From the IMG/VR virus record IMGVR_UViG_3300042923_000601, positions 182,690 through 246,689 of that record: a stretch of 64,000 nucleotides of DNA; one strand, written 5' to 3'. This document shows, one piece after another, positions 1 to 64,000 of this stretch (the stretch's first letter is position 1; the number at the start of each line of letters is the position of its first letter). Below the pieces are notes generated by a model. The model saw only the letters and a program-made list of their open reading frames with translations. It was not told the origin of the DNA and ran no database searches. The position numbers were made by a program, and so were the translations under genes.

Positions 1-1
1 A

Positions 2-1996
2 CAGGATAAAACGGACGCCTTGACCAGAAGCACTGGGTCATCGACTCCATTTGGATCGGTTGCTCACTATGTACTGGCCACAGGCTACGATCAAACGAAG
101 AACCGAATCACCGTAAATGATCCATTGTCAAAATCGGGTAGTGACACTTACAACCTGACATCCACATTGGCATCTTCTACCGGCGCGTTCGTCATTCAAT
201 CACGCTCGTCTGGAATGGGAGCCTTCAGCTTGAGAGATATGGACAAATTCCTTCCTGGTTTGACCATGCCTATGCTGGGTAAAGGTGATGATACAGACGC
301 TGGTATCCGTAGTGAATTCGGGTATGCTATCGGTAAGGGTAAGTCTGACATTACCGTAGATGACATCCGAATGATTAAAAAGCTGGGTGCAGAGTACGGC
401 GTTAACCCGCATTTATGGCTTGCACTGGCTGAAGTTGAAAGTGGCTGGAACTCGAAAGCAGAGAACTCCAAGTCTTCTGCTAAGGGTTGGGGTCAAGTTA
501 TTAAGGGTACTGGTAAGTGGTTGTATACTGACAAGCTTAAACTCGGCTCCTACTACGACCATGATACAATGGCTCTTGACAAAGAAACAAATGCTAGAAT
601 GTCGATGTACTACTTGGCATCTAACATCAAGTCCCATAGTGGTAATATTGACCGTGCCTTGATCCGTTACAACGGTAATGAGCTAGGTCAAGAATATCCA
701 AACCGGGTATCCAAATATCTGAGGGAGAACTCTGGTCTGACCTTCGCAGATGTAGGCAACGTTGAAGCCACTGGTGTAAACACCTACAACGGAAGCAGTG
801 ATTCCAGCACTCCAGTAGATGATGGTAAAATCCGTTCAATGTCTGACTTGATGACAAACATCACCAGCACTCTCACATCTCTGACAACGGATCGATACGG
901 TATTGATGTTACGAAGTTGCTGAGTGGCGTGGATGAATTATTTGGCCTCGTTGATCCACTTAACGACGGCACAATGTCATCTGACTCATCCTCTAGCGCT
1001 TCGTCTAGCACTATTGCATGGAACCCTAATGCATCCTCAAGTAGCGATGACGGAAAAGCCGGAGAGTATAAGAACTACATCTTGAGTAAATACACCAACC
1101 TGAAGGGCGATACTGACATGCACGAGTTCTTGGCGCAGCGTATCAGTAATCTGGCTTCAGCATATGGTAAATCCGTCGATGTAACAAGCGGCTGGAGAAG
1201 TGCTCAGGAGCAACAAAGACTGATCACGGAATGGCGTCAACGTAACCCAGGGGCGTCCGATACTGAACGTCGTAAATGGGTTGCTGATCCAGGTCAAAGT
1301 AAGCATGACATTGGCCTTGCAGCAGACTTAGCAGGTTGGATCAAGCAAGTTCCAGCTGCTGAGCTTGCCAAGTATGGTCTCTGGAAGCCAATGTCGAATG
1401 AGGACTGGCACTTTGAACCAATTGAAACGAAGGCTATTGGGCGGGATAAGCAAGAATATCTGCGTTCAATCTTCGGTCAACCTTATAGTCCTGCAACTGG
1501 ATATGAAAAGTATCTACAGGCAGGGTTTGGCAAGGGTGGAACACCTAAGCCTGTTCTTAAAGCCGTCTCGGTTGGTAAAGAACTGCCGGTTGTTGGTAAT
1601 GGTATCGGCGATCCTGACAGTAATCCGGGTGCTGTTGTAAACGGTGCGCCTAGTGCGGCTGAATATGCAGCAAATGCCCAGCTTGCAGCGTCCTACTTCA
1701 TGCCATCCTCATCTTCACGTGCTGGAGGAGGGGACGATCAAGTCGTTGCTCTGCTGAAAACCATCATCGATCGCTTGGATAGTCTGGTTAATATTTCAGC
1801 CGAATCCAAAACCATCTTCAAAAACCTTGCATCATCCCTTATGAATGGAACAATTTCTCAAGAAAGTGGTTCGCCAACGGTAGCCATCATCCGCCCTTCT
1901 AGCCAAACACAATCAACAAATCCTATGATAGATGGGCAGGGACGGTCTCCGTCTAAATCAAGTATTATGGCGGCCATAGCTGCGGGAACAAGATAA
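2..1996 (+). CDS. C-terminal part of a tail-associated multi-domain peptidoglycan hydrolase (tape-measure-like): end of C39-like peptidase, SLT lytic transglycosylase, M15B (VanY-like) peptidase; 5' truncated by the window
   Basis: Frame is open from base 2. HYVLATGYD..ITVNDP (C39-like His region); ALAEVESGWN..AKGWGQV..RYNG (SLT motifs); SGWRS..ADPGQSKHDIGLAAD..EDWHFE (M15B Zn motifs). Confidence 0.85.
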   Translation, partial: QDKTDALTRSTGSSTPFGSVAHYVLATGYDQTKNRITVNDPLSKSGSDTYNLTSTLASSTGAFVIQSRSSGMGAFSLRDMDKFLPGLTMPMLGKGDDTDAGIRSEFGYAIGKGKSDITVDDIRMIKKLGAEYGVNPHLWLALAEVESGWNSKAENSKSSAKGWGQVIKGTGKWLYTDKLKLGSYYDHDTMALDKETNARMSMYYLASNIKSHSGNIDRALIRYNGNELGQEYPNRVSKYLRENSGLTFADVGNVEATGVNTYNGSSDSSTPVDDGKIRSMSDLMTNITSTLTSLTTDRYGIDVTKLLSGVDELFGLVDPLNDGTMSSDSSSSASSSTIAWNPNASSSSDDGKAGEYKNYILSKYTNLKGDTDMHEFLAQRISNLASAYGKSVDVTSGWRSAQEQQRLITEWRQRNPGASDTERRKWVADPGQSKHDIGLAADLAGWIKQVPAAELAKYGLWKPMSNEDWHFEPIETKAIGRDKQEYLRSIFGQPYSPATGYEKYLQAGFGKGGTPKPVLKAVSVGKELPVVGNGIGDPDSNPGAVVNGAPSAAEYAANAQLAASYFMPSSSSRAGGGDDQVVALLKTIIDRLDSLVNISAESKTIFKNLASSLMNGTISQESGSPTVAIIRPSSQTQSTNPMIDGQGRSPSKSSIMAAIAAGTR

Positions 1997-2008
1997 TAAG
2001 GGACGGAG

Positions 2009-2036
2009 GACGGAGGGTTAACACCCTTCGTCTTTC
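2009..2036 (+). terminator. intrinsic terminator-like hairpin
   Basis: gacggagggt-taac-acccttcgtc followed by ttt. Confidence 0.5.
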
Positions 2037-2065
2037 CTTATATTCGAATGAACGAGGTGAGTAAT

Positions 2066-3787
2066 ATGGCTATAAGCATTGTATATCAGGTTGGTGATAG
2101 TACCGTCGTTGGTACGATTGGTACAGCGGCGGGTATCCACACTTCTGCCGACATGACGTCTGTTGTTGTCGGGCAATTAGCCCGAGGTGACAAGGTTACC
2201 GTAACTGAAATTAAGAAAGACCCGATGTTGGCAAAAACCACATGGGGAAAGCATAGTAGAGGATGGACACCTATAACATCATCGGGGATTGTTGTTATGG
2301 TACCTATCACTACCAATCAAGCACCTGCAACTACACCTGTAACAACACCAACGGTGAATGAGACTCAATCTTTCACGGACGATGAAATCACTCAGACGAT
2401 CCGTACCATCAATAATGAGTACAAGATGACATCCGACGTTCAATTTCGGATGAAATCTGCACGATCGATTATGGGACTCCCCCATCAATTCATCAATACA
2501 GCTGATCCTCGTATCAAGAACTCTGGGTTTGGCCGCATGTTTACTGAGAATATTCTTATGGACATGCCGATTGTATCCATTATCCCAGGTGGGCCAAAGT
2601 TCCTTTCGGGTAAAGGAATCAGTAAGAAAGCCAGAGCTGACCTTGTCAACGCTGTCGTTAAAGGGCTTAACGCTCCTACCGAAATGGTCGGTAACATGAT
2701 TGATGACCTGACCGGTGGTAAGAATGCTAAGTATTACTCCTTTGAAACACAGTACTCGGAGTATATGATGTACGTTAACAACCTTACACGTATCATGTCG
2801 ATCTATCTTGGACTCCGAAAGAATGCGCTCTGGGGCGGAAATAAATCCTACGGAGACTTCAACTGGGAAACCAAGAAGACTGAGGTTGATGGTGCAACAT
2901 CTCTGATCGAATTGCTGGGTAGTCACGGTGCCGTTACTTTTTATTATGACAAATCAGGCACAGGAATGAACGAATCCATGAGTAACAGCACGGATAAGTC
3001 CATGCTTGACTCCGCGATGAATAACGCCTCGAACATGGCGAAAGAAGCCGAATTTATCTTCGGTGTCGGAGCCGGTAAGAGCGTAGACTTCATGAATGAG
3101 GCTTTGGCTGAGCAGAAGATCAACACTCTCTCGGAAAATTTGGCTGGGAATAGTAATATTTTCAGTACGTTATGGACAAATCTAAAAGCTGGGATGACCA
3201 CAGTTGTATCTGGTGCCAATATGCTTTTGCCTGAGATTTGGAGAGGTCATACATTCTCCCGTAACTACACGGTGGATATCAACCTCGTATCTCCATATGG
3301 TACACCTGAGGCATTTTATCTCAACATTGGCGTCCCACTATGCTTCCTACTGCCACTTGTTGCTCCTAGACAATTTGGTGCCAATGGCTTCTATTCTCCA
3401 TTCTTGGTACAGGCATTCTCAAACGGGATGTTCAACTGCTCTCTTGGCATTGTAGACTCCATGTCGATTAGCCGATTTGGTACAGGGGATTCGATCTCTA
3501 GAAAGGGATTGCCACTTGAGGTTAAGGTGAGTTTGACCTTTAAGGATATGTATGATGCAATGGGTGTCTCTACTGCTGCTAACATGACAGCCCTTATGAA
3601 TAATACGCCTTTGCTCGACTTTATGGCGAACTTATCCGCCGTTAACCTTAATGACCCTGACTTGGTTCGTAAAATGAGAATCTTCATTTCATCCAAAGCA
3701 GATACGATCACAGACCTACCGGGTAACGTTATCAACCGGATATTTGACGCTGCTCGTGACAATATAAATAATTCAATCACATACTAA
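2066..3787 (+). CDS. virion tail/baseplate structural protein with N-terminal SH3b-like domain
   Basis: GAGGTG RBS before ATG 2066; N-terminal SH3b-like segment (VVGQLARGDKVTV..WGK..GW), Thr/Pro linker, then a tail-tube/hub-like beta region; follows the tail lysin. Confidence 0.6.
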   Translation: MAISIVYQVGDSTVVGTIGTAAGIHTSADMTSVVVGQLARGDKVTVTEIKKDPMLAKTTWGKHSRGWTPITSSGIVVMVPITTNQAPATTPVTTPTVNETQSFTDDEITQTIRTINNEYKMTSDVQFRMKSARSIMGLPHQFINTADPRIKNSGFGRMFTENILMDMPIVSIIPGGPKFLSGKGISKKARADLVNAVVKGLNAPTEMVGNMIDDLTGGKNAKYYSFETQYSEYMMYVNNLTRIMSIYLGLRKNALWGGNKSYGDFNWETKKTEVDGATSLIELLGSHGAVTFYYDKSGTGMNESMSNSTDKSMLDSAMNNASNMAKEAEFIFGVGAGKSVDFMNEALAEQKINTLSENLAGNSNIFSTLWTNLKAGMTTVVSGANMLLPEIWRGHTFSRNYTVDINLVSPYGTPEAFYLNIGVPLCFLLPLVAPRQFGANGFYSPFLVQAFSNGMFNCSLGIVDSMSISRFGTGDSISRKGLPLEVKVSLTFKDMYDAMGVSTAANMTALMNNTPLLDFMANLSAVNLNDPDLVRKMRIFISSKADTITDLPGNVINRIFDAARDNINNSITY

Positions 3788-3793
3788 CAATAA

Positions 3794-3816
3794 ACGGATA
3801 GGGCTCTCCTATCCGT
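3794..3816 (+). terminator. hairpin after structural gene
   Basis: acggatagg-gctct-cctatccgt. Confidence 0.55.
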
Positions 3817-4133
3817 ACTTCATTTATTAAAAAGATAAATGGGTTATGACAAAAAAGTATACCCTAACCAAAATCTCTGAGACAGAGGGGCGGCGGGCGG
3901 GATTAGATAAGAATTAAGAACAAATAACTCGAAGAAGGAAAGAGGAATAGGATAGTGATAATATAACTAGCTTAGATAAAGTAAATCCCCGAAGGGGAGA
4001 GAAGGATAAATAAAAGGTTTAAAAGAATTAAAGACAGGTGGAACCCCCCTCCTGGAAGGACCCGTTAAATTTCGATACATAGGAGAAGCTTTAGGGCTTC
4101 TCTTTTGTCTATGTAAAAACATACCCATCTGGT

Positions 4134-4153
4134 TATATATTATAAAGGTGAAC
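4134..4153 (+). promoter_or_regulatory. early-type phage promoter motif TATATATTATA-N3-GTGAA
   Basis: tatatattataaaggtgaac upstream of GGAGG RBS; the motif recurs upstream of at least 6 non-structural units. Confidence 0.7.
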
Positions 4154-4174
4154 CCTACTAAATAGGAGGTAAAA

Positions 4175-4501
4175 ATGAACACTTATTTAATCGTTGCAAC
4201 TGGTAAAACGTCATATCGATTTTATGTAGGAGCATCATCCTACAAACAAGCTGTTGAAAACGCAGCTGACACTCTGATTGAATCCGTGGTAGACTTATTC
4301 CACGAGGTCACAGACCCTAATCTTGATCCGGTATGCTACTTTGCCATTCAGGATGAAGATGGTGACCAACGCAATGTATTCTTCCTCTATATCGTTAATG
4401 AGGAAAACAGCGCACGGTATAGCTTAAAGACATTCACTAGAGCTACAGATGCGGTGTACCTAGAGAAAAAATTCAATCTGTTAATTAGGAGAGACGTTTA
4501 A
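4175..4501 (+). CDS. hypothetical protein
   Basis: GGAGGT RBS; first gene after the early motif. Confidence 0.75.
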   Translation: MNTYLIVATGKTSYRFYVGASSYKQAVENAADTLIESVVDLFHEVTDPNLDPVCYFAIQDEDGDQRNVFFLYIVNEENSARYSLKTFTRATDAVYLEKKFNLLIRRDV

Positions 4502-4938
4502 TGCCCCATGCACCATTTAATACTGTAGAGTTTGCCAAGTACTATCCTGACAGACGGATGCTGGAATCAATGATGGCCAAGGTCACCTTATCCACGGATT
4601 CAGCAAGCGTTCGTGCTTTGATTGAAGAGTATATGCTGACTCATAAAGAGTTATCAGCTGATACCACAGCACTCTTATCTTTCATTCTGGTTCACCATCG
4701 TACGCTGCTTAAGACGACAGTTGTATCTGACACCAGTTGGTGCAATATTAAATTCTTGGTCAGACCTGAAAAGGTCTACGATCTATCAAATCCTAAATTC
4801 CGTATTGACGGAGACGTGGAACGGAAGCTCGTATGTTATACCCGGAATGCATCCAGAATCTTTATTAATTTATCTTCAATACCAACTGACGTTAATGCCA
4901 ATCAATCGGGGTATCTTGTACACCCTACACTAACCTAG
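4501..4938 (+). CDS. hypothetical protein
   Basis: TAATG overlap with upstream gene; GGAG RBS. Confidence 0.7.
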   Translation: MPHAPFNTVEFAKYYPDRRMLESMMAKVTLSTDSASVRALIEEYMLTHKELSADTTALLSFILVHHRTLLKTTVVSDTSWCNIKFLVRPEKVYDLSNPKFRIDGDVERKLVCYTRNASRIFINLSSIPTDVNANQSGYLVHPTLT

Positions 4939-4952
4939 GAGGAAATTGAATA

Positions 4953-5750
4953 ATGCCACTTATCGGAAAGAAAGAAGATTTGAATAGCTTGATCGCAAGA
5001 CTGGAAAAGTATCCTTACACCTCTAAACCATATAAAGAACTGCTGAAAGCCATCGCTAAACAATGCGAAGGTAAGTATAAGGATCAAGCAATCCTCTGTG
5101 TTCCTAGAGTGGCAGCTACGCCTGGGACACATAATATGAATCCAGCCAACGGGAAGCACAGTGATATTGCAACGTTGTTTGGGATGAAACTGGCGTTTGA
5201 AGAGGAAAGCCTCCTTACGTACAGACCACGTAACGAAGTGGAATATGATATGGCTTACCAGCAGGTTATTGCATGTGCTTACGTAACGGATGGAGACCGT
5301 TACGTATTCCTTCGTAAAAATAACAAGTCGAAACAAGCCAGTATGATTGGTGGGCATGTTGACTTTGATATCTCTGCATATCAGAAGGAACTAGAATTCT
5401 TCATTCTCGACAATCTTCTTCGCGAGCTAGTTGAAGAAGTAAAGGTTGAGGGGAAATGGCAAGATCATATTAAAACAATTTACCCGGAACTCTACATCAA
5501 CGAATACGAAGACTCCTATGATCAATATAACATAGCGGTCGTCTTCTCTATTCATGTAGACAGTCTGGCCAAGCTAAAGCTTTCATCAGGAGAACCTGAT
5601 AAACATGATTTGGTGATGGGTACATTGACAGATATCATGAATCATACTACACCACATTTGTGGGTTAACCGGGTCATCAGCCACATCCAGCAAAATGAAG
5701 ACGCCCTTGCGGCTGAGAAAGGAGAAGAAACTGATGAAGCACATCAATAA
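4953..5750 (+). CDS. NUDIX-family phosphoesterase
   Basis: YQQVI..SMIGGHVD..LLRELVEEV (Nudix box variant); GGAGG RBS. Confidence 0.75.
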   Translation: MPLIGKKEDLNSLIARLEKYPYTSKPYKELLKAIAKQCEGKYKDQAILCVPRVAATPGTHNMNPANGKHSDIATLFGMKLAFEEESLLTYRPRNEVEYDMAYQQVIACAYVTDGDRYVFLRKNNKSKQASMIGGHVDFDISAYQKELEFFILDNLLRELVEEVKVEGKWQDHIKTIYPELYINEYEDSYDQYNIAVVFSIHVDSLAKLKLSSGEPDKHDLVMGTLTDIMNHTTPHLWVNRVISHIQQNEDALAAEKGEETDEAHQ

Positions 5751-6018
5751 ATACATCTTACCACACCCATACCAAACCGTTATAACCATGCCACTTGGGT
5801 CTAAGATCATTTCGGTTAAATTCATTGACGGTGATATCGTACTCTTTGCAATGGCTGATCCGAATGAATCGGTTAATGAATCATATATCGTTCAGAGAAC
5901 TGGACCCGATAAACTCACATTCAGTAATGTTGAGTCGTATACGTTCCTCGATACCGTAGTATGCGGCGACATGCCTATGCATATTTTCTATAAACGCCAG
6001 GTGGAGGAGACTGTATAG
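5734..6018 (+). CDS. conserved phage hypothetical protein (DUF7352-like)
   Basis: INKYILP..ITMPLGSKIISV..LFAMADP..FLDTV..HIF pattern; AGGAG RBS. Confidence 0.6.
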   Translation: MKHINKYILPHPYQTVITMPLGSKIISVKFIDGDIVLFAMADPNESVNESYIVQRTGPDKLTFSNVESYTFLDTVVCGDMPMHIFYKRQVEETV

Positions 6019-6260
6019 TGAAGAAGAAAGTCCTCTTAACGATATCAGCGATTCTTATTGTTGGCGGATGTGGCCCTGGTGGTCCAGTGGACACTGTTGA
6101 CACTTCCGCATATAACACCTTTCAAACGGTTTACAAAAAAGGCAACGTTGTTATCATGGCTGACAAAGACACCGGGTGCCAGTATGTCTATACAGGAGAT
6201 TCACGCAGCTCATTTACGCCAAGGTTAACTGCTGAAGGTGTTCCAATGTGTGGTAAATAG
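6018..6260 (+). CDS. small lipoprotein (DUF6440-like)
   Basis: Signal peptide with IVGGC lipobox; DKDTGCQYV..TPRL..G.P motif. Confidence 0.7.
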   Translation: MKKKVLLTISAILIVGGCGPGGPVDTVDTSAYNTFQTVYKKGNVVIMADKDTGCQYVYTGDSRSSFTPRLTAEGVPMCGK

Positions 6261-6269
6261 CTGTCGATC

Positions 6270-6303
6270 AATATAGCCCTCATATTCGGGGGCTATATTT
6301 TTT
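6270..6303 (+). terminator. intrinsic terminator
   Basis: aatatagccc..gggctatatt followed by T-tract. Confidence 0.75.
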
Positions 6304-6323
6304 GCAAGTAGAGGAGGGACATC

Positions 6324-6767
6324 ATGAGAAAAATTTTAGAATGCCACTCGCAAGGGGATAAGCGGTTCAGTCCGTTTTTCGCAACGATCAGATTCCTTGG
6401 AAAACAAGAAACCATTGAGCGTATTTACCAAACCTCAAAGATTACAGAAGGCGGATTTATTCCTAGCTCTATTCGGGAAGGTAAGGGGAAGCGAGCCATT
6501 GGTTGGAACATCCGAGGGGTTGAATTTAGTGTGGATCGCGCCCCAATCTTCTATCAGACACTGTGGGTATTCTATTTCAAAGCAAATCCAGCACTTTATG
6601 AGTATGCTAAAACATTCGATGACTTCCACGATATGTTTAAAGGCAAGTCCAGAGTCAATCAGGAAGAAACGATTCGCCGGATTGTACGGCTTGGACTTAG
6701 TGAGGCGGCCAGAGAATGTTATCCTTTTATGAAGGAACTGAATGACAAATGGAAAGCACAGCAATGA
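6324..6767 (+). CDS. NADAR-like (DUF6977-type) putative ADP-ribosylglycohydrolase
   Basis: ECHSQGDKRFSPF..TIERIYQTSK..EGG resembles NADAR/DUF6977 motifs; GGAGG RBS. Confidence 0.5.
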   Translation: MRKILECHSQGDKRFSPFFATIRFLGKQETIERIYQTSKITEGGFIPSSIREGKGKRAIGWNIRGVEFSVDRAPIFYQTLWVFYFKANPALYEYAKTFDDFHDMFKGKSRVNQEETIRRIVRLGLSEAARECYPFMKELNDKWKAQQ

Positions 6768-7159
6768 ATTTGACTCGTTTAGTATGGACATATGACGGTG
6801 AACGCACAGGAATCTTTAGAGGCATCGATGATTTCACTTCCTCAGATTTCGCAGATGCGTTCACCGCATTTGCTACAGAGATGCTACCTGTCCCAATTGA
6901 TACTGATATTCTACCGATATTGATGAGGGATCAAGAGGCCAGATGGTTCTTTACTGATCGGGGTATGTCCGAGGTAGGAACAGCATTACTTGCGTTTCTA
7001 CGTGATTATGAGCCAGATTGGTTCGATCATGACGAGCCTAATTTCCCAAGAGTTGATGTCGTAAATTTAACTGCTGACCCAACTAATATATTGTATGAAG
7101 ATGAATTCCAAGTCTTACTAAAAGGAGATGTTTACAATGAAGGTATACATCAACCATAA
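6764..7159 (+). CDS. acidic hypothetical protein
   Basis: ATGA overlap with upstream gene; RWFFTDRG..LYEDEFQV. Confidence 0.65.
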   Translation: MNLTRLVWTYDGERTGIFRGIDDFTSSDFADAFTAFATEMLPVPIDTDILPILMRDQEARWFFTDRGMSEVGTALLAFLRDYEPDWFDHDEPNFPRVDVVNLTADPTNILYEDEFQVLLKGDVYNEGIHQP

Positions 7160-7286
7160 GGAAATTGACGTGGAAAGTTCGTCCAAAGTAACATTCGAGG
7201 TTCGGTACTTTACTCCTATGCAGGTATTAACTGTCCTCGGCGCACTACTCTTTTTCGCTTTGAAGTATTCTGTGGTATTCTGGTAA
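7137..7286 (+). CDS. 49-aa small protein with C-terminal hydrophobic helix (not in ORF track)
   Basis: AAAGGAG RBS; MKVYINHKEIDVE...VLTVLGALLFFALKYSVVFW. Confidence 0.6.
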   Translation: MKVYINHKEIDVESSSKVTFEVRYFTPMQVLTVLGALLFFALKYSVVFW

Positions 7287-7321
7287 CAGGATACTAATCC
7301 TAACTAACGAGGTGTATTATA

Positions 7322-7657
7322 ATGTGTGAGAATTGCGAAAACTGTGACCATCAACATGATGGGCCTACTATTGACATGGATGATCTGCGGGAGTTTATCG
7401 TATCCGGACTCCTGCGCGAAGGCGTTGTTGTAGAGGCTGCTTCTGTCGACACCATCCTTGAGATGGAGGGCGACTTCCTCGAACAGAACGCTGACAATTT
7501 GGAGTATTCGATCGACGACGTTGCACGATATGTCGGTGATCGCCTGAAAACTGAGCACAACATCGAGGTCGGATTTGTTGATTTAGTCCGATTGTTTCAG
7601 TTTGAGGACGCGTACATGATCGAAAAAGGATTCATGACACCTATCGAAGAAGAGTAA
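7322..7657 (+). CDS. highly acidic small protein with Cys/His-rich N-terminus
   Basis: GAGGTG RBS; MCENCENCDHQH then two related acidic helical units. Confidence 0.75.
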   Translation: MCENCENCDHQHDGPTIDMDDLREFIVSGLLREGVVVEAASVDTILEMEGDFLEQNADNLEYSIDDVARYVGDRLKTEHNIEVGFVDLVRLFQFEDAYMIEKGFMTPIEEE

Positions 7658-7700
7658 GGGGATTCCCTTACTCTTTTCTAATGAAATTTGGAGGTATACC

Positions 7701-7952
7701 ATGATTAGATGGACTCGTCGCGCTGTGTTTATTAAAGACGCAGCTAATATGCTTAATACAGGCAGTACGTTCGAAGAGGTGTTGTCACGCTTAGGTGAAT
7801 ATGCGGAACCGGTTGTTGAGGGAACGCCCCTTAACATTGGTACGCAGCAACTAAGTCGTGTGAGAGTGAAGATTTATACACGACTGGGACAACTTCAGAA
7901 GGAGGACGCAAGGTGTATTCATTGTAATCGTAATCCACATATTAAAGGGTAG
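7701..7952 (+). CDS. hypothetical protein
   Basis: GGAGGT RBS. Confidence 0.65.
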   Translation: MIRWTRRAVFIKDAANMLNTGSTFEEVLSRLGEYAEPVVEGTPLNIGTQQLSRVRVKIYTRLGQLQKEDARCIHCNRNPHIKG

Positions 7953-7967
7953 AGGTGTGTTGTTGGC

Positions 7968-8117
7968 ATGGAAATTGTACCCGTATCTAAAATTTATCCA
8001 CCACAAGCGAACACCAAGAAACATGCCAACGAGAAATCGCCTAAACAAAATAAACCAAAGGATACCTCATTTGAAGGTATCCTTTCATCTATATTAAACT
8101 CAGAGGAGAATGAATAA
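7968..8117 (+). CDS. 49-aa hypothetical protein (not in ORF track)
   Basis: GAGGTG RBS; stop TAA overlaps ATG 8117 (TAATG coupling). Confidence 0.5.
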   Translation: MEIVPVSKIYPPQANTKKHANEKSPKQNKPKDTSFEGILSSILNSEENE

Positions 8118-9370
8118 TGGAACAAGAACGTTCATACGAAGCTATGATTAAATTGGCTATGACACAACTCAAAAATAGAGGGCTTGGCGACGATTTTCAA
8201 GTACTATCCCAGTTCCCACATTATACAGTTCTTACGGCTCAACTGGCGCGTGATATTAAGGACGGTATCCTTAATATTATTGGTCCTGTTAGCTCAGACT
8301 ATCCGCTTGCTAGAGCTTTCGAACCTGACCGTATAATTGATGACGCTGACAGAATGGCAATGCGTGAAGCTATACGCCAGCTTAACTACATCGCGCAATA
8401 CCCCGGGTTTGAAAATTTGTACCTTGTGAACTTCCCAATGTACAAAGGTGACACAACGTCGTCAAACGCATTTAATTCTTTCGTTATGATTATCGGGAAG
8501 AATCTGGCCGATGCGGATCGGTTGATTCAATACATGTATGACAGAATACCAGATTCTAAACCTAAATCTCCCCGGCTTGTTGAAGTAAACAGTCGCGGAG
8601 CCTCTATATATGTATATAAAGGATGGGAGCCTTTAAATGTAGACAAGCTTGTTATGGAAGATGCACTTGTAAGTGAAATCTTCGCACACGTCGACCTGTT
8701 CTTTTCAGAAGACCAGACGTTCTATACTGATAATGGTATTCCGCATAAACGCGGAGTCTTATTATGGGGCCCTCCTGGTAACGGTAAGACAACTTTACTT
8801 CGGATACTAGCCACCCGGGTTCTTGAATCAGCTCGTGTCGTTTACTGGCAGGTCAATGAATTTGTGACCAGTGATAGTATACGAGATATATTCAGTAAAT
8901 TAACCGAATACGACGAAAATGTAATGCTTATTATTGAGGATATTGATTCCCTGCCCGAACGGACTCGCTCTACGTTCCTGAATATTTTGGATGGAGCGTC
9001 CCTTAATAAGGGCTTATTTATCGTTGGTACAACCAACTACCCTGAAAAGATCGACCCAGGGTTGTTTGGACGAGCTGGTCGGTTCGATAGAGATTATGAA
9101 ATCAGTAAACCAGATGCTAATGCCCGGGCTCGGTACCTGGAGCTTAAGGGCTTGCGCAAGTTTGTCGATGATACGGAGTTTAACCGGGCTGTCGAGCATA
9201 CAAACGACTTCTCAATCGCTATGCTTAATGAGGTGTACGTGGCCATAGCATTGGCGACACATAGAGGTCAACCTTTAAATATTTCTTCGATCACTGAAGC
9301 TATGAATAGTTCAATGAAGAAACATGCTAAACGGGATTTCCGTGAAAGAGTTAGTATCGGATTCCAATAA
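8117..9370 (+). CDS. AAA+ ATPase (YjoB/BCS1-like)
   Basis: GIPHKRGVLLWGPPGNGKT Walker A; IIEDID Walker B; TTNYPE..RAGRFD SRH. Confidence 0.9.
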   Translation: MEQERSYEAMIKLAMTQLKNRGLGDDFQVLSQFPHYTVLTAQLARDIKDGILNIIGPVSSDYPLARAFEPDRIIDDADRMAMREAIRQLNYIAQYPGFENLYLVNFPMYKGDTTSSNAFNSFVMIIGKNLADADRLIQYMYDRIPDSKPKSPRLVEVNSRGASIYVYKGWEPLNVDKLVMEDALVSEIFAHVDLFFSEDQTFYTDNGIPHKRGVLLWGPPGNGKTTLLRILATRVLESARVVYWQVNEFVTSDSIRDIFSKLTEYDENVMLIIEDIDSLPERTRSTFLNILDGASLNKGLFIVGTTNYPEKIDPGLFGRAGRFDRDYEISKPDANARARYLELKGLRKFVDDTEFNRAVEHTNDFSIAMLNEVYVAIALATHRGQPLNISSITEAMNSSMKKHAKRDFRERVSIGFQ

Positions 9371-9411
9371 TGGAATGTCGATTTCCTTGGCGATCCTCAG
9401 GCATAAACAAA

Positions 9412-9441
9412 AAGACTAGAGCGGGTTTCCGCTCTAGTCTT
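9412..9441 (+). terminator. hairpin terminator
   Basis: aagactagagcgg-gttt-ccgctctagtctt. Confidence 0.7.
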
Positions 9442-9594
9442 TCCTCACTTTATTTTTCTTTAGGTTTAGGACTACCGTGCACCTTGGCTGTATGAGGTAA
9501 ACATGCGTTATATGCTATTAAAAAGGAAATTATAGTTAACCTAATACTATATGTACCTTCTACTACATATTAACTATAAGGGAGAGATTATGAC

Positions 9595-10860
9595 ATGTCG
9601 AACGTAAAGAGGTCACACTTAATGGGACTATTTGAGCCCGGGGTTACCGCTGAAGAGGGTGATACCGTCTCGCACTATAACACATTTATCAAAAATGCGC
9701 TGACGCAAGCGGCATTATTGGTTGAAAATCCAAGAGTGCTACTTATCCCGTCGTACCATAACGAGGTGCAGGCGATTAGAGCCGATATCAAAGATAAAGA
9801 GGTCGAACTTATATCATATTTCTCGATCGCTGTCCCTATCATAGCCTCGGCTTTTGATGATGTTGATGACGTACAACCTCAAAACTTCATGATCTATTAT
9901 CGTGAATTTGATATTATTGTTGTTGATTACGTATACAGTGATGCATTTAGTACAACTAGCAGATATCTATTCATCGGTAATAATGCCGACAATGCAGCTC
10001 GGCTCAGCAAACATCTTCACCTCAAGCATAAAGAACGGCAACGGAAAGCCACTGCCGTCCCTTGGAAGTTTAAGTTTACAAGTCACGGTATGTCGTCCCA
10101 TGAGATGGACAAGTGGGCCCCAGTTTCTATGGATGATGTTGTTATGGATAAAGCATTCAAAGAAGACATAGCCAAGACGACCCACACTTTCTTTTCTGAC
10201 GGCGGCGAGTTCTACAAGACTCATGGCATCCCATATAAAAGAGGTATTCTTCTATATGGTGATCCGGGTAATGGAAAAACGACCCTGATCAGAGCCATAG
10301 TGTCGGCTTGTAAAGTCAAAACGTACTACTGGCAAATGAATGAATACGTTACTAGTGAGGGAGTCGACCAAGCTTTTGCTTACTTCGAAGACGAAGAAGA
10401 CCCAGTCATTCTGGTCATTGAAGATATCGATTCTATCCCTGACAAAACCCGTTCCACATTTTTAAATGCTATTGACGGCGCATCTACGCTTAATGGTGTA
10501 TTTATTATTGCAACAACGAACTACCCGGATCGAATTGACTCTGCACTAATGAATCGTGCTGGGCGGTTTGACCGGACTTACGAGGTTAAGAAACCTGATG
10601 CTGCAAACCGGGAAGCGTATCTCTTACACAAAGGACTTCTCTCTGTGGTAAATCCTGAAATCTTTAGCAGATTCGTTACGCTGACCGAAGGGTTTTCAAC
10701 CTCATCTCTTAACGAAATATACACTACTGCTGCTATTAAGAAATATTACCATGACACTATCGACCCGGATGAAATTGTAAACTCAATGAAGGTAACAATG
10801 GACAAGCAACGTAAGGGAGACTTTTCATCTAAAACTGAGAGACCCGTAGGTTTCTATTAA
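9595..10860 (+). CDS. AAA+ ATPase (YjoB-like), paralog of 8117..9370
   Basis: GIPYKRGILLYGDPGNGKT; VIEDID; TTNYPD..RAGRFD; ends VGFY. Confidence 0.9.
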   Translation: MSNVKRSHLMGLFEPGVTAEEGDTVSHYNTFIKNALTQAALLVENPRVLLIPSYHNEVQAIRADIKDKEVELISYFSIAVPIIASAFDDVDDVQPQNFMIYYREFDIIVVDYVYSDAFSTTSRYLFIGNNADNAARLSKHLHLKHKERQRKATAVPWKFKFTSHGMSSHEMDKWAPVSMDDVVMDKAFKEDIAKTTHTFFSDGGEFYKTHGIPYKRGILLYGDPGNGKTTLIRAIVSACKVKTYYWQMNEYVTSEGVDQAFAYFEDEEDPVILVIEDIDSIPDKTRSTFLNAIDGASTLNGVFIIATTNYPDRIDSALMNRAGRFDRTYEVKKPDAANREAYLLHKGLLSVVNPEIFSRFVTLTEGFSTSSLNEIYTTAAIKKYYHDTIDPDEIVNSMKVTMDKQRKGDFSSKTERPVGFY

Positions 10861-10868
10861 GATTCAAG

Positions 10869-10892
10869 CCAAGACACTTAACGGTGTCTTGG
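10869..10892 (+). terminator. hairpin
   Basis: ccaagacact-taac-ggtgtcttgg. Confidence 0.55.
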
Positions 10893-10919
10893 TATTATAT
10901 ATCAATCGGAGGTTAAAAT

Positions 10920-11162
10920 ATGGCAGTATTTATAAAACACCATATTCATACTGGACTGGTAAGCCATTTCTGTAAGTCTTGCCAGAAACAAGGTAAGTGG
11001 CGTGATGTTGCTAAGAAACACGAACGCCAGCGTTCATTTCTGCGGTGTAGTGGCTGCGGCCGGATTCACTTCATTCGGCACATCCCACACAAAGGATACC
11101 GCACTATACTAATCCCACAGTTGTTTACACGATTCATTCGATCGGAGGTAGGCGGGTTATGA
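10920..11162 (+). CDS. small basic Zn-ribbon protein
   Basis: CKSC...CSGC; GGAGGT RBS. Confidence 0.65.
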   Translation: MAVFIKHHIHTGLVSHFCKSCQKQGKWRDVAKKHERQRSFLRCSGCGRIHFIRHIPHKGYRTILIPQLFTRFIRSEVGGL

Positions 11163-11611
11163 TTGATATTGAACGTACTGCATCGGCAATTGCTGCAGGG
11201 GCCATAGCTTTTGGTGTCCTCTGGGCAGTATATTTCCTAATTGTACCCGTCTTAACGCACCGCGACATGACTCGCACATCTACCAATTACACCGTTAATC
11301 GCACATACAAGGATTTTGTAAAAGCATTCCATCGCTTCAATTGGTCAACTCACGGCTGGAAAGGTTCGCTGTTCGATGACGAGAACAACGCCAAAATCCA
11401 TGCCAGCATCATCATGTTTTCAGGCGTTGGTATGGTTCTTAATAATCCAATTGATTACTACCGCGCTAAACGCTATGTTAGAGCCTATATCAAACGGCTT
11501 GATCAATCTAGCATTACGGCACCATGGGAGCACAACGATAAGCTTGGACATCTTGTGATTCCAGATGATGGACCGCCAGTATATGTAAAGAGAGAAGACC
11601 TCGACAGATAG
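11159..11611 (+). CDS. membrane-anchored hypothetical protein
   Basis: N-terminal hydrophobic helix; GGAGGT RBS; ATGA overlap. Confidence 0.7.
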   Translation: MIDIERTASAIAAGAIAFGVLWAVYFLIVPVLTHRDMTRTSTNYTVNRTYKDFVKAFHRFNWSTHGWKGSLFDDENNAKIHASIIMFSGVGMVLNNPIDYYRAKRYVRAYIKRLDQSSITAPWEHNDKLGHLVIPDDGPPVYVKREDLDR

Positions 11612-11621
11612 GAGATTCATC

Positions 11622-11759
11622 ATGATAGGAATTGTAATTGTGACCATACTGATGATTTTCTGGCTTGCTGTTATACTCTCAGTTCTCGGTATTATCCATT
11701 TGGCCTTTAGTTGGTTCACCCGAGATGCTGATACCTATGACCATAATAATCTAAATTGA
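11622..11759 (+). CDS. 45-aa membrane peptide (not in ORF track)
   Basis: AGGAG RBS; MIGIVIVTILMIFWLAVILSVLGIIHLAFSWF. Confidence 0.6.
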   Translation: MIGIVIVTILMIFWLAVILSVLGIIHLAFSWFTRDADTYDHNNLN

Positions 11760-11803
11760 TTTAAACTTGTAAGTAGTAAATTGTACCCAAGGAGTGATTT
11801 ATA

Positions 11804-12532
11804 ATGTCCAATATTCAACCGCGAGTTCATGACATGCATTTGTATTTTGAAAAAGAAAGAGACCTCAAGGAATTTAAAAATGATATGCAAGAACTACTCA
11901 ACCCTTTCATGTCAGGGAAACGATGTGTCGATGCGTCATTGGAAGAACTCACTGTTGCGCTGAGTGCGTATATCCACCATGAAATGTGGGTTATGGGCAA
12001 GCACTTATCATCGGCGGCATCCATATTTGATAAGTATGATGGATATCAAGACACTGAACTGCGCATTGTTAGCCGGTTTGTTACACCAGTTGGTGACACG
12101 GCAATTATCCCGGGTCAATACACCACGATCCATGAACTGATCGAAGATGTTCAGGATTATGCCTTATATCAATTTGGACACGAGCTGACCCCGATGGTAA
12201 CGCTGGATAACCAGTCCCATAATACTGTGGTAACTGACATCATGCCTGCTATTTTCCCGCTGGGCGGAACCCGTTTATATGCAGGAATACCGCATTATAT
12301 CTATGCTGGTGATACCACACCGCTTAAACCTATCAGCAATAGTTTGTATTACGTTGATAGTCACGGGTTGTACATCGCGGTATATCAACACATGCCGTTC
12401 AGTGCTTCAACCTACAAGAACCTGTACCAGATGACGATCTTTGCTGATGCTACTTCCGTTAATCCGGAAGACTCTGTACGGAGGTTCTTGGAATCCATCA
12501 CCCTTAAGGGAGCGCCCAATCATGAAAATTAA
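11804..12532 (+). CDS. hypothetical protein (paralog of next gene)
   Basis: AAGGAG RBS; shares I.H..W and VQ.YA motifs with 12522..13178. Confidence 0.75.
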   Translation: MSNIQPRVHDMHLYFEKERDLKEFKNDMQELLNPFMSGKRCVDASLEELTVALSAYIHHEMWVMGKHLSSAASIFDKYDGYQDTELRIVSRFVTPVGDTAIIPGQYTTIHELIEDVQDYALYQFGHELTPMVTLDNQSHNTVVTDIMPAIFPLGGTRLYAGIPHYIYAGDTTPLKPISNSLYYVDSHGLYIAVYQHMPFSASTYKNLYQMTIFADATSVNPEDSVRRFLESITLKGAPNHEN

Positions 12533-13178
12533 CGAAATTGTTAATCTGTCTGAGTTTGTGTTTACCAGCCATTCTATTCGGACACTTCAGAGCCGGGTAG
12601 ATAGAGATGACTTTGATACAATGAGCATAGATGACGCTGCTCGTATAGCTATCAATCACTGTCTATGGACTCTCAATATGAATCCGGCATATATCCAGAA
12701 ATTAATAGAGCCCCTGGCTGAATTCAGCGTGGTCAAATATTCATCGACGCTGGTTGCTCCCACCTATGGACGTGCACTTACCACATCCGGTGTCGTTGAT
12801 GATGTTGTCGTCGCAGTTCAGGCATACGCTAAGCACAATCTGAATACCGATGTGTCGCTGGCTTATGTCGTAAATACTGATACTGACGCGTCATCCAGAT
12901 TCTTCGACTACTACGTGTCATTGCATGAACCAAGTATCCGTCTGGTCTCACATATGGTAATGTGCTCATTCAGCGGAAAGGACAGACACTTTGTAGAAGT
13001 ACCATCACATCTGACATACGATGCGCAAACTGGATGCTTGTTCGCTTGTATTACAAACGCAGAGATGACAGTTGAGGATTCGCAGGTTAATTTGATGGTA
13101 TTTGTACCATGTGACAAAGATGCAGCTGAAATACTCAATTTTATTAATAACATACCAGTTTTGGCTAACGGTGAATGA
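12522..13178 (+). CDS. hypothetical protein (paralog of previous gene)
   Basis: AAGGGAG RBS before ATG 12522. Confidence 0.75.
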   Translation: MKINEIVNLSEFVFTSHSIRTLQSRVDRDDFDTMSIDDAARIAINHCLWTLNMNPAYIQKLIEPLAEFSVVKYSSTLVAPTYGRALTTSGVVDDVVVAVQAYAKHNLNTDVSLAYVVNTDTDASSRFFDYYVSLHEPSIRLVSHMVMCSFSGKDRHFVEVPSHLTYDAQTGCLFACITNAEMTVEDSQVNLMVFVPCDKDAAEILNFINNIPVLANGE

Positions 13179-13179
13179 C

Positions 13180-13467
13180 ATGGGCAGAATCATTCACATT
13201 GCTGGCGGTCCGATAACCCAGACTCTACTTGTTGCGGCGGCTAAGAATGCCGCTGCAGTAGGTATGAAATATATGGGAGTACTGACCACGTTGCCAAATA
13301 CGCCTAAGCCTGAGCTTCTGATTGACCCAAGTGAGAATTTCGAAGCCAAGCTGGAGTACATTGCTTCTACATATGATGACAATCTTAGCCATAAATACTC
13401 TAAGGGCGTCACTATCCTCGAAGTAAAGTTCGCTAATAGCTTGTCGGATTTCGAAACTCTGCTCTAA
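13180..13467 (+). CDS. conserved Bacillota-phage small protein
   Basis: KYMGV..PELLIDP.ENFEAKLEY...YDDNL.HK pattern typical of a widespread phage family; start uncertain (GTG 13171 or ATG 13180). Confidence 0.65.
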   Translation: MGRIIHIAGGPITQTLLVAAAKNAAAVGMKYMGVLTTLPNTPKPELLIDPSENFEAKLEYIASTYDDNLSHKYSKGVTILEVKFANSLSDFETLL

Positions 13468-13523
13468 TACCATACCAAGAGACACCCAATAGTCGGGTGT
13501 CTCTATTTTACAGAGGTGATATA

Positions 13524-14048
13524 GTGGATATTCAAGTTACAAGAGTTGTCAACTTGCACAAGGAAGAGTACGATGTTCGAATTGATCGTAAGACTATGTG
13601 GGGTAATCCATTCCCCATTAACAAATTCGCAAAGCCAGCACAGGAAAGAAACCGGGTGTGTGATTTACATGATGAAGATTTCTGGCATGACCACTCTAGA
13701 TGGAGTGAATTACACACTCTTATCGGGAAAAGGCTGGGGTGCCACTGTGCACCTAAGCGATGCCACGGTGATTTCTTAGCCAGGGAAGCAAACCTTCTAT
13801 ACCTATACTCCCAAAAGGAAATGGGCACTGTTAGTATCCAGGAGTTGTTCACTCAACGACATAAAAGGATTAAACTGTATGGTATGATTATGGGTGAGAC
13901 GGTTCCGAGAGTAACGCCCGGCATTATATCATCCGTAACATGGCACCACAGCGGGAGATATTATATCGTCTCACTACAGTCCCTTGCTGATGAGAATGTG
14001 GTATTTGAATTACCATCAGCATGGGTTACAGGCTGGCTACCATTATAA
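13524..14048 (+). CDS. DUF4326 domain protein with C-terminal extension
   Basis: YDVRIDR..WGNPF..L.GKRLGCHCAPKRCHGDFL; GAGGTG RBS before GTG 13524. Confidence 0.8.
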   Translation: MDIQVTRVVNLHKEEYDVRIDRKTMWGNPFPINKFAKPAQERNRVCDLHDEDFWHDHSRWSELHTLIGKRLGCHCAPKRCHGDFLAREANLLYLYSQKEMGTVSIQELFTQRHKRIKLYGMIMGETVPRVTPGIISSVTWHHSGRYYIVSLQSLADENVVFELPSAWVTGWLPL

Positions 14049-14062
14049 AGGAGGAATTATTA

Positions 14063-14470
14063 ATGTCTAATGAAAAAATGGTCGAAGTATATACTCCAAG
14101 CAAGCCGTATCAAAAACCTGTACCTGAATTCTTGTTGCCTAACGGGACGATTGTCACTTTGCACACTGACTTGTACAAGGGTAAGGAGATAAAACGTGAG
14201 ATTAAGGATTCGCTCCCAAGCGATCAATATCCTCATCGATATCACCTTAAAGAGTACGATTATACGTGTGAAGACCACGACTTCGCATCTATTCAGCTAC
14301 CCGATGGTACGGTGTTACGTAAGAGCACGTCGTGGGATAAACTTAAACATATGACGTTAAAAACATTCTTGGAGCATATCTCCAGTGATTACATGGAAGA
14401 TGCACCTGTTGGTGTCAACGCAGGTATGACGCTTGCACGGTATCTCGATGAACTTGTAGACTCAAAATAA
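14063..14470 (+). CDS. hypothetical protein
   Basis: AAGGAGG RBS before ATG 14063. Confidence 0.7.
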   Translation: MSNEKMVEVYTPSKPYQKPVPEFLLPNGTIVTLHTDLYKGKEIKREIKDSLPSDQYPHRYHLKEYDYTCEDHDFASIQLPDGTVLRKSTSWDKLKHMTLKTFLEHISSDYMEDAPVGVNAGMTLARYLDELVDSK

Positions 14471-14480
14471 TTAAATCAGA

Positions 14481-14520
14481 CATACTCTCTTAACCGGGAG
14501 TATGTCCTTTATTTTTTTAG
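14481..14520 (+). repeat. 40-bp direct repeat copy 1 (terminator hairpin + T-tract)
   Basis: catactctcttaaccgggagtatgtcctttatttttttag; 38/40 identical to 15545..15584. Confidence 0.9.
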
Positions 14521-14534
14521 GTTTCCGTCACGTT

Positions 14535-14546
14535 GACATTAATATA
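14535..14546 (+). promoter_or_regulatory. late-type promoter motif GACA-N6-TA
   Basis: gaca-ttaata-ta just upstream of a head-paralog gene. Confidence 0.5.
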
Positions 14547-14560
14547 AAACACACGAGAGG

Positions 14561-15532
14561 ATGGCGGACATGCACCCTATACAATACAAACTTAAGTTGA
14601 TTAAAGAAGGTGTGTCACTAGATACCCTTAGCACAACATCTTCAAATTTTGATGTTATGAATGCTATGCGGTTGTCATTGTATGAGACACTGACACATAC
14701 CGAAGAAGTGAGTGTACTAACCGAGGCTGACGGACCTTCTGCTATGGATAAAATAAAAGATGCTATTAAAGCTCTTATACAACGGATTACAGCTTTTTTC
14801 AGTAAGATGACAGCTCAGCTCAAGGCGAACAATGACCCACGACAAGCGTTCGTTAAAAAGAATTTATCGATCTTAAAGGCGTATAAGGCAGGAGGGCTCT
14901 ACGATACTGGTGATGATCACCTACCCACTATTTCTATTCCGAAGAACCTGAGTAATACGGTGAATTTTTCTAAATTTTATTCAACTGTCGATACTGCCGT
15001 GAAGTATTGTGATGAAATAGTAGCTGGTAAGAGCCCAACGTACCCCTTTAGGTCTGTGGCTGGCAGGCATGAACCACGGCATACGAGCGAACACATCGCG
15101 TCTGATATGATGCAAGCGATATTTGGAGGATTTGCGACAGCTGATAGTGTAATGTCCTCTGTATACGGCAATATCTCTGCAATTAGAGTTGATCGTCTAC
15201 CCGACGTACCTAAACTGGCAGACTTGTTTCTGTCGGATTATGAAAAAGGGCTGGACAAATTGCACGAAATTGCCCCTGCTATTACGACCAGTCTTAATAG
15301 GGCCATAAATGCCTCATCGCAACATGTTCGTGACCCAAAAGACCCAGCTAGTCAAACAGTAGAATATCGGGATCACCGTTCAGCGCTGTATGGAGCGATT
15401 GATGCATACAACGCTATCATCAAATTAGTACACTCATTCATATCGACCGTCATGTACGGGTATAATATGATATATAAAGTATTACACGCGGCGGTTTCAT
15501 ATGTAAAAGGTCATGGTACTGCTGGCAAATAG
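14561..15532 (+). CDS. internal head (inner-body-like) paralog-family protein
   Basis: LYET/LTEA putative cleavage sites followed by amphipathic helix KIKDAIKALIQRITAFF, shared with the 26.7-36 kb paralogs. Confidence 0.65.
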   Translation: MADMHPIQYKLKLIKEGVSLDTLSTTSSNFDVMNAMRLSLYETLTHTEEVSVLTEADGPSAMDKIKDAIKALIQRITAFFSKMTAQLKANNDPRQAFVKKNLSILKAYKAGGLYDTGDDHLPTISIPKNLSNTVNFSKFYSTVDTAVKYCDEIVAGKSPTYPFRSVAGRHEPRHTSEHIASDMMQAIFGGFATADSVMSSVYGNISAIRVDRLPDVPKLADLFLSDYEKGLDKLHEIAPAITTSLNRAINASSQHVRDPKDPASQTVEYRDHRSALYGAIDAYNAIIKLVHSFISTVMYGYNMIYKVLHAAVSYVKGHGTAGK

Positions 15533-15544
15533 GTATAGATCGGG

Positions 15545-15584
15545 CATACTCTCATAGCCGGGAGTATGTCCTTTATTTTTTTAG
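15545..15584 (+). repeat. 40-bp direct repeat copy 2 (terminator hairpin + T-tract)
   Basis: catactctcatagccgggagtatgtcctttatttttttag. Confidence 0.9.
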
Positions 15585-15630
15585 CTTCCGCCAAACCTCC
15601 TATAGAAGAAGTATTATGGAGGAATCATCC

Positions 15631-16323
15631 ATGGCAAATAAAAGAAAGATTAAATCCCGCAAGGATCGTCTCGCCCAATATCATGCTGACATCGTAGATA
15701 TTCCCAGAGGTGATCCGTTCGATAGGCTTGTGCATTGTTTGGGAGACAAATTAACGGAAGACAAGATGTTGAAAATCTTAAAGAGAAAGGAGATTATCGA
15801 GAACCAACTAACCTACTCGTGCTTCAAGATTACATACTACGAGTATCCAATTAACTCGGAACGTCCTCGATCCCGGGCAATGGGCGGGTTTGTTACAAAC
15901 TATGTTCCTAATGCCAAGGAGAACAAGAAGTTCTTAGAGGGCTTAATTAAAGATTTGAAGAAGGAAATCAAGATCATTCATACACCTATTTATTTGAAAT
16001 GTGACTCATATCATCCCATGCCAGAAGCCGCGTCAGTTGAAGAAAAGGTTCTATTCGAAATGGGTATTCTAAACCCGGCGATGAAGCCCGACTTCGATAA
16101 TATGATCAAGGCATATACCGACATGATGATTGAGAAGATTATTCTGGATGATGACCTCATCTACAAAGCACTCATTCAAAAGCATTATTCATTCCTCCCG
16201 AGAGTGGAGATGTCTATTTATTACGAGGATCAATTTGCCTCTAAATATGTATACGACCGTATCCGCAAACGGGAAACATTTAAACGATTGCAAGATCATA
16301 TGGAAGTCGCACATTTATTGTGA
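15631..16323 (+). CDS. rusA: RusA-like Holliday junction resolvase
   Basis: RPR motif; KPDFDNMIKAYTD..ILDDDLI..PRVEMSI catalytic pattern. Confidence 0.8.
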   Translation: MANKRKIKSRKDRLAQYHADIVDIPRGDPFDRLVHCLGDKLTEDKMLKILKRKEIIENQLTYSCFKITYYEYPINSERPRSRAMGGFVTNYVPNAKENKKFLEGLIKDLKKEIKIIHTPIYLKCDSYHPMPEAASVEEKVLFEMGILNPAMKPDFDNMIKAYTDMMIEKIILDDDLIYKALIQKHYSFLPRVEMSIYYEDQFASKYVYDRIRKRETFKRLQDHMEVAHLL

Positions 16324-16335
16324 GGAGGGTCTATA

Positions 16336-16992
16336 GTGACCAAATACATCGCAATTGAGGGCCTCGACGGCTCCGGGAAGGCTACGACATCGGACGAAGT
16401 TGCCCATATCTTAACAATACACGGGTATACCGTCCAAGTCGTGTCGTTCCCCATGTACCAAAAGTGGCATTCGGCACCTATACGAAACCATTTAAACAAT
16501 AAGGAAGGAGGTCTATTTGGGGATAACCCATATCTGATCTCCTTCCTTTATGCTTTTGATCGCGCGTGTTGGGCTTTCACGCATAAGCTTAAAAAGAAGC
16601 CAGACTATGTTATCTTCGATCGGTACGCCACCAGTAATATGGTATATCAGGCGATGAAAGTTGATACCGACGAAAAGAAATACCGACTGATCAAGTTCAT
16701 TAAGGCGCTGGAGTACGGCTTCTTTCGGATACCTAAACCCGATCAAGTATTCATGCTTGAAGTACCGGTAGATGTATCAATCGAAAGACTTAAACAGCGC
16801 GCTGTGCAAGACAGGTACGAGAACGAAGAAACACAGGAACGTGCCCGCCTGAATATGATGAAAGTGGGCAATTGGCTAGGCTGGATTCGTATCCCAACCA
16901 GTTCGTCTAATGGGAAACGATACAGTAAAGAAGTTATCGCCCGTATGATTGTCGGGCCTTTGAAATACAAACACACATCTAATGAGGAGTGA
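16336..16992 (+). CDS. tmk: thymidylate (dNMP) kinase
   Basis: IEGLDGSGKAT P-loop; SFP; DRYATSN; PDQVFML. Confidence 0.9.
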   Translation: MTKYIAIEGLDGSGKATTSDEVAHILTIHGYTVQVVSFPMYQKWHSAPIRNHLNNKEGGLFGDNPYLISFLYAFDRACWAFTHKLKKKPDYVIFDRYATSNMVYQAMKVDTDEKKYRLIKFIKALEYGFFRIPKPDQVFMLEVPVDVSIERLKQRAVQDRYENEETQERARLNMMKVGNWLGWIRIPTSSSNGKRYSKEVIARMIVGPLKYKHTSNEE

Positions 16993-16998
16993 CCATAA

Positions 16999-17367
16999 AT
17001 GAAATTGGCTAATCTTATCACACTGCGGGAGATTGCATACAATAAAACTCCCTTGGCTGAAATCGTAAAGACAGTAGCATCTGAGCGCCCTGCAGACATT
17101 GAAGTTATTTCTGCAGATACAACATCGCACACATATATCCGCACTGTCATGGATAAATCGGAACTGAACCGGCTTATCCTGGCCAGCATTGCAGAGCAGC
17201 TTGGTGAATTGGAATCGCATGAACCGCTAGAGGACCTTAACGTGTCATCAAGCGATGCGGCAGACGCCGTGAGAAATGCTGATCCATTCTTGTTTTTCCA
17301 GCTTGAGCCATCATTCCGTAAATCATGTAATGGTAATGTATATTATGTAGAAGCGTGCAGCGCATAA
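16999..17367 (+). CDS. hypothetical protein
   Basis: GAGGAG RBS; ends at convergent terminator. Confidence 0.65.
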   Translation: MKLANLITLREIAYNKTPLAEIVKTVASERPADIEVISADTTSHTYIRTVMDKSELNRLILASIAEQLGELESHEPLEDLNVSSSDAADAVRNADPFLFFQLEPSFRKSCNGNVYYVEACSA

Positions 17368-17405
17368 GAAAACCGGTAGGGAGCAGATGCCCCTACCGGT
17401 CTTTT
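17368..17405. terminator. bidirectional terminator
   Basis: accggtaggg..ccctaccggt flanked by A- and T-tracts between convergent genes. Confidence 0.75.
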
Positions 17406-17409
17406 ACGT

Positions 17410-19623
17410 TTAATTTGTGCCGTAGTAATAGTCGTTCATCATCTTGTCCAACTTGTGCTTTGGATATTTCTCCAGATTCAGCGTGTTGAACGTCTCATGG
17501 ATGGTATACAGGACAATCGCTTCATTCAGGATCGTTTTCTTATTCTCCAGAATGTCAACGTGTCCGCTGGACGCTGCTTCTTGTACATACTTACGGGAAC
17601 GACTTACTACCATAGCCTCGAACAAGGACTCAGGCTCATTCAGCCCGGTGTTACCAATACGAGCCTTACCAGCCGATTCTTCAAGAGAAGATTTCATCTT
17701 GTTGAGATCAGATGGAGTCAGCTTGTTCAGGAACTCCTGGTTCTCCTTGTCGCGCTTAGTGGCGCGTTTTTCTTCGTTTTCGATGACTTTAACAACCCGT
17801 TTTTTGATGATCTTGGTTGCATCGTCTTTACCGTTTGCCTTCGAGATGGTTTCCAGCAGCTCTCTTTCGTCGCTATCAAGGAAATCCAGCTCAGTAGGAT
17901 ATTGTCCTTCCTGCAGGCGGACGTGGATTGCATGAGGGATATTAGAAGTTGTCAAGCCATGAGTCTGGTCATAGAGAGCAGATTCCAGGCAAGCGCATTC
18001 CAAATTACCTTTCATGCAGGGGTTGGTTTGAATGGTTTTCTGCAGCACGTTCTTATCGGAATCGTCACCGGTGGTATCACGGACGACGGCACCGATAAAC
18101 CCGATTTCGTCAGCTGTTGCTTCAAACAATGTCAGATAGGACGCGCCGTCAAGGGCGGATTCAACCAGTTCTTCCATTGTACCGTGAGCATCTTCACGGA
18201 ATACTTTCTTCCCGTCGCCGTCTTTACCGGCAGCGAGGTAGCCAGAGAGTTTCTTTTTAGCTGCGGTGAGTTTTGCAATCTTCTTCTCGTCACCTTTAGC
18301 TTTCTTAATACCTTTATCCAAAATGGCGATAGCCTTTTCAACTTCACGAATTGCCGCGATGCGGTCAGAATCCTTTGTTGAACGGAGTGCACGTACTGCG
18401 GCATATCCAAAGACTGCAACCAAAGCTGCCAACGCACCTACTGTTTGTGTGTTATACACCACAAAGGATGGCAGTGCATCAATGAATTTTTGCATATACA
18501 GCTTACCCTTAGGGAGGGAGTAGCCTGCTTTAAGGCGTTCAGCATCAGAAGTTAGAGCTGTAATAAGAGCCTCTTCCTTATCCTCAACTTTCCCACCTGC
18601 TTCGGTCACATAGCCGCCGTTTTCAACTGCGAATATGATATCGTCAGCTGTTTCCAAGTTAAGCTCAGTGGATTCCTGAACTATACCAGCCTGAACAGCT
18701 GCTGCGGTGATCAGGTTTTGAACCTCACCTGTTCTGTCAATCAGGCTTTCCAGTCTGCTGAAAAGGTTCTGGTCGCCATTTGCTTCATTCGCTGCAACCA
18801 GTAACCGCGCTTGAATATCCTGAATATGTGCAATATACATCGACGCGTATTGTGCCTGTACTGGGAGTTTGATCGCGTCGGTTACTGCATTCAGGTACAA
18901 GTTCACGGTGAAGAGAACGGAACTAACGGAGAATCCCGGGATATTGAAAGCTTTGAAGCCCAGTGTAATCAAGTTGGCAACAGAGTCGCCCACTGTGATC
19001 GGAGCGTAGCTTTCAGTGTCCTGCAGTTTAGCGTTGATTGCTTTAGCGACATTAGAAACCGATCCCGCTTGATCCACTTCAGCCATATCCGATTCCGTGA
19101 AGGCACGGTAGGCACTGGATACCAGTTTAATGGTGGAGGAATCGCTGTAGTCGTTTTCCAGCAGGTGCTTGTAGAGTGCGCCGCTATGCTGGGCAAGGCG
19201 GTACGCAGATTCTGCAACGGAAGTCACGATAACGTTGGATTCCTGGATGTGCTTGTTGAAATCCTTAAAGGTCTTGATGTTGTTGTCACTTAGCACCTTG
19301 GTAAATGCAGACTCGAACATCGCTTTCAGCGGATGCGCGTAGTAATCCTTAGTCGATTCATCCAGAAGGAGTGAATCATGGAATACGGAGTAAACGGCTT
19401 CCTGTACAGCATAAATGGCAGCAGCGTCAACTGCATCAGCCTCGTTTACCCAACGTGTAAAGGCGTTGTTTTCCAGCATAGCGTATTCAGCTTCAAGTCC
19501 TTTGAGAGACTCGCTGATGAATTTAGCCTGGGCTTCTCCTTTGAGGCGCTGGTTTTCAATATCGGCTTTCTGACGGTTTCTCAAAGTAGATGCTTCGAGA
19601 ATGAATGAATCCATATCAAACAT
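17410..19623 (-). CDS. large head/prohead-core protein with many protease-type sites
   Basis: About 20 hydrophobic-x-E-(A/S/N) motifs (ILEA, ISES, VNEA, VQEA, IQES, VTEA, LFEA, LNEA...); late motif upstream. Confidence 0.6.
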   Translation of the reverse strand: MFDMDSFILEASTLRNRQKADIENQRLKGEAQAKFISESLKGLEAEYAMLENNAFTRWVNEADAVDAAAIYAVQEAVYSVFHDSLLLDESTKDYYAHPLKAMFESAFTKVLSDNNIKTFKDFNKHIQESNVIVTSVAESAYRLAQHSGALYKHLLENDYSDSSTIKLVSSAYRAFTESDMAEVDQAGSVSNVAKAINAKLQDTESYAPITVGDSVANLITLGFKAFNIPGFSVSSVLFTVNLYLNAVTDAIKLPVQAQYASMYIAHIQDIQARLLVAANEANGDQNLFSRLESLIDRTGEVQNLITAAAVQAGIVQESTELNLETADDIIFAVENGGYVTEAGGKVEDKEEALITALTSDAERLKAGYSLPKGKLYMQKFIDALPSFVVYNTQTVGALAALVAVFGYAAVRALRSTKDSDRIAAIREVEKAIAILDKGIKKAKGDEKKIAKLTAAKKKLSGYLAAGKDGDGKKVFREDAHGTMEELVESALDGASYLTLFEATADEIGFIGAVVRDTTGDDSDKNVLQKTIQTNPCMKGNLECACLESALYDQTHGLTTSNIPHAIHVRLQEGQYPTELDFLDSDERELLETISKANGKDDATKIIKKRVVKVIENEEKRATKRDKENQEFLNKLTPSDLNKMKSSLEESAGKARIGNTGLNEPESLFEAMVVSRSRKYVQEAASSGHVDILENKKTILNEAIVLYTIHETFNTLNLEKYPKHKLDKMMNDYYYGTN

Positions 19624-19654
19624 GGAAATTCCCCTTTCTTTGCGTAGAGTAACT

Positions 19655-19666
19655 TAATTGGATGTT
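19655..19666 (-). promoter_or_regulatory. late-type promoter motif AACA-N6-TA
   Basis: minus strand aaca-tccaat-ta. Confidence 0.6.
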
Positions 19667-19687
19667 TTGTTTATCTTTTTGCACGGA

Positions 19688-22345
19688 TTACACTAAGAGA
19701 ATGTCAATCGTGATTTTATCCAAATCAAGCTTAACAAACTCTGCAACGTAGTCAAGAAGCTCGTCCTGTGTCATGGCTGATACGGGCTTAGTGTTATTGA
19801 CCACGGCCTGATACAGTGTCGTGTAGTCATTCACGCCAGCAAGCTCAAATGACAGGATGCGGTTCTGTGTATACTTGAACTCATTCTCAACTTGCGTGAT
19901 GATATTGGAGAAATAGATGCTCTTTGATGTGTCAAGAACGTTAATCTCCTCGACAAGTGGTTTGATAAATGAACGGATGTCAGCCACAATGGTGGTATCT
20001 ACCCGGTTAGAGGATACACGTGCTCTGAATCTAAGACTGATATTTAAGCGATCAAGCAGTGTAGTAGATTCGCCCATAGTGAAGTACTTGGACCGTCCAT
20101 ACGTTGCAAAGAACTTAAAGTCAATGGACGAGTTATTCTTAATGAGCTGTAGCATACTGGTGATAGTTGCATTTGTCCGCTGGATGACTTCCGATATGTG
20201 AGTGATGTTCGACCGAATGTCACTGTACCGAATCAGCGGCAGCTGTTTAAGGCTAAAGGATACATTCCCACCCCCATTGTCCACGAGGGATACAGGAGCG
20301 TTGATCATTTTACTCATATTGAGCATGAATACAGAGCGGTCTTGTGCATTTGAGTACACGTTAACCAGCCCATACGCATCCAGACCCGGGATTAGATCGC
20401 CAAGATCACCTTTATCCACGAACACCCCGTCAGGGTCTTTGAAGTAAATACCAATCCCTAGCCGGACATTTGTTGTCGGTGTAATGAAGTCAAAGGTGTT
20501 TGTGGTTTTAACTTGATACACGGTGTTTATAATACGAAGCTTATCTTCCATTGTAATATAGTCATCGGTAGACATAGTGCCTTGTGCAACAAAGTAGTTA
20601 TCCAGACGATTGTAAGATGTGACCTGCATATTGAAGTAGCCTGTGATCTCGCCATCCACATCTTCTGAGTATACTAATCCAAATACCTTAATAGCATCCG
20701 GATCAAGGATATTACCACCGTCGTCAACAACCCCTGGTGGGATTTCACTCGCTGGGATCAGGTTCATGGTTATAGTGTAATGATTTTCCCCAGCAATGGC
20801 ATTGCGGGTCATGGTCATTCGGTTAATGATAAACTGAATCACCGCATCATCATTCGAGTAATCAAGCTGCATGAGGTTTAAGTTACTCACGCTGTTCATG
20901 TACATCGACGTTGACGGCGGGTCTTCATTGATTACAATCAGATACGGGCAGCCAAATAAAAACTTCGACGTGTCATTCTCAAGCTGTGTGATGAGTGCTG
21001 GGGTTAACGGCGTATTATTTTTCTCAACTACGAAGTGATTACCGGCAGTCAAGGAATACGCCGCCGTTGGTTTGATGATACGACGTTTCGTCTGTACATA
21101 ATGAGCATCAATATCTGCATCAGTCAGACGTGCATTCAGTGAATTGGTAGGAATGATATTCGACTCAGCGTCACGCATAATCATAAACGCGGTGAACTGC
21201 TTCTCGAAAATGTCGATCCGTTTCTTGATGAAAACCATATTATCCACTTCGTCAATGGTGCTGAAATAGTTGTTCAGGTCTAATTCAGTATCCATACTAC
21301 GAAGTGTGGATTTGTAGGTGATGATCAACTTCCGAATATCTTCTGTGCCCAAGGATGCAGTTCCACCTATAGAGTTGGTTGCAACTACAGGGTAGAAGTA
21401 TGACCCGGTGTAATCAATGGTGTCACCATAGGTCTGAGGGATAATACTGACATCACCTGACCGGTACGTAAAGTTCCCTTTATCGCCCAGTGTGGTATAG
21501 ATGTCAACGCGGAACTCAGAGTTAAAGCCCGGCGTGAACGTATCTGGTACATATAGACGTATTAGACCGGGAGTTGCGTTGTCATAATACACATATGTCC
21601 CATTCCCAGTCATCTTTGAGCGATAGTTCATTTTTGAAATCGGAGAATACTCAGTTGAGTCAGCTGCTTTGTAGTAAACGTTGAAGTATGCCAGCTCGCC
21701 TTCATATTTAAAGTCAAACCCGTTCAGGAATAACTGATCGGTTTCAATGACGTTGTAATACTGGTACTGCTTTTCCAGTTGGAAAAGTGTCAAGGTAATC
21801 ATCAGATACTCTGAAGCTTCAATCTTCCGGGTTGTTGCAATCAGCGGGTTGTTACTGGTATACAGTGGGTTATCCCCTGTCATCATGTACTGTGCGCCAT
21901 ACAGGAGTTTACCAGCCGTGTAGCGAGCGCTGATTTTAATATCATACGGAAGCATAAACTTAACGTCAGAAATGGAGATAATGGTGTCTGCTCCAAGGAC
22001 AAACTCCAAGGTAGTAGCTGATGTCATGAAATTTGCACGAAGATATTCCGTCGGGATACCCAGCGCGATTGTGATAACAGCCGGAGTTGCGTTAGGTAGC
22101 GTGAGGTCAGGATAGGTTGCGGCCTCCTGAATAAGTGTTTCACGGGATGCGGTCGCTGTATGCATTTCTCTTGCCCGGATCGCACCCGCAACAACAGAGT
22201 TCTCAAACACGGTACCCAATGTCTCTGCAATAACTGCGAACATCCCTGTACGGGACTTAGTGACCTCAGAGTAGGCATCCGCATCAAAATGCTGTGGTGC
22301 GATGTCATTCATGATCTTTTGGATCAAGTCTGTCTTTAATATCAT
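19688..22345 (-). CDS. baseplate wedge (baseplate J/gp6-like) protein
   Basis: 885-aa beta-rich protein; IYTTLGDKGNF and SIGGT..DIRK..DLNNYF patterns of the baseplate-J family; GGAGG RBS before ATG 22345. Confidence 0.65.
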   Translation of the reverse strand: MILKTDLIQKIMNDIAPQHFDADAYSEVTKSRTGMFAVIAETLGTVFENSVVAGAIRAREMHTATASRETLIQEAATYPDLTLPNATPAVITIALGIPTEYLRANFMTSATTLEFVLGADTIISISDVKFMLPYDIKISARYTAGKLLYGAQYMMTGDNPLYTSNNPLIATTRKIEASEYLMITLTLFQLEKQYQYYNVIETDQLFLNGFDFKYEGELAYFNVYYKAADSTEYSPISKMNYRSKMTGNGTYVYYDNATPGLIRLYVPDTFTPGFNSEFRVDIYTTLGDKGNFTYRSGDVSIIPQTYGDTIDYTGSYFYPVVATNSIGGTASLGTEDIRKLIITYKSTLRSMDTELDLNNYFSTIDEVDNMVFIKKRIDIFEKQFTAFMIMRDAESNIIPTNSLNARLTDADIDAHYVQTKRRIIKPTAAYSLTAGNHFVVEKNNTPLTPALITQLENDTSKFLFGCPYLIVINEDPPSTSMYMNSVSNLNLMQLDYSNDDAVIQFIINRMTMTRNAIAGENHYTITMNLIPASEIPPGVVDDGGNILDPDAIKVFGLVYSEDVDGEITGYFNMQVTSYNRLDNYFVAQGTMSTDDYITMEDKLRIINTVYQVKTTNTFDFITPTTNVRLGIGIYFKDPDGVFVDKGDLGDLIPGLDAYGLVNVYSNAQDRSVFMLNMSKMINAPVSLVDNGGGNVSFSLKQLPLIRYSDIRSNITHISEVIQRTNATITSMLQLIKNNSSIDFKFFATYGRSKYFTMGESTTLLDRLNISLRFRARVSSNRVDTTIVADIRSFIKPLVEEINVLDTSKSIYFSNIITQVENEFKYTQNRILSFELAGVNDYTTLYQAVVNNTKPVSAMTQDELLDYVAEFVKLDLDKITIDILLV

Positions 22346-22356
22346 TATTTTCCCTC

Positions 22357-23445
22357 CTATATCCACCGTAGATAGAATCTACCGTTTGATAATTCAATCT
22401 TTGGAGCATTAACGAGTGGAACGCCTATTGTGTCATTTACCCTGTCATATGATGGGTAGTATGAACCAGTGTCGTCCAGTAATTTCATTACCTCGTCTGA
22501 CCGGGATTTCTTTGCAAATCCGGAGATCGTGTTTAATTCAGATAATACAACAGGGTCGAGAATGCCGCTCTTAGACTTCATTGCGTACTCAAAATTGATA
22601 GTATACTCAGAATGTGAGAGCTGATCCTTTGTCGTTGCAAATGCGCTGTCAGGGCGGTTCTTAGGGAATACACCCTGGAGCTTCTCCCAGTATACCAGCT
22701 CAGATCCGTCTGCTTTTGTTACAAGGTAATACATAGATACAGCATAATCCAGAATACCATGCTCGATGTAGTAATCCTTAGGAGCCATATCGCCCAAGAA
22801 CACCATTTCAATGTAATCTGTCCACAGGGCAATGGTCTTATATACCGGAAGGAATTTGCTATCATGTAAGGTCAGTGAGAAGGAACCCGCCGACCTAGAA
22901 TGTATCGCATGCTTCCCGTACTTGATCTTCATACCATGATGCGTTTCGCCCTTTTCGAGTGTATCCAGTGACTGATCCTCTGGACTAAACCCCGTGCAGA
23001 AGTTTGTGAAGATTGGCATGTATGCATTAGGGAACCCTGTGTTCTGCTGGAGCATAGCAAGGTTCTCTTTATCAACCGCCGTCCCGTTACGAGCAAGTTC
23101 CCTAAAAGCAAGCCGGGATGCTGTCTGTTGGTTCATGTTAAGCTGAGTTAGATTCTTTTCGTCAAAGATATTAAGGTCGGGTCTGGTCATGAAGATGTAT
23201 CCTCGATGTCCACCTGGCCATAGGTATCCTTCCGGTAAATCAAACCGGTTGAACTTCGTTAAGTGATGGAGATACCCATCACCACTAACTGAGTCGTCAG
23301 AGCTGAGCCCTTTACCGGGATATAAAAGCGCCTGACCATCTGCATTCATTGCAAACTGAGCAAGCGTACCGGAGTATTGCACTGGAGCTTTGGGTGTCAT
23401 CATTGATGCAGTACTGACCGTTTTACCGTCTACGATATTAGCCAT
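22357..23445 (-). CDS. virion structural protein (tail-tube-like baseplate component)
   Basis: YIFMTRPDLN and W..GVFP patterns of jumbo-phage tube-fold proteins; adjacent to the wedge gene. Confidence 0.55.
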   Translation of the reverse strand: MANIVDGKTVSTASMMTPKAPVQYSGTLAQFAMNADGQALLYPGKGLSSDDSVSGDGYLHHLTKFNRFDLPEGYLWPGGHRGYIFMTRPDLNIFDEKNLTQLNMNQQTASRLAFRELARNGTAVDKENLAMLQQNTGFPNAYMPIFTNFCTGFSPEDQSLDTLEKGETHHGMKIKYGKHAIHSRSAGSFSLTLHDSKFLPVYKTIALWTDYIEMVFLGDMAPKDYYIEHGILDYAVSMYYLVTKADGSELVYWEKLQGVFPKNRPDSAFATTKDQLSHSEYTINFEYAMKSKSGILDPVVLSELNTISGFAKKSRSDEVMKLLDDTGSYYPSYDRVNDTIGVPLVNAPKIELSNGRFYLRWI

Positions 23446-23529
23446 GTATTCCACTCCTTTCATTGATCTAGGTGGTATTTATGGTATGTCCTGATGATAC
23501 GCATGTGTATAATCATCTATATATTGGAC

Positions 23530-23549
23530 TATATATTATCTTCGTGTAA
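23530..23549 (+). promoter_or_regulatory. early-type promoter motif
   Basis: tatatattatcttcgtgtaa upstream of GGAGGT RBS. Confidence 0.6.
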
Positions 23550-23580
23550 GGCCAAGCAATTCAGGAGGTGTTTCATATAT

Positions 23581-23763
23581 ATGAGTATTAAACTCGTGTT
23601 TAAAGAGGAGTACCTAAGAGGGCGCAAGCAACGGAAGACAGCACGGACTATCGTGAAAACGACAGACGTTGTGCTTGAAACTGTTGAACAAATTGTGCCG
23701 GGTAAAGCTGGTAAAAGTGCCAGACTGCTCCGTGAACTTCTGAGAATTATCTCAGGACAATAG
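23581..23763 (+). CDS. 60-aa basic protein starting MSIKLVFKEEYL
   Basis: AGGAGGT RBS; early motif upstream. Confidence 0.7.
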   Translation: MSIKLVFKEEYLRGRKQRKTARTIVKTTDVVLETVEQIVPGKAGKSARLLRELLRIISGQ

Positions 23764-23922
23764 AGACAAAACTTGCTCATCCCCTGCCCACCTAAAAGTC
23801 AGCCACTATGGCAAATAAACTAAATCAAGCTCGGGGGAGCGGTAAAATCTATGTCTAAACACGAAGTAATTGTGCGCCGTAGTTGTACAGCCCCTCATAA
23901 CCATCCAGAGGGGGATACAACA

Positions 23923-24021
23923 ATGAACGGTATCATAATTATTATTGACGCACTTTTTGGCAAGAAGTCTGACAAGAAGAAACCAAAGAATGATTCCTAT
24001 ACAGTCAAGTTCCATTGTTAA
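23923..24021 (+). CDS. small peptide MNGIIIIIDALFGKK... (may start at ATG 23851)
   Basis: GAGGGG RBS; followed by terminator. Confidence 0.4.
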   Translation: MNGIIIIIDALFGKKSDKKKPKNDSYTVKFHC

Positions 24022-24034
24022 TATATAGCGTTAC

Positions 24035-24073
24035 AAAAGAATACCTGTCCAGGGAGTCAGGTATTCTTTTTTT
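24035..24073. terminator. bidirectional terminator
   Basis: aaaagaatacctg..caggtattctttt + T-tract. Confidence 0.75.
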
Positions 24074-24111
24074 GCTTTTAGCACGAAAAACGTCTAGTAT
24101 TCTGCACGTCG

Positions 24112-24123
24112 AACAAGATAATA
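24112..24123 (+). promoter_or_regulatory. late-type promoter motif AACA-N6-TA
   Basis: aaca-agataa-ta at the start of the head gene cluster. Confidence 0.6.
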
Positions 24124-24151
24124 TACTTAAATACATGAAGGAGGGCACGAC

Positions 24152-25291
24152 ATGATCATCGAACAGCTTATCACGTTCGGTAAGATGATGCAGAAAGAAT
24201 GGTCACTTATCACGAGCAAGACTCATGTCAACTTTGGTCAAAGTCCGACGCGGAATAAATCCATATCGTCACTTGCCAATGACAGTACTTATTTTTACCC
24301 GGTTGTAGGCTCGGAATACCTTTCCGCCGATGAACTGGTTATGCTCACTCGGGCATTTGAACGGTCGTATGCCGTATTCACCCGTACAGCATTCTCTCTC
24401 ATCCCGGCAGTTGAGGTTCCAAGTTTCACGAATGCCACCGTTCGTAACTACCTCACCCAGTTCCATACAAACATGAACACGGTTCCTAACTGGGGCGGTA
24501 CGATTGACAAGAATAATGGATTCACACTCAATGAAACGTCTCTTAATGAGGCATCAACGGGTGGCCCTGACCCTATCGGCGGTCCACTGGGGCCGATTGA
24601 AACAAACGTTAAACGGGCAGAGCCATTTAAAAAGGCAACTACTCTTTTTTCGGATTTGGATTGGAAGAAAGCAAACGATATGTTACCTACCACTATGCAA
24701 GTGCCTGTTAAATTTGTGTCTAGGGACACAAAGGCAGAGGCGGTTGTCGATGTTATGGTAAATATCAAGGCAACAATGCACCGCTCGGCGTCAAGCCCGC
24801 TGGTACAGGACATTGCCAACAGCGTTAACGGCAAGAGAGGACTTCTGAACTTCGTTAAATGGTTCTCCGGTGAACAAAAATCATTGTCGGACTTGCTGTT
24901 TGGTGTTAGCCAGATGAAGTTCGATATTCAGAATAAGAAAGCCAGCCCTTGGGTTGAGGCGTTTAAACGCCGCGCTCGTCTGGCTCAGGGTGGATCGGCT
25001 ATGCTGATGAACAACCTGAAACCAATCGCAACCCTTTGTGTAACCATGAACGAAGTTAACGCTCTGAAAACGCAATACGACATTGATGTTTTTAAAGACG
25101 TTAAGAAAATCATGGACGCTTACTACCTGCTCGGATTCTGCATCGTTGACCAAGTGAACGAAGTCGTATACGTTCGTTACGACTCACAGGTTGACTTTCA
25201 AGAGTTCCCATACAAAACACTGGAACGCGAAGCAGCCAGCCAAGACCGTACCCTTAAGGATATGGTTAAAGCTATGGGCGCACTTCGCTAA
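24152..25291 (+). CDS. virion structural (head) protein
   Basis: AAGGAGG RBS; internal LNET/LNEA sites; biased codon usage. Confidence 0.6.
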   Translation: MIIEQLITFGKMMQKEWSLITSKTHVNFGQSPTRNKSISSLANDSTYFYPVVGSEYLSADELVMLTRAFERSYAVFTRTAFSLIPAVEVPSFTNATVRNYLTQFHTNMNTVPNWGGTIDKNNGFTLNETSLNEASTGGPDPIGGPLGPIETNVKRAEPFKKATTLFSDLDWKKANDMLPTTMQVPVKFVSRDTKAEAVVDVMVNIKATMHRSASSPLVQDIANSVNGKRGLLNFVKWFSGEQKSLSDLLFGVSQMKFDIQNKKASPWVEAFKRRARLAQGGSAMLMNNLKPIATLCVTMNEVNALKTQYDIDVFKDVKKIMDAYYLLGFCIVDQVNEVVYVRYDSQVDFQEFPYKTLEREAASQDRTLKDMVKAMGALR

Positions 25292-25308
25292 TAAAGGAGG
25301 GTTATCCA

Positions 25309-26253
25309 ATGCACGATCAGTTGCTACTCTTTGAGCATATTAAAGAGCATTACGATGCTCCTATGCGGTCACGCTTTATGAGCATGACTGAAGCAGAGCA
25401 GGTTACGGTGGGGCGGAATCTGGTAGACAGAATCTATGTCACCATCGCCGAGAAGTATAATGAAGTCGATTTCGAGAATATTCCGGCATCCAAAGGTGAC
25501 ATCACCAAGCTGCCTGAGTATGCTAACCTCAAAGCGTCTCTTACCCTTCTGGCCGAGATCGAGAAAAGTTCGAATCAATCGATCCCGGAGATTAAGGTCC
25601 TGACTGACGCACTTCAATATTTGGAGATGTTCTCTAGCGACTTCTATATGGGATTCGTTAAGAAGAATGCTTCGATTATCATGACCTATAACCTTCTTGC
25701 AATGTCGGTTATTTGCGGGACATCCTTGATGATCTCCGTTCTGGTTGATTACGTCAACCTGGGTAACACCGACAGCGTACAGGTAATCATCAATACCAAA
25801 TACCGTAAAGGTCAAAAGTACCTACTGATCGATTCTTTGAATCAGTTCTGTGTACAGGCCAGAAACGGTGCATTCAAACGCAACCTTACTGCAATGGCTA
25901 AACCGGCTCCAATCCAAGAAGCTGTGCTTACATCCATTGCATTCTACTCTGCAGCTGTATTTGCAGCCTTCACTATTATCCCTCTGATTAAAGAATTGAT
26001 CTATCTCTTCTACTTCAGCCGGATGAAAATCAGTGAGGCTGCAAAAATTCAGGCTGATCTTCTGAATGCTAACATTCAGTCGGTTCAGGCTTCGGGGAAA
26101 GCGACAGATAAGATGGTTCGCATCCAAAGCTGGTTTGCGGATAAGCTGTCTAAGATTTCCCATGTATTCGCTTTTAACTATGAAAAGAATGAGCGGAAGG
26201 CACAGGCTGAAGCAAAAGCCAAGCTTACCCAATCCGATATCGTTCTCTTCTAA
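25309..26253 (+). CDS. virion protein with hydrophobic (possible membrane) helices
   Basis: MTEA and IQEA sites; IPASKGDITK; hydrophobic segment after IQEA. Confidence 0.6.
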   Translation: MHDQLLLFEHIKEHYDAPMRSRFMSMTEAEQVTVGRNLVDRIYVTIAEKYNEVDFENIPASKGDITKLPEYANLKASLTLLAEIEKSSNQSIPEIKVLTDALQYLEMFSSDFYMGFVKKNASIIMTYNLLAMSVICGTSLMISVLVDYVNLGNTDSVQVIINTKYRKGQKYLLIDSLNQFCVQARNGAFKRNLTAMAKPAPIQEAVLTSIAFYSAAVFAAFTIIPLIKELIYLFYFSRMKISEAAKIQADLLNANIQSVQASGKATDKMVRIQSWFADKLSKISHVFAFNYEKNERKAQAEAKAKLTQSDIVLF

Positions 26254-26260
26254 AACTGTA

Positions 26261-26282
26261 TACGGTCCCTTCGGGGGCCGTA
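26261..26282 (+). terminator. hairpin
   Basis: tacggtccc-ttcg-ggggccgta. Confidence 0.55.
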
Positions 26283-26314
26283 TTCCTCAAAGTTTATAGA
26301 TGAGAGGTGAGATC

Positions 26315-26758
26315 ATGTTTAATACAATCCTCGAAAATGCAACAATGCCCAAGCCATTGGTATTCCTTGGTGGCACGTGCGGCGATTCCAAGTGGCGCGA
26401 GGTACTCATGCCACAATTGGAGATCGATTACTTCAATCCGGTTGTCGATGACTGGAAGCCTGAGGATCAGGAAAAGGAACTTGAGGTTCGTGCTAAAGCG
26501 GACTATCTCCTTTACGTGATCACACCTAAGGCATCCGGTATGTATTCGGCGGCTGAGGTTGCAGATGACAGTAACAAGAGACCTAAGAAAACGATATTCT
26601 GCTATCTGGCAAGTGACGGTGGGTCAATATTCACAGCTGAACAAGTCAAGTCGATGGATTCAATCGGTAGACTGGTTGAGGCTAACGGTGGAACATGGCT
26701 TAAGTCACTGGAAGAGGTCGTCAAGACCTTAAACATGACGCCGTATTTGAATTTGTGA
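26315..26758 (+). CDS. nucleoside 2-deoxyribosyltransferase-like domain protein
   Basis: VFLGGTCGDSKWRE..YFNPVVDDW..E..YSAAEV pattern; N-terminal MFNTILENA extension. Confidence 0.8.
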   Translation: MFNTILENATMPKPLVFLGGTCGDSKWREVLMPQLEIDYFNPVVDDWKPEDQEKELEVRAKADYLLYVITPKASGMYSAAEVADDSNKRPKKTIFCYLASDGGSIFTAEQVKSMDSIGRLVEANGGTWLKSLEEVVKTLNMTPYLNL

Positions 26759-26773
26759 AAGGAGGAGTAACGA

Positions 26774-27727
26774 ATGTTTCATGATATTATCAGAGAAACC
26801 AACCAACTTTTTCATCCAGAAGGTATAACCGAATCTGTAACCGAAAGCCGGTACAATTTGCTTAGCTATCTGTCTGAAATGGCAACACTGCCTTTACATA
26901 CCCACGGGGTACTGTCCGAGGCCGATGTACCCGATATTGTCGGAAAACAGAAAGGTATCATTCGCCGGTTGATTGAATTTTTTGCCCGGATGATTCACAA
27001 TATCAAAACCCGTATTACGGCTCGGTTCCAGTCGGCTGAGGAGCGTCTCAATACGCTTCAGAAGTATCTGAGAACCATCGATCATCGAGCCATTCAAATC
27101 AATACCCGTATGAAGATTAATTCTTTCGATCGGGTTCTGGATACGGTGTTTAAAATCGAAGATGAACTTAGAGCAAACCAGCTCAATAACCTCATGGAGA
27201 CATTCTTTAAAATGGGGAAGGTTGAGAAGGGGATGGAAGTTATCAAAGCCGCTGCAACCAAGGGTAAATCCATTGCAGAACGGTTTTCTGGCTACGTTCC
27301 TTCTATGGTGAAATACAACGGCAAGAATGTGGAGCAAATCCGCGATGAGTTACTCGGTGAGATTGGCCCAACGACCAATATTCAAACCGAGAAATTCTTC
27401 TCCAACCTTGAACGTGGCAAGAAGTTTAAGAACGAACTGGATAAACTAGTGGCTGAATACAGTAAGGTATTGAACGGTCTGTCGGCAGCCGCTGAGGCAT
27501 CTGATAAGATGCAATCAATCGGTCCTAACGGTCAGCACATGTTCAATAGCATTGTAAACACCATGACATCGTTCTTTAACCGCAACGTTCATTTGGTTAC
27601 AAGTCTGGTACTTGAAATTATTGATACAACTCAAACCGCAGCATTTCGAATGGTAGCAACTGCTAACACCCTCGGTCTGGCAGGTGCAGCTGAAGTGTTG
27701 CGCTCAGTAAGACCCGATAAGAAATAG
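26774..27727 (+). CDS. internal head paralog-family protein
   Basis: MFHDIIRET leader; ITES/VTES/LSEA; IIRRLIEFF helix. Confidence 0.65.
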   Translation: MFHDIIRETNQLFHPEGITESVTESRYNLLSYLSEMATLPLHTHGVLSEADVPDIVGKQKGIIRRLIEFFARMIHNIKTRITARFQSAEERLNTLQKYLRTIDHRAIQINTRMKINSFDRVLDTVFKIEDELRANQLNNLMETFFKMGKVEKGMEVIKAAATKGKSIAERFSGYVPSMVKYNGKNVEQIRDELLGEIGPTTNIQTEKFFSNLERGKKFKNELDKLVAEYSKVLNGLSAAAEASDKMQSIGPNGQHMFNSIVNTMTSFFNRNVHLVTSLVLEIIDTTQTAAFRMVATANTLGLAGAAEVLRSVRPDKK

Positions 27728-27741
27728 AAGAGGTGACGATC

Positions 27742-28584
27742 ATGTTCGACTTCAATTCAGGTGAAGTTTACAAAAAGGTTCCAGGGCTTACACTTGAAGA
27801 TGCTATTACAGCTATTCAGGAGAGTAGCTTGTCTCTATCAACTACACCGGCTGGTGACCAGAACACCGGTCAGTCCCTGCTTGTAAGAGTGAAAGAAATC
27901 TTTGAAAAGATTAAAACCAAGGTCATGGCTTTTGTCAACGGATTATTGAAAAAGCTCCGGCTTAATTCTGCGGGCAAGCTTGACTTCATTAAGAAAAATG
28001 AAGCCCGCATTAAGAACTACTCCAAGCCTCATATGATATCCATGCCTAAGAATTTGGCCAATCCACTGAAGCCATACAGTGCAAAGCTAATATGGGCACG
28101 CATTGTGGATGCAGGCCAGCGCATGGGTGTTATTGGCACACTGGCTAGGGATGAAGAAACGATCAGAAAGATGCATGCTAAGTATACCGATGAGATCATC
28201 ATGAATGTACTGGCTGGTATGGTTACTGATCCCGATGCAAAACTCCTTACAGATGAAATCATCTATGCTGAATACGTCGGTAAGGATGCGAGCATTGATA
28301 TCAGTAAACTGAACAAGGAAGCCTTGATCCAACAGGCTGTACAACTCCATGCTGACTTTGAGGAATTTGCTAAGCAGCGCGGCGAATACTCCAAGTTTTT
28401 GGATACCATAACTCGCGATAACAAATTGTTTGAAGCCGAAAACCGGGTGGCGACCAATATGTTGGTAACGCTGGTTTCCCGGTTTGTAACAGCGACTCTT
28501 CGTTTCACATCGGTTATGAGTAGTGTGTTGATGAAGCGATTCAATGTAATCTATTCTATCCTTCACCGCATGGCTACTCACTAA
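27742..28584 (+). CDS. internal head paralog-family protein
   Basis: MFDF leader; IQES; VKEIFEKIKTKVMAF helix. Confidence 0.65.
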   Translation: MFDFNSGEVYKKVPGLTLEDAITAIQESSLSLSTTPAGDQNTGQSLLVRVKEIFEKIKTKVMAFVNGLLKKLRLNSAGKLDFIKKNEARIKNYSKPHMISMPKNLANPLKPYSAKLIWARIVDAGQRMGVIGTLARDEETIRKMHAKYTDEIIMNVLAGMVTDPDAKLLTDEIIYAEYVGKDASIDISKLNKEALIQQAVQLHADFEEFAKQRGEYSKFLDTITRDNKLFEAENRVATNMLVTLVSRFVTATLRFTSVMSSVLMKRFNVIYSILHRMATH

Positions 28585-28604
28585 TCTAAAAAGGAGGAAC
28601 TACT

Positions 28605-29396
28605 ATGTTTAATTTGACATACCAGCCCAATGGTAAAATCTCAGCCATCGACAATAATCTGCGACCTATCAGTATCCAAGAAGCAGTCTTTGAAATCGGG
28701 CAGCTGCGTGTACAACTGATCACAGAAGCCGACGGTGAGGATAAGAAGGCGAAGTTCAAGCGGATCGTCAAAGACCTGATTGCGAAGATCAAAGCCTTCT
28801 TTAAAGGGCTTGCCCTTAAGATTACAAAATCAGCGACTGAACGGGAGAAGTTCGTTCTTGAGAACAAGGGAACGATCCTTAAATACAGCCCTGGTGATGG
28901 CACAGCCAGTATCCCATCGCACCTGTTGAAACCTTCGGTTAAACTAACCACGGGTTTGATCATGTCCGCAACCAGCAAAGTCATTACCCACCCGGACGGG
29001 TTTAACAGTGAGCATGCGATGGAGAACGTACTCAAAATTATCGCCCCATCATACAAAGAAGGGATATCCATATCTGAATTCTTCAGTTTTCTTCATGGGG
29101 AGCAGACGGATGTCCCTCTAAAAAATATTTCTCCGGCGCAATTAATTGATTCATTCCTATCGGACATGAAGTTCCTTAAGGAGCTTGACAAGTGGGAAAC
29201 CAATTTTATTTCATACGCTGAAAGACCAGGCAGTTATGAGATGGATCATGAAAATCCAGAGCTTGTGATTTCGCATATTATTCAATTCGGTATCTCCATC
29301 ACTGATCTTGTATACCGGACTGTCATACATGCGACTAATGTGAAGTTCTCCCTTCTCAAAGCAATGGAATCTGCAGCTAACGATCGCGACAACTAA
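28605..29396 (+). CDS. internal head paralog-family protein
   Basis: IQEA/ITEA; IVKDLIAKIKAFF helix. Confidence 0.65.
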   Translation: MFNLTYQPNGKISAIDNNLRPISIQEAVFEIGQLRVQLITEADGEDKKAKFKRIVKDLIAKIKAFFKGLALKITKSATEREKFVLENKGTILKYSPGDGTASIPSHLLKPSVKLTTGLIMSATSKVITHPDGFNSEHAMENVLKIIAPSYKEGISISEFFSFLHGEQTDVPLKNISPAQLIDSFLSDMKFLKELDKWETNFISYAERPGSYEMDHENPELVISHIIQFGISITDLVYRTVIHATNVKFSLLKAMESAANDRDN

Positions 29397-29416
29397 TATT
29401 AAAGGAGGAAACCAAA

Positions 29417-30499
29417 ATGTTTACTTACGATAAAGAAGTTGTAAACTCCATTCAAGAGACCTCGGGTAACATGTCGCTGTACGAGTCTGTTCTTGCCCTG
29501 CATGAGGCGACTATCAATCCTCTGCTTACAATGAACACCCTCTCCAGTGCATACCGTCTTCAATTGGAGTCTGTTTTGGAAGAAAACGGCCGTGTGTTTA
29601 ACGATGCCGTAAAGGCGGTTTTGACCGAAGCGACAAAGGATATGACGAACCAGCTGACTGCAGATGCTGAGTCGGTGCTGTCTTCTGTGAAGAAGATTAG
29701 ATCGACTCTTTCCACTACCTTGAGTCAGATTAATAAGCAAAACAATGAGGTTGTCACCAAATACGAACCCCTGATTCGCCAGTTGGATGCATCTCGCTCG
29801 GCGTACACGGTTCGTAGTTACAACCTTTCCAACCTTGCAACTAGCGACATCCTTGCTCGGGTTATGTCCTGCGTAGCCAATGATCTGAATCTTGATCCTA
29901 AGCGCATGACAGAACCAACTGCGACCCTTGAGCAGTTGATCGCTGATTACAACAAAATGGGGCAGGATGCTGTACACTGTTTGAAACGCGCCGTCCTTGG
30001 TGTCGCTAATACCGTGGACGTGTCCCAGAACTTCTTCCAAATGGTCACCGATGCGTTGGTTAGCCCAACAGCAACCGAGACCCGTTCGTTCACCAACGAC
30101 ACGTTTGGTACACTGGCAAACATGACAGACGATTTCCAAGCGTCTGAAATGGATGCTGTTGTTGCTGAGCTTGAGAATCACATCAATGAAATCAGAGACC
30201 TGAAGCGCATCAACCTGTCCAGCACAGGTAATGAGTACGGCAACTCTGTCATGGTTCAGTATCTGATTACCCGGAAGATGGCCATTTGCACTGCTCTGAG
30301 TCTGGTTGCTGAGGTTCTTAACACGAAAGCATCCGTCTACGAACAGATGTCAGTTGACTACCGGAAGATCATTATTAACACTTACGAGAAGCTGATTGCT
30401 CCAGCTGGCGGCTTTGTACAGGAAGCATACGATCCACAATCGGATGACCTGATCGGTCTATTCCATATGGAATGTGCTTCCAGTAGCGATTTATTCTAG
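29417..30499 (+). CDS. internal head protein
   Basis: IQET, LYES, LHEA, LTEA and C-terminal VQEA. Confidence 0.6.
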   Translation: MFTYDKEVVNSIQETSGNMSLYESVLALHEATINPLLTMNTLSSAYRLQLESVLEENGRVFNDAVKAVLTEATKDMTNQLTADAESVLSSVKKIRSTLSTTLSQINKQNNEVVTKYEPLIRQLDASRSAYTVRSYNLSNLATSDILARVMSCVANDLNLDPKRMTEPTATLEQLIADYNKMGQDAVHCLKRAVLGVANTVDVSQNFFQMVTDALVSPTATETRSFTNDTFGTLANMTDDFQASEMDAVVAELENHINEIRDLKRINLSSTGNEYGNSVMVQYLITRKMAICTALSLVAEVLNTKASVYEQMSVDYRKIIINTYEKLIAPAGGFVQEAYDPQSDDLIGLFHMECASSSDLF

Positions 30500-30572
30500 T
30501 AACAGTACATTGATCTCTGTCGATGCAAACATACGATAAATCAAATCCATCATTTTTAGGAGGTAAACACAC

Positions 30573-31721
30573 ATGTTCGATTTCTCTACAGCAGCTCCTG
30601 CTGCATCTGCACCTGTGGGTGAGCTGACATTCGAATCTTTCAACTGGGCATTCCCGGAAGAATTCAGCACTATCCTGCAGGAACAAACGTCCCGCATTGA
30701 GCGCACTGTCGGTGACTACCGCTCTGTAATGGCAGCTGTTCTGACTGAAAGCGCTGGCGCTATCAATGAGAACGTTGTTGCTGTCATGGAAGCAGCTAAC
30801 GAAGACGCTCCTAACAAAGTTATGGCCGCCCTTCAAAAGCTGAAAGCCATGATCATCAATCTGGCAAGAAACATCATGACTCGCATTCAGACTATGATTA
30901 CGAGCAATGAAAAAGCTCTTGCTCTGCGTGAAAAGGCTAAGGATTCCGGCGCTGTCGGTAAACTGAAAGCCGAAATGTACGACTACCATCTGGATGCTGT
31001 CAACCTTGACGCACTGGCTGGTAACTGGAGCATCATGTACAAAAACAGCCTGTACGATATCTCCAAACCATACAACGAAGGTAATGCCGCAGCTCTGGAT
31101 GCTGAAATCGCAAAAGTATCCGCTGCTAAGCATCAGGCTATCGTACATGTGGTTGCTGCGAAAGCAGTTAAAGGCACCCTGCCTGAAGGCGACTTCTCCA
31201 AAGAAGTAGCAAAACAACTTCGTGGCGGCGGTGAACGCAAATCCGTAACGTTCGACATGCACTACTTCGACGTTCTGGAACAGTTCCCTAAAATTAAAGA
31301 ATCCATCCAGAAAGCTTTCACCGCAATGGAGAAAGAAGTTGACCTGGCAATGGGTATCGTTAAAGAGAAACTGGGCCAGGTGAAGAAGGATGCCAAAACA
31401 CCGGAAGAGAAGAAACATGCAAGCGGCTATGCTGCATATGCAATTGCGACTCGCAAAGTTCTCTCCGCTGGTCTGGATGGCGCAGTTCTCCTGAACAACC
31501 TGAAACTGCAAGCTGCGGTTCAACAGGCAAACGAAGCTAAAGCATTCATCGTGAAAGCTGCTAACTTCAAAGCCGGTAAAGCTGAAGAAGGTTCGCTGCA
31601 GGAAAGCGTAATCGAGCCATTCCTGCCATACCTGGACCTGCCTGACAATGATGACACTTCCATCAGCGCCATTGCTGGCCTGAACGAAAGTGCAGCAGCA
31701 AAAACACCATTCGCTTGGTAA
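30573..31721 (+). CDS. abundant internal head protein (paralog family)
   Basis: Strong codon bias; LTES, INEN, VMEA, C-terminal LQES/LNES; own AACA-N5-TA motif (30528..30538) and terminator. Confidence 0.7.
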   Translation: MFDFSTAAPAASAPVGELTFESFNWAFPEEFSTILQEQTSRIERTVGDYRSVMAAVLTESAGAINENVVAVMEAANEDAPNKVMAALQKLKAMIINLARNIMTRIQTMITSNEKALALREKAKDSGAVGKLKAEMYDYHLDAVNLDALAGNWSIMYKNSLYDISKPYNEGNAAALDAEIAKVSAAKHQAIVHVVAAKAVKGTLPEGDFSKEVAKQLRGGGERKSVTFDMHYFDVLEQFPKIKESIQKAFTAMEKEVDLAMGIVKEKLGQVKKDAKTPEEKKHASGYAAYAIATRKVLSAGLDGAVLLNNLKLQAAVQQANEAKAFIVKAANFKAGKAEEGSLQESVIEPFLPYLDLPDNDDTSISAIAGLNESAAAKTPFAW

Positions 31722-31739
31722 TCCATCCGCTGTAAATAG

Positions 31740-31767
31740 CACACTGCCCTCCGGGGCAGTGTGTTTT
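31740..31767 (+). terminator. intrinsic terminator
   Basis: cacactgccc..gggcagtgtg + tttt. Confidence 0.8.
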
Positions 31768-31787
31768 AACACGTTTAGCATTCAGGA

Positions 31788-31799
31788 AACAGTCCATTA
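31788..31799 (+). promoter_or_regulatory. late-type promoter motif AACA-N6-TA
   Basis: aaca-gtccat-ta. Confidence 0.6.
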
Positions 31800-31823
31800 A
31801 TACTAGAAGGGAGGCATCGGACC

Positions 31824-32783
31824 ATGTTCGCAGAATATTCAGAACCCACATGGGTATGGGAATCAATAGACGTCTCATCTCTCATAGCGGAAGCCTTTGA
31901 ATCACACGACGAACAGTTCCAGTGTTTTATGGAAACTGCTAATGTTTCAATTATGTATGAGACTTCTTCCATCACCACTCGCTTTACTCAAATTATTGAA
32001 GGTGTTATTCGCCTCATTCGAAAAGCGATTGCACAGTTTATCGCGGGTCTGGATGTTGCCGTCCGGCGAACGGAGGCGCTGATACGAAAATACGAGCCTC
32101 AAATTAAGGCTTTGACTGATGATGATTTAGCAGGTATGGAGTATGACAATGTGACGTATACCATATACCCTGCTGTGCCTGGTGATGTTGACCTGTCTAT
32201 CATCGACTGGGCGTTAAAACAGATGTCATCTGTTATTACCCGAGATACCATGACAACGATCAGGGAACGGGTTGATGCTAAAGTGCCATTTATCCGTGGG
32301 CAGATGATGGGTAAATCCTCACCTGTATCCGAGGTTCAAATTGACAGTACGGTCAAAACCTTATTCAAGAATCCTAGGTTGGTCACTGAAATACCGTTAA
32401 CCAAAGAGGTTCTGGATCGGTTAGTATCCGACCTTAAGATGTATTCCACGGTTCGTTCATCAGTTGAACGTAACGGTGAGGAAGCAGCCAAAACGCTGTC
32501 GAAGTATAAAAAGCTTATTAATTCTATCTACTCTGAGCAGTATACACCTGATGAAAACAAACTGAAGGTGACTGTAAACGGAGTAACATCCGAGGCATCA
32601 GCAAACGGGGCTGTATATCACCGGGAGGCTCAGATGTACTTGACTAACGTGGTACTGGAACTCACATCCTTGTACTCAACTTTAATCAACGAGAAACTTA
32701 TTGCGTTAAAAGATAAGTTTGAGCATGATCAATTAATGCTCAGAGCAGTTATTGTTCTTATTCAAGATGGAGGGAGAAAGTAG
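31824..32783 (+). CDS. internal head paralog-family protein
   Basis: VWES, IAEA, MYET; IIEGVIRLIRKAI helix. Confidence 0.6.
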   Translation: MFAEYSEPTWVWESIDVSSLIAEAFESHDEQFQCFMETANVSIMYETSSITTRFTQIIEGVIRLIRKAIAQFIAGLDVAVRRTEALIRKYEPQIKALTDDDLAGMEYDNVTYTIYPAVPGDVDLSIIDWALKQMSSVITRDTMTTIRERVDAKVPFIRGQMMGKSSPVSEVQIDSTVKTLFKNPRLVTEIPLTKEVLDRLVSDLKMYSTVRSSVERNGEEAAKTLSKYKKLINSIYSEQYTPDENKLKVTVNGVTSEASANGAVYHREAQMYLTNVVLELTSLYSTLINEKLIALKDKFEHDQLMLRAVIVLIQDGGRK

Positions 32784-32785
32784 CT

Positions 32786-33451
32786 ATGTTTAATGACATA
32801 ATTACACCTGAGGCCAAGTATCCTGTATTTGTAATTATGAGCCACAGTGGTTCGCTTGTATCGACTGTTATCCGCCGGGTTACAGGCCAACCATACAGCC
32901 ATGCCTCTGTGTCATTTGACCCGTCTCTTAAAGGGATGTATAGCTTTGGGTCGGGGAAACTATCAAGAGTCAACTACATTGTAGGCGGATTTGCCAAAGA
33001 AAACTTCAAAGACTTCAAGTTGTTTGATCCGGAGACTACGTATTCAATGTACGTTGCCTTTGTTGATCGTTATGCTAAAGACGCAATGATTAGCCGACTT
33101 GAAGAAATCACTGCGGCTAACGCTACACGGGAACTCAAGTACAACTTCATTGGACTTTTATATAATGCATTCGGTAAGGTACACGACAGAGGCGATGTGT
33201 ATTTCTGCTCACAGTTTGTTGATACCATTTTGAAAGCCGGAGACATTGGGTTCAAGAAACACTCCTCGCTGGTTAGACCTGCCGACTTCCGTAACTTGAA
33301 GGGATTTCAGTTTGTTACTAAAGGGTTATCGGCGAATTATGATGAGGTTAAGGTTAGAAATAAAGTCCAGGCTATTTCGGAGAAAGAAAACATCACGCCG
33401 TTGTACGAATCCACTATGCCAGCGAATGGCGGGTTCTTCGAATTGATCTAG
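32786..33451 (+). CDS. permuted papain-like (NlpC/P60, YiiX/YaeF C92-type) enzyme
   Basis: YSHASVSFD (His) precedes YNFIGL..YFCSQFV (Cys), the permuted order. Confidence 0.75.
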   Translation: MFNDIITPEAKYPVFVIMSHSGSLVSTVIRRVTGQPYSHASVSFDPSLKGMYSFGSGKLSRVNYIVGGFAKENFKDFKLFDPETTYSMYVAFVDRYAKDAMISRLEEITAANATRELKYNFIGLLYNAFGKVHDRGDVYFCSQFVDTILKAGDIGFKKHSSLVRPADFRNLKGFQFVTKGLSANYDEVKVRNKVQAISEKENITPLYESTMPANGGFFELI

Positions 33452-33460
33452 CCAAAACGC

Positions 33461-33491
33461 AAAAAAAAAACGACCAGCTAGATGCTGGTCG
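33461..33491 (-). terminator. terminator of the HNH gene
   Basis: cgaccagc..gctggtcg hairpin with A10 on the plus strand (U-tract on the minus strand). Confidence 0.7.
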
Positions 33492-34371
33492 TCGTAGTAA
33501 ACTGGTATTGGGTGTAGGTATGTCCCCAATATTTTAATTCTGCATCTTGACGCGCTCGCACTGCATCTTCTAAAGAATCGTATATGCCGACCTTAGTCAG
33601 CTTAGTGTTCTTATCAACGAAGATACCAACGAGATACGTGCCACCTGGGCGTTCGTATACCCCGGCATACCCAGTTTTACTACGGGTAGCTCTCCTATTA
33701 CGCCCCTGTTCTTGACGTGTTGCCCATACACAATTATCTTTACTATAGTTACCGTTAACATCAAGCCTATCAATCGTGTGATAGCTAGATGGGCGATCCC
33801 CCATGTCACGAATAAAGTCGTCAAATGATTCCCACTCAACACGAATGCCGCGCCCGCCGTAGTACTCATAATCCAAACACTTAGGGTTATTACAACGGTA
33901 ATTAATGGCGTTCCATGTTTTCAGTTCAGGTGTTCTGATGTATTTCCCGTATTGAGATTTCTTCGAGCATCCGCATGTTTTAACAGTACCGGATACTAAT
34001 GAACCACTCGGTACGACAACGATTTCACCGCAGTCACATATGCACTGCCACAAGGCGGCTCCTTTTTTATTTTGACCAACCATCTCAATGACTGTCAGGC
34101 TGTTAAATTTGCGACCGGTGTAATCCTTGATGCGGATGCATCCGCATGATTTAGTATGTCCTATTCGGAACATTACACCCGATACTTCAATCATATTGCC
34201 GCATATGCATCTTGCATACCACATGTGACGGTCTTTCCTTTTACGCGAATAGCCTATAATCGTAAGCTTTTCAAGTTTATGTCCTTTGATATTTTGCATT
34301 TGGCGATATTTTGCAACAGCTCTACTCGTCCTTTCCTCAAGGTAGGACTCTTTAAATGCAAGATTCAACAT
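33478..34371 (-). mobile_element. free-standing HNH-AP2-type homing endonuclease gene
   Basis: Two W.C.C.CG..SCGC-type repeats; RC.NP..YYGGRGI.V.W; TIDRLDVNGNYSKDNCVWAT..Q.RN; C-terminal AP2-like domain; antisense insertion in the head cluster. Confidence 0.85.
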
Positions 34372-34393
34372 GATGCCACCCCTTTATAATGGT

Positions 34394-34413
34394 ATTCATG
34401 TGCATGATATGTA
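34394..34413 (-). promoter_or_regulatory. early-type promoter variant for the HNH gene
   Basis: minus strand tacatatcatgcacatgaat. Confidence 0.45.
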
Positions 34414-34458
34414 CCTCTATTTTATTACAATGACAAGTTATAAAGGAGATGAAGAATT

Positions 34459-35211
34459 ATGTTTAGAGAGTTAATTAGAGAAGCTGTGTCTGATCCGAAT
34501 AATTTCAATCAAGATGGTAAGATCGCTGCACTTGAGAATGAATTTGGGCATGATCCAGTTGCGTTGGCGGTAAGCTATTCTATTGCTACCAGCCATGAAT
34601 ACTCTACACCTAACGTTGCAGCTGCTATTGCGTTCGTTAAGGATTATGACTGGGAGCAAAGTAGCTGGCGGGTTGACGGCTTGCAAGGCATTAACAAGCC
34701 AATTAATGAAGCTAAGGTCAAAGAGATTGCAAATACGATCAGGGAAAAAGGAAACGACTTCCCGTTGGTTACCGTTGATAAGTTCCATGGTATCACACCC
34801 CAGACACCGGGCAAGCTTTTGCTTATGGATGGTCATCACCGGCAGCACGGTCTTGAGGAAGTTGGCCATGAAACCACCCCAATATATAAGGGAACCTATA
34901 AAGGCCATGACCGGTTGAATGAATCCAGTGATATCGTACTGGAAGCCTTCTTCGGTAAGGGCGAAGTTGCAACTAAACTGCGGTACCTCAATGAGGCCGC
35001 TAAACGGAAGAAAACGATCGAAAAACTCCCGTTGTCTGAGGAGGAGCAGGCTGCAGTGACAGCAAAATATGGACAGCCCGAGTGCAGTTTTCATAAGAAT
35101 GCTGCGACCGGCAAGTACTTCTGTATGACACACAGATATAAGTCAGACGAATTCGATTCGCCGACTGACATCCCAGTTTCTGATGTACAGTTTGTATCCA
35201 GTACATCCTGA
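34459..35211 (+). CDS. ParB/Srx-like domain protein with head-type leader
   Basis: KVKEIANTI..PLVTV..LLMDGHHR; MFRELIREA leader; LNES/VLEA/LNEA before a small C-terminal domain. Confidence 0.7.
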   Translation: MFRELIREAVSDPNNFNQDGKIAALENEFGHDPVALAVSYSIATSHEYSTPNVAAAIAFVKDYDWEQSSWRVDGLQGINKPINEAKVKEIANTIREKGNDFPLVTVDKFHGITPQTPGKLLLMDGHHRQHGLEEVGHETTPIYKGTYKGHDRLNESSDIVLEAFFGKGEVATKLRYLNEAAKRKKTIEKLPLSEEEQAAVTAKYGQPECSFHKNAATGKYFCMTHRYKSDEFDSPTDIPVSDVQFVSSTS

Positions 35212-35225
35212 TAGGAGTGAATCAC

Positions 35226-36185
35226 ATGATAACGATATATGAGTCGTATGAAATTGAATCTGCCCGCCGTGCGATCATGTACGAGGCCAGTATTCTTACA
35301 ATGAAATCATCGCTCCTTGAGGCTGCCATCACTGCACAACAGCGTGATCTGCTGACAGAGGAGACCCAAGAATCACGAAATCGGTTAGCCGAAGCCGTTC
35401 AACGAATGATCGAGGCGATCCGTAAGCTTACTCAAAAGTTCCAGCACATTGCAGCTACGATGGTGGCTCGCAATGAAAAGTGGCTGGCATCGGTAAAGAC
35501 TAATATCTCTCCGGAGACAATCCGGGATAACTACTCCTTTACGATGTATCCATACTGGACAAATATCCGCGAGGCTGCGACGATGTCTATCCCGTCTTTC
35601 CGGGAGTCAGATTCCACTCTGCTGGATACGCTTCGCGATGCGACTTCTTTTAAAGAGACGTATTTCAAGAAGCTCTTTGTGAATAGCAAGGAAGGTGGCA
35701 CTAGCTTTGATCCCAAGGGGTATTTCCGGGGCGGGGCTGATAAGGTTAACCTTGATAAGCGAGGATTGATCAGTCGCCACACCCAAATGCTATCCTTCAT
35801 TGAGGGGTATGCGGAGACTGTGAAGCGAGTGACCGAGTCTAATAAGCAAATCATGGAGATTCTGGAGCAGGCTTCGATTAAAATTAAATCGGCTCCTCTG
35901 CAGGAATCCAACTTCTTACTTGAAACGGTCATGATGATCCTTGAGGATGGTAAACCTGTTACATCAGGTGAGGTTGAACGAGACAACCCGGATGATAAGG
36001 ACAAGAAGACCGGTTCAAATGGAATATCCGCAAGAGAACTCGCCACAACACGCCAGACATATGGGCAGGTATGCTACGGTGTAAACGCTGCTCGTATGAT
36101 GATCTTGGAAGAGTGCTATGACAACTATGTCAAGGCACTATCTATGGCGCTTGTGAATAAGGTAAAAACAAAAAAACAAGACTAA
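35226..36185 (+). CDS. internal head paralog-family protein
   Basis: IYES, MYEA, LLEA, LQES; AVQRMIEAIRKL helix. Confidence 0.65.
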   Translation: MITIYESYEIESARRAIMYEASILTMKSSLLEAAITAQQRDLLTEETQESRNRLAEAVQRMIEAIRKLTQKFQHIAATMVARNEKWLASVKTNISPETIRDNYSFTMYPYWTNIREAATMSIPSFRESDSTLLDTLRDATSFKETYFKKLFVNSKEGGTSFDPKGYFRGGADKVNLDKRGLISRHTQMLSFIEGYAETVKRVTESNKQIMEILEQASIKIKSAPLQESNFLLETVMMILEDGKPVTSGEVERDNPDDKDKKTGSNGISARELATTRQTYGQVCYGVNAARMMILEECYDNYVKALSMALVNKVKTKKQD

Positions 36186-36209
36186 GAGGGATTTCCCTCT
36201 TAGTCTTTT
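36171..36209. terminator. bidirectional terminator
   Basis: aagactaagaggg-attt-ccctcttagtctt. Confidence 0.8.
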
Positions 36210-36210
36210 C

Positions 36211-37431
36211 TTATGGTATTTTTATGAACAGTGTACTTGCCCGAAGCGAGAATGCAGAATTCTCAGTTTTCAGGAATATCAAGTGCGCTTCATGGATGCG
36301 GTATTTACCGTTTATCGGATTTAGTTTTTGGAACTTTGCATGAGCATTGATATTGTAGAGTAGGTTTGGTGCAATAGTATCAATGTCAACGTCGAGGAGG
36401 TTGATACCTACCCGATAACGCGCTTCCTTAGAGGCATACTGCAGCTGCTTAGGAACCTTGTTATTGTATACTTGAACCATCTTTTGCATCGCACCATCGT
36501 CGCCTGGGTTCGAGAATACATTCCCGTCAGCATCTACCGCCACGATGTTAGTACCGTCGATGTATTCCCCATGCGTTGCATTCCGGTCAATGATAGGCGA
36601 ACCTGTGATATTAACAATGATCGTTTCATTATCCTTGTAAGAGCCGACGGTTGCCGATTCAGCAGATGCGTATTCTTCCAAGAACATGTTAACCGTGGTT
36701 GGTTTCCCGGCTCTCACAGCCTTACCGGGAGATGATCGGTCCAGTAGATAGTTTTCGTTAATATCCATGTAGAAGATATGCTCTGCATTATAGATACCAT
36801 ATCCAGCGTTTAGATATGACAGTGAATACAGCAGGTTATACGCCGGAATAATGATATTCTGCGCAGCATCACCCGGGATTTTACTCATTAAAAGTGAGCC
36901 GAACCCTCTACTGGAAAACATGTACGCGATCGTTGATGCGATCGTCGTTCCGTTAACAGACACCGACTTTACTTTTTTGTAATTGGTGAGCTTTGTGTTG
37001 TCCATTAAGTAAATCGTAGCATCCATTAACTGCTGAGTGGATGCCCCGTTGATCGTACCGTCGGTGTTATCGGTATCCCCATACATTGCACGGAGTTCAC
37101 TATGCTGCATGTCACTCTCAACCAATATGGAGAATACCTTGGAGAACACCAACTCTTTTGCCTTGATATCAGAGTTATTGATGTATTTATGGATGGAGAC
37201 CTGCATTGTAATCTTGTCAGCACTGGTGGAGAGAAGGCCGTATAACTCCTTCTCCACACCTGCCGTCAGGGTAATGAGCGGAATGATGTTCGTGTCGTAC
37301 TTGTGAAGGATACTGAGTCCTTTAACATGCTCAGCCTGTATGGTGTAGCTGTCGGATGACCCCTTAACCATTACAGCAATGTCCGATATAGAATACCGGA
37401 ACTCGTTTAGTTCTTCTACAGGGCGTAGCAT
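36211..37431 (-). CDS. putative virion (baseplate hub-like) protein
   Basis: 406-aa beta-rich ORF ending GKYRI..F.K; AAGGAGG RBS. Confidence 0.45.
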   Translation of the reverse strand: MLRPVEELNEFRYSISDIAVMVKGSSDSYTIQAEHVKGLSILHKYDTNIIPLITLTAGVEKELYGLLSTSADKITMQVSIHKYINNSDIKAKELVFSKVFSILVESDMQHSELRAMYGDTDNTDGTINGASTQQLMDATIYLMDNTKLTNYKKVKSVSVNGTTIASTIAYMFSSRGFGSLLMSKIPGDAAQNIIIPAYNLLYSLSYLNAGYGIYNAEHIFYMDINENYLLDRSSPGKAVRAGKPTTVNMFLEEYASAESATVGSYKDNETIIVNITGSPIIDRNATHGEYIDGTNIVAVDADGNVFSNPGDDGAMQKMVQVYNNKVPKQLQYASKEARYRVGINLLDVDIDTIAPNLLYNINAHAKFQKLNPINGKYRIHEAHLIFLKTENSAFSLRASTLFIKIP

Positions 37432-37444
37432 TATTCAGCCTCCT

Positions 37445-38518
37445 TTACCATGAGAAAGTATCAATCCGGTTTATACCGCGAGATAGCTCCTCTAACATCA
37501 GGGAATCTTCTCCGGTGTAATACTGATTGTTTAAGTCAATAAGGTCTTTACGGTTATATCGGTCACGGATGTTATCGGACAATGCCTCTTTCTGAGCGAG
37601 CGTCAGTTCATTAAGCTGGAACTGAAGGTCAATTGCTTTGAACGTGTTAATCAGAAGCTCCTGATCAGGGCCATTGTAGATATCATCCAGTATGTTTCGG
37701 ATATTCGTACGCTTGGGTGCTATCAAATTCCGATTGATTGCACTGTCTAAGAGCTTAAGGGATTTAGCAAAGCCATAACCCTGCAGCCCCGTGATATCCC
37801 GAGACTTCACACCTGCAAATGTAGATACGGTTGATAGCATCTCAGGTGGTACATAAGATGGGCGGAATGTGTTTCTGCCCAGAAGATAGTCATAGACGTT
37901 GTCCTGACAGATTAAACACGACTCGTCCCTCTGAAGACGCAAGATGTTCACATCCCGGTCTACGTTAACCAGCTGGAACCAGTGTTCATCCTTGGTAATA
38001 ACAAGGTCTGGAGTATTCGGATATTTGACCATCATATAGCTTGCAGCCACTACCGGCTCCACATTCCCTGTAGGGATGTAATATACCCCAGTAATATACG
38101 GTACGATGATTTCACACAGCTTAAGATTTCGCGCAATGGCCGTGTTCGTAGTGTAGTATTCAGCATTATTGTCCCCATATTTACCAAAGAACTTATGACC
38201 GTAATCAGGCATGTATGAGGTCTGATTTCGAGGCGCTTGATTCCCAAAGTACAGGAAGATACGCGTTGATGTATTATAATTACTTTGGAAAAAAAGACGG
38301 TAATGGGCAGCGAGGTTGATGATACATGACGAGATAACCATATCCTCGTCATCATCAAGCCACCCCATCTCTGATAACCGATCACCCTTATAAAACTCCG
38401 ATAGGACAGAGTTAAGGTCGATATGAAGATTAATTACTGGTACTCCTCGGTACCCATCCAATACCTCTTTGAGTACCGAGAATTTGATTCGATGCATTGT
38501 AATAAGTCTACCAATCAC
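37445..38518 (-). CDS. 5'-3' exonuclease / flap endonuclease (PIN + H3TH)-like protein
   Basis: HIDLNS; ITKDEHWFQL; DITGLQGYGFAKSLKLL helix-hairpin motif. Confidence 0.65.
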   Translation of the reverse strand: MIGRLITMHRIKFSVLKEVLDGYRGVPVINLHIDLNSVLSEFYKGDRLSEMGWLDDDEDMVISSCIINLAAHYRLFFQSNYNTSTRIFLYFGNQAPRNQTSYMPDYGHKFFGKYGDNNAEYYTTNTAIARNLKLCEIIVPYITGVYYIPTGNVEPVVAASYMMVKYPNTPDLVITKDEHWFQLVNVDRDVNILRLQRDESCLICQDNVYDYLLGRNTFRPSYVPPEMLSTVSTFAGVKSRDITGLQGYGFAKSLKLLDSAINRNLIAPKRTNIRNILDDIYNGPDQELLINTFKAIDLQFQLNELTLAQKEALSDNIRDRYNRKDLIDLNNQYYTGEDSLMLEELSRGINRIDTFSW

Positions 38519-38521
38519 AGA

Positions 38522-38929
38522 TTAGTCCTCCCTTGAGATAGGATATAACTTAATACCACCAGCCTCACCGCGTGTATAGTCGCCGTACCCATGCGGATCG
38601 TCTTCTTCATCCATTTCTTGCATCATTCGAGTGATGTCAACCGGCTTACGCTCAATAGGAGTGTTCTCTTTAATGAGACGTGCAGCCACTTCTCTGTCGT
38701 ACTTGACGTCAGGATCACTAAGCAAAGCGTAAACAAGCGCCTCCGTTTCATCAGGAGTGAGGCCAATTCCTTTGAGAAGTGTCTTGTCTACGGTGTTATA
38801 CTGCCGGATGTTGAGCGTCTCCTCGCCGTCGTTCCAAGTAGCAAAGGCTACCGCTTTAACCTCATTACGGCTATTCGGGTCGTTAAGCTCTGCTACAACT
38901 TTACGTATGTCACATTTAATTTTTCCCAT
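38522..38929 (-). CDS. PC4/YdbC-family ssDNA-binding protein
   Basis: WND....NIRQY....KGIGLT.DE pattern. Confidence 0.75.
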   Translation of the reverse strand: MGKIKCDIRKVVAELNDPNSRNEVKAVAFATWNDGEETLNIRQYNTVDKTLLKGIGLTPDETEALVYALLSDPDVKYDREVAARLIKENTPIERKPVDITRMMQEMDEEDDPHGYGDYTRGEAGGIKLYPISRED

Positions 38930-38960
38930 GGAATTTCCTCCTAAGTATATTATACCTTAA

Positions 38961-38972
38961 TAAGAAGTTGTT
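38961..38972 (-). promoter_or_regulatory. late-type promoter motif AACA-N6-TA
   Basis: minus strand aaca-acttct-ta. Confidence 0.55.
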
Positions 38973-39027
38973 TAAAATACAAAAAATAAGACCGTCCCTG
39001 TAAAAAGAGACGGTCTGTAATGAGTTC

Positions 39028-39741
39028 TTAGGCTTCCTTTGTGCTTTGGTCGCCGTTGAACAACTGTTTAAGATAAGTCACAGGTAAATGGTCATCAGGT
39101 AACTTATACAGTTCCAGTGGTAGTATGCGATTATAGAATAGCAGGAATGCCTCAGCCGCATCATCGACACCATACGGTGTGTGATCTACCATCCTATGCA
39201 CTCGGAGCATTAGAACGGATATTGAGCCGGATTTGATCTTAAGATGCTCTATGAACTTGGTGAGGATTAACCGGCGGTGGTCTTTACCTTCATCCGGTAA
39301 AATAGCCGATATTGTGAGATTAAGTATTGGGTAGTACAGGCGCATGAACAGTGCAAGTTCACGTATACCTTCTTCGATCGAACTAGAATCCATTGGGTGG
39401 ATAGGGGCATTGAGAACCCGGCGGATATAATAATCCGTCTCCGGATCAGCTAAGATGTTATCAAATAGCTTCTGGATATCGGCTGCTTCTCTGCCGAACA
39501 AAGTGACAAATCGATTGATCTTGTCAAGGGTAGCAGTGACGTACTTGAAGAACCTAGGAAGCTCAACCCACTCTACGTCGTAGTCCTTTTCTTCAGTATC
39601 CAGTGCGAACTGAAACATGGTATGTTTGAGGAACATCTTGTCCAGCCCGGGAAAAACGTTACTTTTGCCCAGCTCAGAGTCAGCCCAAATAGCCACCCAT
39701 CCCTTTTCTAATCCACTATGAAGCGCGTATCTTTTTTGCAT
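39028..39741 (-). CDS. divergent truncated paralog of the sigma-like RNAP subunit (putative)
   Basis: KGWVAIWADSELG / YDVEWVEL / LFMRLYYPIL colinear with motifs of 61947..63452. Confidence 0.4.
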   Translation of the reverse strand: MQKRYALHSGLEKGWVAIWADSELGKSNVFPGLDKMFLKHTMFQFALDTEEKDYDVEWVELPRFFKYVTATLDKINRFVTLFGREAADIQKLFDNILADPETDYYIRRVLNAPIHPMDSSSIEEGIRELALFMRLYYPILNLTISAILPDEGKDHRRLILTKFIEHLKIKSGSISVLMLRVHRMVDHTPYGVDDAAEAFLLFYNRILPLELYKLPDDHLPVTYLKQLFNGDQSTKEA

Positions 39742-39770
39742 TGTAAATACCTCCTTAATATAGTCAATCA

Positions 39771-39790
39771 GTTCATGGATATAATATGTA
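39771..39790 (-). promoter_or_regulatory. early-type promoter motif
   Basis: minus strand tacatattatatccatgaac. Confidence 0.65.
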
Positions 39791-39834
39791 GCCCAATTAA
39801 TGTCCTTTTACGTTTACAAAAAATAAACCCGCCA

Positions 39835-40674
39835 TTACTGGCGGGCTAATGTATAATTCAATTTAAACCGAGTAGGTTTCACCATCATCTGCCGAGGCTG
39901 ACTAACACCTCTTAGACTTCGGATAACGCAAATCTTTATTTCGTTAAGTACATTCAGCGCAAGGTCAAGCTCTGCAATCGCAGTCGGTATAACCCCGGAA
40001 TCCCTAACGTAAGCCAGTAGCTTATCAGGTGCCATATTGATAATAGGCCCCGTGTAAGGCGGCATATAATATTCCAAAATATAATGTGCAGTAATCTCGT
40101 TAATCGTGCTTAATACAGTGGGATAAATCTTCTGTAAGAAGTGATGGTATGCCCTGCTATACCGGCGGCGAGGCTGAGCATCAGATGCCCTGGCCAGCTG
40201 CACAAATAGCGGTGATGCCAATTTGCATAGTAGTGCACCGGCGTATAAGTCTTCCAGTGAACACACTTTATCCTTGATCTTGGATGTGAGTAGCGCGTAC
40301 TCAGCATCCAGTTTCTTCTTACGGATCGGGCTATACATAAGCTGCCCGAGTGACATACTCATTGCTTTAGATAATAACAGAGAGGTTCCGAATGCGACAG
40401 TGATTCGTGCAACCATCGCATCGAACTCCTCCTCTGTATATGACGTTTTCTGTGTAATCTCCTTCGACAATTTAGTATAAAGCCGGAGGAGTTCCTTTGA
40501 GGTGTCATGTTGCATGGTGAAATAAATGATGTAACGCTTGAGCGAGAATTTTGATTTACTAAGCGTAATGGATTTACGGTTTCCAATGACCAGTTGATCT
40601 ACAAATTCCTCCACTGTGCGGTCAGCCATAAGGACAATATTCCACGTATCAATTGACCGGTTCATAATTGTCAT
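39835..40674 (-). CDS. truncated paralog of the sigma-like RNAP subunit
   Basis: IIYFTMQHDTSKELLRLY..SYTEEEF..KLASPL aligns with INFLMMYYDEDKELLTAY..TYTYNSF..KIAIPI in 61947..63452. Confidence 0.6.
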   Translation of the reverse strand: MTIMNRSIDTWNIVLMADRTVEEFVDQLVIGNRKSITLSKSKFSLKRYIIYFTMQHDTSKELLRLYTKLSKEITQKTSYTEEEFDAMVARITVAFGTSLLLSKAMSMSLGQLMYSPIRKKKLDAEYALLTSKIKDKVCSLEDLYAGALLCKLASPLFVQLARASDAQPRRRYSRAYHHFLQKIYPTVLSTINEITAHYILEYYMPPYTGPIINMAPDKLLAYVRDSGVIPTAIAELDLALNVLNEIKICVIRSLRGVSQPRQMMVKPTRFKLNYTLARQ

Positions 40675-40698
40675 AGTGTATTCGCTCCCTTGGTCAAG

Positions 40699-41019
40699 TT
40701 AGTTCAGGACGACAGCGCGACGATCCTTACACTCATATTGACTGTACCGTTTAGCACGGAGACCGTGTATATGAATGTCGGGAAACTCGAACTGTAGATA
40801 CGCTGCGATTTCTTGACCAAATATACGAATAAGGACGTGAACATCGGTCACATTGAACTTCTTTACGATGTCAGCAGAAGCCTTTAACTTGTCATCAAAC
40901 TTTCCTACGCTAATAATCTCTTCTTCACGGTTCTGGAAATCCAGAACCCGGACGACCATCTCTGATGGCTCATCAAATTCAACATTATCAATTGTCATCA
41001 TAACATGTCTCATGGACAA
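40699..41019 (-). CDS. hypothetical protein
   Basis: AAGGAGG RBS. Confidence 0.65.
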   Translation of the reverse strand: MSMRHVMMTIDNVEFDEPSEMVVRVLDFQNREEEIISVGKFDDKLKASADIVKKFNVTDVHVLIRIFGQEIAAYLQFEFPDIHIHGLRAKRYSQYECKDRRAVVLN

Positions 41020-41073
41020 TGCCCTCCTTTAGTATTAGGGTGACATTGTATAGGGTGAGCGCTTGCTATGGAA

Positions 41074-41724
41074 TTATCCTTGAACCAAATCGTTGTCGTC
41101 GGCAATAGTTGGCATGTAAGTACTTACGAAGTAATCCTCCATGCCCTTAGCGATTGCATACGCGTCTTCATTGGTGACAGTTGTCCCGTTCTTCACGTAG
41201 TTGCGCTGGATGAATTCCATAAAGAAGCGATGCATTGGTGTGAGTGTGTTGATCGCGTCCATTCGAACAACGTCGGGGATTTTCGCATCACCGGCCTTGT
41301 AATATTCATCTAACTGGTCATTACTGGCTTTCACCAGAGCTTTACGTTTGTCTGATACTTCGCCGGTTGGTACAAGTAGTCCCTCACCGTATACTCCTTT
41401 CACAGCAGTATCATACGCTTTTTCGGCCGCAGGCCAGTTTGCCACTGGTAAATCTGCCGTTGGTTGGGTGACATCAACGCTTGTATGCTGATCAAGGAAT
41501 AACTCTTCTGAACTAAGGTCGATGCGAAATCCAGGGTCCTCATCAAGTGTACTTCGATCTGGAGCCCATACTCTGACAATGTTTGTTTCCATGTCGGTAT
41601 CATACTCAACGCGAGCAATATCGCGCTGGTTAAACGCTACCCAGATACCAGGTTTATGCGGGTCAGAATTTTCTCCGACCGTGATATGGCCTTTTGGTGT
41701 TTGAACTGAGAATTGGGTTTCCAC
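41074..41724 (-). CDS. hypothetical two-domain protein
   Basis: GGGAGG RBS before GTG 41724; the upstream extension in the track runs through a terminator. Confidence 0.65.
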   Translation of the reverse strand: METQFSVQTPKGHITVGENSDPHKPGIWVAFNQRDIARVEYDTDMETNIVRVWAPDRSTLDEDPGFRIDLSSEELFLDQHTSVDVTQPTADLPVANWPAAEKAYDTAVKGVYGEGLLVPTGEVSDKRKALVKASNDQLDEYYKAGDAKIPDVVRMDAINTLTPMHRFFMEFIQRNYVKNGTTVTNEDAYAIAKGMEDYFVSTYMPTIADDNDLVQG

Positions 41725-41764
41725 TATTAAAATCCTCCCTGAGTATATGTGTACTTTGGCTCGC

Positions 41765-41803
41765 AAAAATAAAAGGCTAGTGGCGTAAATGCCACTAGCC
41801 TTT
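41765..41803 (-). terminator. intrinsic terminator
   Basis: aaaggctagtggc..gccactagccttt with A-tract on the plus strand. Confidence 0.75.
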
Positions 41804-41823
41804 ATTGATGCTTTGGGCAAAGA

Positions 41824-42474
41824 CTATTCGATATCATCGTCGTCTTCGTCCTGGTCGTCGGAGAAGAATGCGATGACCTGTTGAGGATCAAAGCCTTCGC
41901 TGTCGTGCGACCGGTGGATATGTGAGAATACTACAGTTCTGCGGCTTTCCTTGTACTTCTTGCGGTTACCTTTACCCTTCTTGACACGGACGGTTTCTTC
42001 GACTGTATCCACCCGGAAGTGAATGTCTTGGAAGTTCGTGTCCGTAACGATTGCAGCGGCAATGTCAGTATTGAAGATCAGGTCAACCGTTTTCTTGTTT
42101 TCGATCAGTTCAACCGCATAAGTAGGTCGGCCAGTTTTTTCGTCCGGATGGTAGAAACCCAGATCGCGCAGGACGCCGGTAGCACGGTCGCTCAAACGGA
42201 ATTTGTGCTCTGTGCGACCAAGCATGGTCAAGCCAGCAGAGATCGTTTGTGCTTGGTTGAAGATTTCGGATTCCTTGTCAACTACGACGCGGATTTCAAG
42301 CTTCTTCAGAGCCGTTTGTTCGATGTATGTCTTGCGAATGTCGTCGGGTGTTGCACCCATCATAATCAGCGCCTTAGCAGTAAATTCACTGAATACCTCA
42401 GGGCCGACTTTGAAGACATTAATCTTCGGCTCTTCGGCAAGACCTCTTACTTCATCCAACACTTGGTTACTCAT
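41824..42474 (-). CDS. likely highly expressed early protein with acidic C-terminal tail (possible nucleic-acid-binding protein)
   Basis: Own early motif and terminator; biased codons; Lys-rich loop; DDQDEDDDDIE tail. Confidence 0.65.
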   Translation of the reverse strand: MSNQVLDEVRGLAEEPKINVFKVGPEVFSEFTAKALIMMGATPDDIRKTYIEQTALKKLEIRVVVDKESEIFNQAQTISAGLTMLGRTEHKFRLSDRATGVLRDLGFYHPDEKTGRPTYAVELIENKKTVDLIFNTDIAAAIVTDTNFQDIHFRVDTVEETVRVKKGKGNRKKYKESRRTVVFSHIHRSHDSEGFDPQQVIAFFSDDQDEDDDDIE

Positions 42475-42547
42475 TTAGAATTTCTCCCTTCAAAATAGTT
42501 CTTATTAGAATGTAGAGACTATATTTATTTATTACATATGAGTCTCG

Positions 42548-42567
42548 GTTCACATCTATAATATATA
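42548..42567 (-). promoter_or_regulatory. early-type promoter motif
   Basis: minus strand tatatattatagatgtgaac. Confidence 0.7.
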
Positions 42568-42590
42568 GTCGTATAGTTAATCGAATATAA

Positions 42591-43079
42591 TTATTGCAGC
42601 TGTCGAACTACTGGGACGAACGGATTATCAGCATCTACGATCATCGCTTCTACTTGATCTTTCCATCTTGCACGGCCTACAATAACGTCGTCCTCAATCG
42701 CATCGGCTGTACGGCCCAGCGATATAACACCATGTTCAGCAATACCATCAAGCACGGCCTCAAGGGTTTCAATCGCCCGGATAAACCCACTAGCAATCGG
42801 TGGGTTATCCTCATTAAGACTCAGTTGGCCTACGAGTATCTCGGTCATATCCTTTGCAAATTCTTGCACGTAGGATACGTCGAGTATAAAGTCAGTGTAT
42901 CGGTTAATAGTTGCGTCGATTCGGATCACGTCGGGGAGTCTAGGCACGCCCATGACACAAATGAAGTATGTCCATTTATCCTTAGAAGCCATGGAAGGCA
43001 CAATGCCAATACGCGGTATCCCCGGAAGACTAGACTGTATTTTATGAATGATTTCATTTGCAGTCATTGGGTACTGCAT
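42591..43079 (-). CDS. hypothetical protein
   Basis: GAGGTG RBS; coupled to upstream gene. Confidence 0.65.
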   Translation of the reverse strand: MQYPMTANEIIHKIQSSLPGIPRIGIVPSMASKDKWTYFICVMGVPRLPDVIRIDATINRYTDFILDVSYVQEFAKDMTEILVGQLSLNEDNPPIASGFIRAIETLEAVLDGIAEHGVISLGRTADAIEDDVIVGRARWKDQVEAMIVDADNPFVPVVRQLQ

Positions 43080-43080
43080 A

Positions 43081-43383
43081 TTACTTCACCTCTTCAAGAA
43101 GATGTGGTTCAAGGATATTCCAAAGGATGGAATCCCTAGTACTGATCCGAACAGGTTCTGGTTTAGTAAATGTGCTGTGTGCAACAATATCACTGATGTC
43201 TACGATTGTGTTATCTTTACGCCGAACAGTGGCTTTAAGAGTCCATGCTTCATCGTTCTGAAAATAGAATATATAAGAGAAAAACGTACTTGGCGTTTCT
43301 CCTTTCTCGTCAAAGTCAGGAGCATTAAGAAAACCGAGATCACGGAAGAAACCAAGCGTCTTTTTACCTGTAACTCTAAACAT
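43081..43383 (-). CDS. hypothetical protein
   Basis: Fits the operon between the SLOG gene and 43079. Confidence 0.6.
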   Translation of the reverse strand: MFRVTGKKTLGFFRDLGFLNAPDFDEKGETPSTFFSYIFYFQNDEAWTLKATVRRKDNTIVDISDIVAHSTFTKPEPVRISTRDSILWNILEPHLLEEVK

Positions 43384-43389
43384 AGTAAA

Positions 43390-44016
43390 TCATCCCTTCG
43401 TTTTATTAATTAGAATATCCCGATGTGTCATCGGTTTGATAATAACGACAGGTACATTTCTTGAGTTAGCATAATTAATACAGTGTGACGTTCCACCTTG
43501 GCGGCCATTCCATACAGCAATCATTAAATCAGCCATATTCACCATGTGCTTATTCCGGTCTAGAAGTTTCTTCTTATGAAACTCGCCAAATTCTACACCT
43601 GGTACTTGATATGCAGGTATACCGTCTACATAGATGCAGTTATCTGCTAGGGCCAATTGTTCACGATACCGATCACAATCTTTTGGACCCCATCTGCTAT
43701 CTTGATTCTCAAAAGGGACAGATACGATAATTTTGATCGTATACTTAGCACCCAGTGCTTCGCGCAAATCCCATACGGCTTGAAATGCCATTTGGTCAAT
43801 GCCTATTGCGCCGCCCATGACAAAGTGGAATTCTGTAACGCCATTTAGAGCCTGCTCTTGCATAACCTTTAGAATGGCGTATTTAAGTTGCAGCAAAATG
43901 GCAGCGTATAATGGGCTACCCCATACGACATGCCCCATGTGTTGAGGCCGGTGACCTGTAAACCCAATGACGAACTTCTTCCTATTGGGGTTAAGAATTA
44001 ATCGAATCTGACTCAT
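43390..44016 (-). CDS. SLOG-family (YspA/DUF1273) nucleotide-binding protein
   Basis: FTGHRP..GGAIGIDQ..VPFENQDSRW..RNKHMV..AVWNG..GGTSHCINYA. Confidence 0.85.
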   Translation of the reverse strand: MSQIRLILNPNRKKFVIGFTGHRPQHMGHVVWGSPLYAAILLQLKYAILKVMQEQALNGVTEFHFVMGGAIGIDQMAFQAVWDLREALGAKYTIKIIVSVPFENQDSRWGPKDCDRYREQLALADNCIYVDGIPAYQVPGVEFGEFHKKKLLDRNKHMVNMADLMIAVWNGRQGGTSHCINYANSRNVPVVIIKPMTHRDILINKTKG

Positions 44017-44078
44017 ATCATTCCTCCAGTCGTATAAATTTGAATATAGGAGACCTAAATCTCCTATATTCGCAATGG

Positions 44079-45125
44079 TTATTTACCTAAAAGTACAAGA
44101 CTCAGCATGTTTCGGACGCCTTTGATTTGCTCGCGGTTAATCTTCAGGACAGTCGAGAACGGAGATGCCGCATAGAATTCCTGAAAGTTAAACGTTGAGT
44201 CGTATTCAAGCACAGCTCCGAGATAAAGTTTAAAGGCGCTAAGGATATTAGACCTGAGGTCAATGTGGTCCTTATAAGCAGCCTTCTCTTTTTCCGTCAT
44301 ATGATGGTTGTATAGATATTTCATTTCTATTAGCTCGTTTATGAAGTAGAGTTCCGCCAGATAAGGTTTCATCTCTTCATAGCGCCCACTCTCATTATAA
44401 AGCTTTAAAAGACGATTGACTTTCCGGAATGCATCAGGTAAGTCCGCCTTAAGGTTCTTCTTAATGAGAATCGCGCCTTCCTTATCAATTGTGAACTTGT
44501 ACCGGTTAGGCGTGAGCGCGGTCTTAATCCGCTCAAAGGTTTCCTTCACACCTTCCTCAAGCAGCGTGTCCTTAGTGACCGTCCCTTCCTCCCACTCATA
44601 CGCTTCCGTCAGCGGAGTCGCTGGTTTGTAGGATTCGATGTTATGTGTAATCACAGTAGGACTGTACGGGTCAAGGAATGGATTCCATAAGAAATCTGTC
44701 AGAAGTTGGCCATAAAGTGTGCGTTCATACATCGTGTCACATGTACGAAACTTCTCATACAGCTCAAACACTCTCTTCTGCCAAGCCGGAAACATCACCT
44801 CAGTCTTGAATTTCATTGGAGACCCTTCATTGTCATGTGTCCCATTTAAGTACCCAGTAAGGAAGACATGGAGTGTTTGAATGTCAGACGCATAGACCAT
44901 ATAGTCTGCTGCCAGCTGTGCAATCTTATCACGCTCAAACATGTCGGTTAGCTCAGGTACGGTAAGTAGATAATCAACAAAGCTGTTACGGTCGAGTGTT
45001 AGTCTGTTGTAGAACCCTGACCAACCGAATGCGACGTTCGCCTTGATGATTCGCTCATCGGTGAAGCACGGATAGAAGCCAGTGGATAAGTTAGTTGTAG
45101 GTTCCGTCGAAGTAACTTGTGTCAA
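44079..45125 (-). CDS. putative virion protein
   Basis: LTEA/LLEE sites; co-transcribed with the DUF6582-like gene. Confidence 0.5.
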   Translation of the reverse strand: MTQVTSTEPTTNLSTGFYPCFTDERIIKANVAFGWSGFYNRLTLDRNSFVDYLLTVPELTDMFERDKIAQLAADYMVYASDIQTLHVFLTGYLNGTHDNEGSPMKFKTEVMFPAWQKRVFELYEKFRTCDTMYERTLYGQLLTDFLWNPFLDPYSPTVITHNIESYKPATPLTEAYEWEEGTVTKDTLLEEGVKETFERIKTALTPNRYKFTIDKEGAILIKKNLKADLPDAFRKVNRLLKLYNESGRYEEMKPYLAELYFINELIEMKYLYNHHMTEKEKAAYKDHIDLRSNILSAFKLYLGAVLEYDSTFNFQEFYAASPFSTVLKINREQIKGVRNMLSLVLLGK

Positions 45126-46095
45126 TGTGTCTCACTCCTTTATCAATGAGAGTCGCTTTAATGTCTTTAGCGAAGATGGTGGAGCTTGGGTTGGAATAGT
45201 CCATTGACGGGAGATCGCAATCACCAAGGATTTCATCGTACTTATCATTCAGATTAGAGTCTTGGATCACCTTGTACAGTTCATCCGTCTTGAACCCAAG
45301 GTCAAGAAGCTTCTGAGCATCTTCGAGTGAACGAGATGCATCAAACGACTCCTGCAGGAAGTCACTATACGTTTTCCAAGATTCAATCATCAGACGATCA
45401 TATCCCGGATTACGAACACCTTGCACATAGAGTTCATTCCATTCCCGTAAAAGGGAGCAGAACTGAATGTGCTGAATGTTAGTGGCTGGGCCAATGTGAG
45501 ACGCCTCATTGACTGCTCCGTTATATTTGAGCAGGGGAGAGGTCACACATTCATTCAACCCGCCATTATTAATGCGAAGGTTGGACGTTGGCACCGGGAA
45601 ATCATCATACGCCAGTGTATACCCGTCATATTCAGAGTCCGGGATATCTTCGTTGATGATAAAGGATTTGAGCGTACCCAGAAGCTTGAGTTTACCTTTA
45701 TAGTCATCTGGGATTGCAGAGTCCATATCGTCTACGTCGCTAAGCCCATCCCGCACCATAAGCGATTCGAGATTAAGCATCGCTTCCTCATTCAAAAGAG
45801 GCGATATGTAGCTCAGTGTTCTGAGTGAAATCAGCTCTGTAGACTCGTTAATCATTCTCATCTTCTCAGGTACATACTTCCACAGTGGGTTCTTTTTAGA
45901 GACCTTCAGATCAGAACCCAGCTGCTTATGGCGACGGATGATATTGCTGGCCAGTTCCTTACGATCTTTCTCATCTGCAGTATGGAAGTATGCAACCGCA
46001 GCCTTGAGTCTTTTCTCATCAGGCATTGGGAATTTACGAACATCCGGCAGACCAAATTGACCCAGTGGAATCGACATCAGTTCATTATGCTTCAT
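45091..46095 (-). CDS. virion protein with N-terminal DUF6582-like domain
   Basis: FGLPDVRKFPMPDEKRLKAAVAYF..ELASNI; INES, LNEE, VNEA, LQES sites. Confidence 0.65.
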   Translation of the reverse strand: MKHNELMSIPLGQFGLPDVRKFPMPDEKRLKAAVAYFHTADEKDRKELASNIIRRHKQLGSDLKVSKKNPLWKYVPEKMRMINESTELISLRTLSYISPLLNEEAMLNLESLMVRDGLSDVDDMDSAIPDDYKGKLKLLGTLKSFIINEDIPDSEYDGYTLAYDDFPVPTSNLRINNGGLNECVTSPLLKYNGAVNEASHIGPATNIQHIQFCSLLREWNELYVQGVRNPGYDRLMIESWKTYSDFLQESFDASRSLEDAQKLLDLGFKTDELYKVIQDSNLNDKYDEILGDCDLPSMDYSNPSSTIFAKDIKATLIDKGVRHIDTSYFDGTYN

Positions 46096-46121
46096 TTCAA
46101 ATACCTCCTCAGAGATTTAGA

Positions 46122-47459
46122 TTATCGAATGGTATTAAGTAGAAGATCAGTGTCATCGGCATGACCCGAAAGTCCTTTATTTACACGCATCGTTCTGTAC
46201 TTAATGAAATCTGGGTTCATTGCAATATCGAGAAGCGTATAATGCTTCTTCCGGTCAAAGGTAGCATCAAACACCTTGACAATAGCATCGAGGTCAGTGA
46301 GTACCTCAAACTTTTTCTTGGTCTTAACGGCTTCAACCAGCTCTGCCATGTCCTTATCGAGGCTGAGTTCGCCGATATACTTATATGTGCAGATGAAGGT
46401 GTCTCTGAGGGTTTTTAACTCCTTAGCAGTGACATACTTGAAGGTATGAGTGTTAATGTCGAAGTGAATCATGTTGTCAAAGCTATCTCTTGACGTGATG
46501 CCAATATCAATCTCACCGACAAGGTGCTTATTAACATCCCCGAAGAAGTGGAAGTATACATCATCAGGAGCCTCTTTGCCCATCATTTTCTGACCGGCAA
46601 TCTCCATATCATGCATCCACAGATCAAGAGGATCGCCCGCCTCGGTTAGCAATTGAGCACTCAGAGACGCGTCCATATCGGATTCATTAATCACAACCAG
46701 ACGCTTAGGCGTCTTTTCCTGCTGACGTTCGATGATTTCAAATAGGAACTTCAGGAAAGGGCCGAAGTCGTTATCTGTAATCTTGATGTAGTTGAAGTCT
46801 GTTGTTGCGATGATTGCCTTTTCCTTAGCCTGATCCTTACGAACATCAACGGCTTGGAACTTAGGATGCGTGTTCGGATTCTTCCCACCATGCTTGATCT
46901 CCACAACCGTATTGATAATGTCAATATAGAAGTCGGGAATATGCCAGTGGGTTTCTCCGTCTAGCTCATAATAGACTGTATATGGGCAGGGTGCGAAGAT
47001 CGTATCCACATCAAAGGAGAGGAAGTTATCCAAGAACTCCAAGAATCTTCTCTCATATGAACCGACATACGGTATTGACCGTTTGCCGTTACTCCACATA
47101 TACTCACCGGATATCTTCCGGTTTGCCATCATCTTCGTTTGATGGGCAGGGTCATTGAGAAGGTGGGGTACTCCGAATTTCTTAGTACTGCGCTCACGTG
47201 CCAGTTTAGCCATAGCCTCCCGGCACTTATCTTTGCCGCATAAAATCTTGGTCAACCCTGTTGCCTCGTCAAAGTCTGTTGGATCACTGCACACCCGGCA
47301 TCTGCCATGGGTATCACCCGCATGGTTTAGCGCGTAATAGTACTTGGCAGCCGACATGTGCTCTGGTATCTCATTAAAATGAGATGAATCCATGTGCTGC
47401 AAGACCTTATGTTTCTTATCGAAATACTTATTGCACACTGGGCATTTCATTTGATGCAC
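46122..47459 (-). CDS. C2H2 Zn-finger + PD-(D/E)xK (TnsA/head-completion-like) nuclease
   Basis: CPVC..H..H; CRVC; GSYERRF..IPDFYI..VEIK; INES/LTEA in the C-terminal part. Confidence 0.7.
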   Translation of the reverse strand: MHQMKCPVCNKYFDKKHKVLQHMDSSHFNEIPEHMSAAKYYYALNHAGDTHGRCRVCSDPTDFDEATGLTKILCGKDKCREAMAKLARERSTKKFGVPHLLNDPAHQTKMMANRKISGEYMWSNGKRSIPYVGSYERRFLEFLDNFLSFDVDTIFAPCPYTVYYELDGETHWHIPDFYIDIINTVVEIKHGGKNPNTHPKFQAVDVRKDQAKEKAIIATTDFNYIKITDNDFGPFLKFLFEIIERQQEKTPKRLVVINESDMDASLSAQLLTEAGDPLDLWMHDMEIAGQKMMGKEAPDDVYFHFFGDVNKHLVGEIDIGITSRDSFDNMIHFDINTHTFKYVTAKELKTLRDTFICTYKYIGELSLDKDMAELVEAVKTKKKFEVLTDLDAIVKVFDATFDRKKHYTLLDIAMNPDFIKYRTMRVNKGLSGHADDTDLLLNTIR

Positions 47460-47476
47460 TCCTCTCTAAGTACGTA

Positions 47477-47488
47477 TAATGTAATGTC
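47477..47488 (-). promoter_or_regulatory. late-type promoter motif GACA-N6-TA
   Basis: minus strand gaca-ttacat-ta; divergent AACA-N5-TA at 47514..47524 (+). Confidence 0.5.
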
Positions 47489-47559
47489 GAAAGATACCAG
47501 TTATAATATCAAAAACAATCAGTAAACCTTGTATGTAGAATGAAAAGGAGGTATGAATA

Positions 47560-47922
47560 ATGAGGGATGTCACCCTTGAAATCGACGATTTCTCCCGTAA
47601 CCGTATTATTACGGGTGCAACTGCAATGGCTCAGCAATTATACATTTTGCTAAATATGGACCCGGGTGATTGTGCTGATGATCCTGATAAGGGAATCGGT
47701 CTACGTCAATACAAAGTAGGGATACTTGAGGAAAACGGCCCCGCGTTACAAGAGGCTATTACTCGGCAGGTATCCCTGTATTGTGACTTCGAGACATCCG
47801 AGGTTCAGATCGGTAAACAAAACGGGGAATTGGTGATGGGTATCACATCACCATCGTTTGCAGAGATTCTTGTCTTCCAGACCAACAAGGATACCGTTTT
47901 AGCGTCTATTATCGACGGATAA
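47560..47922 (+). CDS. gp25/GPW-like baseplate (sheath initiator) protein
   Basis: LLNMDPGD..DPDKGIGL..Y pattern; 120 aa. Confidence 0.65.
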   Translation: MRDVTLEIDDFSRNRIITGATAMAQQLYILLNMDPGDCADDPDKGIGLRQYKVGILEENGPALQEAITRQVSLYCDFETSEVQIGKQNGELVMGITSPSFAEILVFQTNKDTVLASIIDG

Positions 47923-47989
47923 TTATTGATGTTAAAAAGTATGCCTGAAACAATCAAGAAATCGATTCTTATCCTTAGGAGGTTTTATC

Positions 47990-49657
47990 ATGGAGGGTCT
48001 CAACAACGACAACCAACAAGCTAAAACGGCAGAAGAACTGTCAAAACAACCAGCTGCTTCACGTGATCTTGACAGCATTATGCGTCAATATACAGACGAG
48101 CGGTTACCAGCAGCGGATGAAACTGGTGCTACCCGCCCAGCATCTGTGCTGCCACCTGAAATTGAAAATAGTGCAGACTTTAAAGCCCTTCCACCGGAAG
48201 AGCAGGCTCGGCTGCGTGCAGGCGGGTCATTCAACCCAATGGGTGCTGAGCTTGATGCGGTTGGAAGCCAGCAAGCTATGTTTGATATGATCAACGCTGC
48301 TCGCCTTCGCGACGGGAAAGAAATGCTTGAACCCGAAGTCGTTAAAGAAGGCGGGATTACCAAAGAGCTTCTCACCGAAGGACTTGCTGAACGCGATGAC
48401 CAGGCCGAAGAAGCCGATCGTGATCTTCAGGAACTGATCGGTGCTGTAACGAACGACCCGACGGCTGGGAGGGATCAAGACCCTGAAGCCGAAATGGAGC
48501 GTACACTCCGTGAATTTGAACGTCACCTTGAAGTGGGTACTCCGGTATACTTCAATGAGGATGATAAACCAACTAATCCAAAGAGCGCGGCTTACCCTGT
48601 TGTCGTGCGTCGGAATGAGGAGTATATTGATACCCTCAAAGACGCCCTTGACGCGAACGGCATCCAGTTCAAAACAAAGAAAAACAATGGCGCGCGCAAG
48701 GCGCTGCTGAAGGGCTTTACTCAGCGTAAAACCCATGTGTCTGTACCACTCGTGAATTCCGGCATCTATGTTACACTGGCCGGTGCGAACATCCCTGAAC
48801 TTATCCAAATGCAAAGTCTGGTGGAATCCGGTGGGGAAACAGTCACTGCTACTGAAATCCGCAAACTTGGTTTCGTTGTTAAACACCTGGTTGACAGCTC
48901 GGTCGGAAGTCATCTGTCCGTAAGCCAATTGACCAAACTGGTGTATTTCAAGGATCAGGATACGCTGTATTTCGATATGGTAGCAGCTACGTTCCCGGGC
49001 GAGAATGATTTCCCAATGACCTGTGAAAACGAAAAGTGCAAAGATTCGCTGATCCTCAAGGTATCCATCAATGACATGATCCTGAATGCTCATGAATTCC
49101 AAGAGGAAGCAAACTTTATCCTGTACGAAAACCAATCGGCTGATGACATCATCAAGAAGTCCGCTGTAAGCCGTGAAAAGCGGATTGTGCTGCCGAATGG
49201 CTTGATCCTTGGGGTGAAAAATCCTACGATCTATGACGTGCTGCACCTGAATACACTGATGGTTAAACTGCATGAGGGTGGTACTAAGCTTGACCAGTAC
49301 ACTAACATTCTCGGCTACCTTCAGTTCGTTAACTATATCGCCATCAAGGCAGAAGACGGGCCACACTATGAGAAGTTTACAGCTACAGCTGATACAGCTG
49401 ACGTTGCTGATCTTCTTGCAGCATGTGATACCGCTGATCTGGCGGCGCTGGATGAAGAAATCGAAGAATTCACGCCTACTAAGGGCTCGGTTCGTTACGG
49501 TTTCAAAGAATATACTTGCCCGAAATGCGGCCACGTGCACAAAGAACGTGCATGGAGCATGTCTGACATGCTTTTTACTTTAGCCAGCATGGAAGCAGCA
49601 AAGGAAAATATAGCGCGGCTGAACAAAAAGAAATTGAAAGACGCGACAACGAAGTAA
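47990..49657 (+). CDS. baseplate hub assembly / tail chaperone (T4 gp26/gp51-like) with acidic N-terminal region
   Basis: D.DTLYF..ATFP..C....C; PTIYD; C-terminal CPKCG. Confidence 0.6.
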   Translation: MEGLNNDNQQAKTAEELSKQPAASRDLDSIMRQYTDERLPAADETGATRPASVLPPEIENSADFKALPPEEQARLRAGGSFNPMGAELDAVGSQQAMFDMINAARLRDGKEMLEPEVVKEGGITKELLTEGLAERDDQAEEADRDLQELIGAVTNDPTAGRDQDPEAEMERTLREFERHLEVGTPVYFNEDDKPTNPKSAAYPVVVRRNEEYIDTLKDALDANGIQFKTKKNNGARKALLKGFTQRKTHVSVPLVNSGIYVTLAGANIPELIQMQSLVESGGETVTATEIRKLGFVVKHLVDSSVGSHLSVSQLTKLVYFKDQDTLYFDMVAATFPGENDFPMTCENEKCKDSLILKVSINDMILNAHEFQEEANFILYENQSADDIIKKSAVSREKRIVLPNGLILGVKNPTIYDVLHLNTLMVKLHEGGTKLDQYTNILGYLQFVNYIAIKAEDGPHYEKFTATADTADVADLLAACDTADLAALDEEIEEFTPTKGSVRYGFKEYTCPKCGHVHKERAWSMSDMLFTLASMEAAKENIARLNKKKLKDATTK

Positions 49658-49875
49658 AGCAAAAAATCGAAGATTATCGAGCGCTCCTAGACACTGCTCG
49701 GGAGATGCTGGCACCCATCATGAGCAGTGCTCAGATCGAAAGTTTACCGTATAAAGACCTCCTATATGAGCTTGAGCGTCGGCGTATCTTCCTTGAAAAG
49801 AATGAGGCGCTTGCTAAGAGTAAGGAGATGGAACGTCAATTGACAGGAAAGAGAAAGTCGCAGAGTAATCGCTAG
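49567..49875 (+). CDS. -1 frame extension ORF (gpT-like), probably reached by programmed frameshift
   Basis: 102 open codons in the -1 frame starting just before GCTTTTTA; no well-spaced RBS/start; MSSAQIESLPYKDL motif. Confidence 0.55.
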   Translation, partial: HAFYFSQHGSSKGKYSAAEQKEIERRDNEVKQKIEDYRALLDTAREMLAPIMSSAQIESLPYKDLLYELERRRIFLEKNEALAKSKEMERQLTGKRKSQSNR

Positions 49876-49907
49876 ATGCGACGAACGAGAGGTGGTGACA
49901 ACACGAT

Positions 49908-50261
49908 ATGGCAGCTAATAGAGCCGAGCTTTTAGTCGAACTCATCTGTCAGCATAATCAAGACACATCTGCGGATGACATGTTTAACCTTCTGGTCCCC
50001 CGAATGCATGGGCAGTTGTACTCACTATACTGCGTATTAGCAGACTCTACAGTGCTGAAGCAGTGTGTGTTCAAAACCCCTCTCGTTGAGGGGGATCAGA
50101 TTACGATCAACATCAGTCTAGATGCGAAGGCGGCAGCCAATTGTATCGATTATATCGGTAAAATGGGCCCGATTCTTAGGTATCTCAGACAATTGCATTA
50201 TAGTATTGAAGGTGTATTGACTTCCGATGGGATGTCCATTACCCTGAGCCCGGCATCATAA
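49908..50261 (+). CDS. hypothetical protein
   Basis: GAGGTGG RBS; terminator follows (50267..50294). Confidence 0.65.
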   Translation: MAANRAELLVELICQHNQDTSADDMFNLLVPRMHGQLYSLYCVLADSTVLKQCVFKTPLVEGDQITINISLDAKAAANCIDYIGKMGPILRYLRQLHYSIEGVLTSDGMSITLSPAS

Positions 50262-50303
50262 AAATAGCCCACTCCTATGACGGGAGTGGGTTTCTATTAT
50301 GGA

Positions 50304-50315
50304 AACAGCTACATA
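50304..50315 (+). promoter_or_regulatory. late-type promoter motif AACA-N6-TA
   Basis: aaca-gctaca-ta upstream of the RNAP subunit gene. Confidence 0.6.
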
Positions 50316-50342
50316 AATCGAAGTATAAGGAGTGTGACAACG

Positions 50343-51926
50343 ATGCAAATCCACCGTGCGAGGATTGACCATATTATTAAACTCAACGGTCTAAAAGAAG
50401 TTAAAGATTTGAATATGCTGGATAAAGGGATGCCTACGCCTGAGGGCCTATTCAGTTATGACATCTTTGGCTGGTCTCAGCATGACCGGCGGTCAATCCC
50501 AGCGTATATCGATCTCAAGGGTAAATTCCTTCACCCACTGGTTTATTCTAACCTGAAAGCTATTAACCGTAAGTTTGAATTTCTTGTGTCGGGTACAAAG
50601 TACTTCAGAGTGAACGAGGCTGGAGCACTTGTGGAAGACCCTAGCGGGGAAACCGGTCTTGACTTCCTTTACCGGGTATGGGATCAGATCAAATACAAAG
50701 ACACGCAGTCTATCTTTGGGTCTGAAAGAGTTAAGAATATCACCAACCAAGAGTATCCGGTATGGATTGATAAATGGCTCTTGCTCCCGGCGTTCTACCG
50801 TGACCTTAACTTCAACCAAGAAGGTCGCCCGTCCTATGATGAGATCAACGAGAAGTATATCAACATCATTCGTAAGGTAAACAGCATTAGCCAGCAGGAG
50901 CAGTATGGCTTCGTATCTAATTTAGCAAAGGCACAGGTTCAGCTGATCATCAATCAAATCCATGACGAGATTGTTGATGCTCATGTTAGAGCCAAACACG
51001 GTACTCTTAAGCGGTCGGTTATGAGTAAGAGTGTAACGGATGGCGCGCGTTTGGTTATCTCGGCCCCTAATATCAAGGGTGAACGATTCAACGATGTGCA
51101 GGTTCGCTATAATCAGATGGGCGTCCCACTGGCGGCAGTCTGCTCAATCTTCCACCCATTTGTAGTGTATGGGGTTCGGGAGTTCTTCCAGCAAGAATTT
51201 GTGACATCGGGTAAGTATGGTTACTGGGATGTAGAGTCGAAAAGTGTTAAATACACTCGATTAATCAACCCAGAGGCTCACTATTCGGATGAGTACATCA
51301 TCAAAATGATCAAGAAGTTCATCTACGGAACATCTACCCGTTACGAGACGATTGACGTGCCTCCGAATGAAGATGGGCTTAAATTAAAGGTGCACATGGA
51401 AGGTCGATTTGGAGACAGTTCTAGTGTGACCCGGTTCATGACCTGGACAGACGTTCTCTATCAGGTGTGCGAAGACATCCTATCGGAAAGACACATCTAT
51501 GCCACACGTTACCCGATCGAAGATCATTTCGGTATCGTGCCATCTAAAATGGCGATCTTAACAACCAAGGATACAACGCCTGCAATCATCGGGGATAAGA
51601 CGTACAAGTTCTACCCTGTCGTTAACCCAGACCAGCCAAGTGACAGAGACTTCATCGATACACTCAACTTGCCTTTGGCGTACTTGACTGGATACGGAGC
51701 TGACTTTGACGGGGATATGATGTCTATCATTGGGGTCTATACAGATGAGGCTAACGCAGACGCTCAGCGACATACGATGGATAAGAAGAATATCCTAACG
51801 AACACGTCCGAGAATATCCGGGTGGCACAGAGAGACTTTGTTCAGACGTATTATGCGCTGACGAAACGGCCTAATATGGACGATGCACCTAAATTCAACA
51901 ACCTGTCTAGAGTTGCTAACTTTTAA
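50343..51926 (+). CDS. phage multisubunit RNA polymerase beta'-like subunit (N-terminal/catalytic half; probably virion RNAP)
   Basis: EGLFSYDIFG; LLPAFYRD; ARLVISAP; TRYP; catalytic GADFDGD; AAGGAG RBS before ATG 50343; late motif upstream. Confidence 0.9.
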   Translation: MQIHRARIDHIIKLNGLKEVKDLNMLDKGMPTPEGLFSYDIFGWSQHDRRSIPAYIDLKGKFLHPLVYSNLKAINRKFEFLVSGTKYFRVNEAGALVEDPSGETGLDFLYRVWDQIKYKDTQSIFGSERVKNITNQEYPVWIDKWLLLPAFYRDLNFNQEGRPSYDEINEKYINIIRKVNSISQQEQYGFVSNLAKAQVQLIINQIHDEIVDAHVRAKHGTLKRSVMSKSVTDGARLVISAPNIKGERFNDVQVRYNQMGVPLAAVCSIFHPFVVYGVREFFQQEFVTSGKYGYWDVESKSVKYTRLINPEAHYSDEYIIKMIKKFIYGTSTRYETIDVPPNEDGLKLKVHMEGRFGDSSSVTRFMTWTDVLYQVCEDILSERHIYATRYPIEDHFGIVPSKMAILTTKDTTPAIIGDKTYKFYPVVNPDQPSDRDFIDTLNLPLAYLTGYGADFDGDMMSIIGVYTDEANADAQRHTMDKKNILTNTSENIRVAQRDFVQTYYALTKRPNMDDAPKFNNLSRVANF

Positions 51927-51929
51927 CGT

Positions 51930-51968
51930 AAAAACGCAGATGAGGATATTCCCTCATCTGCATTCTTT
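51930..51968. terminator. bidirectional terminator
   Basis: gcagatgagg..cctcatctgc between convergent genes. Confidence 0.75.
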
Positions 51969-51969
51969 A

Positions 51970-52593
51970 TTAACGTCTTCTGCGAGTAGTTGTCGAAGTG
52001 GCAGTTGTAGTGTCTTCAGCTACAACGTCTTCGGCTACAGTTTCGGTCGATTCTTCAGTTGCAGCTGCCTCAGCAGATGCCTCAGAAGATTCTTCAGTTG
52101 TAGTCGTGTCAGTAGTTGCTTCATCAGCAGGTTGTGTTTCAGCCTCTACGGCTTCAGCTGTAGCAACATCTTCAACCTTCTCTGCAACAGATTCTTCTGC
52201 AGCAGCGACCGGTTCGATTGGAGTAACAGTTTCAGCCACAGGTTCGGCCACTGGTTCAGTTTTAACCAGCGCTTCAGCTGGTACTGGTGCCGGTGTAGTC
52301 GGAACGGAATAAACCCGTTTAGCCCATGGGAACTCTTTGCCAGGGTTTTGTTCTTCCCAGATTTGCTGGAAGGACTGGCGATAGTTCGATGGTGTCAACA
52401 GAACCTTCATTGAATGATCCTGCTCGAACACCTCATACATTCTTGTCACGCCAGTTTCAGTCAGCAGGCGGCCAATCACCGCGATTCCGAATTTAGATGG
52501 GCGTCTGATTGGGCTTTTCAAACCAAACCCGATTGGGTTGAGGTCACGGCCAATATCATCAACCGTAATCCATTTGTGTGTAATAGATTCCAT
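51970..52593 (-). CDS. protein with small N-terminal domain and long A/E/T/P-rich disordered tail
   Basis: Low-complexity acidic C-terminal half ending TTTRRRR; GGAGG RBS. Confidence 0.7.
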   Translation of the reverse strand: MESITHKWITVDDIGRDLNPIGFGLKSPIRRPSKFGIAVIGRLLTETGVTRMYEVFEQDHSMKVLLTPSNYRQSFQQIWEEQNPGKEFPWAKRVYSVPTTPAPVPAEALVKTEPVAEPVAETVTPIEPVAAAEESVAEKVEDVATAEAVEAETQPADEATTDTTTTEESSEASAEAAATEESTETVAEDVVAEDTTTATSTTTRRRR

Positions 52594-52635
52594 AAGTGTA
52601 AAGCCTCCTATTCCTTTAATGTGGTATTGGTGATA

Positions 52636-52902
52636 CTAGACATTAGCAATGGTGTCTTCAATTTGTTCGCGTGTCATGCTGCTAATGTCTGCATCACCGT
52701 TAATGATTGCGTCCAGAGCCTGATCCAGCTCAGACAATTCATCGTCAGAAACGGTGTCGCCGTCAACCATGGAATCCAGATCATCCATATCAACGTCGTC
52801 ATCACCCAGATCGAGTGCGTCACCAGCGGCTTCAACCATCAAGCCCAGTTGGTCTTTTTCGACTTGGCTTTCATAGAGTGCTTTAGCCAGTTCTCCAAAC
52901 AT
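52636..52902 (-). CDS. small very acidic protein with head-type leader (scaffold-like)
   Basis: MFGELAKALYES..MVEA; Asp-rich. Confidence 0.65.
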   Translation of the reverse strand: MFGELAKALYESQVEKDQLGLMVEAAGDALDLGDDDVDMDDLDSMVDGDTVSDDELSELDQALDAIINGDADISSMTREQIEDTIANV

Positions 52903-52932
52903 GTAAATCCCTCCTTTAATCCGGCGTATTAC

Positions 52933-54162
52933 TTATTTGTTCCCTCTAGTCTGAATCGAGCGAATAAGTATTTTGAGAGAAGCCAGCGCTATTGGGATAA
53001 AGTACATCCGGAAGACATCATCTACATCATAATCATCGATGATTTCCTCGTATTCAGCGACAGTGATGTCCTCTTTATTGATGAACTTAGCCACAACCTT
53101 CTCAAGAGGCGATGCTGTGGTGTAGTCTTTAGATGCAACGATCTCCGAAAACCGATCATTATAAATCTGCACCTGACGATACCCCGGCGTGAAATCCTCA
53201 CCTACAGGGACGACTTGAAAGTCGGTAGACTGTGCAAATTTATCGTCACCCAGTGCTGTGAATACAGTAATAGGTAGCGCACTAAACGTGGTGTACACCG
53301 AACCGGGGTCAAACTTGCCTTTCATGATCCGAAGCAGTGGGAATTTCTGCTGATATAGCTTATTATGACGAGCCTCCCACGGCAACACCATCTCAAAGGC
53401 AAAGATGGTTTCAAGAATCTCATCAAAATAGAGAATCCGATGATCCATCAGGAATCGAATCAGATATTTACACGATCCATGAGCATCAACGCCATTATCC
53501 AGCCATTCTGGTGTGCGGAGATAACTGTAACGAGGGTCAAAGAAATCATCCACATAACGGCTGTGTATCAACCGGTAGCTTTCCAGATAATCTTGCAGAA
53601 CCAAATAGTCCTCAACTTTAATGATGACCTGTTCGGTAGTGCCAATGTTACGGAAGATACACTTATATTCCTGAATGACCTGCTTATCAATCTTCAACAA
53701 GCGAGAGGATTTGACAACCTCATACGTTGCCACGTAGTGATCTTCACCGCGAATTGGGCGAAGTTTAACATCTGTGATGGCAAAGATGATTTCCGGATTG
53801 AATGATGGGAATACCATATGCATCCCCGGGACGGGTTGAATGGTTGACTGTAAGAATAAGCAATCATCCTCAAATTCAGTGTACGTGCCCAAGGTTTCAT
53901 CGTACACAATATTCGCCACAATCGGATTAACCGAATAGACGGGCAATCCTTCGATGCGGTTGAACCGGACCGGAGAATCGTCACCTACATATTGCATGAT
54001 GTCACGAGTGCCGATTTCGGCTGTTGAGTTTGCTGGGTCTGGATCATAGCATACCGCAAATACAGGGGATGAGTCCAAGTGCAAGGTATGCTTAGACAGC
54101 AACCGTTCACGGTGTTTCTGACTCTGTGTTTCAATTAACTTCTCAACGTTTAATACTCTCAT
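52933..54162 (-). CDS. virion structural protein (neck/head-tail-like)
   Basis: SPVRFNRIEGLPVY..TIQPVPG pattern; AAGGAG RBS; late motif at 54183..54193. Confidence 0.55.
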   Translation of the reverse strand: MRVLNVEKLIETQSQKHRERLLSKHTLHLDSSPVFAVCYDPDPANSTAEIGTRDIMQYVGDDSPVRFNRIEGLPVYSVNPIVANIVYDETLGTYTEFEDDCLFLQSTIQPVPGMHMVFPSFNPEIIFAITDVKLRPIRGEDHYVATYEVVKSSRLLKIDKQVIQEYKCIFRNIGTTEQVIIKVEDYLVLQDYLESYRLIHSRYVDDFFDPRYSYLRTPEWLDNGVDAHGSCKYLIRFLMDHRILYFDEILETIFAFEMVLPWEARHNKLYQQKFPLLRIMKGKFDPGSVYTTFSALPITVFTALGDDKFAQSTDFQVVPVGEDFTPGYRQVQIYNDRFSEIVASKDYTTASPLEKVVAKFINKEDITVAEYEEIIDDYDVDDVFRMYFIPIALASLKILIRSIQTRGNK

Positions 54163-54248
54163 TAATCTCACTCCTTTCCATTTATTGTGTGTTTCCACGA
54201 CAAAAAAGAAAAAAGAAGTCGACGGGCTGTCGACTCCTCATTAAACGA

Positions 54249-54677
54249 TCAGCATTCACTGATCTTGAATATTGGTGCACCTTGCGTTAGGATTGCTATG
54301 TTTTCATTAAGGATAGTAGAAAATGCCGCGTTGCGTTCTGTAGCTGATATTCCACGTACACCAGAGGGTTTGATGATCTTACAAACCATTCTAGGTAGCA
54401 CATGATTCGGTTGGTATTTATCAACCGCAAAGACTTCGGTGATTTCAAATGTTAACTCTGCCCGGTGGGATTTCGACGGACGACGTTTCACATAATCAAT
54501 CCGTACAATGTCACCTGGGCGAAGGTGTCTGAACCGGTAGTATGATAGAGTGCCGGTCATGGCCGCATATTGAATCTCCAGCAGTTCCTCTTTGCAATCC
54601 TCAACTCCGGCACCCCAGCAGCTATGCCTCACACCGTTTATGGTAAACCTTAAATACGCATTTGCCATGAATACCAT
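54249..54677 (-). CDS. hypothetical protein
   Basis: GGAGG RBS; downstream of primase. Confidence 0.6.
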   Translation of the reverse strand: MVFMANAYLRFTINGVRHSCWGAGVEDCKEELLEIQYAAMTGTLSYYRFRHLRPGDIVRIDYVKRRPSKSHRAELTFEITEVFAVDKYQPNHVLPRMVCKIIKPSGVRGISATERNAAFSTILNENIAILTQGAPIFKISEC

Positions 54678-54682
54678 TCCTC

Positions 54683-55717
54683 CTACTTGATTCGAGTGGT
54701 TTCAATTTCAATCATTTCCCTTGGCACACCGAAATCATCCGATTTCGTATTATAGTGAACGTAGAGCCGCATTGAATTCGTGTATTGCGACACCCGCCTT
54801 GCCAACTCCTCAAAGTACTCAATGTTGATATTATCATCTGAGTAAATATGGACAATTATATCTGTCAAACCATGCTGTCTAATTAGATGAGTCAGTGCTC
54901 GTTCATAAGTTGATCCTGATACTGCCGCATATATGCGGTTATCATATTCCTTTCCAATGTCAAGATTGAGGAACACAGAGAGAATATCTATCGAGCCCTC
55001 ACTCATATTAATGACGGTTGGGTCAGGAGAAAGAACGTCAATCTTGGTAGGAATGACGTAAAACTTATGTTTTTCCGAATTATCACCCTCCCAGACATCC
55101 ACAACTGTATATCTGTCGGATTTAGATTTAGCAACGGTGTTGCGCACCGTTAAATACTCATTGTACGCGCTGATAAATGCAATCCCTGTCTGAGATAGCT
55201 TCTTATAATACCAAGCTCTCTTCTCTGGGAATACCAGATCGTTATACTTATACAGATTCTCAAAATCCAAGTGAATCTTGAGTTTAAGTAAATCAGCCGG
55301 GGACAGTGATGTCCCCAACCGTTTATTTAGATATTCTAGCTTAGCAAGTGTAAGCTTATTGACGGGGCTAGGGAAATTCTCTAGCTCCCGTTTGTGCTTT
55401 CCTCTAAACCGTTTCTCTTTCTTTGACAGGCGGTTTACTTTATTCAGGTACACATTCGCCTGATGGTTATCTGACCCAAGCATCCGAAGGAACTCCGGAT
55501 TGATTCTACCAGATGCCCGACATTCTGACCGGAAGCAAATGTACAGCCAGTTTGGATTGTCTTCAGTTGGCAAACTAACGTTGAAGCTAGTGACATTCCG
55601 GTCAGATTTACTGTCTAAACAATAAGGACATCGGAATTGTATTTTTGTCTTTTCCAAATTATAATGAGCGCGATCTTGCTGTAAGAGTATATCCAGAATT
55701 ATGTCTTTCCCATCCAT
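54683..55717 (-). CDS. DNA primase (T4 gp61-like Zn finger + TOPRIM)
   Basis: FRCPYCLDS..ICFRSEC; EGSIDILS; YSDDN; DDFG. Confidence 0.85.
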   Translation of the reverse strand: MDGKDIILDILLQQDRAHYNLEKTKIQFRCPYCLDSKSDRNVTSFNVSLPTEDNPNWLYICFRSECRASGRINPEFLRMLGSDNHQANVYLNKVNRLSKKEKRFRGKHKRELENFPSPVNKLTLAKLEYLNKRLGTSLSPADLLKLKIHLDFENLYKYNDLVFPEKRAWYYKKLSQTGIAFISAYNEYLTVRNTVAKSKSDRYTVVDVWEGDNSEKHKFYVIPTKIDVLSPDPTVINMSEGSIDILSVFLNLDIGKEYDNRIYAAVSGSTYERALTHLIRQHGLTDIIVHIYSDDNINIEYFEELARRVSQYTNSMRLYVHYNTKSDDFGVPREMIEIETTRIK

Positions 55718-55734
55718 TATGTAATCACCTCTTG

Positions 55735-56295
55735 TTAGTTGACGATAGGTCTAAATACCGGAGATAGATAAATACCATGAATTGCGAAATCCTTAATCAT
55801 TAATGGTGCATCGTATACGTATGGTCCCTCAGCTACATTTCCTGTCGCCTTGAAGAAAGCTTTCAGTTCTTGAAACTCCGGTACCGGAGCATGAATCTCC
55901 GCAATGATGCCATAGACACCAGCCGGTGACATCCCGAACGCCAGCGTTCGGCCAATAAGGTTTTCGTATCGTATCATCAGTAATTCAGTAAGGTCATTAT
56001 GAATCGATGTCCCAAATTCGATATCCCCCATTCCCATTTTCACCCGCTCTTGATTCTCGTATTTATCGATCTCGGATACAAAGAGATCACGAGGATAGAT
56101 ACGGTTGGTGAGAGTTGGCATATCGGGCTGTACGATCAATTCATACCACTTTACCTGATCAGGCGATACACATTTTGATAGCCTAGCTAACCTCCGTTCC
56201 CGGCGTTCAGTGGTATCGTCTGTCATAACTGCATCAATCACCTCTTTCGAAAATCCCCTTACTTCCAGTACTTCGCTAAGTGCCAAATCCATCAA
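55735..56295 (-). CDS. degenerate prohead-protease (T4 gp21-like) paralog
   Basis: TNRIYPRDLF..EIDKY resembles gp21 NGRIYP; expected His and Ser motifs are replaced. Confidence 0.45.
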   Translation of the reverse strand: MMDLALSEVLEVRGFSKEVIDAVMTDDTTERRERRLARLSKCVSPDQVKWYELIVQPDMPTLTNRIYPRDLFVSEIDKYENQERVKMGMGDIEFGTSIHNDLTELLMIRYENLIGRTLAFGMSPAGVYGIIAEIHAPVPEFQELKAFFKATGNVAEGPYVYDAPLMIKDFAIHGIYLSPVFRPIVN

Positions 56296-56316
56296 TAAAG
56301 CCTCCTTATATTATAA

Positions 56317-56336
56317 CTTCACCTCTATAATATATA
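56317..56336 (-). promoter_or_regulatory. early-type promoter motif
   Basis: minus strand tatatattatagaggtgaag. Confidence 0.7.
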
Positions 56337-56391
56337 CTTATAACGGCATGTTTCACCGGCACGCAAAAAAAATAAGCCCCGAAGGGCTAGG

Positions 56392-56679
56392 TTACCGTAC
56401 CGTATTGTATCTTGGCACAGTATTATTGATCATTGAATCGTACATCCGGTATAGCCGTTGATACGCAGTCAGTGACTCATGGTGAGATGGGTCAATCCTA
56501 CGTTTCATACTCACGTACCATTCCTTTGCTGCATACTTGTCATGGTAGAAATATTCCTGTATACCCAGCTTAGTATGTTGAGCCTCGCCGGATAGTTGGA
56601 AGATATAGAACAGGATTTCATCCGTCTTTGATTTAAAGTACGAGACGTCCTCATGTGCTACGGGATATCTATCAACCAT
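56392..56679 (-). CDS. J-domain-like phage protein lacking HPD
   Basis: YF....ILFYI..L.G....LGI...Y.DK..AKEWY..MKRRIDPS..AYQRL..MY. Confidence 0.45.
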   Translation of the reverse strand: MVDRYPVAHEDVSYFKSKTDEILFYIFQLSGEAQHTKLGIQEYFYHDKYAAKEWYVSMKRRIDPSHHESLTAYQRLYRMYDSMINNTVPRYNTVR

Positions 56680-56711
56680 ATCATCTTATCCTTTCTACCT
56701 TATTAATTGGA

Positions 56712-56990
56712 TTACATCCCGATGATCTTTTCTCGCTGTACTACCCAGCACCCACATCTGCAGTCGAGTTTATGTGCCATTGGGTCCTGTTTAAAGGGAT
56801 CGCCTGCGGGTAGTATTGCTGTAGGTGAAACATATGGCCGGTTAGCGTATTGCAATCGACCCTCCCGATACTCAATCTCGTTGAGTAACCTCCGGAGTTT
56901 CATCTTTAACACGAACCTTCTCAACCAACCAGAGTGATCCATCATACTTCTGTGTCGTAATGCTTCGTATTTGAGTTTAGCGAGTTGCAT
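56712..56990 (-). CDS. hypothetical protein with C-terminal CxCxC
   Basis: AAAGGA RBS before ATG 56990; operonic position. Confidence 0.55.
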   Translation of the reverse strand: MQLAKLKYEALRHRSMMDHSGWLRRFVLKMKLRRLLNEIEYREGRLQYANRPYVSPTAILPAGDPFKQDPMAHKLDCRCGCWVVQREKIIGM

Positions 56991-56991
56991 T

Positions 56992-57624
56992 TCATTTATA
57001 TCCTTTCGTGGGTAAGTTATCAAGCATACGTTTTTCTTTTTGATTCAGTTCACTCTGAACACTCAGGGCCTGCCTACGCTGAGCCACCATAAGCTCGATT
57101 TCGTTTTGCTCATGGGCGCGTTCAAATTCCATGACTTTTTCTTGGTATTCAGTCTCCACATCCATCAGTAGTTGGAACCATCTGATGTCGTTGACCAACC
57201 AGAATGGATGCTGTAAGTACCCCAGTCCATTATTAGGTCTAAGTTCTGGAGGTATAAGAGTCATCCGCCGCGTTACAAGCACGATCATGTCGCGGTTAAC
57301 TTTATCGAAGTATATCACAGAAATATGATTATTCGGACACCCATGGTCAAAAGTAACAATCGTTATATAGTCAAGACTGTACGTTGGTCGGTCGAATGAC
57401 ATAATGTGCTCAGCAAAATGTCCGTTATCTCTATGCATATACGAGATAGATGGGTCTTTTATATTTTGTATACCACGGATTCGATCATATACATAGTCGT
57501 CTGTAATAAGCGTTTTGACAGCATGGCGAAGGTTTGCTTCTGCGGCGAGCCTTAAACGTTCTTCCTTATCAGCCCTGCGCCGATTAAACCCAAGTTTTTC
57601 CTTCAGTGACTCCAGCATCAACAA
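56992..57624 (-). CDS. hypothetical protein
   Basis: GGAGGT RBS; coiled-coil C-terminus. Confidence 0.65.
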   Translation of the reverse strand: MLMLESLKEKLGFNRRRADKEERLRLAAEANLRHAVKTLITDDYVYDRIRGIQNIKDPSISYMHRDNGHFAEHIMSFDRPTYSLDYITIVTFDHGCPNNHISVIYFDKVNRDMIVLVTRRMTLIPPELRPNNGLGYLQHPFWLVNDIRWFQLLMDVETEYQEKVMEFERAHEQNEIELMVAQRRQALSVQSELNQKEKRMLDNLPTKGYK

Positions 57625-58073
57625 CTACCTCCTGTGTATACGTGGTCGATATAATTCATCCAGCTTTTATACCAGTCACGAACAGGACCTTCTTTAAACT
57701 CCCAGAACTTAAGCCATGGTACCATGTTCCCACCAATTACATGATATACATTATAATCTGATGTGGTCAATTCTACTATCGACCCCTCTTTAGACAACCA
57801 GACTTCGATAACTACGCCACCATGATGGAAACGGTTAGCTGCTCGGCGCAGAATACGTCTATCCCTACGACTCATAGACTTGCGTTTAGTGACACGAGTC
57901 CTATCATCCGGCACATTCGATACGGCTGTCAGAGGATTATCATGGGTCTCCACTATCTTCTGGAGGCTTGCTGATGGTTCCCCCATTGCCTCAGCAGTAT
58001 CTGTTATAAATTTTGGTAGTTTGGTAAAGATCAGTCTATAACCTGTGATTGCTGGATTGAATTGTTCAGTCAT
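57618..58073 (-). CDS. hypothetical protein
   Basis: GAGGG RBS before ATG 58073. Confidence 0.6.
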   Translation of the reverse strand: MTEQFNPAITGYRLIFTKLPKFITDTAEAMGEPSASLQKIVETHDNPLTAVSNVPDDRTRVTKRKSMSRRDRRILRRAANRFHHGGVVIEVWLSKEGSIVELTTSDYNVYHVIGGNMVPWLKFWEFKEGPVRDWYKSWMNYIDHVYTGGSC

Positions 58074-58266
58074 TGTCAGCCCTCGTCCTCTCATAATCAA
58101 TCATCTTAAACCTCCAAGTGTTCTTCGTTTTTCTTTTGCCTTTCGTATCTTTAGTCTCAGCAGTTTCAACCTTAATAACTGTCTAGACTTACTTTTCTTT
58201 TTCATGAAATCAACCCCATTGTATTGACGTAAAGAGGAGAGCTGGTTCCCCAGCTCTCCAGTTAGC

Positions 58267-59055
58267 TTACTTTTTCTTTTTCTTGCCGTGCTTCTTATCT
58301 TTCTTGGCTTTCTTTTCAGCCTTAGCATCCTTACGGTCCTGATTAGCTTCCTCTTTCGGTGTCATGATACCCGACAGAGAAAGGTTCAGCATGTACTTCT
58401 CAACGAAGTCATGGTACTTCATTTCTTCTACCCGACCACTGCGATACATGATTTTGCAGACCTTTGTGCAGCCTGTCAAGTCATAGAACCGCGCGGACAG
58501 GTACACCGAGTTAGCACGATCAAACGCTTCTTCGATTACAAACATCTTCAGCAGCTGGTTGATGGAATAGATGGAGTCAATAATGGCATTAGGTGTGAAC
58601 CATTCGCCTGCTTTGCTGAAGCGTTCGTCTTCGTCAAGTCCGAAGAACTCGTATTCACGTTCGAAACTGATGAACTTGATTTTGGTCAACTTCTTAAATG
58701 TCTTGAGCGGTACCATCTGGAAGAGGTTCTTTCCGAGATCGACCATAACGACAGCTTTAGGATACCGGCTATTGAGTTTCTTCAGCTTCTTAGCCGGGAT
58801 TGACCCAACACAGCGGAAGATTTCAGTTGCCGTTTCATCATAGATAACGAAGGTCTTACCTTTAGGATGCTGGTAATCCTCCGGAAGATTACGAGGTTTG
58901 TTATCCTCGTATGCCTTAATAAGCTCCTCTTCAAGAGAGAGCTTACGTTTCTTTTCAATCTTAGTAACCGGCTTAGCACTTGGGTTGTATGACGTACCCG
59001 AAGCCCGCTCGATCATTTTACGTCCAGTTTTGTTAGCTACAAGTTTGATTGTCAT
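58267..59055 (-). CDS. basic hypothetical protein, paralog of 61044..61883
   Basis: VMVDLG..KTFKKL..IKF; SINQL; Lys-rich tail. Confidence 0.7.
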   Translation of the reverse strand: MTIKLVANKTGRKMIERASGTSYNPSAKPVTKIEKKRKLSLEEELIKAYEDNKPRNLPEDYQHPKGKTFVIYDETATEIFRCVGSIPAKKLKKLNSRYPKAVVMVDLGKNLFQMVPLKTFKKLTKIKFISFEREYEFFGLDEDERFSKAGEWFTPNAIIDSIYSINQLLKMFVIEEAFDRANSVYLSARFYDLTGCTKVCKIMYRSGRVEEMKYHDFVEKYMLNLSLSGIMTPKEEANQDRKDAKAEKKAKKDKKHGKKKKK

Positions 59056-59133
59056 GTTTATTTTACCTCCTTGGTATTCTTACCTATTAGTTCGGGGTTA
59101 TCATAAATATTACCGAGATGCTTACGCTCACCA

Positions 59134-59697
59134 TCACTCACCCTTAATTTTACCACCAATAAGTTCAGGATTGTCATGCATATTCCCAATCTTGGTTGGG
59201 TTACCATGACGTCTGGATGCAATATCATCCCAATCTTGAGCAGATTCCTCGATTCCGATTAGTGGTGCAAGCCAGTTTCCCTTCACAATAGGTTGAAAGA
59301 GAAACTGGTTATCTTCACAGACTACAAGGAAGCAGTAGTCGTCTTCTTTGGATCGGTCAGTTTCAATGATATCATCCTCAAACAACATCGCGCCACTGTC
59401 CCGATCCAGTCGATTAATAAACTGACCAACGGTTGTTGGATCAACAGCCCACGCTGCCATGTGGTATTCACCGTCAGTCTCACTTCCTGAATGGATGATA
59501 TACTTGTGATCAGGTTGGTCTTCTTTATTGCGGATGCTGGTCTCCAGTACTCTCTGGATATCGCCATACACCCATTGACCATAGAATTCTCCCTCTGTAA
59601 TACACTTCCCACGCCAGAGATTCGCGCGGGGTTCAAGGTCACCGAAAGGCCCCTTCTTGATTGGAAGGGGTACAAGTCTTAAATACGGTGTACTCAT
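59134..59697 (-). CDS. yopX: YopX-family protein
   Basis: WRGK..WVYGD..VDPTTVGQF..FEDDI..IGNMHDNPEL. Confidence 0.85.
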   Translation of the reverse strand: MSTPYLRLVPLPIKKGPFGDLEPRANLWRGKCITEGEFYGQWVYGDIQRVLETSIRNKEDQPDHKYIIHSGSETDGEYHMAAWAVDPTTVGQFINRLDRDSGAMLFEDDIIETDRSKEDDYCFLVVCEDNQFLFQPIVKGNWLAPLIGIEESAQDWDDIASRRHGNPTKIGNMHDNPELIGGKIKGE

Positions 59698-60236
59698 TAT
59701 TCAACCTCCCCTTCCACCACTGGTAGCAGGTCTGGATTGTCATGACTGTTACCAACGACAATGATACGACCATTATCAGGACTACTAATGAATCCCCATT
59801 CATGGAGATGGTCTTCTTCCTCCGGTACTTCGCCGTCACGTGAGAATGGCTCGAAGTAGAATCCTTCGTCTTCCCACACGGCAAGGTATTGATAACCGGC
59901 AGCAGCACTTAATGCAGTTTCAACGATGTCATCTTCGAAGATCAACTTCTTATTATCATCGTTGCAAGTCGTATACTGGCCGACCGTTTCAGGGTCTACT
60001 GGATACAACTGTACTGAACATTCGGAGCCTTGGAGAACCTGAACTGCGATATACACAGCATCAGAGGACTCTACTCCATCCTCAGTTTCCTTGACGCTGG
60101 ACAAATCCCCATATACCCAGCGAGGATTATCACCAGTTGTTTTACCTCTAAACAAAGGCATCTTACTGACAACTTTTGGTTGGTTATCAAGCCCCTTCTT
60201 TGGAAGGGGCACTAATCTCAAGTATGGAATTGTCAT
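59697..60236 (-). CDS. yopX: YopX-family protein
   Basis: FRGK..WVYGD..VDPETVGQYT..IFEDDI..VGNSHDNPDL. Confidence 0.85.
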   Translation of the reverse strand: MTIPYLRLVPLPKKGLDNQPKVVSKMPLFRGKTTGDNPRWVYGDLSSVKETEDGVESSDAVYIAVQVLQGSECSVQLYPVDPETVGQYTTCNDDNKKLIFEDDIVETALSAAAGYQYLAVWEDEGFYFEPFSRDGEVPEEEDHLHEWGFISSPDNGRIIVVGNSHDNPDLLPVVEGEVE

Positions 60237-60248
60237 TTGTCATTCTCC

Positions 60249-60890
60249 TTATCTTCGGTTAGCCCGAGTTGACTGGTTAGCTAATGCCATTGTGGTTAGC
60301 GCCCTAAGATAAGGGACAGCCTGCGCAACAGCATCGCGGGTTTCAGCAAGTTTAAGCTCAACTACATTGTCTGGCTTTGGCGGTGCAGGCGGGGTACTTT
60401 CCACGATCACCGTCTTTGACTTTGAAGCTTTCTGTTTCTTAGACAGCTTCTTATGCTTGGCTGTCAACTGCTCAACGGTCTTTCTAAGGTCAGTTGCTGT
60501 GGACTCTAGGGTCTGCAGCTTCTGGTTCTGGTCTTTGAAAAGACGATCATACGACCGGCGCAAGCGCTCCATCTCCGACATCTTCATTACAATATAACCA
60601 GCACTGTTTCGAACGTATGGCGCTGGCTTACTGTGGTGATTGTCGAGTCGCCGCATAATCTCTTCGAATACAGCATTGTGATCAACTGCAGGTTCATCGG
60701 TATCATACAGGTACACCTCTCGGACGGTCTTGATATGATCGCCCTGCTGGTCAATGTACTCTACCCGTTTTTCCTTAACTTTTGAAGTGGTAACCGGAGC
60801 CTCAAATCGAGGTTCCGGGCTGTGCGATGGATTACACCGAGCGATCATGGATTGCCCGATAGGTGTCGGGGTTAGTTTTAACATCCGCAA
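60249..60890 (-). CDS. coiled-coil hypothetical protein
   Basis: AAAGGAG RBS; heptad region. Confidence 0.65.
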   Translation of the reverse strand: MRMLKLTPTPIGQSMIARCNPSHSPEPRFEAPVTTSKVKEKRVEYIDQQGDHIKTVREVYLYDTDEPAVDHNAVFEEIMRRLDNHHSKPAPYVRNSAGYIVMKMSEMERLRRSYDRLFKDQNQKLQTLESTATDLRKTVEQLTAKHKKLSKKQKASKSKTVIVESTPPAPPKPDNVVELKLAETRDAVAQAVPYLRALTTMALANQSTRANRR

Positions 60891-61043
60891 TTGCTCCTTT
60901 TCGTTTCATTATTTTCATTTCGATAGGTGCTGCTGTATTACGAGGCCCCGTTAGTGTAATCGGGAAAGGTACAATTCGTGGATGACCATATGGGTCAAAC
61001 GCGTTTGATACCGGTAAATTAAGGTATAGCATGCCACACTTCC

Positions 61044-61883
61044 TTACCCGTAGATTTGATACCGCTGAAGGAATTTATCCAGCGACATCTTCTTAACACT
61101 GTCGTCGTCGAATAGAATACTGACAGATTCTCTGATCTTTTGCTCGGAATACCAACCGTCTCCGGTTTGATACGCCATTGCCATTTCGATGATCCCCTCA
61201 CGCCGGTTAAGGATGTAAAAGAGCTGGTTCATCGATGTGATCTTGTAAGTCTTATTGATAACCTCAACGAAGTAATCATCACCGTCTTGCTTCTGTGACA
61301 CTACAATTCGAAGGGTCATAAACCGAATGTGACGGAGTTTTTGATAGGTCTTATAGTCGAGCATCCGGTACGACTTCATACCAGCATCAACCATGACCGC
61401 ATCATAACTGTGGAAGCCGAGTTGCTTCTCCTCAAATGGAGACATGCCTTCCACAAATTGATACATACCGGCTCTAGACCATGGCTCTCCATTAGGGCCA
61501 ATAGACGGCCTTTGCATAATGAAGTTAGGACTAGTGTCGTGAACGAAATAATAGGAATTGTCGGTATTAGCGTTACGATTCATCTTGTCGACCAGTTTAC
61601 CATGCAGCTTCCGTTCTTTATCATTGAAGCTTGCTCTGATACGCATACGGTCGCCTTCTGACGGGTCAATCCAATCATCAAAGCCGCCATCGTACCGATC
61701 TTTATTCGCGGGTCTTTTCAGGTTGAACAGATAGCCGGGTGCTGTCCCAGCTGCAATCATGTCATTAACCATCATATCGTCGGTTATATTATCATCCGCC
61801 GATTCTTGGTTTGCATATTTCCGGGAAATGGTTACTCCCTTTCTCTGGAGATAATCTTCCCTGAATACCAGTTTAAGTGTCAT
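61044..61883 (-). CDS. hypothetical protein, paralog of 58267..59055
   Basis: VMVDAG..KTYQKL..IRF; SMNQL; N-terminal MTLKLVFREDYL. Confidence 0.7.
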   Translation of the reverse strand: MTLKLVFREDYLQRKGVTISRKYANQESADDNITDDMMVNDMIAAGTAPGYLFNLKRPANKDRYDGGFDDWIDPSEGDRMRIRASFNDKERKLHGKLVDKMNRNANTDNSYYFVHDTSPNFIMQRPSIGPNGEPWSRAGMYQFVEGMSPFEEKQLGFHSYDAVMVDAGMKSYRMLDYKTYQKLRHIRFMTLRIVVSQKQDGDDYFVEVINKTYKITSMNQLFYILNRREGIIEMAMAYQTGDGWYSEQKIRESVSILFDDDSVKKMSLDKFLQRYQIYG

Positions 61884-61946
61884 AAATTTATCACCCTTCC
61901 AATAAAATAGGAGTAGGAGAATGATCTCCTACTCCGGTTAACAGGA

Positions 61947-63452
61947 CTAGATCATCTCCGTAAAGCGGATAAACTCGTCTTCAACGAGCTTCTCGCTTAT
62001 TTCAATATCTTGTCCGAGCAATTCTGGTTTCTTATGATCGACATGTGACATAGGAGAATTGATCAAAGTCGCCAATGGGACCAAAATCAACTTCTCTGTC
62101 ACAAGCGACGCGGCATCGCTATACTGCTCCATGAGCCGTAAATAGCGAGGAGATAGCTTGATCTTATTGAGTGTCTTTGCTCCAATTTTACGAGAGCGAA
62201 TGGTTGTAGACGGCCCACCCGACAATATAGACGGGAGTAGCACGAACCCTTCGCGTTCGAGGATTTTCTTCATGATGATTACCAGTCGGAAGAATCCTCT
62301 TTTCTTAATGTATTTCTGGTTCTCTGTCCCGTCGAAGTCCTCTGCAAAGAACTGAAGAATCAGGTCTTTCTGAGTCGGGCTTAAGTCGCCGAGATGTTCT
62401 TCGTAAAAGTCAACGTGTTTGGATTTAATCTCCACGTTGTACTTTACGGCTAAACGTTTGATCTTGTTGGAACTGCCTTGGCTGGCGATCAGGATGTGTT
62501 GTTCATCGACCTTCGCAGCGTTCATCTCAAGCTGCTCCAGTCCAGACATCTTCTCGCCGTTTGATTTCTTACCACTTGTGTCAACGTAGTCGCGGACATC
62601 TTTACCGGTTGTAATTTCGTTCCCGATCATTTTCTTAATACCCGCGAGGTTGAGATTGATCATTTTCTGTGTGAAGACATACTTGAACATCAAATCCTGA
62701 ATAACCATCTTAGTTAAAACCGTGGTTAGCAGGATTGGAGTTGTCCCTTTGTGTTCGTTACGCTCCCACATTCTCCCGTCTTGATGGACAGAGCTGCTTA
62801 CCTGCTTTTCTGCAGTCGCATAAAGCTTGGCGTACATGTTTGTCCCGTCCTCGAATAGAGGGAAAAGTGAATAGAAGCAGTTGTAGAGATATTCCTTGAG
62901 TGACTTGTCACGCACCATATCCGCACGCGCCATATAATAATGGGAAACAATGGGAATGGCGATTTTCAGTGCTGTGCTAATTGCCATGAGAATCTTCCCA
63001 TGACGGTTAGTGAATTGTTGAGGATTGTCCTTGTATCGTTCGTTGTTCGTGGACGATTCCAAGTTAACCCGGTACTGCTCATCAACCAATGTTTTGATCT
63101 TCTTGACCATTGAATCCGTGAAGAGGGTGTTGACCAGATCATCACGGAAGCTATTGTAAGTATAAGTCATGTTATTCAGATCAATCAACGTCTTCATATT
63201 GAGGTACGCTGTGAGAAGCTCTTTGTCTTCATCATAGTACATCATGAGGAAATTGATCGTGTCGCAAATCAAGTTTGCTTTCGTATAAAATGATGATTTT
63301 ATGATATGAAATACATTTAAGTTGGGTCGGCTAATGCCAAATACCCTGTCAAAGTCACATACTATAATCCCCTTTGACCCTGCGTGGAATATCCGAAATT
63401 TCGGAGGCCGATCAGGGTTTTTTCGCTCAATACGTGCAATATCCGCCCTCAT
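61947..63452 (-). CDS. sigma-like promoter-specificity subunit of non-virion RNAP (AR9 gp226 / phiKZ gp68-like)
   Basis: 501 aa; motifs FDRVFG, KSSFY, KIAIPI, YAKLY, D.RMW, SGLEQLEMN..D, F.LLPSILS match my recollection of AR9 gp226; early motif upstream. Confidence 0.75.
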   Translation of the reverse strand: MRADIARIERKNPDRPPKFRIFHAGSKGIIVCDFDRVFGISRPNLNVFHIIKSSFYTKANLICDTINFLMMYYDEDKELLTAYLNMKTLIDLNNMTYTYNSFRDDLVNTLFTDSMVKKIKTLVDEQYRVNLESSTNNERYKDNPQQFTNRHGKILMAISTALKIAIPIVSHYYMARADMVRDKSLKEYLYNCFYSLFPLFEDGTNMYAKLYATAEKQVSSSVHQDGRMWERNEHKGTTPILLTTVLTKMVIQDLMFKYVFTQKMINLNLAGIKKMIGNEITTGKDVRDYVDTSGKKSNGEKMSGLEQLEMNAAKVDEQHILIASQGSSNKIKRLAVKYNVEIKSKHVDFYEEHLGDLSPTQKDLILQFFAEDFDGTENQKYIKKRGFFRLVIIMKKILEREGFVLLPSILSGGPSTTIRSRKIGAKTLNKIKLSPRYLRLMEQYSDAASLVTEKLILVPLATLINSPMSHVDHKKPELLGQDIEISEKLVEDEFIRFTEMI

Positions 63453-63486
63453 TATAACTTGCCATCTCCCCTGTAGTCGTATTCAA

Positions 63487-63506
63487 TTGCCTGTATATAA
63501 TATATA
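63487..63506 (-). promoter_or_regulatory. early-type promoter motif
   Basis: minus strand tatatattatatacaggcaa. Confidence 0.6.
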
Positions 63507-63531
63507 CTTATGACAGTGATCAATAAAGCGT

Positions 63532-63999
63532 TTATAACCGACGAGTCGTCTTTGCTTTACCAGCCTTCTGAACCTTAGACTTCAGCGGCTTAAGCCTATT
63601 TGAAGTCCGGTCAGTGGTTGAAACCGCCATATTTATCTTTTGTCGTGTAGGTTGTGAAATATTACTCGATGGCACTGTCGGATTATCGGTATCCTCCATA
63701 TCCTCATCCGAGTCAGGCACTCTAGAGCTAGGTGGCTCATAGTCCGACCGGCGAATCCGGTCAGGTTTCTTTTGCTCACGAGCCTTCTTGTTTGCATTCG
63801 TCTTCTTCGCTTGCTCCAGCTTGATCTTATCCATCAGTTTATTGAATTCCTCGAAAGCACCCTTCAGCGCCTTGAGATCAATGGAATGTGAGACGCCATT
63901 TAGCTTATCAATCTGAGACAAGTTCTCTGCTATATACCGGCAAGCATAGTAGATTGTCTTCTCATACCCAACCATCGAGTATGGATTACGAACCTTAGG
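63532..63999 (-). CDS. C-terminal part of a conserved jumbo-phage protein (5' truncated by window end)
   Basis: Frame stays open to the window end: PKVRNPYSMVGYEKTIYYA; basic disordered tail. Confidence 0.65.
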   Translation of the reverse strand, partial: PKVRNPYSMVGYEKTIYYACRYIAENLSQIDKLNGVSHSIDLKALKGAFEEFNKLMDKIKLEQAKKTNANKKAREQKKPDRIRRSDYEPPSSRVPDSDEDMEDTDNPTVPSSNISQPTRQKINMAVSTTDRTSNRLKPLKSKVQKAGKAKTTRRL

Positions 64000-64000
64000 C

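What the first reader, a model, noticed from the sequence alone, without database searches (positions are those of the whole stretch)
23581..61883. Shared N-terminal tag (I/L)(K/N)L(V/A)F(K/R)E.YL on unrelated non-structural proteins
Seen: three apparently unrelated proteins start MSIKLVFKEEYL (23581), MLNLAFKESYL (HNH endonuclease, 34371) and MTLKLVFREDYL (61883). Their codons differ, so the conservation is at protein level. Looser versions occur in MTIKLVAN (59055), MSTPYLRLVPLP and MTIPYLRLVPLP (both YopX, as extensions before the family core), MLKLTPTP (60884) and MSQIRLILNP (SLOG, before FTGHRP). Established: the ClpX N-motif-1 degron resembles T-x-K-(I/L/V) near the N-terminus. Inference: a phage-wide docking, localisation or degradation tag added to early proteins, acquired even by a mobile endonuclease.
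Basis: partly seen in the sequence, partly recalled or inferred. Interest (0 to 1): 0.7.

Follow-up and report, generated by a model that had tools for sequence, protein, structure and literature searches.

The report
Shared end-tag on phage DNA/RNA enzymes
An uncultivated soil jumbo phage has attached the same roughly ten-residue peptide (consensus KLVFKPEYL) to the very start or very end of many unrelated DNA- and RNA-handling proteins; it looks like a docking or address label, but its partner is unknown.

Summary
The window is the last 64 kb of a complete 246,689-bp soil jumbo phage distantly related to AR9/PBS1.

- **Where the tag sits.** Outside the window it also follows the Met of the GyrA-like topoisomerase II subunit and of two paralogous ORFs. 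It also lies at the C-termini of both halves of the non-virion RNA polymerase beta subunit, and more loosely on an SF2 helicase.
- **Statistics.** Nine hits scored at least 15 bits against 0.15 expected.
- **Selection.** Codons are scrambled, so selection acts on the protein.
- **Conservation.** The tag on RNAP beta-C, topo II-A and a small 60-aa protein is conserved across a metagenomic clade. AR9-level homologues lack it, and so do the 119 nearest HNH homologues.
- **Origin and structure.** It matches one strand of a beta-hairpin repeat in the RNAP beta-N tail. AlphaFold2 models these tails as flexible.
- **A second tag.** A different N-terminal tag, LxLIxEG, marks virion-type proteins, including the virion RNAP beta.

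Best reading: an exposed terminal docking peptide shared by replication and transcription enzymes. The partner is unidentified. A ClpX degron alone cannot explain the C-terminal copies.

The parts
23581..23763 (+). Small 60-aa protein 'A'. It consists of the tag (residues 3-12, IKLVFKEEYL, nt 23587-23616), a basic stretch and a C-terminal amphipathic helix (GKSARLLRELLRII).
   Evidence: Translation. SD and start context. Syntenic orthologues in all three complete relatives keep an N-terminal tag variant and the C-terminal helix: VKLVFKKEFL, LKIVFDAEKF and IKITLNIENF.
23532..23550 (+). Promoter-like element TATATTAT-N-GTG, about 49 nt upstream of the start of gene A.
   Evidence: The same element lies 45-90 nt upstream of about 30 genes genome-wide, always pointing at the gene, including RNAP beta-C. 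Similar sequence lies upstream of the A orthologues in G001 and G002.
33478..34371 (-). HNH homing-type endonuclease (297 aa) with the tag at residues 2-11 (LNLAFKESYL, nt 34339-34368), on a roughly 25-residue N-terminal extension.
   Evidence: Translation. phrog_374 HNH endonuclease at 1.2e-78, starting at residue 80. None of the 119 nearest homologues has the tag; they begin M..DLTGxKFGxLTV.
61044..61883 (-). 279-aa protein of unknown function with the tag at residues 3-12 (LKLVFREDYL, nt 61848-61877).
   Evidence: Translation. No Pfam or PHROG family. Orthologues in G001 and G003 start MIKIVPKGRS and MLRITKVTLIRPED. It is a distant paralogue of the 58267-59055 protein.
58267..59055 (-). 262-aa protein with a loose tag (MTIKLVANKTG); a paralogue of the 61044-61883 protein.
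   Evidence: Orthologues keep an N-terminal strand: MYRLIPTKKG, MSTVQLVPNIFG and MSKYIQIIPNHFG.
59134..60236 (-). Two tandem YopX-family genes (59134-59697 and 59697-60236) with the N-terminal extensions MSTPYLRLVPLP and MTIPYLRLVPLP (loose tag, variant RLVPLP).
   Evidence: Weak Pfam YopX hit starting at residue 54. N-termini. The variant resembles RIVPKP on topo II-A and RNAP beta-N of the closest relative.
60249..60884 (-). About 211-aa protein with a loose tag (MLKLTPTP).
   Evidence: Weak orthologue in G001 without an obvious tag. This one could be a generic N-terminal strand.
43390..44016 (-). YpsA/SLOG-family protein with a loose tag (MSQIRLILNP) before the family core.
   Evidence: Pfam YpsA at 3.5e-12 from residue 19. 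The G001 orthologue starts MYKLRRKTRTV.
14561..15532 (+). Carrier of the second, different N-terminal tag (MHPIQYKLKLIKEGVS). It is included for contrast and is not part of the KLVFKPEYL set.
   Evidence: The LxLIxEG class has 7-14 N-terminal copies per genome in all four genomes against fewer than 0.25 expected.

Best explanation
The peptide is a terminus-anchored short linear motif: a basic-flanked beta-strand (K/R-L-V-F-K/R) followed by P/E-x-Y-L. It has been appended as a flexible extension to the first or last residues of many otherwise unrelated enzymes that act on phage DNA or RNA.

**Carriers:**
- both halves of the non-virion RNAP beta subunit;
- topoisomerase II-A;
- an SF2 helicase;
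- an HNH homing endonuclease and a NUMOD4 homing-endonuclease-like ORF;
- the YopX and SLOG proteins;
- a conserved 60-aa 'tag-plus-helix' protein.

In sequence the tag is one strand, plus the start of the next, of the beta-hairpin repeat ([YH]VRNxxG[YF]IxL...KPx[FY]). That repeat forms the C-terminal extension of the RNAP beta-N subunit and also ends the DnaB-like helicase.

**Shown:** the motif is real and selected at the protein level. It is terminal. It is conserved in orthologues across a clade and absent from more distant homologues. It lies in segments modelled as disordered. It is distinct from a second tag carried by virion-type proteins.

**Inferred:** the exposed strand docks by beta-strand addition onto one shared partner, either a phage-encoded hub or the hairpin arrays themselves. 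That would bring replication, transcription, topology and homing enzymes together on phage DNA. Because the motif works as an address label, newly arriving mobile genes are selected to acquire it.
For: - **Real and terminal.** 9 PSSM hits against 0.15 expected, 7 of them at termini. Tag pairs stand out in an unbiased comparison of termini.
- **Protein-level selection.** Codons are scrambled.
- **Carriers are nucleic-acid enzymes.**
  - RNAP beta-C matches PF00562 and PDB 7S00 chain C at 3.5e-95.
  - RNAP beta-N matches 7S00 chain c at 8.7e-43.
  - Topo II-A matches PF00521.
  - The remaining carriers are an SF2 helicase, a DnaB-like helicase, HNH, and the NUMOD4, YopX and SLOG proteins.
- **The tag is an appended extension.**
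  - The beta-N tail lies beyond residue ~495, whereas the AR9 subunit is 496 aa.
  - HNH homologues lack the N-terminal extension.
  - Cellular GyrA and homologues at 33% identity lack it.
- **Conserved in orthologues at 45-66% identity.**
  - RNAP beta-C tails read ...MSKKx[IV][KR][LIV][VI]FK[PED]xY.
  - Topo II-A N-termini read MWRIVPKPEYL, MYRLRFKPEF and MTYIVKPKKGFF.
  - The small protein A keeps its tag in all four genomes.
- **Variants tend to change together within a genome.**
  - PEY/PEF versus G-W/G-F in both beta-C and topo II-A.
  - F to P in both topo II-A and beta-N of the closest relative.
  - F-K to F-D in both beta-C and protein A of G002.
- **Relation to the hairpin repeat.** There is an internal copy, RLTMKPRFI, in the beta-N tail. 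Hairpin repeats are widespread in beta-N homologues.
- **Flexibility.** pLDDT is 37-55 for beta-N residues 545-617 and about 50 for topo II-A residues 1-30, while the cores score above 85.
- **Contrast with the second tag.** The unsplit 1427-aa RNAP beta, which has no PDB match and is presumed to be the virion enzyme, carries LRAIQAG of the other tag class instead.
Against: - No partner was identified.
- Sequence searches found no sliding clamp (PF02768, PF09116), no chimallin, and no ClpX zinc-binding domain or ClpP in this genome or its three complete relatives.
- The DNA polymerase, ligase and UvsX-like recombinase carry no clear tag, so the set is not the whole replisome.
- The strict ten-residue form on six or more proteins is specific to this genome. 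In the relatives only RNAP beta-C, topo II-A and protein A keep recognisable forms.
- The co-variation rests on about three lineage-level switches, not on many independent events.
- Low pLDDT may partly reflect shallow alignments for the tails.
- The GyrA N-terminal arm could simply contact the GyrB-like subunit.
Confidence: 0.45

Rival explanations
1. The tag is a recognition or tethering signal for a host AAA+ protease or chaperone, so it sets protein stability or remodelling rather than phage-specific docking. Candidates are ClpX via its N-domain, as for the lambda O and Dps N-motif-1 or the SspB/RssB C-terminal ClpX-binding region, or DnaK, which prefers a hydrophobic core flanked by basic residues.
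For: - The N-terminal copies start 1-3 residues after the Met.
- They read polar-hydrophobic-basic-hydrophobic, like the Dps start MSTAKLVK and the lambda O start MTNTAKIL. Those two sequences are from my own knowledge, not from a tool.
- The strand hydrophobic-R-hydrophobic-V resembles the SspB tail LRVVK (own knowledge).
- A conserved C-terminal ClpX-binding region that docks on the ClpX zinc-binding domain is described in PMC7226468.
- RNAP beta-C tails end in basic residues (AKKK, ASRK, TRNK).
- The motif occurs at both kinds of terminus, as ClpX tethering motifs do.
Against: - The tag is conserved on essential enzymes (RNAP, topoisomerase) across a deep clade, which is an odd place for a degron.
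- The conserved P/E-x-Y-L half is not part of any ClpX or DnaK motif.
- The relation to the RNAP hairpin repeat is left unexplained.
- The host is unknown (soil metagenome).
- The phage encodes no ClpX zinc-binding domain or ClpP of its own.
Confidence: 0.2
2. The tag and the related hairpin repeat are small nucleic-acid-binding arms. These basic, aromatic beta-hairpins would raise each enzyme's local affinity for phage DNA or RNA, with no protein partner involved.
For: - Every identified carrier acts on DNA or RNA.
- The tag is followed by basic residues (RGRKQRK, SKSK, AKKK, TKKEN).
- Hairpin repeats rich in K, R and aromatic residues sit at the RNAP beta-N split site in many homologues.
- Homing-endonuclease-type proteins carry it.
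Against: - A single nine-residue strand with a hydrophobic L-V-F face is a poor DNA binder on its own.
- The strict conservation of F and Y-L, and the strict placement at the termini, are not explained.
- No known nucleic-acid-binding family matches the tails.
Confidence: 0.15
3. It is a second class of capsid-targeting propeptide. The tag would direct proteins into the prohead and be cut off by the S77 prohead protease after the Glu (VFKE|E, VFRE|D), as with the 10-residue T4 capsid-targeting sequence.
For: - The N-terminal copies are 8-10 residues long and end in hydrophobic-basic-Glu, like the I-[RKQ]-E of the LxLIxEG class.
- The clade encodes Peptidase_S77.
- In T4 the first 10 residues of IPIII suffice for packaging, and giant-phage prohead proteases cut after Glu (PMC9026906).
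Against: - The C-terminal copies do not fit an N-terminal propeptide.
- Three strict copies have K-P-E, with Pro next to the Glu.
- The carriers are homologues of the non-virion RNAP and replication enzymes, whereas the presumed virion RNAP beta carries the other tag.
- The tag is followed by basic sequence, not acidic sequence as in the other class.
Confidence: 0.07
4. There is no common function. The similarity would be a mix of paralogy, generic N-terminal beta-strands and chance.
For: - 61883 and 59055 are paralogues, and so are the two YopX genes.
- Loose 'M-x-K-L-hydrophobic' starts are common. The Rad50/SbcC-like ATPase (MYRLIHFECENF) is conserved as part of its fold.
- The relatives show weaker enrichment.
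Against: - Nine strict hits against 0.15 expected.
- 8 of 10 residues are identical with 0 of 8 shared codons between an RNAP subunit C-terminus and a topoisomerase N-terminus.
- The tag is conserved in orthologues.
- The HNH extension is lineage-specific.
Confidence: 0.05

Closest known systems
Sliding-clamp-binding motifs: bacterial QL[SD]LF on Hda, Pol II/IV/V and MutS, and the T4 gp45-binding tails of gp43, gp55 and gp33 (own knowledge)
   Same: A short hydrophobic peptide at the extreme N- or C-terminus of many unrelated DNA and RNA enzymes, including transcription proteins in T4. It sits on flexible tails and docks by strand addition plus a hydrophobic plug.
   Different: The consensus is different. 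No clamp gene was detected in this genome. The DNA polymerase here has no clear copy.
T4 capsid-targeting sequence and giant-phage propeptides (PMC9026906)
   Same: A peptide of about 10 residues shared by unrelated phage proteins and acting as an address label. The same genome has a clear candidate of that type, LxLIxEG.
   Different: The KLVFKPEYL tag also occurs at C-termini. It sits on non-virion enzymes, is followed by basic sequence and lacks a clean L/I-x-E site in half of its copies.
ClpX recognition and tethering motifs: N-motif-1 of lambda O and Dps, and the ClpX-binding region of SspB and RssB (PMC7226468; sequences from own knowledge)
   Same: A hydrophobic-basic-hydrophobic strand close to a free terminus. 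Such motifs occur at either terminus and bind by beta-augmentation.
   Different: The extra conserved P/E-x-Y-L. The tag sits on conserved essential enzymes. The link to the RNAP hairpin repeat has no counterpart. No binding evidence was obtained.
AR9/PBS1-type non-virion multisubunit RNAP (PDB 7S00, 7S01, 7UM0, 7UM1)
   Same: The beta-N and beta-C subunits here are clear homologues, with the same split of beta.
   Different: The AR9 subunits (496 and 665 aa) lack the roughly 110-residue helix-plus-hairpin tail of beta-N and the tagged tail of beta-C.
Protein import into the chimallivirus phage nucleus (PicA/Imp1 pathway)
   Same: The carrier set (non-virion RNAP, helicases, topoisomerase, homing endonuclease) resembles the proteins that are imported into the phage nucleus. 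The clade encodes a tubulin.
   Different: No chimallin homologue was found. PBS1-type phages are reported to lack chimallin (bioRxiv 10.1101/2023.02.24.529968). Import in Chimalliviridae is reported not to use terminal signals (PMC13282480).

Membership tests
Short linear motif (SLiM) on a disordered terminal tail | Short (under 12 residues) and lying in a segment without stable fold | tested here: met
   The AF2 models give pLDDT 37-55 for RNAP beta-N residues 545-617 and about 50 for topo II-A residues 1-30, while the cores score above 85.
Short linear motif (SLiM) on a disordered terminal tail | Conserved among orthologues while absent from more distant homologues, and present in unrelated proteins | tested here: met
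   Orthologue tails. Absent from AR9-level RNAP subunits, from cellular GyrA and from 119 HNH homologues. No similarity between carriers outside the tag.
Short linear motif (SLiM) on a disordered terminal tail | Binds a defined partner domain | not testable with these tools
   No partner was identified. The single complex job gave no verdict.
ClpX N-motif-1 degron | Located within about the first 10 residues of the protein | tested here: not met
   True for the N-terminal copies. However, the same peptide sits 4-11 residues from the C-terminus of both RNAP beta halves and of a helicase.
ClpX N-motif-1 degron | ClpX(P)-dependent recognition or degradation | not testable with these tools
   The host is unknown (soil metagenome) and there is no experimental handle.
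T4-type capsid-targeting sequence or propeptide | An N-terminal peptide ending at a prohead-protease site (hydrophobic-x-Glu) on proteins found in the virion | tested here: not met
   C-terminal copies exist. The carriers are non-virion RNAP homologues and replication enzymes. The other tag class fits this description instead.
Sliding-clamp-binding motif | Consensus QL[SD]LF or the T4-type LDFLF | tested here: not met
   The consensus here is [KR]LVF[KR][PE]xYL.
Sliding-clamp-binding motif | A clamp is encoded or available | tested here: inconclusive
   No PF02768 or PF09116 match in the genome. A divergent clamp or the host's clamp cannot be excluded.
Chimallivirus nuclear cargo | The phage encodes the shell protein chimallin | tested here: not met
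   phiKZ gp054 finds nothing in G000-G003 even at E up to 10. This was a single-sequence search, so a very divergent shell is not excluded.
AR9/phiKZ-type non-virion RNAP beta (the two main C-terminal carriers) | Homology to solved non-virion RNAP beta-N and beta-C chains | tested here: met
   7S00 chain c at 8.7e-43 and chain C at 3.5e-95; phiKZ 7OGP chain C at 1.4e-15.

The most novel reading that the evidence does not exclude
The genome uses two address labels. LxLIxEG would send proteins, including the virion RNAP, into the capsid. KLVFKPEYL would be a linear localisation or import signal that sends the non-virion RNAP, topoisomerase, helicases and even homing endonucleases to a phage-built replication compartment or factory. 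This would be in a tubulin-encoding but chimallin-less jumbo-phage clade, and would be the first terminal-peptide sorting signal for a phage replication compartment.
Probability: 0.1. Interest if true: 0.9.

Novelty: new variant of a known kind. Interest (0 to 1): 0.62.

Why it matters
Shared terminal peptides are how phages and cells wire many enzymes to one hub or destination. Known examples are clamp-binding motifs, the T4 capsid-targeting sequence and ClpX tethers. Here a previously undescribed peptide marks the non-virion RNA polymerase, the topoisomerase, helicases and mobile endonucleases of an uncultivated jumbo-phage clade. A second, distinct peptide marks virion-type proteins.

If the partner can be found, it would show how AR9-like jumbo phages without a chimallin shell organise replication and transcription. 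It would also give a portable tag for directing proteins to that machinery. Finally, it would explain why incoming homing endonucleases adopt the host phage's label.

Tried and rejected
- **Close relatives by DNA or single protein.** A megablast of window 58000-64000 against phage records found no match. The search for related loci with the single RNAP beta-C protein found no relative; an alignment query then worked. The genome search by handle does not reach ENA, JGI or Logan loci.
- **Candidate hubs sought by sequence, none found.** These were the beta-clamp C domain PF02768, T4 gp45 PF09116, chimallin using phiKZ gp054, the ClpX zinc-binding domain PF06689, which gave only sub-threshold hits in 40-aa frames of two relatives, and ClpP PF00574.
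- **Families for the tails.** Pfam found no family for the RNAP beta-N tail, the helicase tail, the DnaB-like tail or seven homologous hairpin tails.
- **Functions of unknown carriers.** The ESM Atlas gave no usable hit for the three unknown tag carriers tried.
- **Complex prediction.** Two copies of E. coli ClpX residues 1-60 were folded with topo II-A residues 1-30. The result was no verdict, so it is evidence neither for nor against binding.
- **Ideas considered and dropped.**
  - Recent DNA copying or gene conversion: the codons are scrambled.
  - An RNA or translation-initiation element: excluded for the same reason and because of the C-terminal copies.
  - A ribbon-helix-helix strand: the sequence resembles the Arc strand FNLRWPREVL, but the C-terminal copies have no room for the helices.
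  - A 19-aa and a 23-aa 'mini-ORF': these proved to be the C-termini of the two RNAP beta halves.
- **PSSM hits judged internal or structural.** These are the hit at residue 78 of the window 4953-5750 protein and the hit inside the RecD-like helicase (IKIDFRPDYI, conserved in G000, G001 and G003). Neither was treated as a tag.

Full report
**Context**

The window is the last 64 kb (G000:C1:182690-246689) of a single-contig virus record of 246,689 bp rated 100% complete. It has no near relative among deposited phages.

By protein similarity its nearest named relatives are the AR9/PBS1, Staphylococcus S6 and Yersinia phiR1-37 jumbo phages, at about 35% identity on an RNA polymerase beta piece. 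These phages carry two multisubunit RNA polymerases and are reported to lack the nuclear-shell protein chimallin. The DNA comes from soil metagenomes.

Closer relatives exist only in metagenomes. A clade at 45-66% identity was found with the RNAP beta-C and topoisomerase proteins. I fetched three of its complete IMG/VR genomes in full: G001 (215,803 bp), G002 (206,953 bp) and G003 (246,901 bp). I called genes on them crudely for comparison.

**Checking the observation**

- MSIKLVFKEEYL, at the ATG at 23581. This is an in-frame internal start with AGGAGG upstream.
- MLNLAFKESYL, on the HNH endonuclease starting at 34371 on the minus strand.
- MTLKLVFREDYL, starting at 61883 on the minus strand.

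Scanning all six frames of the whole genome found further copies outside the window:
- MSLRLVFKPEYI starts the GyrA-like topoisomerase II subunit (genome 91612-94071).
- MMLKLIFSPNYL and MFRLIINPKYK start two paralogous ORFs (genome 24583-25960).
- ...DIRLVFKPEYLAKKK* ends a 703-aa protein.
- ...RPKLVFRPEYLEEKAVRRGETQ* ends a 617-aa protein.
- More loosely, ...GRIVLKWKESYLHGRN* ends an SF2 helicase.

The C-terminal copies were the unexpected part of this scan.

The statistics are as follows:
- A PSSM from six strict copies gives 9 hits of at least 15 bits against 0.15 in shuffled proteomes. Seven of the nine are at a terminus.
- In an unbiased all-against-all comparison of termini, tag pairs score 34-45, above the internal-segment maximum of 33.
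- The loose N-terminal form occurs 11 times against 2.0 expected from internal Met positions.

Codons are scrambled. The RNAP C-terminus and the topoisomerase N-terminus share 8 of 10 residues and no identical codon. Selection therefore acts on the peptide, not on DNA or RNA.

**Who carries it**

- The 703-aa and 617-aa proteins are the C- and N-terminal halves of a split RNAP beta subunit. Their best structural relatives are chains C and c of PDB 7S00, the AR9 RNAP (3.5e-95 and 8.7e-43). phiKZ gp71 of 7OGP also matches. This makes them the non-virion enzyme.
- The other identified carriers are topo II-A (PF00521), an SF2 helicase, the HNH endonuclease (phrog_374), a NUMOD4-type ORF that splits another RNAP subunit gene, two YopX proteins and a YpsA/SLOG protein.
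- The carriers of unknown function are the 61883 protein, its distant paralogue at 59055, and the 60-aa protein at 23581.
- The 60-aa protein is a real gene. Syntenic orthologues in all three relatives keep an N-terminal tag variant (VKLVFKKEFL, LKIVFDAEKF, IKITLNIENF) and a C-terminal helix GKSAKLLRELLRIFS.
- The DNA polymerase, the ligase, the UvsX-like recombinase and the recognised structural proteins have no clear copy.

**The tag is an appended, conserved, flexible extension**

- *RNAP beta-N.* The AR9 beta-N subunit is 496 aa and aligns to residues 97-494 of the protein here. The remaining ~110 residues are extra.
- *RNAP beta-C.* The alignment to AR9 stops at residue 663 of 703.
- *HNH.* None of the 119 nearest homologues has the tag. 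They begin M..DLTGxKFGxLTV, which corresponds to residue ~28 of the window protein.
- *Topo II-A.* Cellular GyrA and the 33%-identity homologues lack the extension.
- *Conservation on beta-C.* Within the clade the tail reads ...MSKKx[IV][KR][LIV][VI]FK[PED]xY in 13 of 17 homologues.
- *Conservation on topo II-A.* All 12 N-termini keep a strand followed by an aromatic residue.
- *AlphaFold2.* Both proteins have confident cores (mean pLDDT 85 and 84). The tails are modelled as not fixed: beta-N residues 545-617 score 37-55 and topo II-A residues 1-30 score about 50.

**Relation to a hairpin repeat**

The beta-N tail reads ...GYIQLVRPAHVRNDDGYIRLTMKPRFIPYVRNEQGYIKLRLINDMRPKLVFRPEYL.... The segment RLTMKPRFI is an internal copy of the tag. 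The tag is therefore the second strand of a [YH]VRNxxG[YF]IxL hairpin plus the start of the next one.

The same hairpin ends the DnaB-like helicase in all four genomes and in the closest relative. Repeats of the type [DN]xxG[YF]IxLxx[KR] fill the C-terminal extensions of many more distant beta-N homologues. No Pfam family matches these tails.

**Variants within genomes**

Variants tend to change together inside a genome:
- Beta-C and topo II-A both have K-P-E-Y/F in G000, G001 and the closest relative. Both have G-W or G-F-F/W in the G002/G003 lineage.
- In the closest relative, topo II-A (WRIVPKPEYL) and beta-N (PRIVPKPKS) both carry P where G000 has F. The DnaB-like tail there ends YIQLIPIRRP.
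- In G002, beta-C (KIFFDGW) and protein A (KIVFDAEKF) both replace F-K by F-D.

These amount to about three lineage-level switches. They suggest a shared constraint but do not prove one. The strict ten-residue form on six or more proteins is specific to G000.

**A second tag in the same genomes**

The comparison of termini also revealed M-x(3-8)-[KR]L[KRQ]-hydrophobic-I-x-E-G. It occurs 7, 8, 7 and 14 times in the four genomes against fewer than 0.25 expected.

One carrier is the unsplit 1427-aa RNAP beta. It has a PHROG match but no PDB match, so it is presumably the virion enzyme. This tag is followed by acidic sequence and contains I-x-E|G. The clade encodes a Peptidase_S77 prohead protease.

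[quoted passage not shown] The virion-type polymerase and the non-virion polymerase therefore carry different labels. This is the strongest circumstantial argument that KLVFKPEYL is also an address or docking label.

**Mechanism**

My best-supported reading, at confidence about 0.45, is an exposed terminal docking peptide. It would bind by beta-strand addition to one shared partner and bring nucleic-acid enzymes together on phage DNA. The partner could be a phage protein or the hairpin arrays on RNAP beta-N and the DnaB-like helicase themselves. Mobile endonucleases would be selected to acquire the label.

What is shown is the motif, its terminal placement, its protein-level selection, its conservation, its flexibility and its carrier set. 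The binding and the partner are inferred.

I could not identify the partner. Sequence searches found no clamp, chimallin, ClpX zinc-binding domain or ClpP.

The rivals are:
- a host ClpX or DnaK recognition or tethering motif (0.2);
- small nucleic-acid-binding arms (0.15);
- a second capsid-targeting propeptide (0.07);
- no common function (0.05).

It does not explain the conserved P/E-x-Y-L half, the hairpin relation, or why essential enzymes keep the tag across a deep clade. The one complex prediction (E. coli ClpX N-domain plus the topo II-A N-terminus) gave no verdict and is not evidence either way.

**Comparison with known systems, and novelty**

In logic this resembles clamp-binding motifs, the T4 capsid-targeting sequence and ClpX tethers. 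It is not a member of any of them. The consensus differs, and a defining feature fails in each case (see the membership tests).

I found no description of this motif, or of the beta-N hairpin tail, in the papers I searched. That is absence of evidence, not proof that it is undescribed. I rate it a new variant of a known kind, a shared terminal docking or address peptide, in an uncultivated jumbo-phage clade.

The most novel reading not excluded is a true sorting signal for a replication compartment in a tubulin-encoding, chimallin-less clade. I put its probability at about 0.1.

Noticed in passing
window 14561-15532 (+); also genome 47619-48155, 67190-67912, 90148-91569, 106623-107279, 112539-113183 and 168847-173130, and 7-14 genes in each of G001-G003: A second, distinct N-terminal tag, M-x(3-8)-[KR]L[KRQ]-hydrophobic-I-x-E-G, followed by acidic sequence. 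It is strongly enriched in all four genomes and is present on the unsplit 1427-aa RNAP beta. It contains a T4 gp21-like I-x-E|G site and the clade encodes Peptidase_S77, so it is probably a capsid-targeting propeptide.
   Followed up: partly
window 23532-23550 (+) and about 30 other sites genome-wide (for example genome 81301-, 85798-, 113770+, 225254-, 246193-): A promoter-like element, TATATATTATA-N3-4-GTG(A/T)A, lies 45-90 nt upstream of gene starts and always points at the gene. There are 39 TATATTAT hits against about 17 expected from composition. It precedes the small tagged protein A, RNAP beta-C and the tubulin gene. Similar sequence lies upstream of the A orthologues in G001 and G002.
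   Followed up: partly
genome 44015-47421 (outside the window); G002 97124-99845; G003 173220-175337: One RNAP subunit gene (phrog_3015) is split in G000 by a NUMOD4-type ORF that itself starts MLRLIPKDREEW. The gene is unsplit in G003 and split at a different point in G002. In G002 the new downstream piece starts MKIR fused to the native FKPDL, which recreates a tag-like N-terminus.
   Followed up: partly
G001 183705-183874 (-), the orthologue of the window 23581-23763 gene: The G001 orthologue of the small tagged protein has no ATG, GTG or TTG at the expected start. AAGGAGG is followed 9 nt later by ATA GTT AAA CTC GTA (…VKLVF). This suggests a non-canonical ATA start or a sequencing or assembly difference.
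   Followed up: no
genome 70724-72577 (-), residues ~500-617; homologues P0348-P0369: The non-virion RNAP beta-N subunit has a C-terminal extension that AR9 gp105 (PDB 7S00 chain c, 496 aa) lacks. It consists of a confidently predicted 45-residue helix followed by beta-hairpin repeats. Similar basic, aromatic hairpin repeats end many metagenomic homologues at 30-40% identity. No Pfam family matches.
   Followed up: partly
genome 81307-82617 (-), 84530-85732 (-), 1481-3235 (-): The UvsX-like recombinase ends in an acidic-aromatic tail (…KKLGWVDFD), conserved as GWLDF or GWTDF in the relatives, and the tubulin homologue ends …GDTFLEEF. These are other possible terminal docking peptides. A GroEL-like chaperonin (phrog_5725) is also encoded.
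   Followed up: no
genome 22835-25960 (-): Three tandem paralogues share the C-terminus (R/H)FYPSDEFK. Two of them carry the N-terminal tag and the third (MENVNEFDM) does not. None has a homologue in G001-G003, so this is a lineage-specific expansion.
   Followed up: no
window 61884-61935 (upstream of the 61883 start): A perfect inverted repeat, GGAGTAGGAGA...TCTCCTACTCC, followed by TATTTTATT lies just upstream of the tagged gene. It looks like an intrinsic terminator for the upstream gene 61947-63452.
   Followed up: no

Follow-up and report, generated by a model that had tools for sequence, protein, structure and literature searches.

A putative T4-like capsid-targeting leader on internal-head-like paralogues and three unrelated enzymes of an uncultivated giant phage

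Three unrelated enzymes, an NDT-like protein, a papain-like cysteine peptidase and a ParB-like protein, are embedded in an array of structural paralogues in an uncultivated giant phage and begin with the same short Met-Phe leader as their neighbours. The window analysed here is a stretch of 64,000 nucleotides of this phage (IMG/VR record IMGVR_UViG_3300042923_000601, positions 182,690 to 246,689). Judged from sequence, the leader is probably a capsid-targeting propeptide of the T4 type, and in the NDT-like and papain-like proteins it is an add-on to the catalytic domain that lies outside the predicted fold. Capsid targeting in T4 is an established mechanism, and the locus most likely represents its extension to an uncultivated giant phage.

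Gene starts in the window were assigned by Shine-Dalgarno (SD) support. All nine plus-strand genes between 26315 and 35211 start with Met-Phe (at 26315, 26774, 27742, 28605, 29417, 30573, 31824, 32786 and 34459), in agreement with an earlier sequence-only reading, which had held that nearly every gene here begins in this way and that the enzymes carry near-identical leaders. The sole gene of this interval off the plus strand encodes an HNH endonuclease that is not found at the corresponding position in the related contigs L002 and L006. Over the whole array (26315-36185), nine of the ten genes start with Met-Phe against three of the 59 other SD-supported genes of the window (Fisher p = 3.7e-8), a leader statistic that is partly post hoc and computed on related sequences; Phe makes up 4.4% of all residues. 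The Met-Phe genes of the array all have strong SD sites and close spacing, and no strong terminator-like site (stem of at least 10 pairs) was found on the plus strand within the array (Table 1). Upstream alternative starts at 26300 and 27733 were rejected, having no ribosome-binding sites, and orthologous proteins in related contigs likewise open directly at Met-Phe.

The leader is common to nine array genes and to two genes elsewhere in the window, whose leaders the sequence-only reading had quoted and which are indeed present on the minus strand from 19623 (737 aa) and 52902 (88 aa). The consensus of the short class (26 leaders) is M-F-x-D-[IL]-[ILF]-x-E-[AS]; the motif first proposed was slightly too narrow. 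In 21 of these 26 leaders Glu occupies position 7 or 8 and has I, L or F two residues before it, and in the remainder either Glu is absent or Thr or Pro occupies the residue two before Glu. A longer Met-Phe leader is found on six structural paralogues, and the second leader type of the 14570 gene, ending I-x-E-G, also occurs on several genes of the related contigs L003, L004 and L006. A generic hydrophobic-x-Glu-small motif, sought in the first 35 residues, is present in 23% of internal 35-residue segments and is too common to be informative; the position-specific consensus and its conservation between orthologues were therefore used.

Table 1. Features of the array and of related genes in the window (SD, Shine-Dalgarno).
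Feature	Coordinates	Strand	Basis
NDT-like enzyme, 147 aa	26315..26758	+	Pfam PF15891, SD-supported start
Array paralogue, short Met-Phe leader, internal-head-protein-like	26774..27727	+	Nearest named clusters in the Atlas carry PF12699
Array paralogue, long Met-Phe leader	27742..28584	+	hhalign, 98% probability to 28605 gene family
Array paralogue, long Met-Phe leader	28605..29396	+	hhalign; Atlas PF12699 lead
Array paralogue, long Met-Phe leader	29417..30499	+	hhalign, 96% probability to 30573 family
Array paralogue, long Met-Phe leader	30573..31721	+	Weak AR9 g216 match
Array paralogue, long Met-Phe leader	31824..32783	+	SD-supported start, hhalign
Permuted papain-like (C92, YiiX-type) cysteine peptidase/amidase	32786..33451	+	Invariant His/Cys, Foldseek
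HNH homing endonuclease inserted in array, outside the system	33478..34371	-	phrog_374, E = 1e-78
Putative ParB/sulfiredoxin-fold protein with C-terminal Cys/His module	34459..35211	+	Foldseek, orthologue alignment
Last array paralogue, without Met-Phe start; hydrophobic-x-Glu sites near N-terminus	35226..36185	+	
Bidirectional terminator closing array, 13-bp stem	36178..36207	.	
Two genes upstream of array, homologous to AR9 g214 and g215	24152..26253	+	BLASTP, 1.8e-22 and 1.8e-11
737-aa protein, Met-Phe leader ending I-L-E-A	17410..19623	-	No family match
88-aa acidic protein, Met-Phe leader, adjoins virion structural protein gene	52636..52902	-	
Paralogue of 27742 and 28605 genes outside array, second leader type ending I-x-E-G	14570..15532	+	hhalign, 97%

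The enzymes have only residues 1-10 in common with the array paralogues, and the identities first proposed for them hold, that of the ParB-like protein provisionally. The NDT-like protein matches Pfam PF15891 (Nuc_deoxyri_tr2) over residues 14-96 with 42.9 bits against a cut-off of 30 (E = 6.9e-11), and is laid out as a leader (residues 1-7), a variable linker and a catalytic fold from about residue 14-16. It has 1516 homologues at E <= 0.001, and nearly all of the best 150 start at the fold's first strand, which corresponds to query residue 16; the closest relatives adjoin TIR domains in giant bacterial conflict proteins. The papain-like protein, with 83 homologues, is confirmed as a permuted papain-like amidase fold of the C92/YaeF-YiiX group: His39 and Cys141 are invariant in 65 papain-like sequences and the top Foldseek matches are 3kw0 and YiiX 2if6 (probability 0.94-1.0), with a Pfam score (13.8) below the cut-off of 27. 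Its leader comprises residues 1-9, of which 1-8 are coil in the structural model (pLDDT 85.7). The catalytic His is at residue 39 in the window protein and at 48-50 in two AR9-like phages. Among papain-like homologues its most frequent position is 29-32, the range seen in seven of the nine bacterial ones that are named. It is because cellular homologues of both enzymes start directly at the catalytic fold that the leader is recognised as an add-on; it is absent from these homologues and forms no part of their folded domain. For the ParB-like protein, all top Foldseek matches have the ParB/sulfiredoxin fold, but the model is weak (pLDDT 56), as are the sequence E-values; no cellular full-length homologues were found, and a metagenome scan with its profile gave no match. 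M1, F2, E8 and A9 in and beside its leader (residues 1-8) are invariant in six orthologues, D124, G125, H127 and R128, examined for a nucleotide-binding motif of the Gly-x-x-Arg type, are likewise invariant in orthologues, and its C-terminal Cys/His module is matched by small proteins of AR9 and L007 that bear a leader and are encoded next to the protease.

The company that these enzymes keep points to the virion. AR9 and PBS1, to which the phage is distantly related, are uracil-DNA phages. Genes flanking the array match AR9 g212, g214 and g215, and g214-g216 are annotated as virion proteins in the AR9 record, in which the leader-bearing g113 and g118 carry no virion-protein flag. Where the window has its array, AR9 encodes just g216 and g217, and it is g216 that the 30573 gene matches weakly by BLASTP (E = 7e-4 in a small database). 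The non-enzyme members of the array are, by hhalign, seven distant paralogues, three of which lie nearest to PF12699 internal-head-protein clusters in the Atlas by language-model features and structure (for the 30573 gene, features 0.92 and structure TM 0.54). This is a resemblance in predicted features and structure that fails HMM tests, there being no PF12699 match in Pfam at E <= 1 among 19 array members and relatives, and no more than 30% probability in hhalign of array paralogues to SPN3US gp53/54. Between residues 11 and 75 the paralogues also have 11 extra [LIVM]-[TLQ]-E-[AST] sites where 0.9 would be expected, a motif count that is likewise partly post hoc and drawn from related sequences. 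From the homology to AR9 virion proteins, taken together with the language-model and structural resemblance to phiKZ internal head proteins, we infer a location in the head, although 'virion' is the safer term because a gene about 3 kb before the array (19688-22366, minus strand, upstream of the AR9 g212 homologue) resembles a tail tube protein.

The leader also points to a prohead protease. The I/L-x-E end of most short leaders is the T4 gp21 cleavage motif, L/I-x-E (PMC9026906). Proteases of the gp21 type (Peptidase_S77) are found in all the nearest cultured relatives (AR9, PBS1, BpSp, the Staphylococcus giant phages, LPJP1 and phiR1-37), and in the intermediate relative L029 the array lies within 10 kb of such a gene; the BpSp proteome paper holds no cleavage data. 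In the window itself, 40 proteins scanned against PHROG included neither a prohead protease nor a capsid protein, and the phage's own genes for these presumably lie outside the window. IMG/VR and the protein collection were then covered by two pattern scans and one profile search built on AR9-clade proteases and capsid proteins; these returned many other giant phages, with the window contig and those of L003, L004 and L006 not among them. AR9 itself has no papain-like or NDT-like gene. Three AR9-like contigs do encode the papain-like domain, no more than three genes away from the gene for a prohead protease of the T4 gp21 type, and there it has a different, lineage-specific leader ending L-x-E-S that is also present on a small protein adjoining the protease.

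We infer a mechanism in which the leader, as a brief address label at the N-terminus, would bind the prohead core during assembly, such that any protein placed behind it would become an internal head protein, and in which a Glu-specific prohead protease would trim most leaders after hydrophobic-x-Glu at positions 6-8. The array (26.3-36.2 kb) would then be a cassette of tagged proteins, made up of seven phiKZ-type internal-head-like paralogues and three captured enzymes (NDT-like, C92 papain-like and ParB/Srx-like), and the enzymes would travel in the virion, be ejected and could act in the host as soon as the next infection begins. Cleavage of the leader cannot be universal, because Glu is missing in L004 from the NDT-like leader and in L006 from both the NDT-like and the papain-like leader, and because the papain-like protein of the window has Thr two residues before a Glu, Glu9, that opens the first strand of its model. 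The portable T4-type tag put forward in the sequence-only reading is well supported in so far as the leader is an add-on, is swapped between lineages and fronts other cargo; the missing Glu residues and the protease that was not found count against it.

It is unlikely that the leader works as an address or docking peptide for a destination or partner other than the prohead core, such as a dedicated chaperone, a site in the membrane or one at which tails or baseplates are assembled. The array lies a short way downstream of the AR9 g212 homologue and some 3 kb downstream of the tail-tube-like gene. This would suit such a role, as would an AR9 annotation that reads only 'virion protein' and the failure of pattern and profile scans to find the phage's own protease. 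However, the leader ends in the motif that is cut by gp21-type head proteases, a tagged enzyme sits within the capsid-scaffold-protease cluster of AR9-like phages and the paralogues look like internal head proteins.

If the leader does direct packaging into the head, the fate of the enzymes can be read in two ways. In the more ambitious one the array would be an evolvable effector cassette in which a gene landing behind the tag becomes virion cargo, and the NDT-like immune-type domain, the ParB-like nuclease or NTPase and the cysteine peptidase would be injected along with the DNA to disable host defences, whether based on nucleotide signals or not, before phage expression begins; we consider this a speculative and, on balance, doubtful proposal. 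It is improbable, too, that the enzymes are packaged through the leader without being delivered as effectors, acting instead in the head or in assembly, for instance on packaged DNA or as core components that are later degraded. The ParB-like and NDT-like activities could indeed target DNA or nucleotides, and in T4 several proteins of the core are fragmented and leave the head (PMC5694885), but T4 internal proteins, Alt and giant-phage ejection proteins do reach the host (PMC9026906; PMC5694885) and the peptidase has no obvious substrate in the head.

Conservation of the leader speaks to whether it has a function at all. The region has no megablast match among 50,697 phage records, and tblastn of one array paralogue gave none either; the comparison was made with the orthologous arrays of four related giant-phage contigs (L002, L003, L004 and L006; 38-60% identical), in which the Met-Phe start is kept. 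In NDT-like and papain-like orthologues the conserved leader is followed by a linker that varies in both sequence and length and then by a conserved domain. Relatives carry the Met-Phe leader on other cargo, namely a P-loop NTPase (L004) and a 122-aa module without an assigned family (P0005); two-module fusions occur in these two only, and the leader is retained inside the fused reading frames. Leader codons vary synonymously between paralogues (TTT/TTC, ATT/ATC/ATA, GAA/GAG), which argues for selection on the leader peptide. These patterns make it very unlikely that the shared start is a functionless relic, inherited by tandem paralogues and gained by the enzymes through in-frame insertion: the structural members are indeed distant paralogues and in-frame fusions are known at the locus, but in orthologues of 38-60% identity the leader persists beside a variable linker and despite synonymous changes in its codons, and the same papain-like enzyme has a different leader in another lineage. 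An expression signal, in the form of a second-codon or downstream-box effect on late-gene translation, would accord with the strong SD sites and close spacing of all the genes, yet it can be set aside almost entirely given that the nucleotides vary synonymously, that conservation reaches Asp4, the hydrophobic residues 5-6 and Glu8, and that the leader is kept internally in fused reading frames.

Should the T4-like reading be confirmed, the capsid-targeting principle of T4 would apply as well in a deep branch of giant phages that is uncultivated and has AR9 and PBS1 as relatives, and address tags would be readable from genomes as a shared N-terminus ending hydrophobic-x-Glu on genes near head genes. 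This would supply a simple rule for predicting which 'hypothetical' giant-phage enzymes are co-delivered with DNA, a class that is otherwise very hard to find, and would nominate three candidate pre-packaged enzymes with assayable activities. It would also suggest short tags for loading foreign proteins into the heads of giant phages that infect Gram-positive bacteria. Through its link to TIR-rich bacterial proteins, the NDT-like cargo offers a concrete starting point for studying how immunity genes of hosts and cargo genes of phages are exchanged.

Several known systems bear comparison with the array. The head cluster of AR9, PBS1 and their metagenomic relatives includes a gp21-type protease, a gp23-type capsid protein and scaffold-like and small proteins with a lineage-specific leader ending L-L-(E/D), which differs from that of the window; in three of the metagenomic relatives it also has the papain-like enzyme at or near the protease gene. 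Polyvalent proteins and effectors packaged in the head, such as P1 DdrB (Iyer et al. 2017), share with the window the occurrence of ParB-like, peptidase and nucleotide-processing domains among late or virion genes, and their domains are predicted to accompany the DNA into the host (PMC5512222). However, in polyvalent proteins the domains are joined in one giant polypeptide, whereas in the window they are separate small proteins with a single catalytic domain, each with its own tag. The internal head proteins (inner body, ejection) of phiKZ and SPN3US, PF12699, likewise form diverged paralogue families and have N-terminal propeptides with several Glu-ending sites, as do the window paralogues, and the SPN3US paralogues gp53 and gp54 have identical N-termini (PMC5694885). 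Their sites, though, have S, A or G two residues before Glu where the window leaders have I, L or F, and their propeptides often exceed 100 residues, compared with 7-9 residues for the enzyme leaders of the window.

The closest parallel is the capsid targeting sequence of T4 (IPI-III and Alt), which is removed by gp21. In both T4 and the window, N-terminal leaders of 8-10 residues precede otherwise unrelated proteins and consist of hydrophobic positions, then hydrophobic-x-Glu and a small residue, and in both the set of cargo proteins differs between related phages. Targeting in T4 is separable from cleavage (PMC9026906), which fits the leaders without Glu in the window lineage. The differences are that the window leader reads M-F-x-D-hydrophobic-hydrophobic-x-E and is not the T4 sequence, that the phage belongs to the giant phages, as a distant relative of AR9 and PBS1, and is not T4-like, and that about ten tagged genes are gathered in one co-directional array. 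Finally, whereas T4 cargo consists of small basic proteins, that of the window includes NDT-like, C92 and ParB/Srx enzymes.

Every plus-strand gene between 26315 and 35211, with gene starts picked by ribosome-binding site, begins Met-Phe. Over the whole array (26315-36185) nine of ten genes have this start, as against 3 of the 59 remaining genes of the window (Fisher p = 3.7e-8). The same array is present in four related giant-phage contigs, in which the ParB-like protein is 58% (L002), 51% (L006), 38% (L003) and 39% (L004) identical, and there too the orthologues start Met-Phe, which confirms the observation of the sequence-only reading that the array genes share a leader. Since the leader codons vary synonymously among paralogues, it is the peptide that is the conserved entity. 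The sole leaderless gene within 26315-35211 encodes an HNH homing endonuclease on the opposite strand, and its absence from the equivalent spot in L002 and L006 indicates a recent mobile insertion. No strong terminator-like site was found on the array's own strand inside the array, which is closed by a strong bidirectional terminator.

The window is the final 64 kb of a 246,689-bp IMG/VR contig from a giant phage that encodes an RNA polymerase of the multisubunit kind. No DNA-level match to the region was found among the phage records searched, and protein identity to the nearest cultured relatives is only about 34%; these are AR9/PBS1, Staphylococcus SA1, DC4, S6, Listeria LPJP1 and Yersinia phiR1-37. 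AR9/PBS1 are giant phages with uracil DNA; the AR9-like contigs L007, L106 and L107 carry uracil-DNA glycosylase inhibitor genes (Pfam UDI), and the window has a thymidylate-kinase-like gene (16336-16992). Two pairs of tandem paralogues also occur elsewhere in the window, with about 37% identity per pair (8117-9370 with 9595-10860; 59134-59697 with 59697-60236, minus strand); one pair comprises AAA-type ATPases and the other two small proteins with near-identical N-termini.

Features of the leader-bearing array and of related loci (window coordinates unless a contig is named)
Feature	Location	Strand	Remarks
NDT-like enzyme	26315 gene	+	Pfam Nuc_deoxyri_tr2 match above cut-off
Papain-like enzyme	32786 gene	+	83 homologues; His39 and Cys141 invariant
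HNH homing endonuclease	33478-34371	-	between papain-like and ParB-like genes; own terminator 33469-33493
ParB-like protein	34459 gene	+	D-G-x-H-R motif invariant
C-terminal Cys/His-rich module of ParB-like protein	34459-35211		residues ~185-250
Strong bidirectional terminator	36178-36207		closes array
Neighbour leaders quoted in the sequence-only reading	26774; 19623 (-); 52902 (-)
Stand-alone Cys/His-rich module	AR9 g113 (L008 6251-6448); L007 9416-9658; L107 8439-8687
Second leader type	14570-15532; L003 4964, 5248; L004 3367, 3612, 7307, 7642, 7980; L006 3634, 10711

Of the enzyme assignments made at first reading, the NDT-like call stands on Pfam and the papain-like call on an invariant His/Cys pair together with the fold, and the ParB-like call is probable from the fold neighbours of a weak model. 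The papain-like model is of good quality (pLDDT 85.7), and among PDB entries it is significantly similar only to a cysteine peptidase of Bacillus cereus and to E. coli YiiX; the predicted structure places the product in the permuted papain-like C92 group. The ParB-like model is weak, yet its top PDB neighbours all have the ParB/sulfiredoxin fold. In P0002, a close variant of the ParB-like protein (93% identity), some 135 additional residues in mid-protein separate the ParB/Srx part from the C-terminal module.

In the NDT-like and papain-like enzymes the leader is an addition, separate from the catalytic fold. Nearly all of the 150 best NDT-like homologues (of 1516) start just two residues ahead of the fold's first strand, at a point equivalent to residue 16 of the window protein. 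In the papain-like family the catalytic His most commonly occupies residue 29-32, as it does in seven of nine homologues labelled bacterial; the window protein has it at residue 39, and the proteins of two AR9-like phage contigs have it at 48-50. The check named at first reading, whether homologous enzymes elsewhere lack the leader, thus comes out positive for cellular homologues of these two enzymes. In the papain-like model residues 1-8 form a coil, orthologue alignments show a linker variable in sequence and length between conserved leader and conserved domain, and profile comparison detected no similarity between enzymes and paralogues past the first ten residues.

Judged by sequence comparison, the leader is both portable and lineage-specific. 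The 26 short-class leaders give the consensus M-F-x-D-[IL]-[ILF]-x-E-[AS], carried by the NDT-like, papain-like and ParB-like families, a P-loop NTPase (L004, Pfam), a 122-residue module (P0005, a homologue from protein searches) and several structural families, among others. In L004 (9359-10861) and P0005 the ParB-like gene follows, as an in-frame fusion, an upstream Met-Phe-tagged module (the P-loop NTPase in the former, the uncharacterised 122-residue module in the latter) and keeps its own leader internally; the L004 fusion retains a ribosome-binding-like site ahead of the internal ATG. A different leader, ending L-x-E-S and followed by L-L-L, precedes the papain-like domain in L007, L106 and L107, where a small protein beside the enzyme shares the L-x-E-S leader; this small protein is in turn a homologue of the C-terminal module found in the ParB-like protein of the window. 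This Cys/His-rich module occurs in AR9-like phages as a stand-alone leader-tagged protein of 65-82 residues adjoining the prohead protease gene. A second leader type, of about 15 residues and ending (K/R)-(L/I)-x-x-I-x-E-G, occurs in the window and its relatives, and a single paralogue family mixes members with this I-x-E-G type and members with Met-Phe leaders.

The genomic setting suggests a virion context for these genes. In L007, L106 and L107 the papain-like gene belongs to the capsid-scaffold-protease cluster and is placed at, or no more than three genes downstream of, the gene for a Peptidase_S77 prohead protease (T4 gp21-type). The same cluster in AR9 holds three tagged proteins: the small g113, then g115, listed in the AR9 record as a virion protein, and the zincin g118; neither g113 nor g118 has a virion-protein flag there. 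In the more distant relative L029, homologues of the two genes preceding the window's array are followed by an array whose members have a further, different N-terminus in common, and the whole group lies no more than 10 kb from the S77 protease of L029. In the window, matches to AR9 g212, g214 and g215 are encoded by the three genes directly ahead of the array, array member 30573 weakly matches AR9 g216 (g214-g216 are annotated as virion proteins in the AR9 record), and about 3 kb before the array stands a tail-tube-like gene. The seven non-enzyme members form a network of distant paralogues, three of them nearest to protein-atlas clusters with the phiKZ internal head protein family PF12699, one also by structure; as neither Pfam nor hhalign confirmed this link for the paralogues, the resemblance is a lead only.

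The NDT-like domain shares 50-60% identity with the N-terminal domains of bacterial proteins 1200-2300 residues long, in which several TIR domains and WD40, LRR or TPR repeats are also present. Such an architecture is typical of conflict systems, which makes a role of the putative cargo in nucleotide or signal degradation plausible, and the comparison suggests that domains have passed between host conflict systems and phage cargo. Giant TIR-bearing proteins are the closest non-phage relatives of the domain, at up to 54-60% identity (P0089, P0106, P0112, P0136, P0156). The cysteine amidase, if packaged, could have the cell wall or proteins of the host as its targets. It has been proposed that ParB-like domains encoded among late phage genes act after injection as nucleases or NTPases; P1 DdrB is the packaged precedent (PMC5512222).

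In T4, gp21 cleaves after the Glu of L/I-x-E, and the first ten residues of IPIII are enough for packaging; targeting and processing depend on separate residues, such that Asp at the cut site stops cutting but not targeting (PMC9026906; PMC5694885). Proteases of the gp21 type are encoded by every cultured relative of the clade. The corresponding protease gene of the window phage, like its capsid gene, would lie outside the window; two pattern scans and one profile search did not locate them. In 21 of the 26 short leaders Glu stands at position 7 or 8, with I, L or F two residues before it and Ala or Ser after it. Cleavage cannot be general, because this Glu is missing from the NDT-like leaders of L004 and L006 and the papain-like leader of L006, and borders the first strand in the window's papain-like protein. 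The M-F-x-D-hydrophobic-hydrophobic part is retained despite the missing Glu. For [LIVM]-[TLQ]-E-[AST], a motif set post hoc, the paralogues have 11 sites in residues 11-75, where the frequency in the remaining proteins of the window predicts 0.9. At residues 18-70 of genes 25309, 26774, 28605, 29417, 30573 and 14570 there is a recurrent L/I-T-E-A-(D) motif that orthologues also conserve; a longer propeptide may have its true maturation site there.

Of the portable packaging tag originally proposed, the shared leader, its add-on nature in two of the enzymes and its portability hold; packaging, cleavage after Glu, injection and counter-defence are postulated steps. A capsid-targeting propeptide is the best supported interpretation of the tag, and we hold it with moderate confidence. 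The literature searched yielded no earlier description of the leader for the AR9-related clade, and the Met-Phe leader, newly described here, probably belongs to the known class of capsid-targeting propeptides.

What the first reader, a model, noticed from the sequence alone, without database searches (positions are those of the whole stretch)
39028..40674. Two extra, truncated paralogs of the phage sigma-like RNAP subunit: possible alternative-specificity or anti-sigma system
Seen: 39835..40674 aligns by eye with the N-terminal part of the 501-aa protein at 61947..63452 (NIVLMADR vs IIVCDFDR; IIYFTMQHDTSKELLRLY vs INFLMMYYDEDKELLTAY; SYTEEEF vs TYTYNSF; KLASPL vs KIAIPI). The neighbour 39028..39741 keeps weaker but colinear matches (KGWVAIWADSELG vs KGIIVCDFDRVFG; YDVEWVEL vs YDEDKEL; MRLYYPIL vs LKIAIPIV) and has its own early promoter. 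Both lack the last ~200 aa. Established: the AR9 and phiKZ non-virion RNAPs use one sigma-like subunit (gp226, gp68). Inference: this phage has an expanded set that could switch promoter specificity (a sigma cascade for a phage-encoded RNAP) or act as competitive decoys. I know of no description of this.
Basis: partly seen in the sequence, partly recalled or inferred. Interest (0 to 1): 0.85.

Follow-up and report, generated by a model that had tools for sequence, protein, structure and literature searches.

The report
Truncated copy of phage sigma-like subunit
One of the two flagged genes of this giant phage is a real but very diverged copy of only the N-terminal, DNA-reading half of the phage RNA polymerase's sigma-like subunit. 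It may be an undescribed kind of transcription regulator, whereas the second gene shows no detectable relationship to that subunit.

Summary
Both ORFs exist exactly as reported: A = 39835..40674(-), 279 aa; B = 39028..39741(-), 237 aa. The 501-aa protein S (61947..63452) is a genuine AR9 gp226 homologue (E=3e-17 against PDB 7S01_A).

**A is supported.**
- Pairwise BLAST of A against S shows nothing.
- A profile of A plus its only detectable relatives matches the S-family profile at hhalign P=1e-4. Column-shuffled controls reached that score 0 times in 150.
- An AlphaFold model of A, built without any S sequence, finds AR9 gp226 as the top hit among 350,542 PDB chains (TM 0.54, 248 columns). 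All unrelated hits score TM 0.23 or less.
- A matches the gp226 N-terminal domain in size and lacks the finger and the core-anchoring C-terminal domain.
- Such copies occur sporadically, 1 to 3 per genome, in a hypervariable early-gene slot in three of about ten related phages.

**B is not supported.** 23-31% of shuffled B sequences score as well against the same profiles. B has no homologues and no confident fold, but it does carry an early-promoter-like motif.

**Function is inferred only.** The favoured reading is a trans-acting modulator or competitor of the phage polymerase's promoter complex. I found no published description of gp226/gp68 paralogues.

The parts
39835..40674 (-). Gene A, 279 aa, pI 9.6. 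A diverged, N-terminal-domain-only paralogue of the sigma-like nvRNAP subunit.
   Evidence: ORF. AAGGGAG ribosome-binding site upstream. hhalign of A1 against the S family gives P=1.1e-4, with shuffle controls. AF2 model has pLDDT 69.6 and pTM 0.69. Foldseek top PDB hit is 7s01_A (AR9 gp226), TM 0.54 over 248 columns. pI.
39826..39847 (-). Intrinsic-terminator-like hairpin (9 bp stem, T-run) overlapping the A stop codon. It ends the g248-g106-A transcription unit.
39772..39787 (-). Early-promoter-like motif (CATATTATATCCATGAA) upstream of B.
   Evidence: One of four perfect matches in the window to ATATTATNNNNNTGAA. Consensus TATATATTAT-N5-GTGAA was derived. It resembles the AR9 early consensus AAATATATATTAT-(6N)-G (PMC5312081).
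39028..39741 (-). Gene B, 237 aa, acidic (pI 5.8), predicted all-helical orphan. No demonstrable relationship to A or S.
   Evidence: ORF. AAGGAGG ribosome-binding site. Negative results.
38989..39016 (-). Intrinsic-terminator-like hairpin (11 bp stem, T-run) after B.
40699..41019 (-). g106, a small ORF directly upstream of A (25-nt gap). Probably co-transcribed with A.
   Evidence: No terminator lies between it and A.
41074..41724 (-). g248, first gene of the unit that ends with A. Its real start is probably the GTG at 41724, preceded by AGGGAGGA. The listed TTG start at 41820 lies upstream of a terminator hairpin that falls inside the listed ORF.
41772..41803 (-). Strong terminator-like hairpin (13 bp stem) after g216. 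It separates the g216 early unit from the g248-g106-A unit.
61947..63452 (-). S, the full-length sigma-like promoter-specificity subunit (gp226 homologue) and the parent family of A. An early-promoter motif lies at 63497..63504.
   Evidence: Promoter motif.
50277..51926 (+). RNA polymerase beta-subunit fragment homologue (context: the phage encodes its own multisubunit RNAP).
   Evidence: phrog_2986, E=1.7e-82.

Best explanation
Shown.
- The window comes from a 247-kb uncultured jumbo phage distantly related to AR9, phiR1-37 and BpSp.
- S is its gp226-type sigma-like subunit.
- Gene A encodes a basic, all-helical 279-aa protein. It is a highly diverged paralogue of only the N-terminal domain (NTD) of that subunit. 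In AR9 gp226 the NTD is residues 1-264, which maps to S residues ~1-286.
- In AR9 the NTD contains the sigma2-like helices, captures the non-template strand, and builds the template-strand -10 pocket together with the beta-N subunit.
- A lacks the sigma-finger linker and the C-terminal domain. In AR9 that domain keeps gp226 attached to the core.
- A belongs to a small, fast-evolving family of such NTD-only copies. They sit in a hypervariable slot of early genes in related phages: one in this window, up to three in L004, one in L005.
- A's sequence resemblance is to this clade's own S proteins, not to AR9 gp226. This points to duplication and truncation inside the clade.

Inferred.
- A is made in the early-gene region alongside the nvRNAP subunits.
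- Having lost the anchor, it most likely acts in trans. It would dock on the site on the nvRNAP core or promoter bubble that the tethered NTD of S normally occupies, or bind the same single-stranded promoter DNA.
- It would thereby damp, delay or re-bias nvRNAP initiation, as a competitor or modulator rather than a classical sigma.

[quoted passage not shown] Its function is unknown, and I do not count it as a member of the family.
For: S is a gp226 homologue.

A family and its link to S:
- phmmer finds two L004 paralogues (E 1e-13 and 6e-6 in a small database).
- An exhaustive search of 1.84 billion representatives finds only A itself and the L004 261-aa protein (E=7.6e-7).
- With the A1 HMM, the next-best hits among 561 local sequences are all S-family members (best E=4.7e-4).
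- hhalign of A1 against A2 gives P=1.1e-4. With five members it gives 93% probability and 3.7e-7.
- Shuffle and reversal controls.
- In a scan of ~400 ORFs against the S profile, the top non-self hits are the positional equivalents in L005 and L004.

Structure:
- The AF2 model was built from the five small proteins only (pLDDT 69.6, core 75-91).
- Foldseek ranks 1 and 2 are AR9 gp226 chains, TM 0.54 and 0.49. All other hits score 0.23 or less.
- In BFVD the top six hits score TM 0.40-0.60. Five are 488-581-aa jumbo-phage proteins, including phages Noxifer and Yaphecito. One is a 306-aa protein.

Domain roles of gp226, its mobile NTD and its anchoring CTD: PMC9209446.

Length and charge: A 279 aa, pI 9.6; S NTD 286 aa, pI 9.2.

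Transcription signals.

Sporadic distribution in a variable slot.
Against: - Sequence similarity is confident only over ~120 residues (A 44-169). That segment is the 'unique' non-sigma part of the NTD. The sigma2-like part rests on the model alone.
- The Foldseek E-values are weak on their own (0.046 for PDB, 0.014 for BFVD).
- The A1 and A4 profiles do not detect gp226 in a sequence search of the PDB.
- Two of the five sequences in A4 were chosen partly because they resembled A1 or A2. The 3.7e-7 figure is therefore inflated.
- The conserved 2.1bis 'GMW' motif of the S family (W229 invariant) has no evident counterpart in A.
- No data show that A binds the polymerase or DNA.
- The promoter of the g248-g106-A unit was not identified, so its early timing is only an inference from its position.
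Confidence: 0.5

Rival explanations
1. A is a minimal alternative specificity factor. It would be a sigma2-only protein, as T4 gp55 is for host RNAP, that directs the nvRNAP core to a further promoter class. Its acidic neighbour B might supply the missing core contact, as T4 gp33 does.
For: - A spans the whole NTD, which in gp226 carries the promoter-reading elements (PMC9209446).
- The AR9 core assembles without gp226, so the core could accept another factor.
- A basic A-like gene is followed by an acidic ~235-aa gene both here (A then B) and in L004 (261 aa then 233 aa).
Against: - A has no finger, no sigma4.1-like helix and no CTD, which are the elements that hold gp226 on the core.
- The 2.1bis motif is not recognisable in A.
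- The family is missing from most related phages, so it cannot be part of a conserved cascade.
- B shows no similarity to the S CTD or to L004_233.
- No extra promoter class was looked for or found.
Confidence: 0.15
2. A targets the host, not the phage enzyme. A sigma2-like domain could bind the host RNAP beta-prime clamp helices and block host sigma binding. This would contribute to host transcription shut-off early in infection.
For: - A lies in an early-gene region, is accessory and evolves fast: 24% identity between A and its L004 counterpart, against 40-60% for flanking genes. This is typical of host-interaction genes.
- gp226 residues 184-264 are sigma2-like.
- AR9 infection lowers host mRNA levels (PMC5312081).
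Against: - No sequence or structural hit to bacterial sigma factors above noise. The best RNAP-holoenzyme chain among the PDB hits scored TM 0.22.
- The host is unknown.
- This is entirely inferential.
Confidence: 0.12
3. The A family keeps the fold but has been recruited to a job outside transcription. Examples would be binding single-stranded or modified phage DNA, or counter-defence.
For: - It sits in a slot that carries unrelated accessory cargo in relatives: HAD, NUDIX, DUF3850 and Macro domains.
- The motifs known to be functional in gp226 are not recognisable in A.
- A is basic.
Against: The only conserved signal links it to a transcription factor domain. There is no positive evidence for another role.
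Confidence: 0.13
4. B is also a (hyper-diverged) member of the family.
For: - B is adjacent to A and all-helical.
- In a forced alignment, LPRFFKYVTA falls on the family's LKRYxLYFT motif.
- There is a weak 46-residue match to L004_233 over the same motif (E=1.1).
Against: - All statistics are at chance level.
- The single-sequence AF2 model is unreliable (pLDDT 45) and finds nothing.
- B is acidic, unlike A and the S NTD.
Confidence: 0.12
5. The A-S resemblance is coincidental or convergent between helical proteins, and A is an unrelated orphan.
For: - Pairwise BLAST is negative.
- Foldseek E-values are only 0.01-0.05.
- The MSA is shallow.
Against: - Two independent lines converge on the same, a priori named target.
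- Shuffle controls reached the score 0 times in 150.
- The only PDB hits with TM above 0.23 are the two gp226 chains.
- Paralogues in two other phages give the same signal independently.
Confidence: 0.08

Closest known systems
AR9 gp226, the promoter-specificity (sigma-like) subunit of the non-virion RNAP (PDB 7S01, 7UM0, 7UM1)
   Same: A's model has this protein as its best PDB match over ~248 columns. A equals its NTD in length and is similarly basic. A's own genome encodes a full-length orthologue, S.
   Different: A lacks the finger (gp226 265-294) and the CTD (295-464), so it lacks the core anchor and the pseudo -35-binding motif. It has no recognisable 2.1bis motif. There is no direct sequence match to gp226. 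A is accessory, whereas gp226-type proteins appear to be core genes.
phiKZ gp68, the fifth subunit of the phiKZ nvRNAP
   Same: It has the same two-domain architecture as gp226, and its modelled NTD superposes on the gp226 NTD (PMC9209446). A's BFVD hits include 488-581-aa proteins of jumbo phages such as Noxifer and Yaphecito. I infer these are gp68-type, but did not verify it.
   Different: gp68 is full length and is required for assembly of an elongation-capable enzyme. A is NTD-only.
T4 gp55 (with gp33), a minimal sigma made of a sigma2-like part only, with the sigma4 role supplied by a separate protein
   Same: It is a precedent for a phage specificity factor that is essentially a sigma2-containing fragment working without its own C-terminal domain (established knowledge, not tested here).
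   Different: gp55 acts on host RNAP and needs gp33 and the sliding clamp. No sequence or fold relationship to A was found. The resemblance is in how it might work, not in family membership.
Anti-sigma factors and sigma-competing phage proteins (for example T4 AsiA)
   Same: They share the proposed outcome: interference with sigma-dependent initiation.
   Different: Anti-sigmas bind sigma and are not sigma paralogues. A would compete as a mimic of part of the sigma-like subunit. No binding data exist.

Membership tests
gp226/gp68 sigma-like nvRNAP subunit family (gene A) | N-terminal domain fold (gp226 residues 1-264) | tested here: met
   Foldseek top PDB hits are 7s01_A and 7um0_A, TM 0.54 and 0.49 over 248-270 columns. 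hhalign against the S family gives P=1.1e-4, with controls.
gp226/gp68 sigma-like nvRNAP subunit family (gene A) | Sigma-finger-like linker and C-terminal domain (sigma4.1-like helix, pseudo -35-binding motif) that attach the subunit to the core | tested here: not met
   A is 279 aa and ends at the NTD boundary (S ~286, gp226 264). An intrinsic terminator follows its stop codon. The downstream gene B shows no similarity to the S CTD.
gp226/gp68 sigma-like nvRNAP subunit family (gene A) | Conserved 2.1bis helix that forms the -10 base pocket (gp226 V206/I207/Y210; in this clade's S family a GMW motif with invariant W229) | tested here: inconclusive
   No invariant Trp or similar motif occurs in the C-terminal third of the A family, but the sequence alignment is unreliable in that region.
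gp226/gp68 sigma-like nvRNAP subunit family (gene A) | Physical association with the nvRNAP core and promoter-specific initiation | not testable with these tools
   Needs pull-down and in vitro transcription. No multimer prediction was available.
gp226/gp68 sigma-like nvRNAP subunit family (gene B) | Any significant sequence or fold similarity to the NTD or CTD | tested here: not met
   hhalign P is 0.19-0.53. 23-31% of shuffles score as well. The AF2 model has pLDDT 45 and finds no gp226 hit. The fold test is weak because the model is poor.
gp226/gp68 sigma-like nvRNAP subunit family (protein S, 61947..63452) | Full-length similarity to gp226 | tested here: met
   phmmer E=3.2e-17, covering S 32-477 and gp226 19-447. 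phrog_25005 E=5.8e-24.
Bacterial sigma-70 family | Recognisable sigma region 2 or 4 domains (Pfam Sigma70_r2 / r4) | tested here: not met
   No Pfam hit for A, B or S at E<=0.1. Among Foldseek PDB hits, the one RNAP-holoenzyme chain listed scored TM 0.22.
Anti-sigma factors | Binds the cognate sigma and prevents its use by the core | not testable with these tools
   No sequence family hit. This is a functional definition only.

The most novel reading that the evidence does not exclude
Some AR9-type jumbo phages regulate their own multisubunit RNA polymerase with free-standing copies of the promoter-reading N-terminal domain of the sigma-like subunit. These copies would swap in trans with the tethered domain to switch or silence promoter classes. 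A and its acidic neighbour B would then form a split alternative specificity factor, making a sigma-cascade analogue for a virus-encoded RNAP.
Probability: 0.15. Interest if true: 0.85.

Novelty: new variant of a known kind. Interest (0 to 1): 0.55.

Why it matters
Jumbo-phage non-virion RNA polymerases are thought to use a single sigma-like subunit (gp226 or gp68). How they time middle and late transcription is poorly understood. A family of NTD-only paralogues would be the first candidate phage-encoded regulator, or alternative specificity module, acting on these enzymes. In AR9 the NTD is the mobile part that opens and reads the promoter. These paralogues could therefore serve as a natural tool for separating NTD docking from CTD anchoring. 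Full-text searches of about 8.4 million held papers, and reading of the key AR9, phiKZ and comparative-genomics papers, found no description of gp226/gp68 paralogues. The caveat is that the family is small and sporadic, and its function is entirely inferred.

Tried and rejected
**Searches for A and B that found nothing**
- Pairwise BLASTP of A-S, B-S and A-B: nothing.
- Pfam, PHROGs, PDB sequence search and tblastn against 50,697 phage genomes for A and B: nothing.
- The 5.8-billion-protein word-index search with A found only A itself.
- IMG/VR scans with A, B, g357 and profile A1 returned only the source contig. Profile A4 was too diverse to scan with.
- A JGI metagenome scan with B found no relative.
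- ESM Atlas look-alikes for A and B were all below the tool's noise level. The ERO1 hit for B (0.77) is under the stated chance threshold.
- Profiles A1 and A4 against PDB sequences did not retrieve gp226.
- tblastn and PHROGs for the L004 and L005 paralogues: nothing.
- More related loci (L007-L012, L014, L015) contain no A-like ORFs.

**Hypotheses tested and not supported**
- B as the missing CTD of a split gene: no similarity to the S profile anywhere.
- B as orthologue of L004_233: E=0.4-1.1. Adding B gave no gain to the profiles.
- A and B as one gene read through a stop. They are in the same frame, but the 93-nt spacer has three in-frame stops plus a terminator and a promoter-like motif. 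I rejected this without joining the pieces.

**Caps reached**
- No exhaustive search could be run for B.
- No structure prediction could be run for the L004 and L005 paralogues.
Full report
**1. What is there**

- A = 39835..40674(-), 279 aa
- B = 39028..39741(-), 237 aa
- S = 61947..63452(-), 501 aa

The window belongs to IMGVR_UViG_3300042923_000601, a 246,689-bp contig. S is a clear homologue of the AR9 promoter-specificity subunit gp226. phmmer against PDB chain 7s01_A gives E=3.2e-17 and is collinear over S 32-477 / gp226 19-447. The PHROG 'RNA polymerase' family gives E=5.8e-24. tblastn finds distant matches in phages BpSp, LPJP1 and phiR1-37. An RNAP beta-fragment gene lies at 50277..51926. 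This is therefore an AR9-type jumbo phage with its own multisubunit RNAP.

**2. Transcription signals**

A and B are separate genes.
- A 9-bp GC-rich hairpin with a T-run overlaps A's stop codon (39847..39826). An 11-bp hairpin follows B (39016..38989).
- The window has an over-represented AT-rich element, TATATATTAT followed five bases later by GTGAA. It occurs upstream of g216 and of the ORFs starting at 4175 and 56295. The TATATATTAT core, without GTGAA, also lies upstream of S.
- This element resembles the AR9 early (virion-RNAP) consensus AAATATATATTAT-(6N)-G (PMC5312081).
- B has a near-consensus copy at 39772..39787. It is one of only four perfect matches to ATATTATNNNNNTGAA in 64 kb.
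- A has no promoter of its own. It follows g106 after 25 nt.
- The unit g248-g106-A begins just after a strong terminator at 41803..41772. That terminator lies inside the mechanically listed g248 ORF, so g248 probably starts at the GTG at 41724.
- The A-B spacer contains three in-frame stops, so the two are not one gene read through a stop.

**3. Is A related to S?**

Pairwise BLASTP says no (E=1.7). Pfam, PHROGs, PDB sequences and phage genomes give nothing for A.

A is nearly an orphan. The word-index search of 5.8 billion proteins found only A itself. An exhaustive phmmer over 1.84 billion representatives found one relative, a 261-aa protein (E=7.6e-7).

I recovered related phages through the conserved neighbour g357 and fetched their loci. 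In the closest one, L004, A hits two proteins: 261 aa (E=1e-13) and 257 aa (E=6e-6).

The three-sequence profile A1 gave these results:
- Searched against 561 local sequences, its best non-family hits are exclusively S-family proteins (best E=4.7e-4).
- hhalign of A1 against the 22-member S alignment A2 gives P=1.1e-4 over A 44-169 and S 62-182.
- Empirical controls: real score 40.5, column-shuffled 14.9 +/- 2.6 (max 25.7, 0 of 150), reversed 16.0.

A scan of about 400 ORFs from the window and loci against the S profile puts the positional equivalents at the top. These are a 300-aa protein in L005 (P=4e-4) and the L004 261-aa protein (P=1e-3). With five members (A4) the match to S rises to 93% probability, E=3.7e-7. 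That figure is inflated, because two members were chosen partly for such similarity.

**4. Independent structural test**

An AlphaFold2 model of A was built from A4 only, with no S-family sequence. It reached pLDDT 69.6 and pTM 0.69, with residues 45-205 at 75-91.

Foldseek against 350,542 PDB chains:
- Rank 1 is 7s01_A (E=0.046, TM 0.54, 248 columns).
- Rank 2 is 7um0_A (TM 0.49). Both are AR9 gp226.
- Every other hit has TM 0.23 or less.

Foldseek against BFVD:
- The six top hits score TM 0.40-0.60.
- Five are 488-581-aa proteins of jumbo phages, including Noxifer and Yaphecito. From size and host I infer they are gp68/gp226-type, but I did not verify this.
- One is a 306-aa protein of 'Myoviridae sp. 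ctwwN25', possibly another short copy.

The E-values are weak in isolation. However, the a priori named target is the unique outlier in both libraries.

**5. What part of the subunit is A?**

In AR9, gp226 has three parts (PMC9209446):
- an NTD (residues 1-264, with a sigma2-like part at 184-264)
- a sigma-finger linker (265-294)
- a CTD (295-464)

Using the alignment, the S NTD is about residues 1-286. A (279 aa, pI 9.6) matches the S NTD (286 aa, pI 9.2) in length and charge. A therefore stops at the domain boundary.

In AR9 the NTD does three things. It captures the non-template 5'-AACA-3', it forms the -10U pocket with beta-N through the 2.1bis helix, and it is mobile in the free holoenzyme. 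The CTD keeps the subunit on the core. So A has the promoter-reading module without the anchor.

The confident sequence signal covers only the 'unique' part of the NTD. The S-family 2.1bis motif (GMW, W229 invariant) is not recognisable in A. The A profiles also do not retrieve AR9 gp226 by sequence. The resemblance is to this clade's own S proteins, which suggests a within-clade duplication and truncation.

**6. Distribution**

Between the conserved genes g216 and g135/g357, related phages carry quite different cargo:
- This window: g248, g106, A, B.
- L004: two clear A-like genes, plus a weaker one of 233 aa (P=9e-4 against A1).
- L005/L006: one (300 aa).
- L007-L012, L014, L015: none. They carry HAD, NUDIX, DUF3850 and Macro domains instead.

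A and its L004 counterpart share 24% identity, where flanking genes share 40-60%. The family is thus accessory, sporadic and fast-evolving.

**7. B**

No test links B to A, S or anything else.
- BLASTP E is 13 or higher.
- hhalign P is 0.19-0.53.
- HMM scores are -1.3 to -2.2 bits, matched by 23-31% of shuffles.
- No local or public homologue was found.
- Atlas look-alikes are below noise.
- The single-sequence AF2 model has pLDDT 45 and gives meaningless Foldseek hits.
- Adding B to the family profile is no better than adding shuffled B.

One hint remains. A 46-residue match to L004_233 lies over the family's LKRYxLYFT region (E=1.1). Both B and L004_233 are acidic ~235-aa genes directly downstream of a basic A-like gene. 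This is a lead, not evidence.

**8. Mechanism (inferred)**

A keeps the mobile promoter-reading domain and has lost the tether. Its gene lies in an early-gene region. I therefore favour a trans-acting role on the phage nvRNAP: occupying the NTD docking site on the core or bubble, or the single-stranded promoter DNA. That would compete with or modulate S-dependent initiation.

Rivals:
- A gp55-like minimal alternative factor, possibly working with B.
- A mimic aimed at host RNAP.
- A recruited fold with a non-transcriptional role.
- Chance similarity.

None can be settled in silico with the tools at hand.

**9. Novelty**

Full-text searches and reading of the AR9, phiKZ and comparative-genomics papers found no mention of paralogues of gp226 or gp68. 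I rate this a new variant of a known kind: a domain-level paralogue of the known sigma-like subunit. The homology is well supported for A and not for B. Function is speculative.

Noticed in passing
window 61947..63452 (S residues ~225-231): The valine in the 2.1bis helix that makes AR9 gp226 uracil-specific (V206, conserved in dU-genome phages per PMC9209446) aligns with R227 in S. This clade instead has a D-x-G-M-W motif with invariant W229. Promoter or base recognition, and perhaps DNA chemistry, may differ from AR9.
   Followed up: partly
window 4136, 23532, 42558, 56327, 63497 (and the variant at 39772..39787): An early-promoter-like consensus, TATATATTAT, recurs upstream of ORFs. In three copies (4136, 42558, 56327) GTGAA follows five bases later. 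It resembles the AR9 virion-RNAP early consensus. TATATTAT occurs 11 times against 3.8 expected.
   Followed up: partly
window 38522..38929 (-): The 135-aa protein downstream of B has a sub-threshold PC4 (ssDNA-binding transcriptional coactivator p15) match: PF02229 E=1e-4, 22.2 bits against a cut-off of 25. It also matches a PHROG 'DNA binding protein'. It is conserved next to g357 in most related phages. Its upstream region contains AACA-N6-TA, which matches the AR9 late-promoter consensus.
   Followed up: no
window 41074..41820 (-): The mechanically listed TTG start of this ORF lies upstream of a 13-bp terminator hairpin (41803..41772). The real start is probably the GTG at 41724, preceded by AGGGAGGA.
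   Followed up: yes
window ~38.9-42.5 kb; L004 5.8-9.6 kb; L005 8.6-9.6 kb; L007-L009 equivalents: The interval between the g216 and g135/g357 homologues is a hypervariable accessory slot. Its gene content differs in each related phage: sigma-NTD-like copies, HAD_SAK_2, NUDIX, DUF3850 or Macro.
   Followed up: partly
L007 11140..11409: A related 201-kb phage contig carries an 89-aa gene with a Cas_csx3 (PF09620) hit between the g357 and g406 homologues. It could be a phage-borne ring nuclease or anti-CRISPR candidate.
   Followed up: no
BFVD entry A0A8S5PNJ2 (Myoviridae sp. ctwwN25): A 306-aa uncharacterised phage protein is the best BFVD structural match to the A model (TM 0.55/0.50). It may be an independent NTD-only copy in an unrelated uncultured phage. 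Its sequence was not retrievable here.
   Followed up: no
L010 6474..10132: In a related contig the ribonucleotide reductase large subunit is split by a GIY-YIG endonuclease gene, which suggests an intron or a homing-endonuclease insertion.
   Followed up: no
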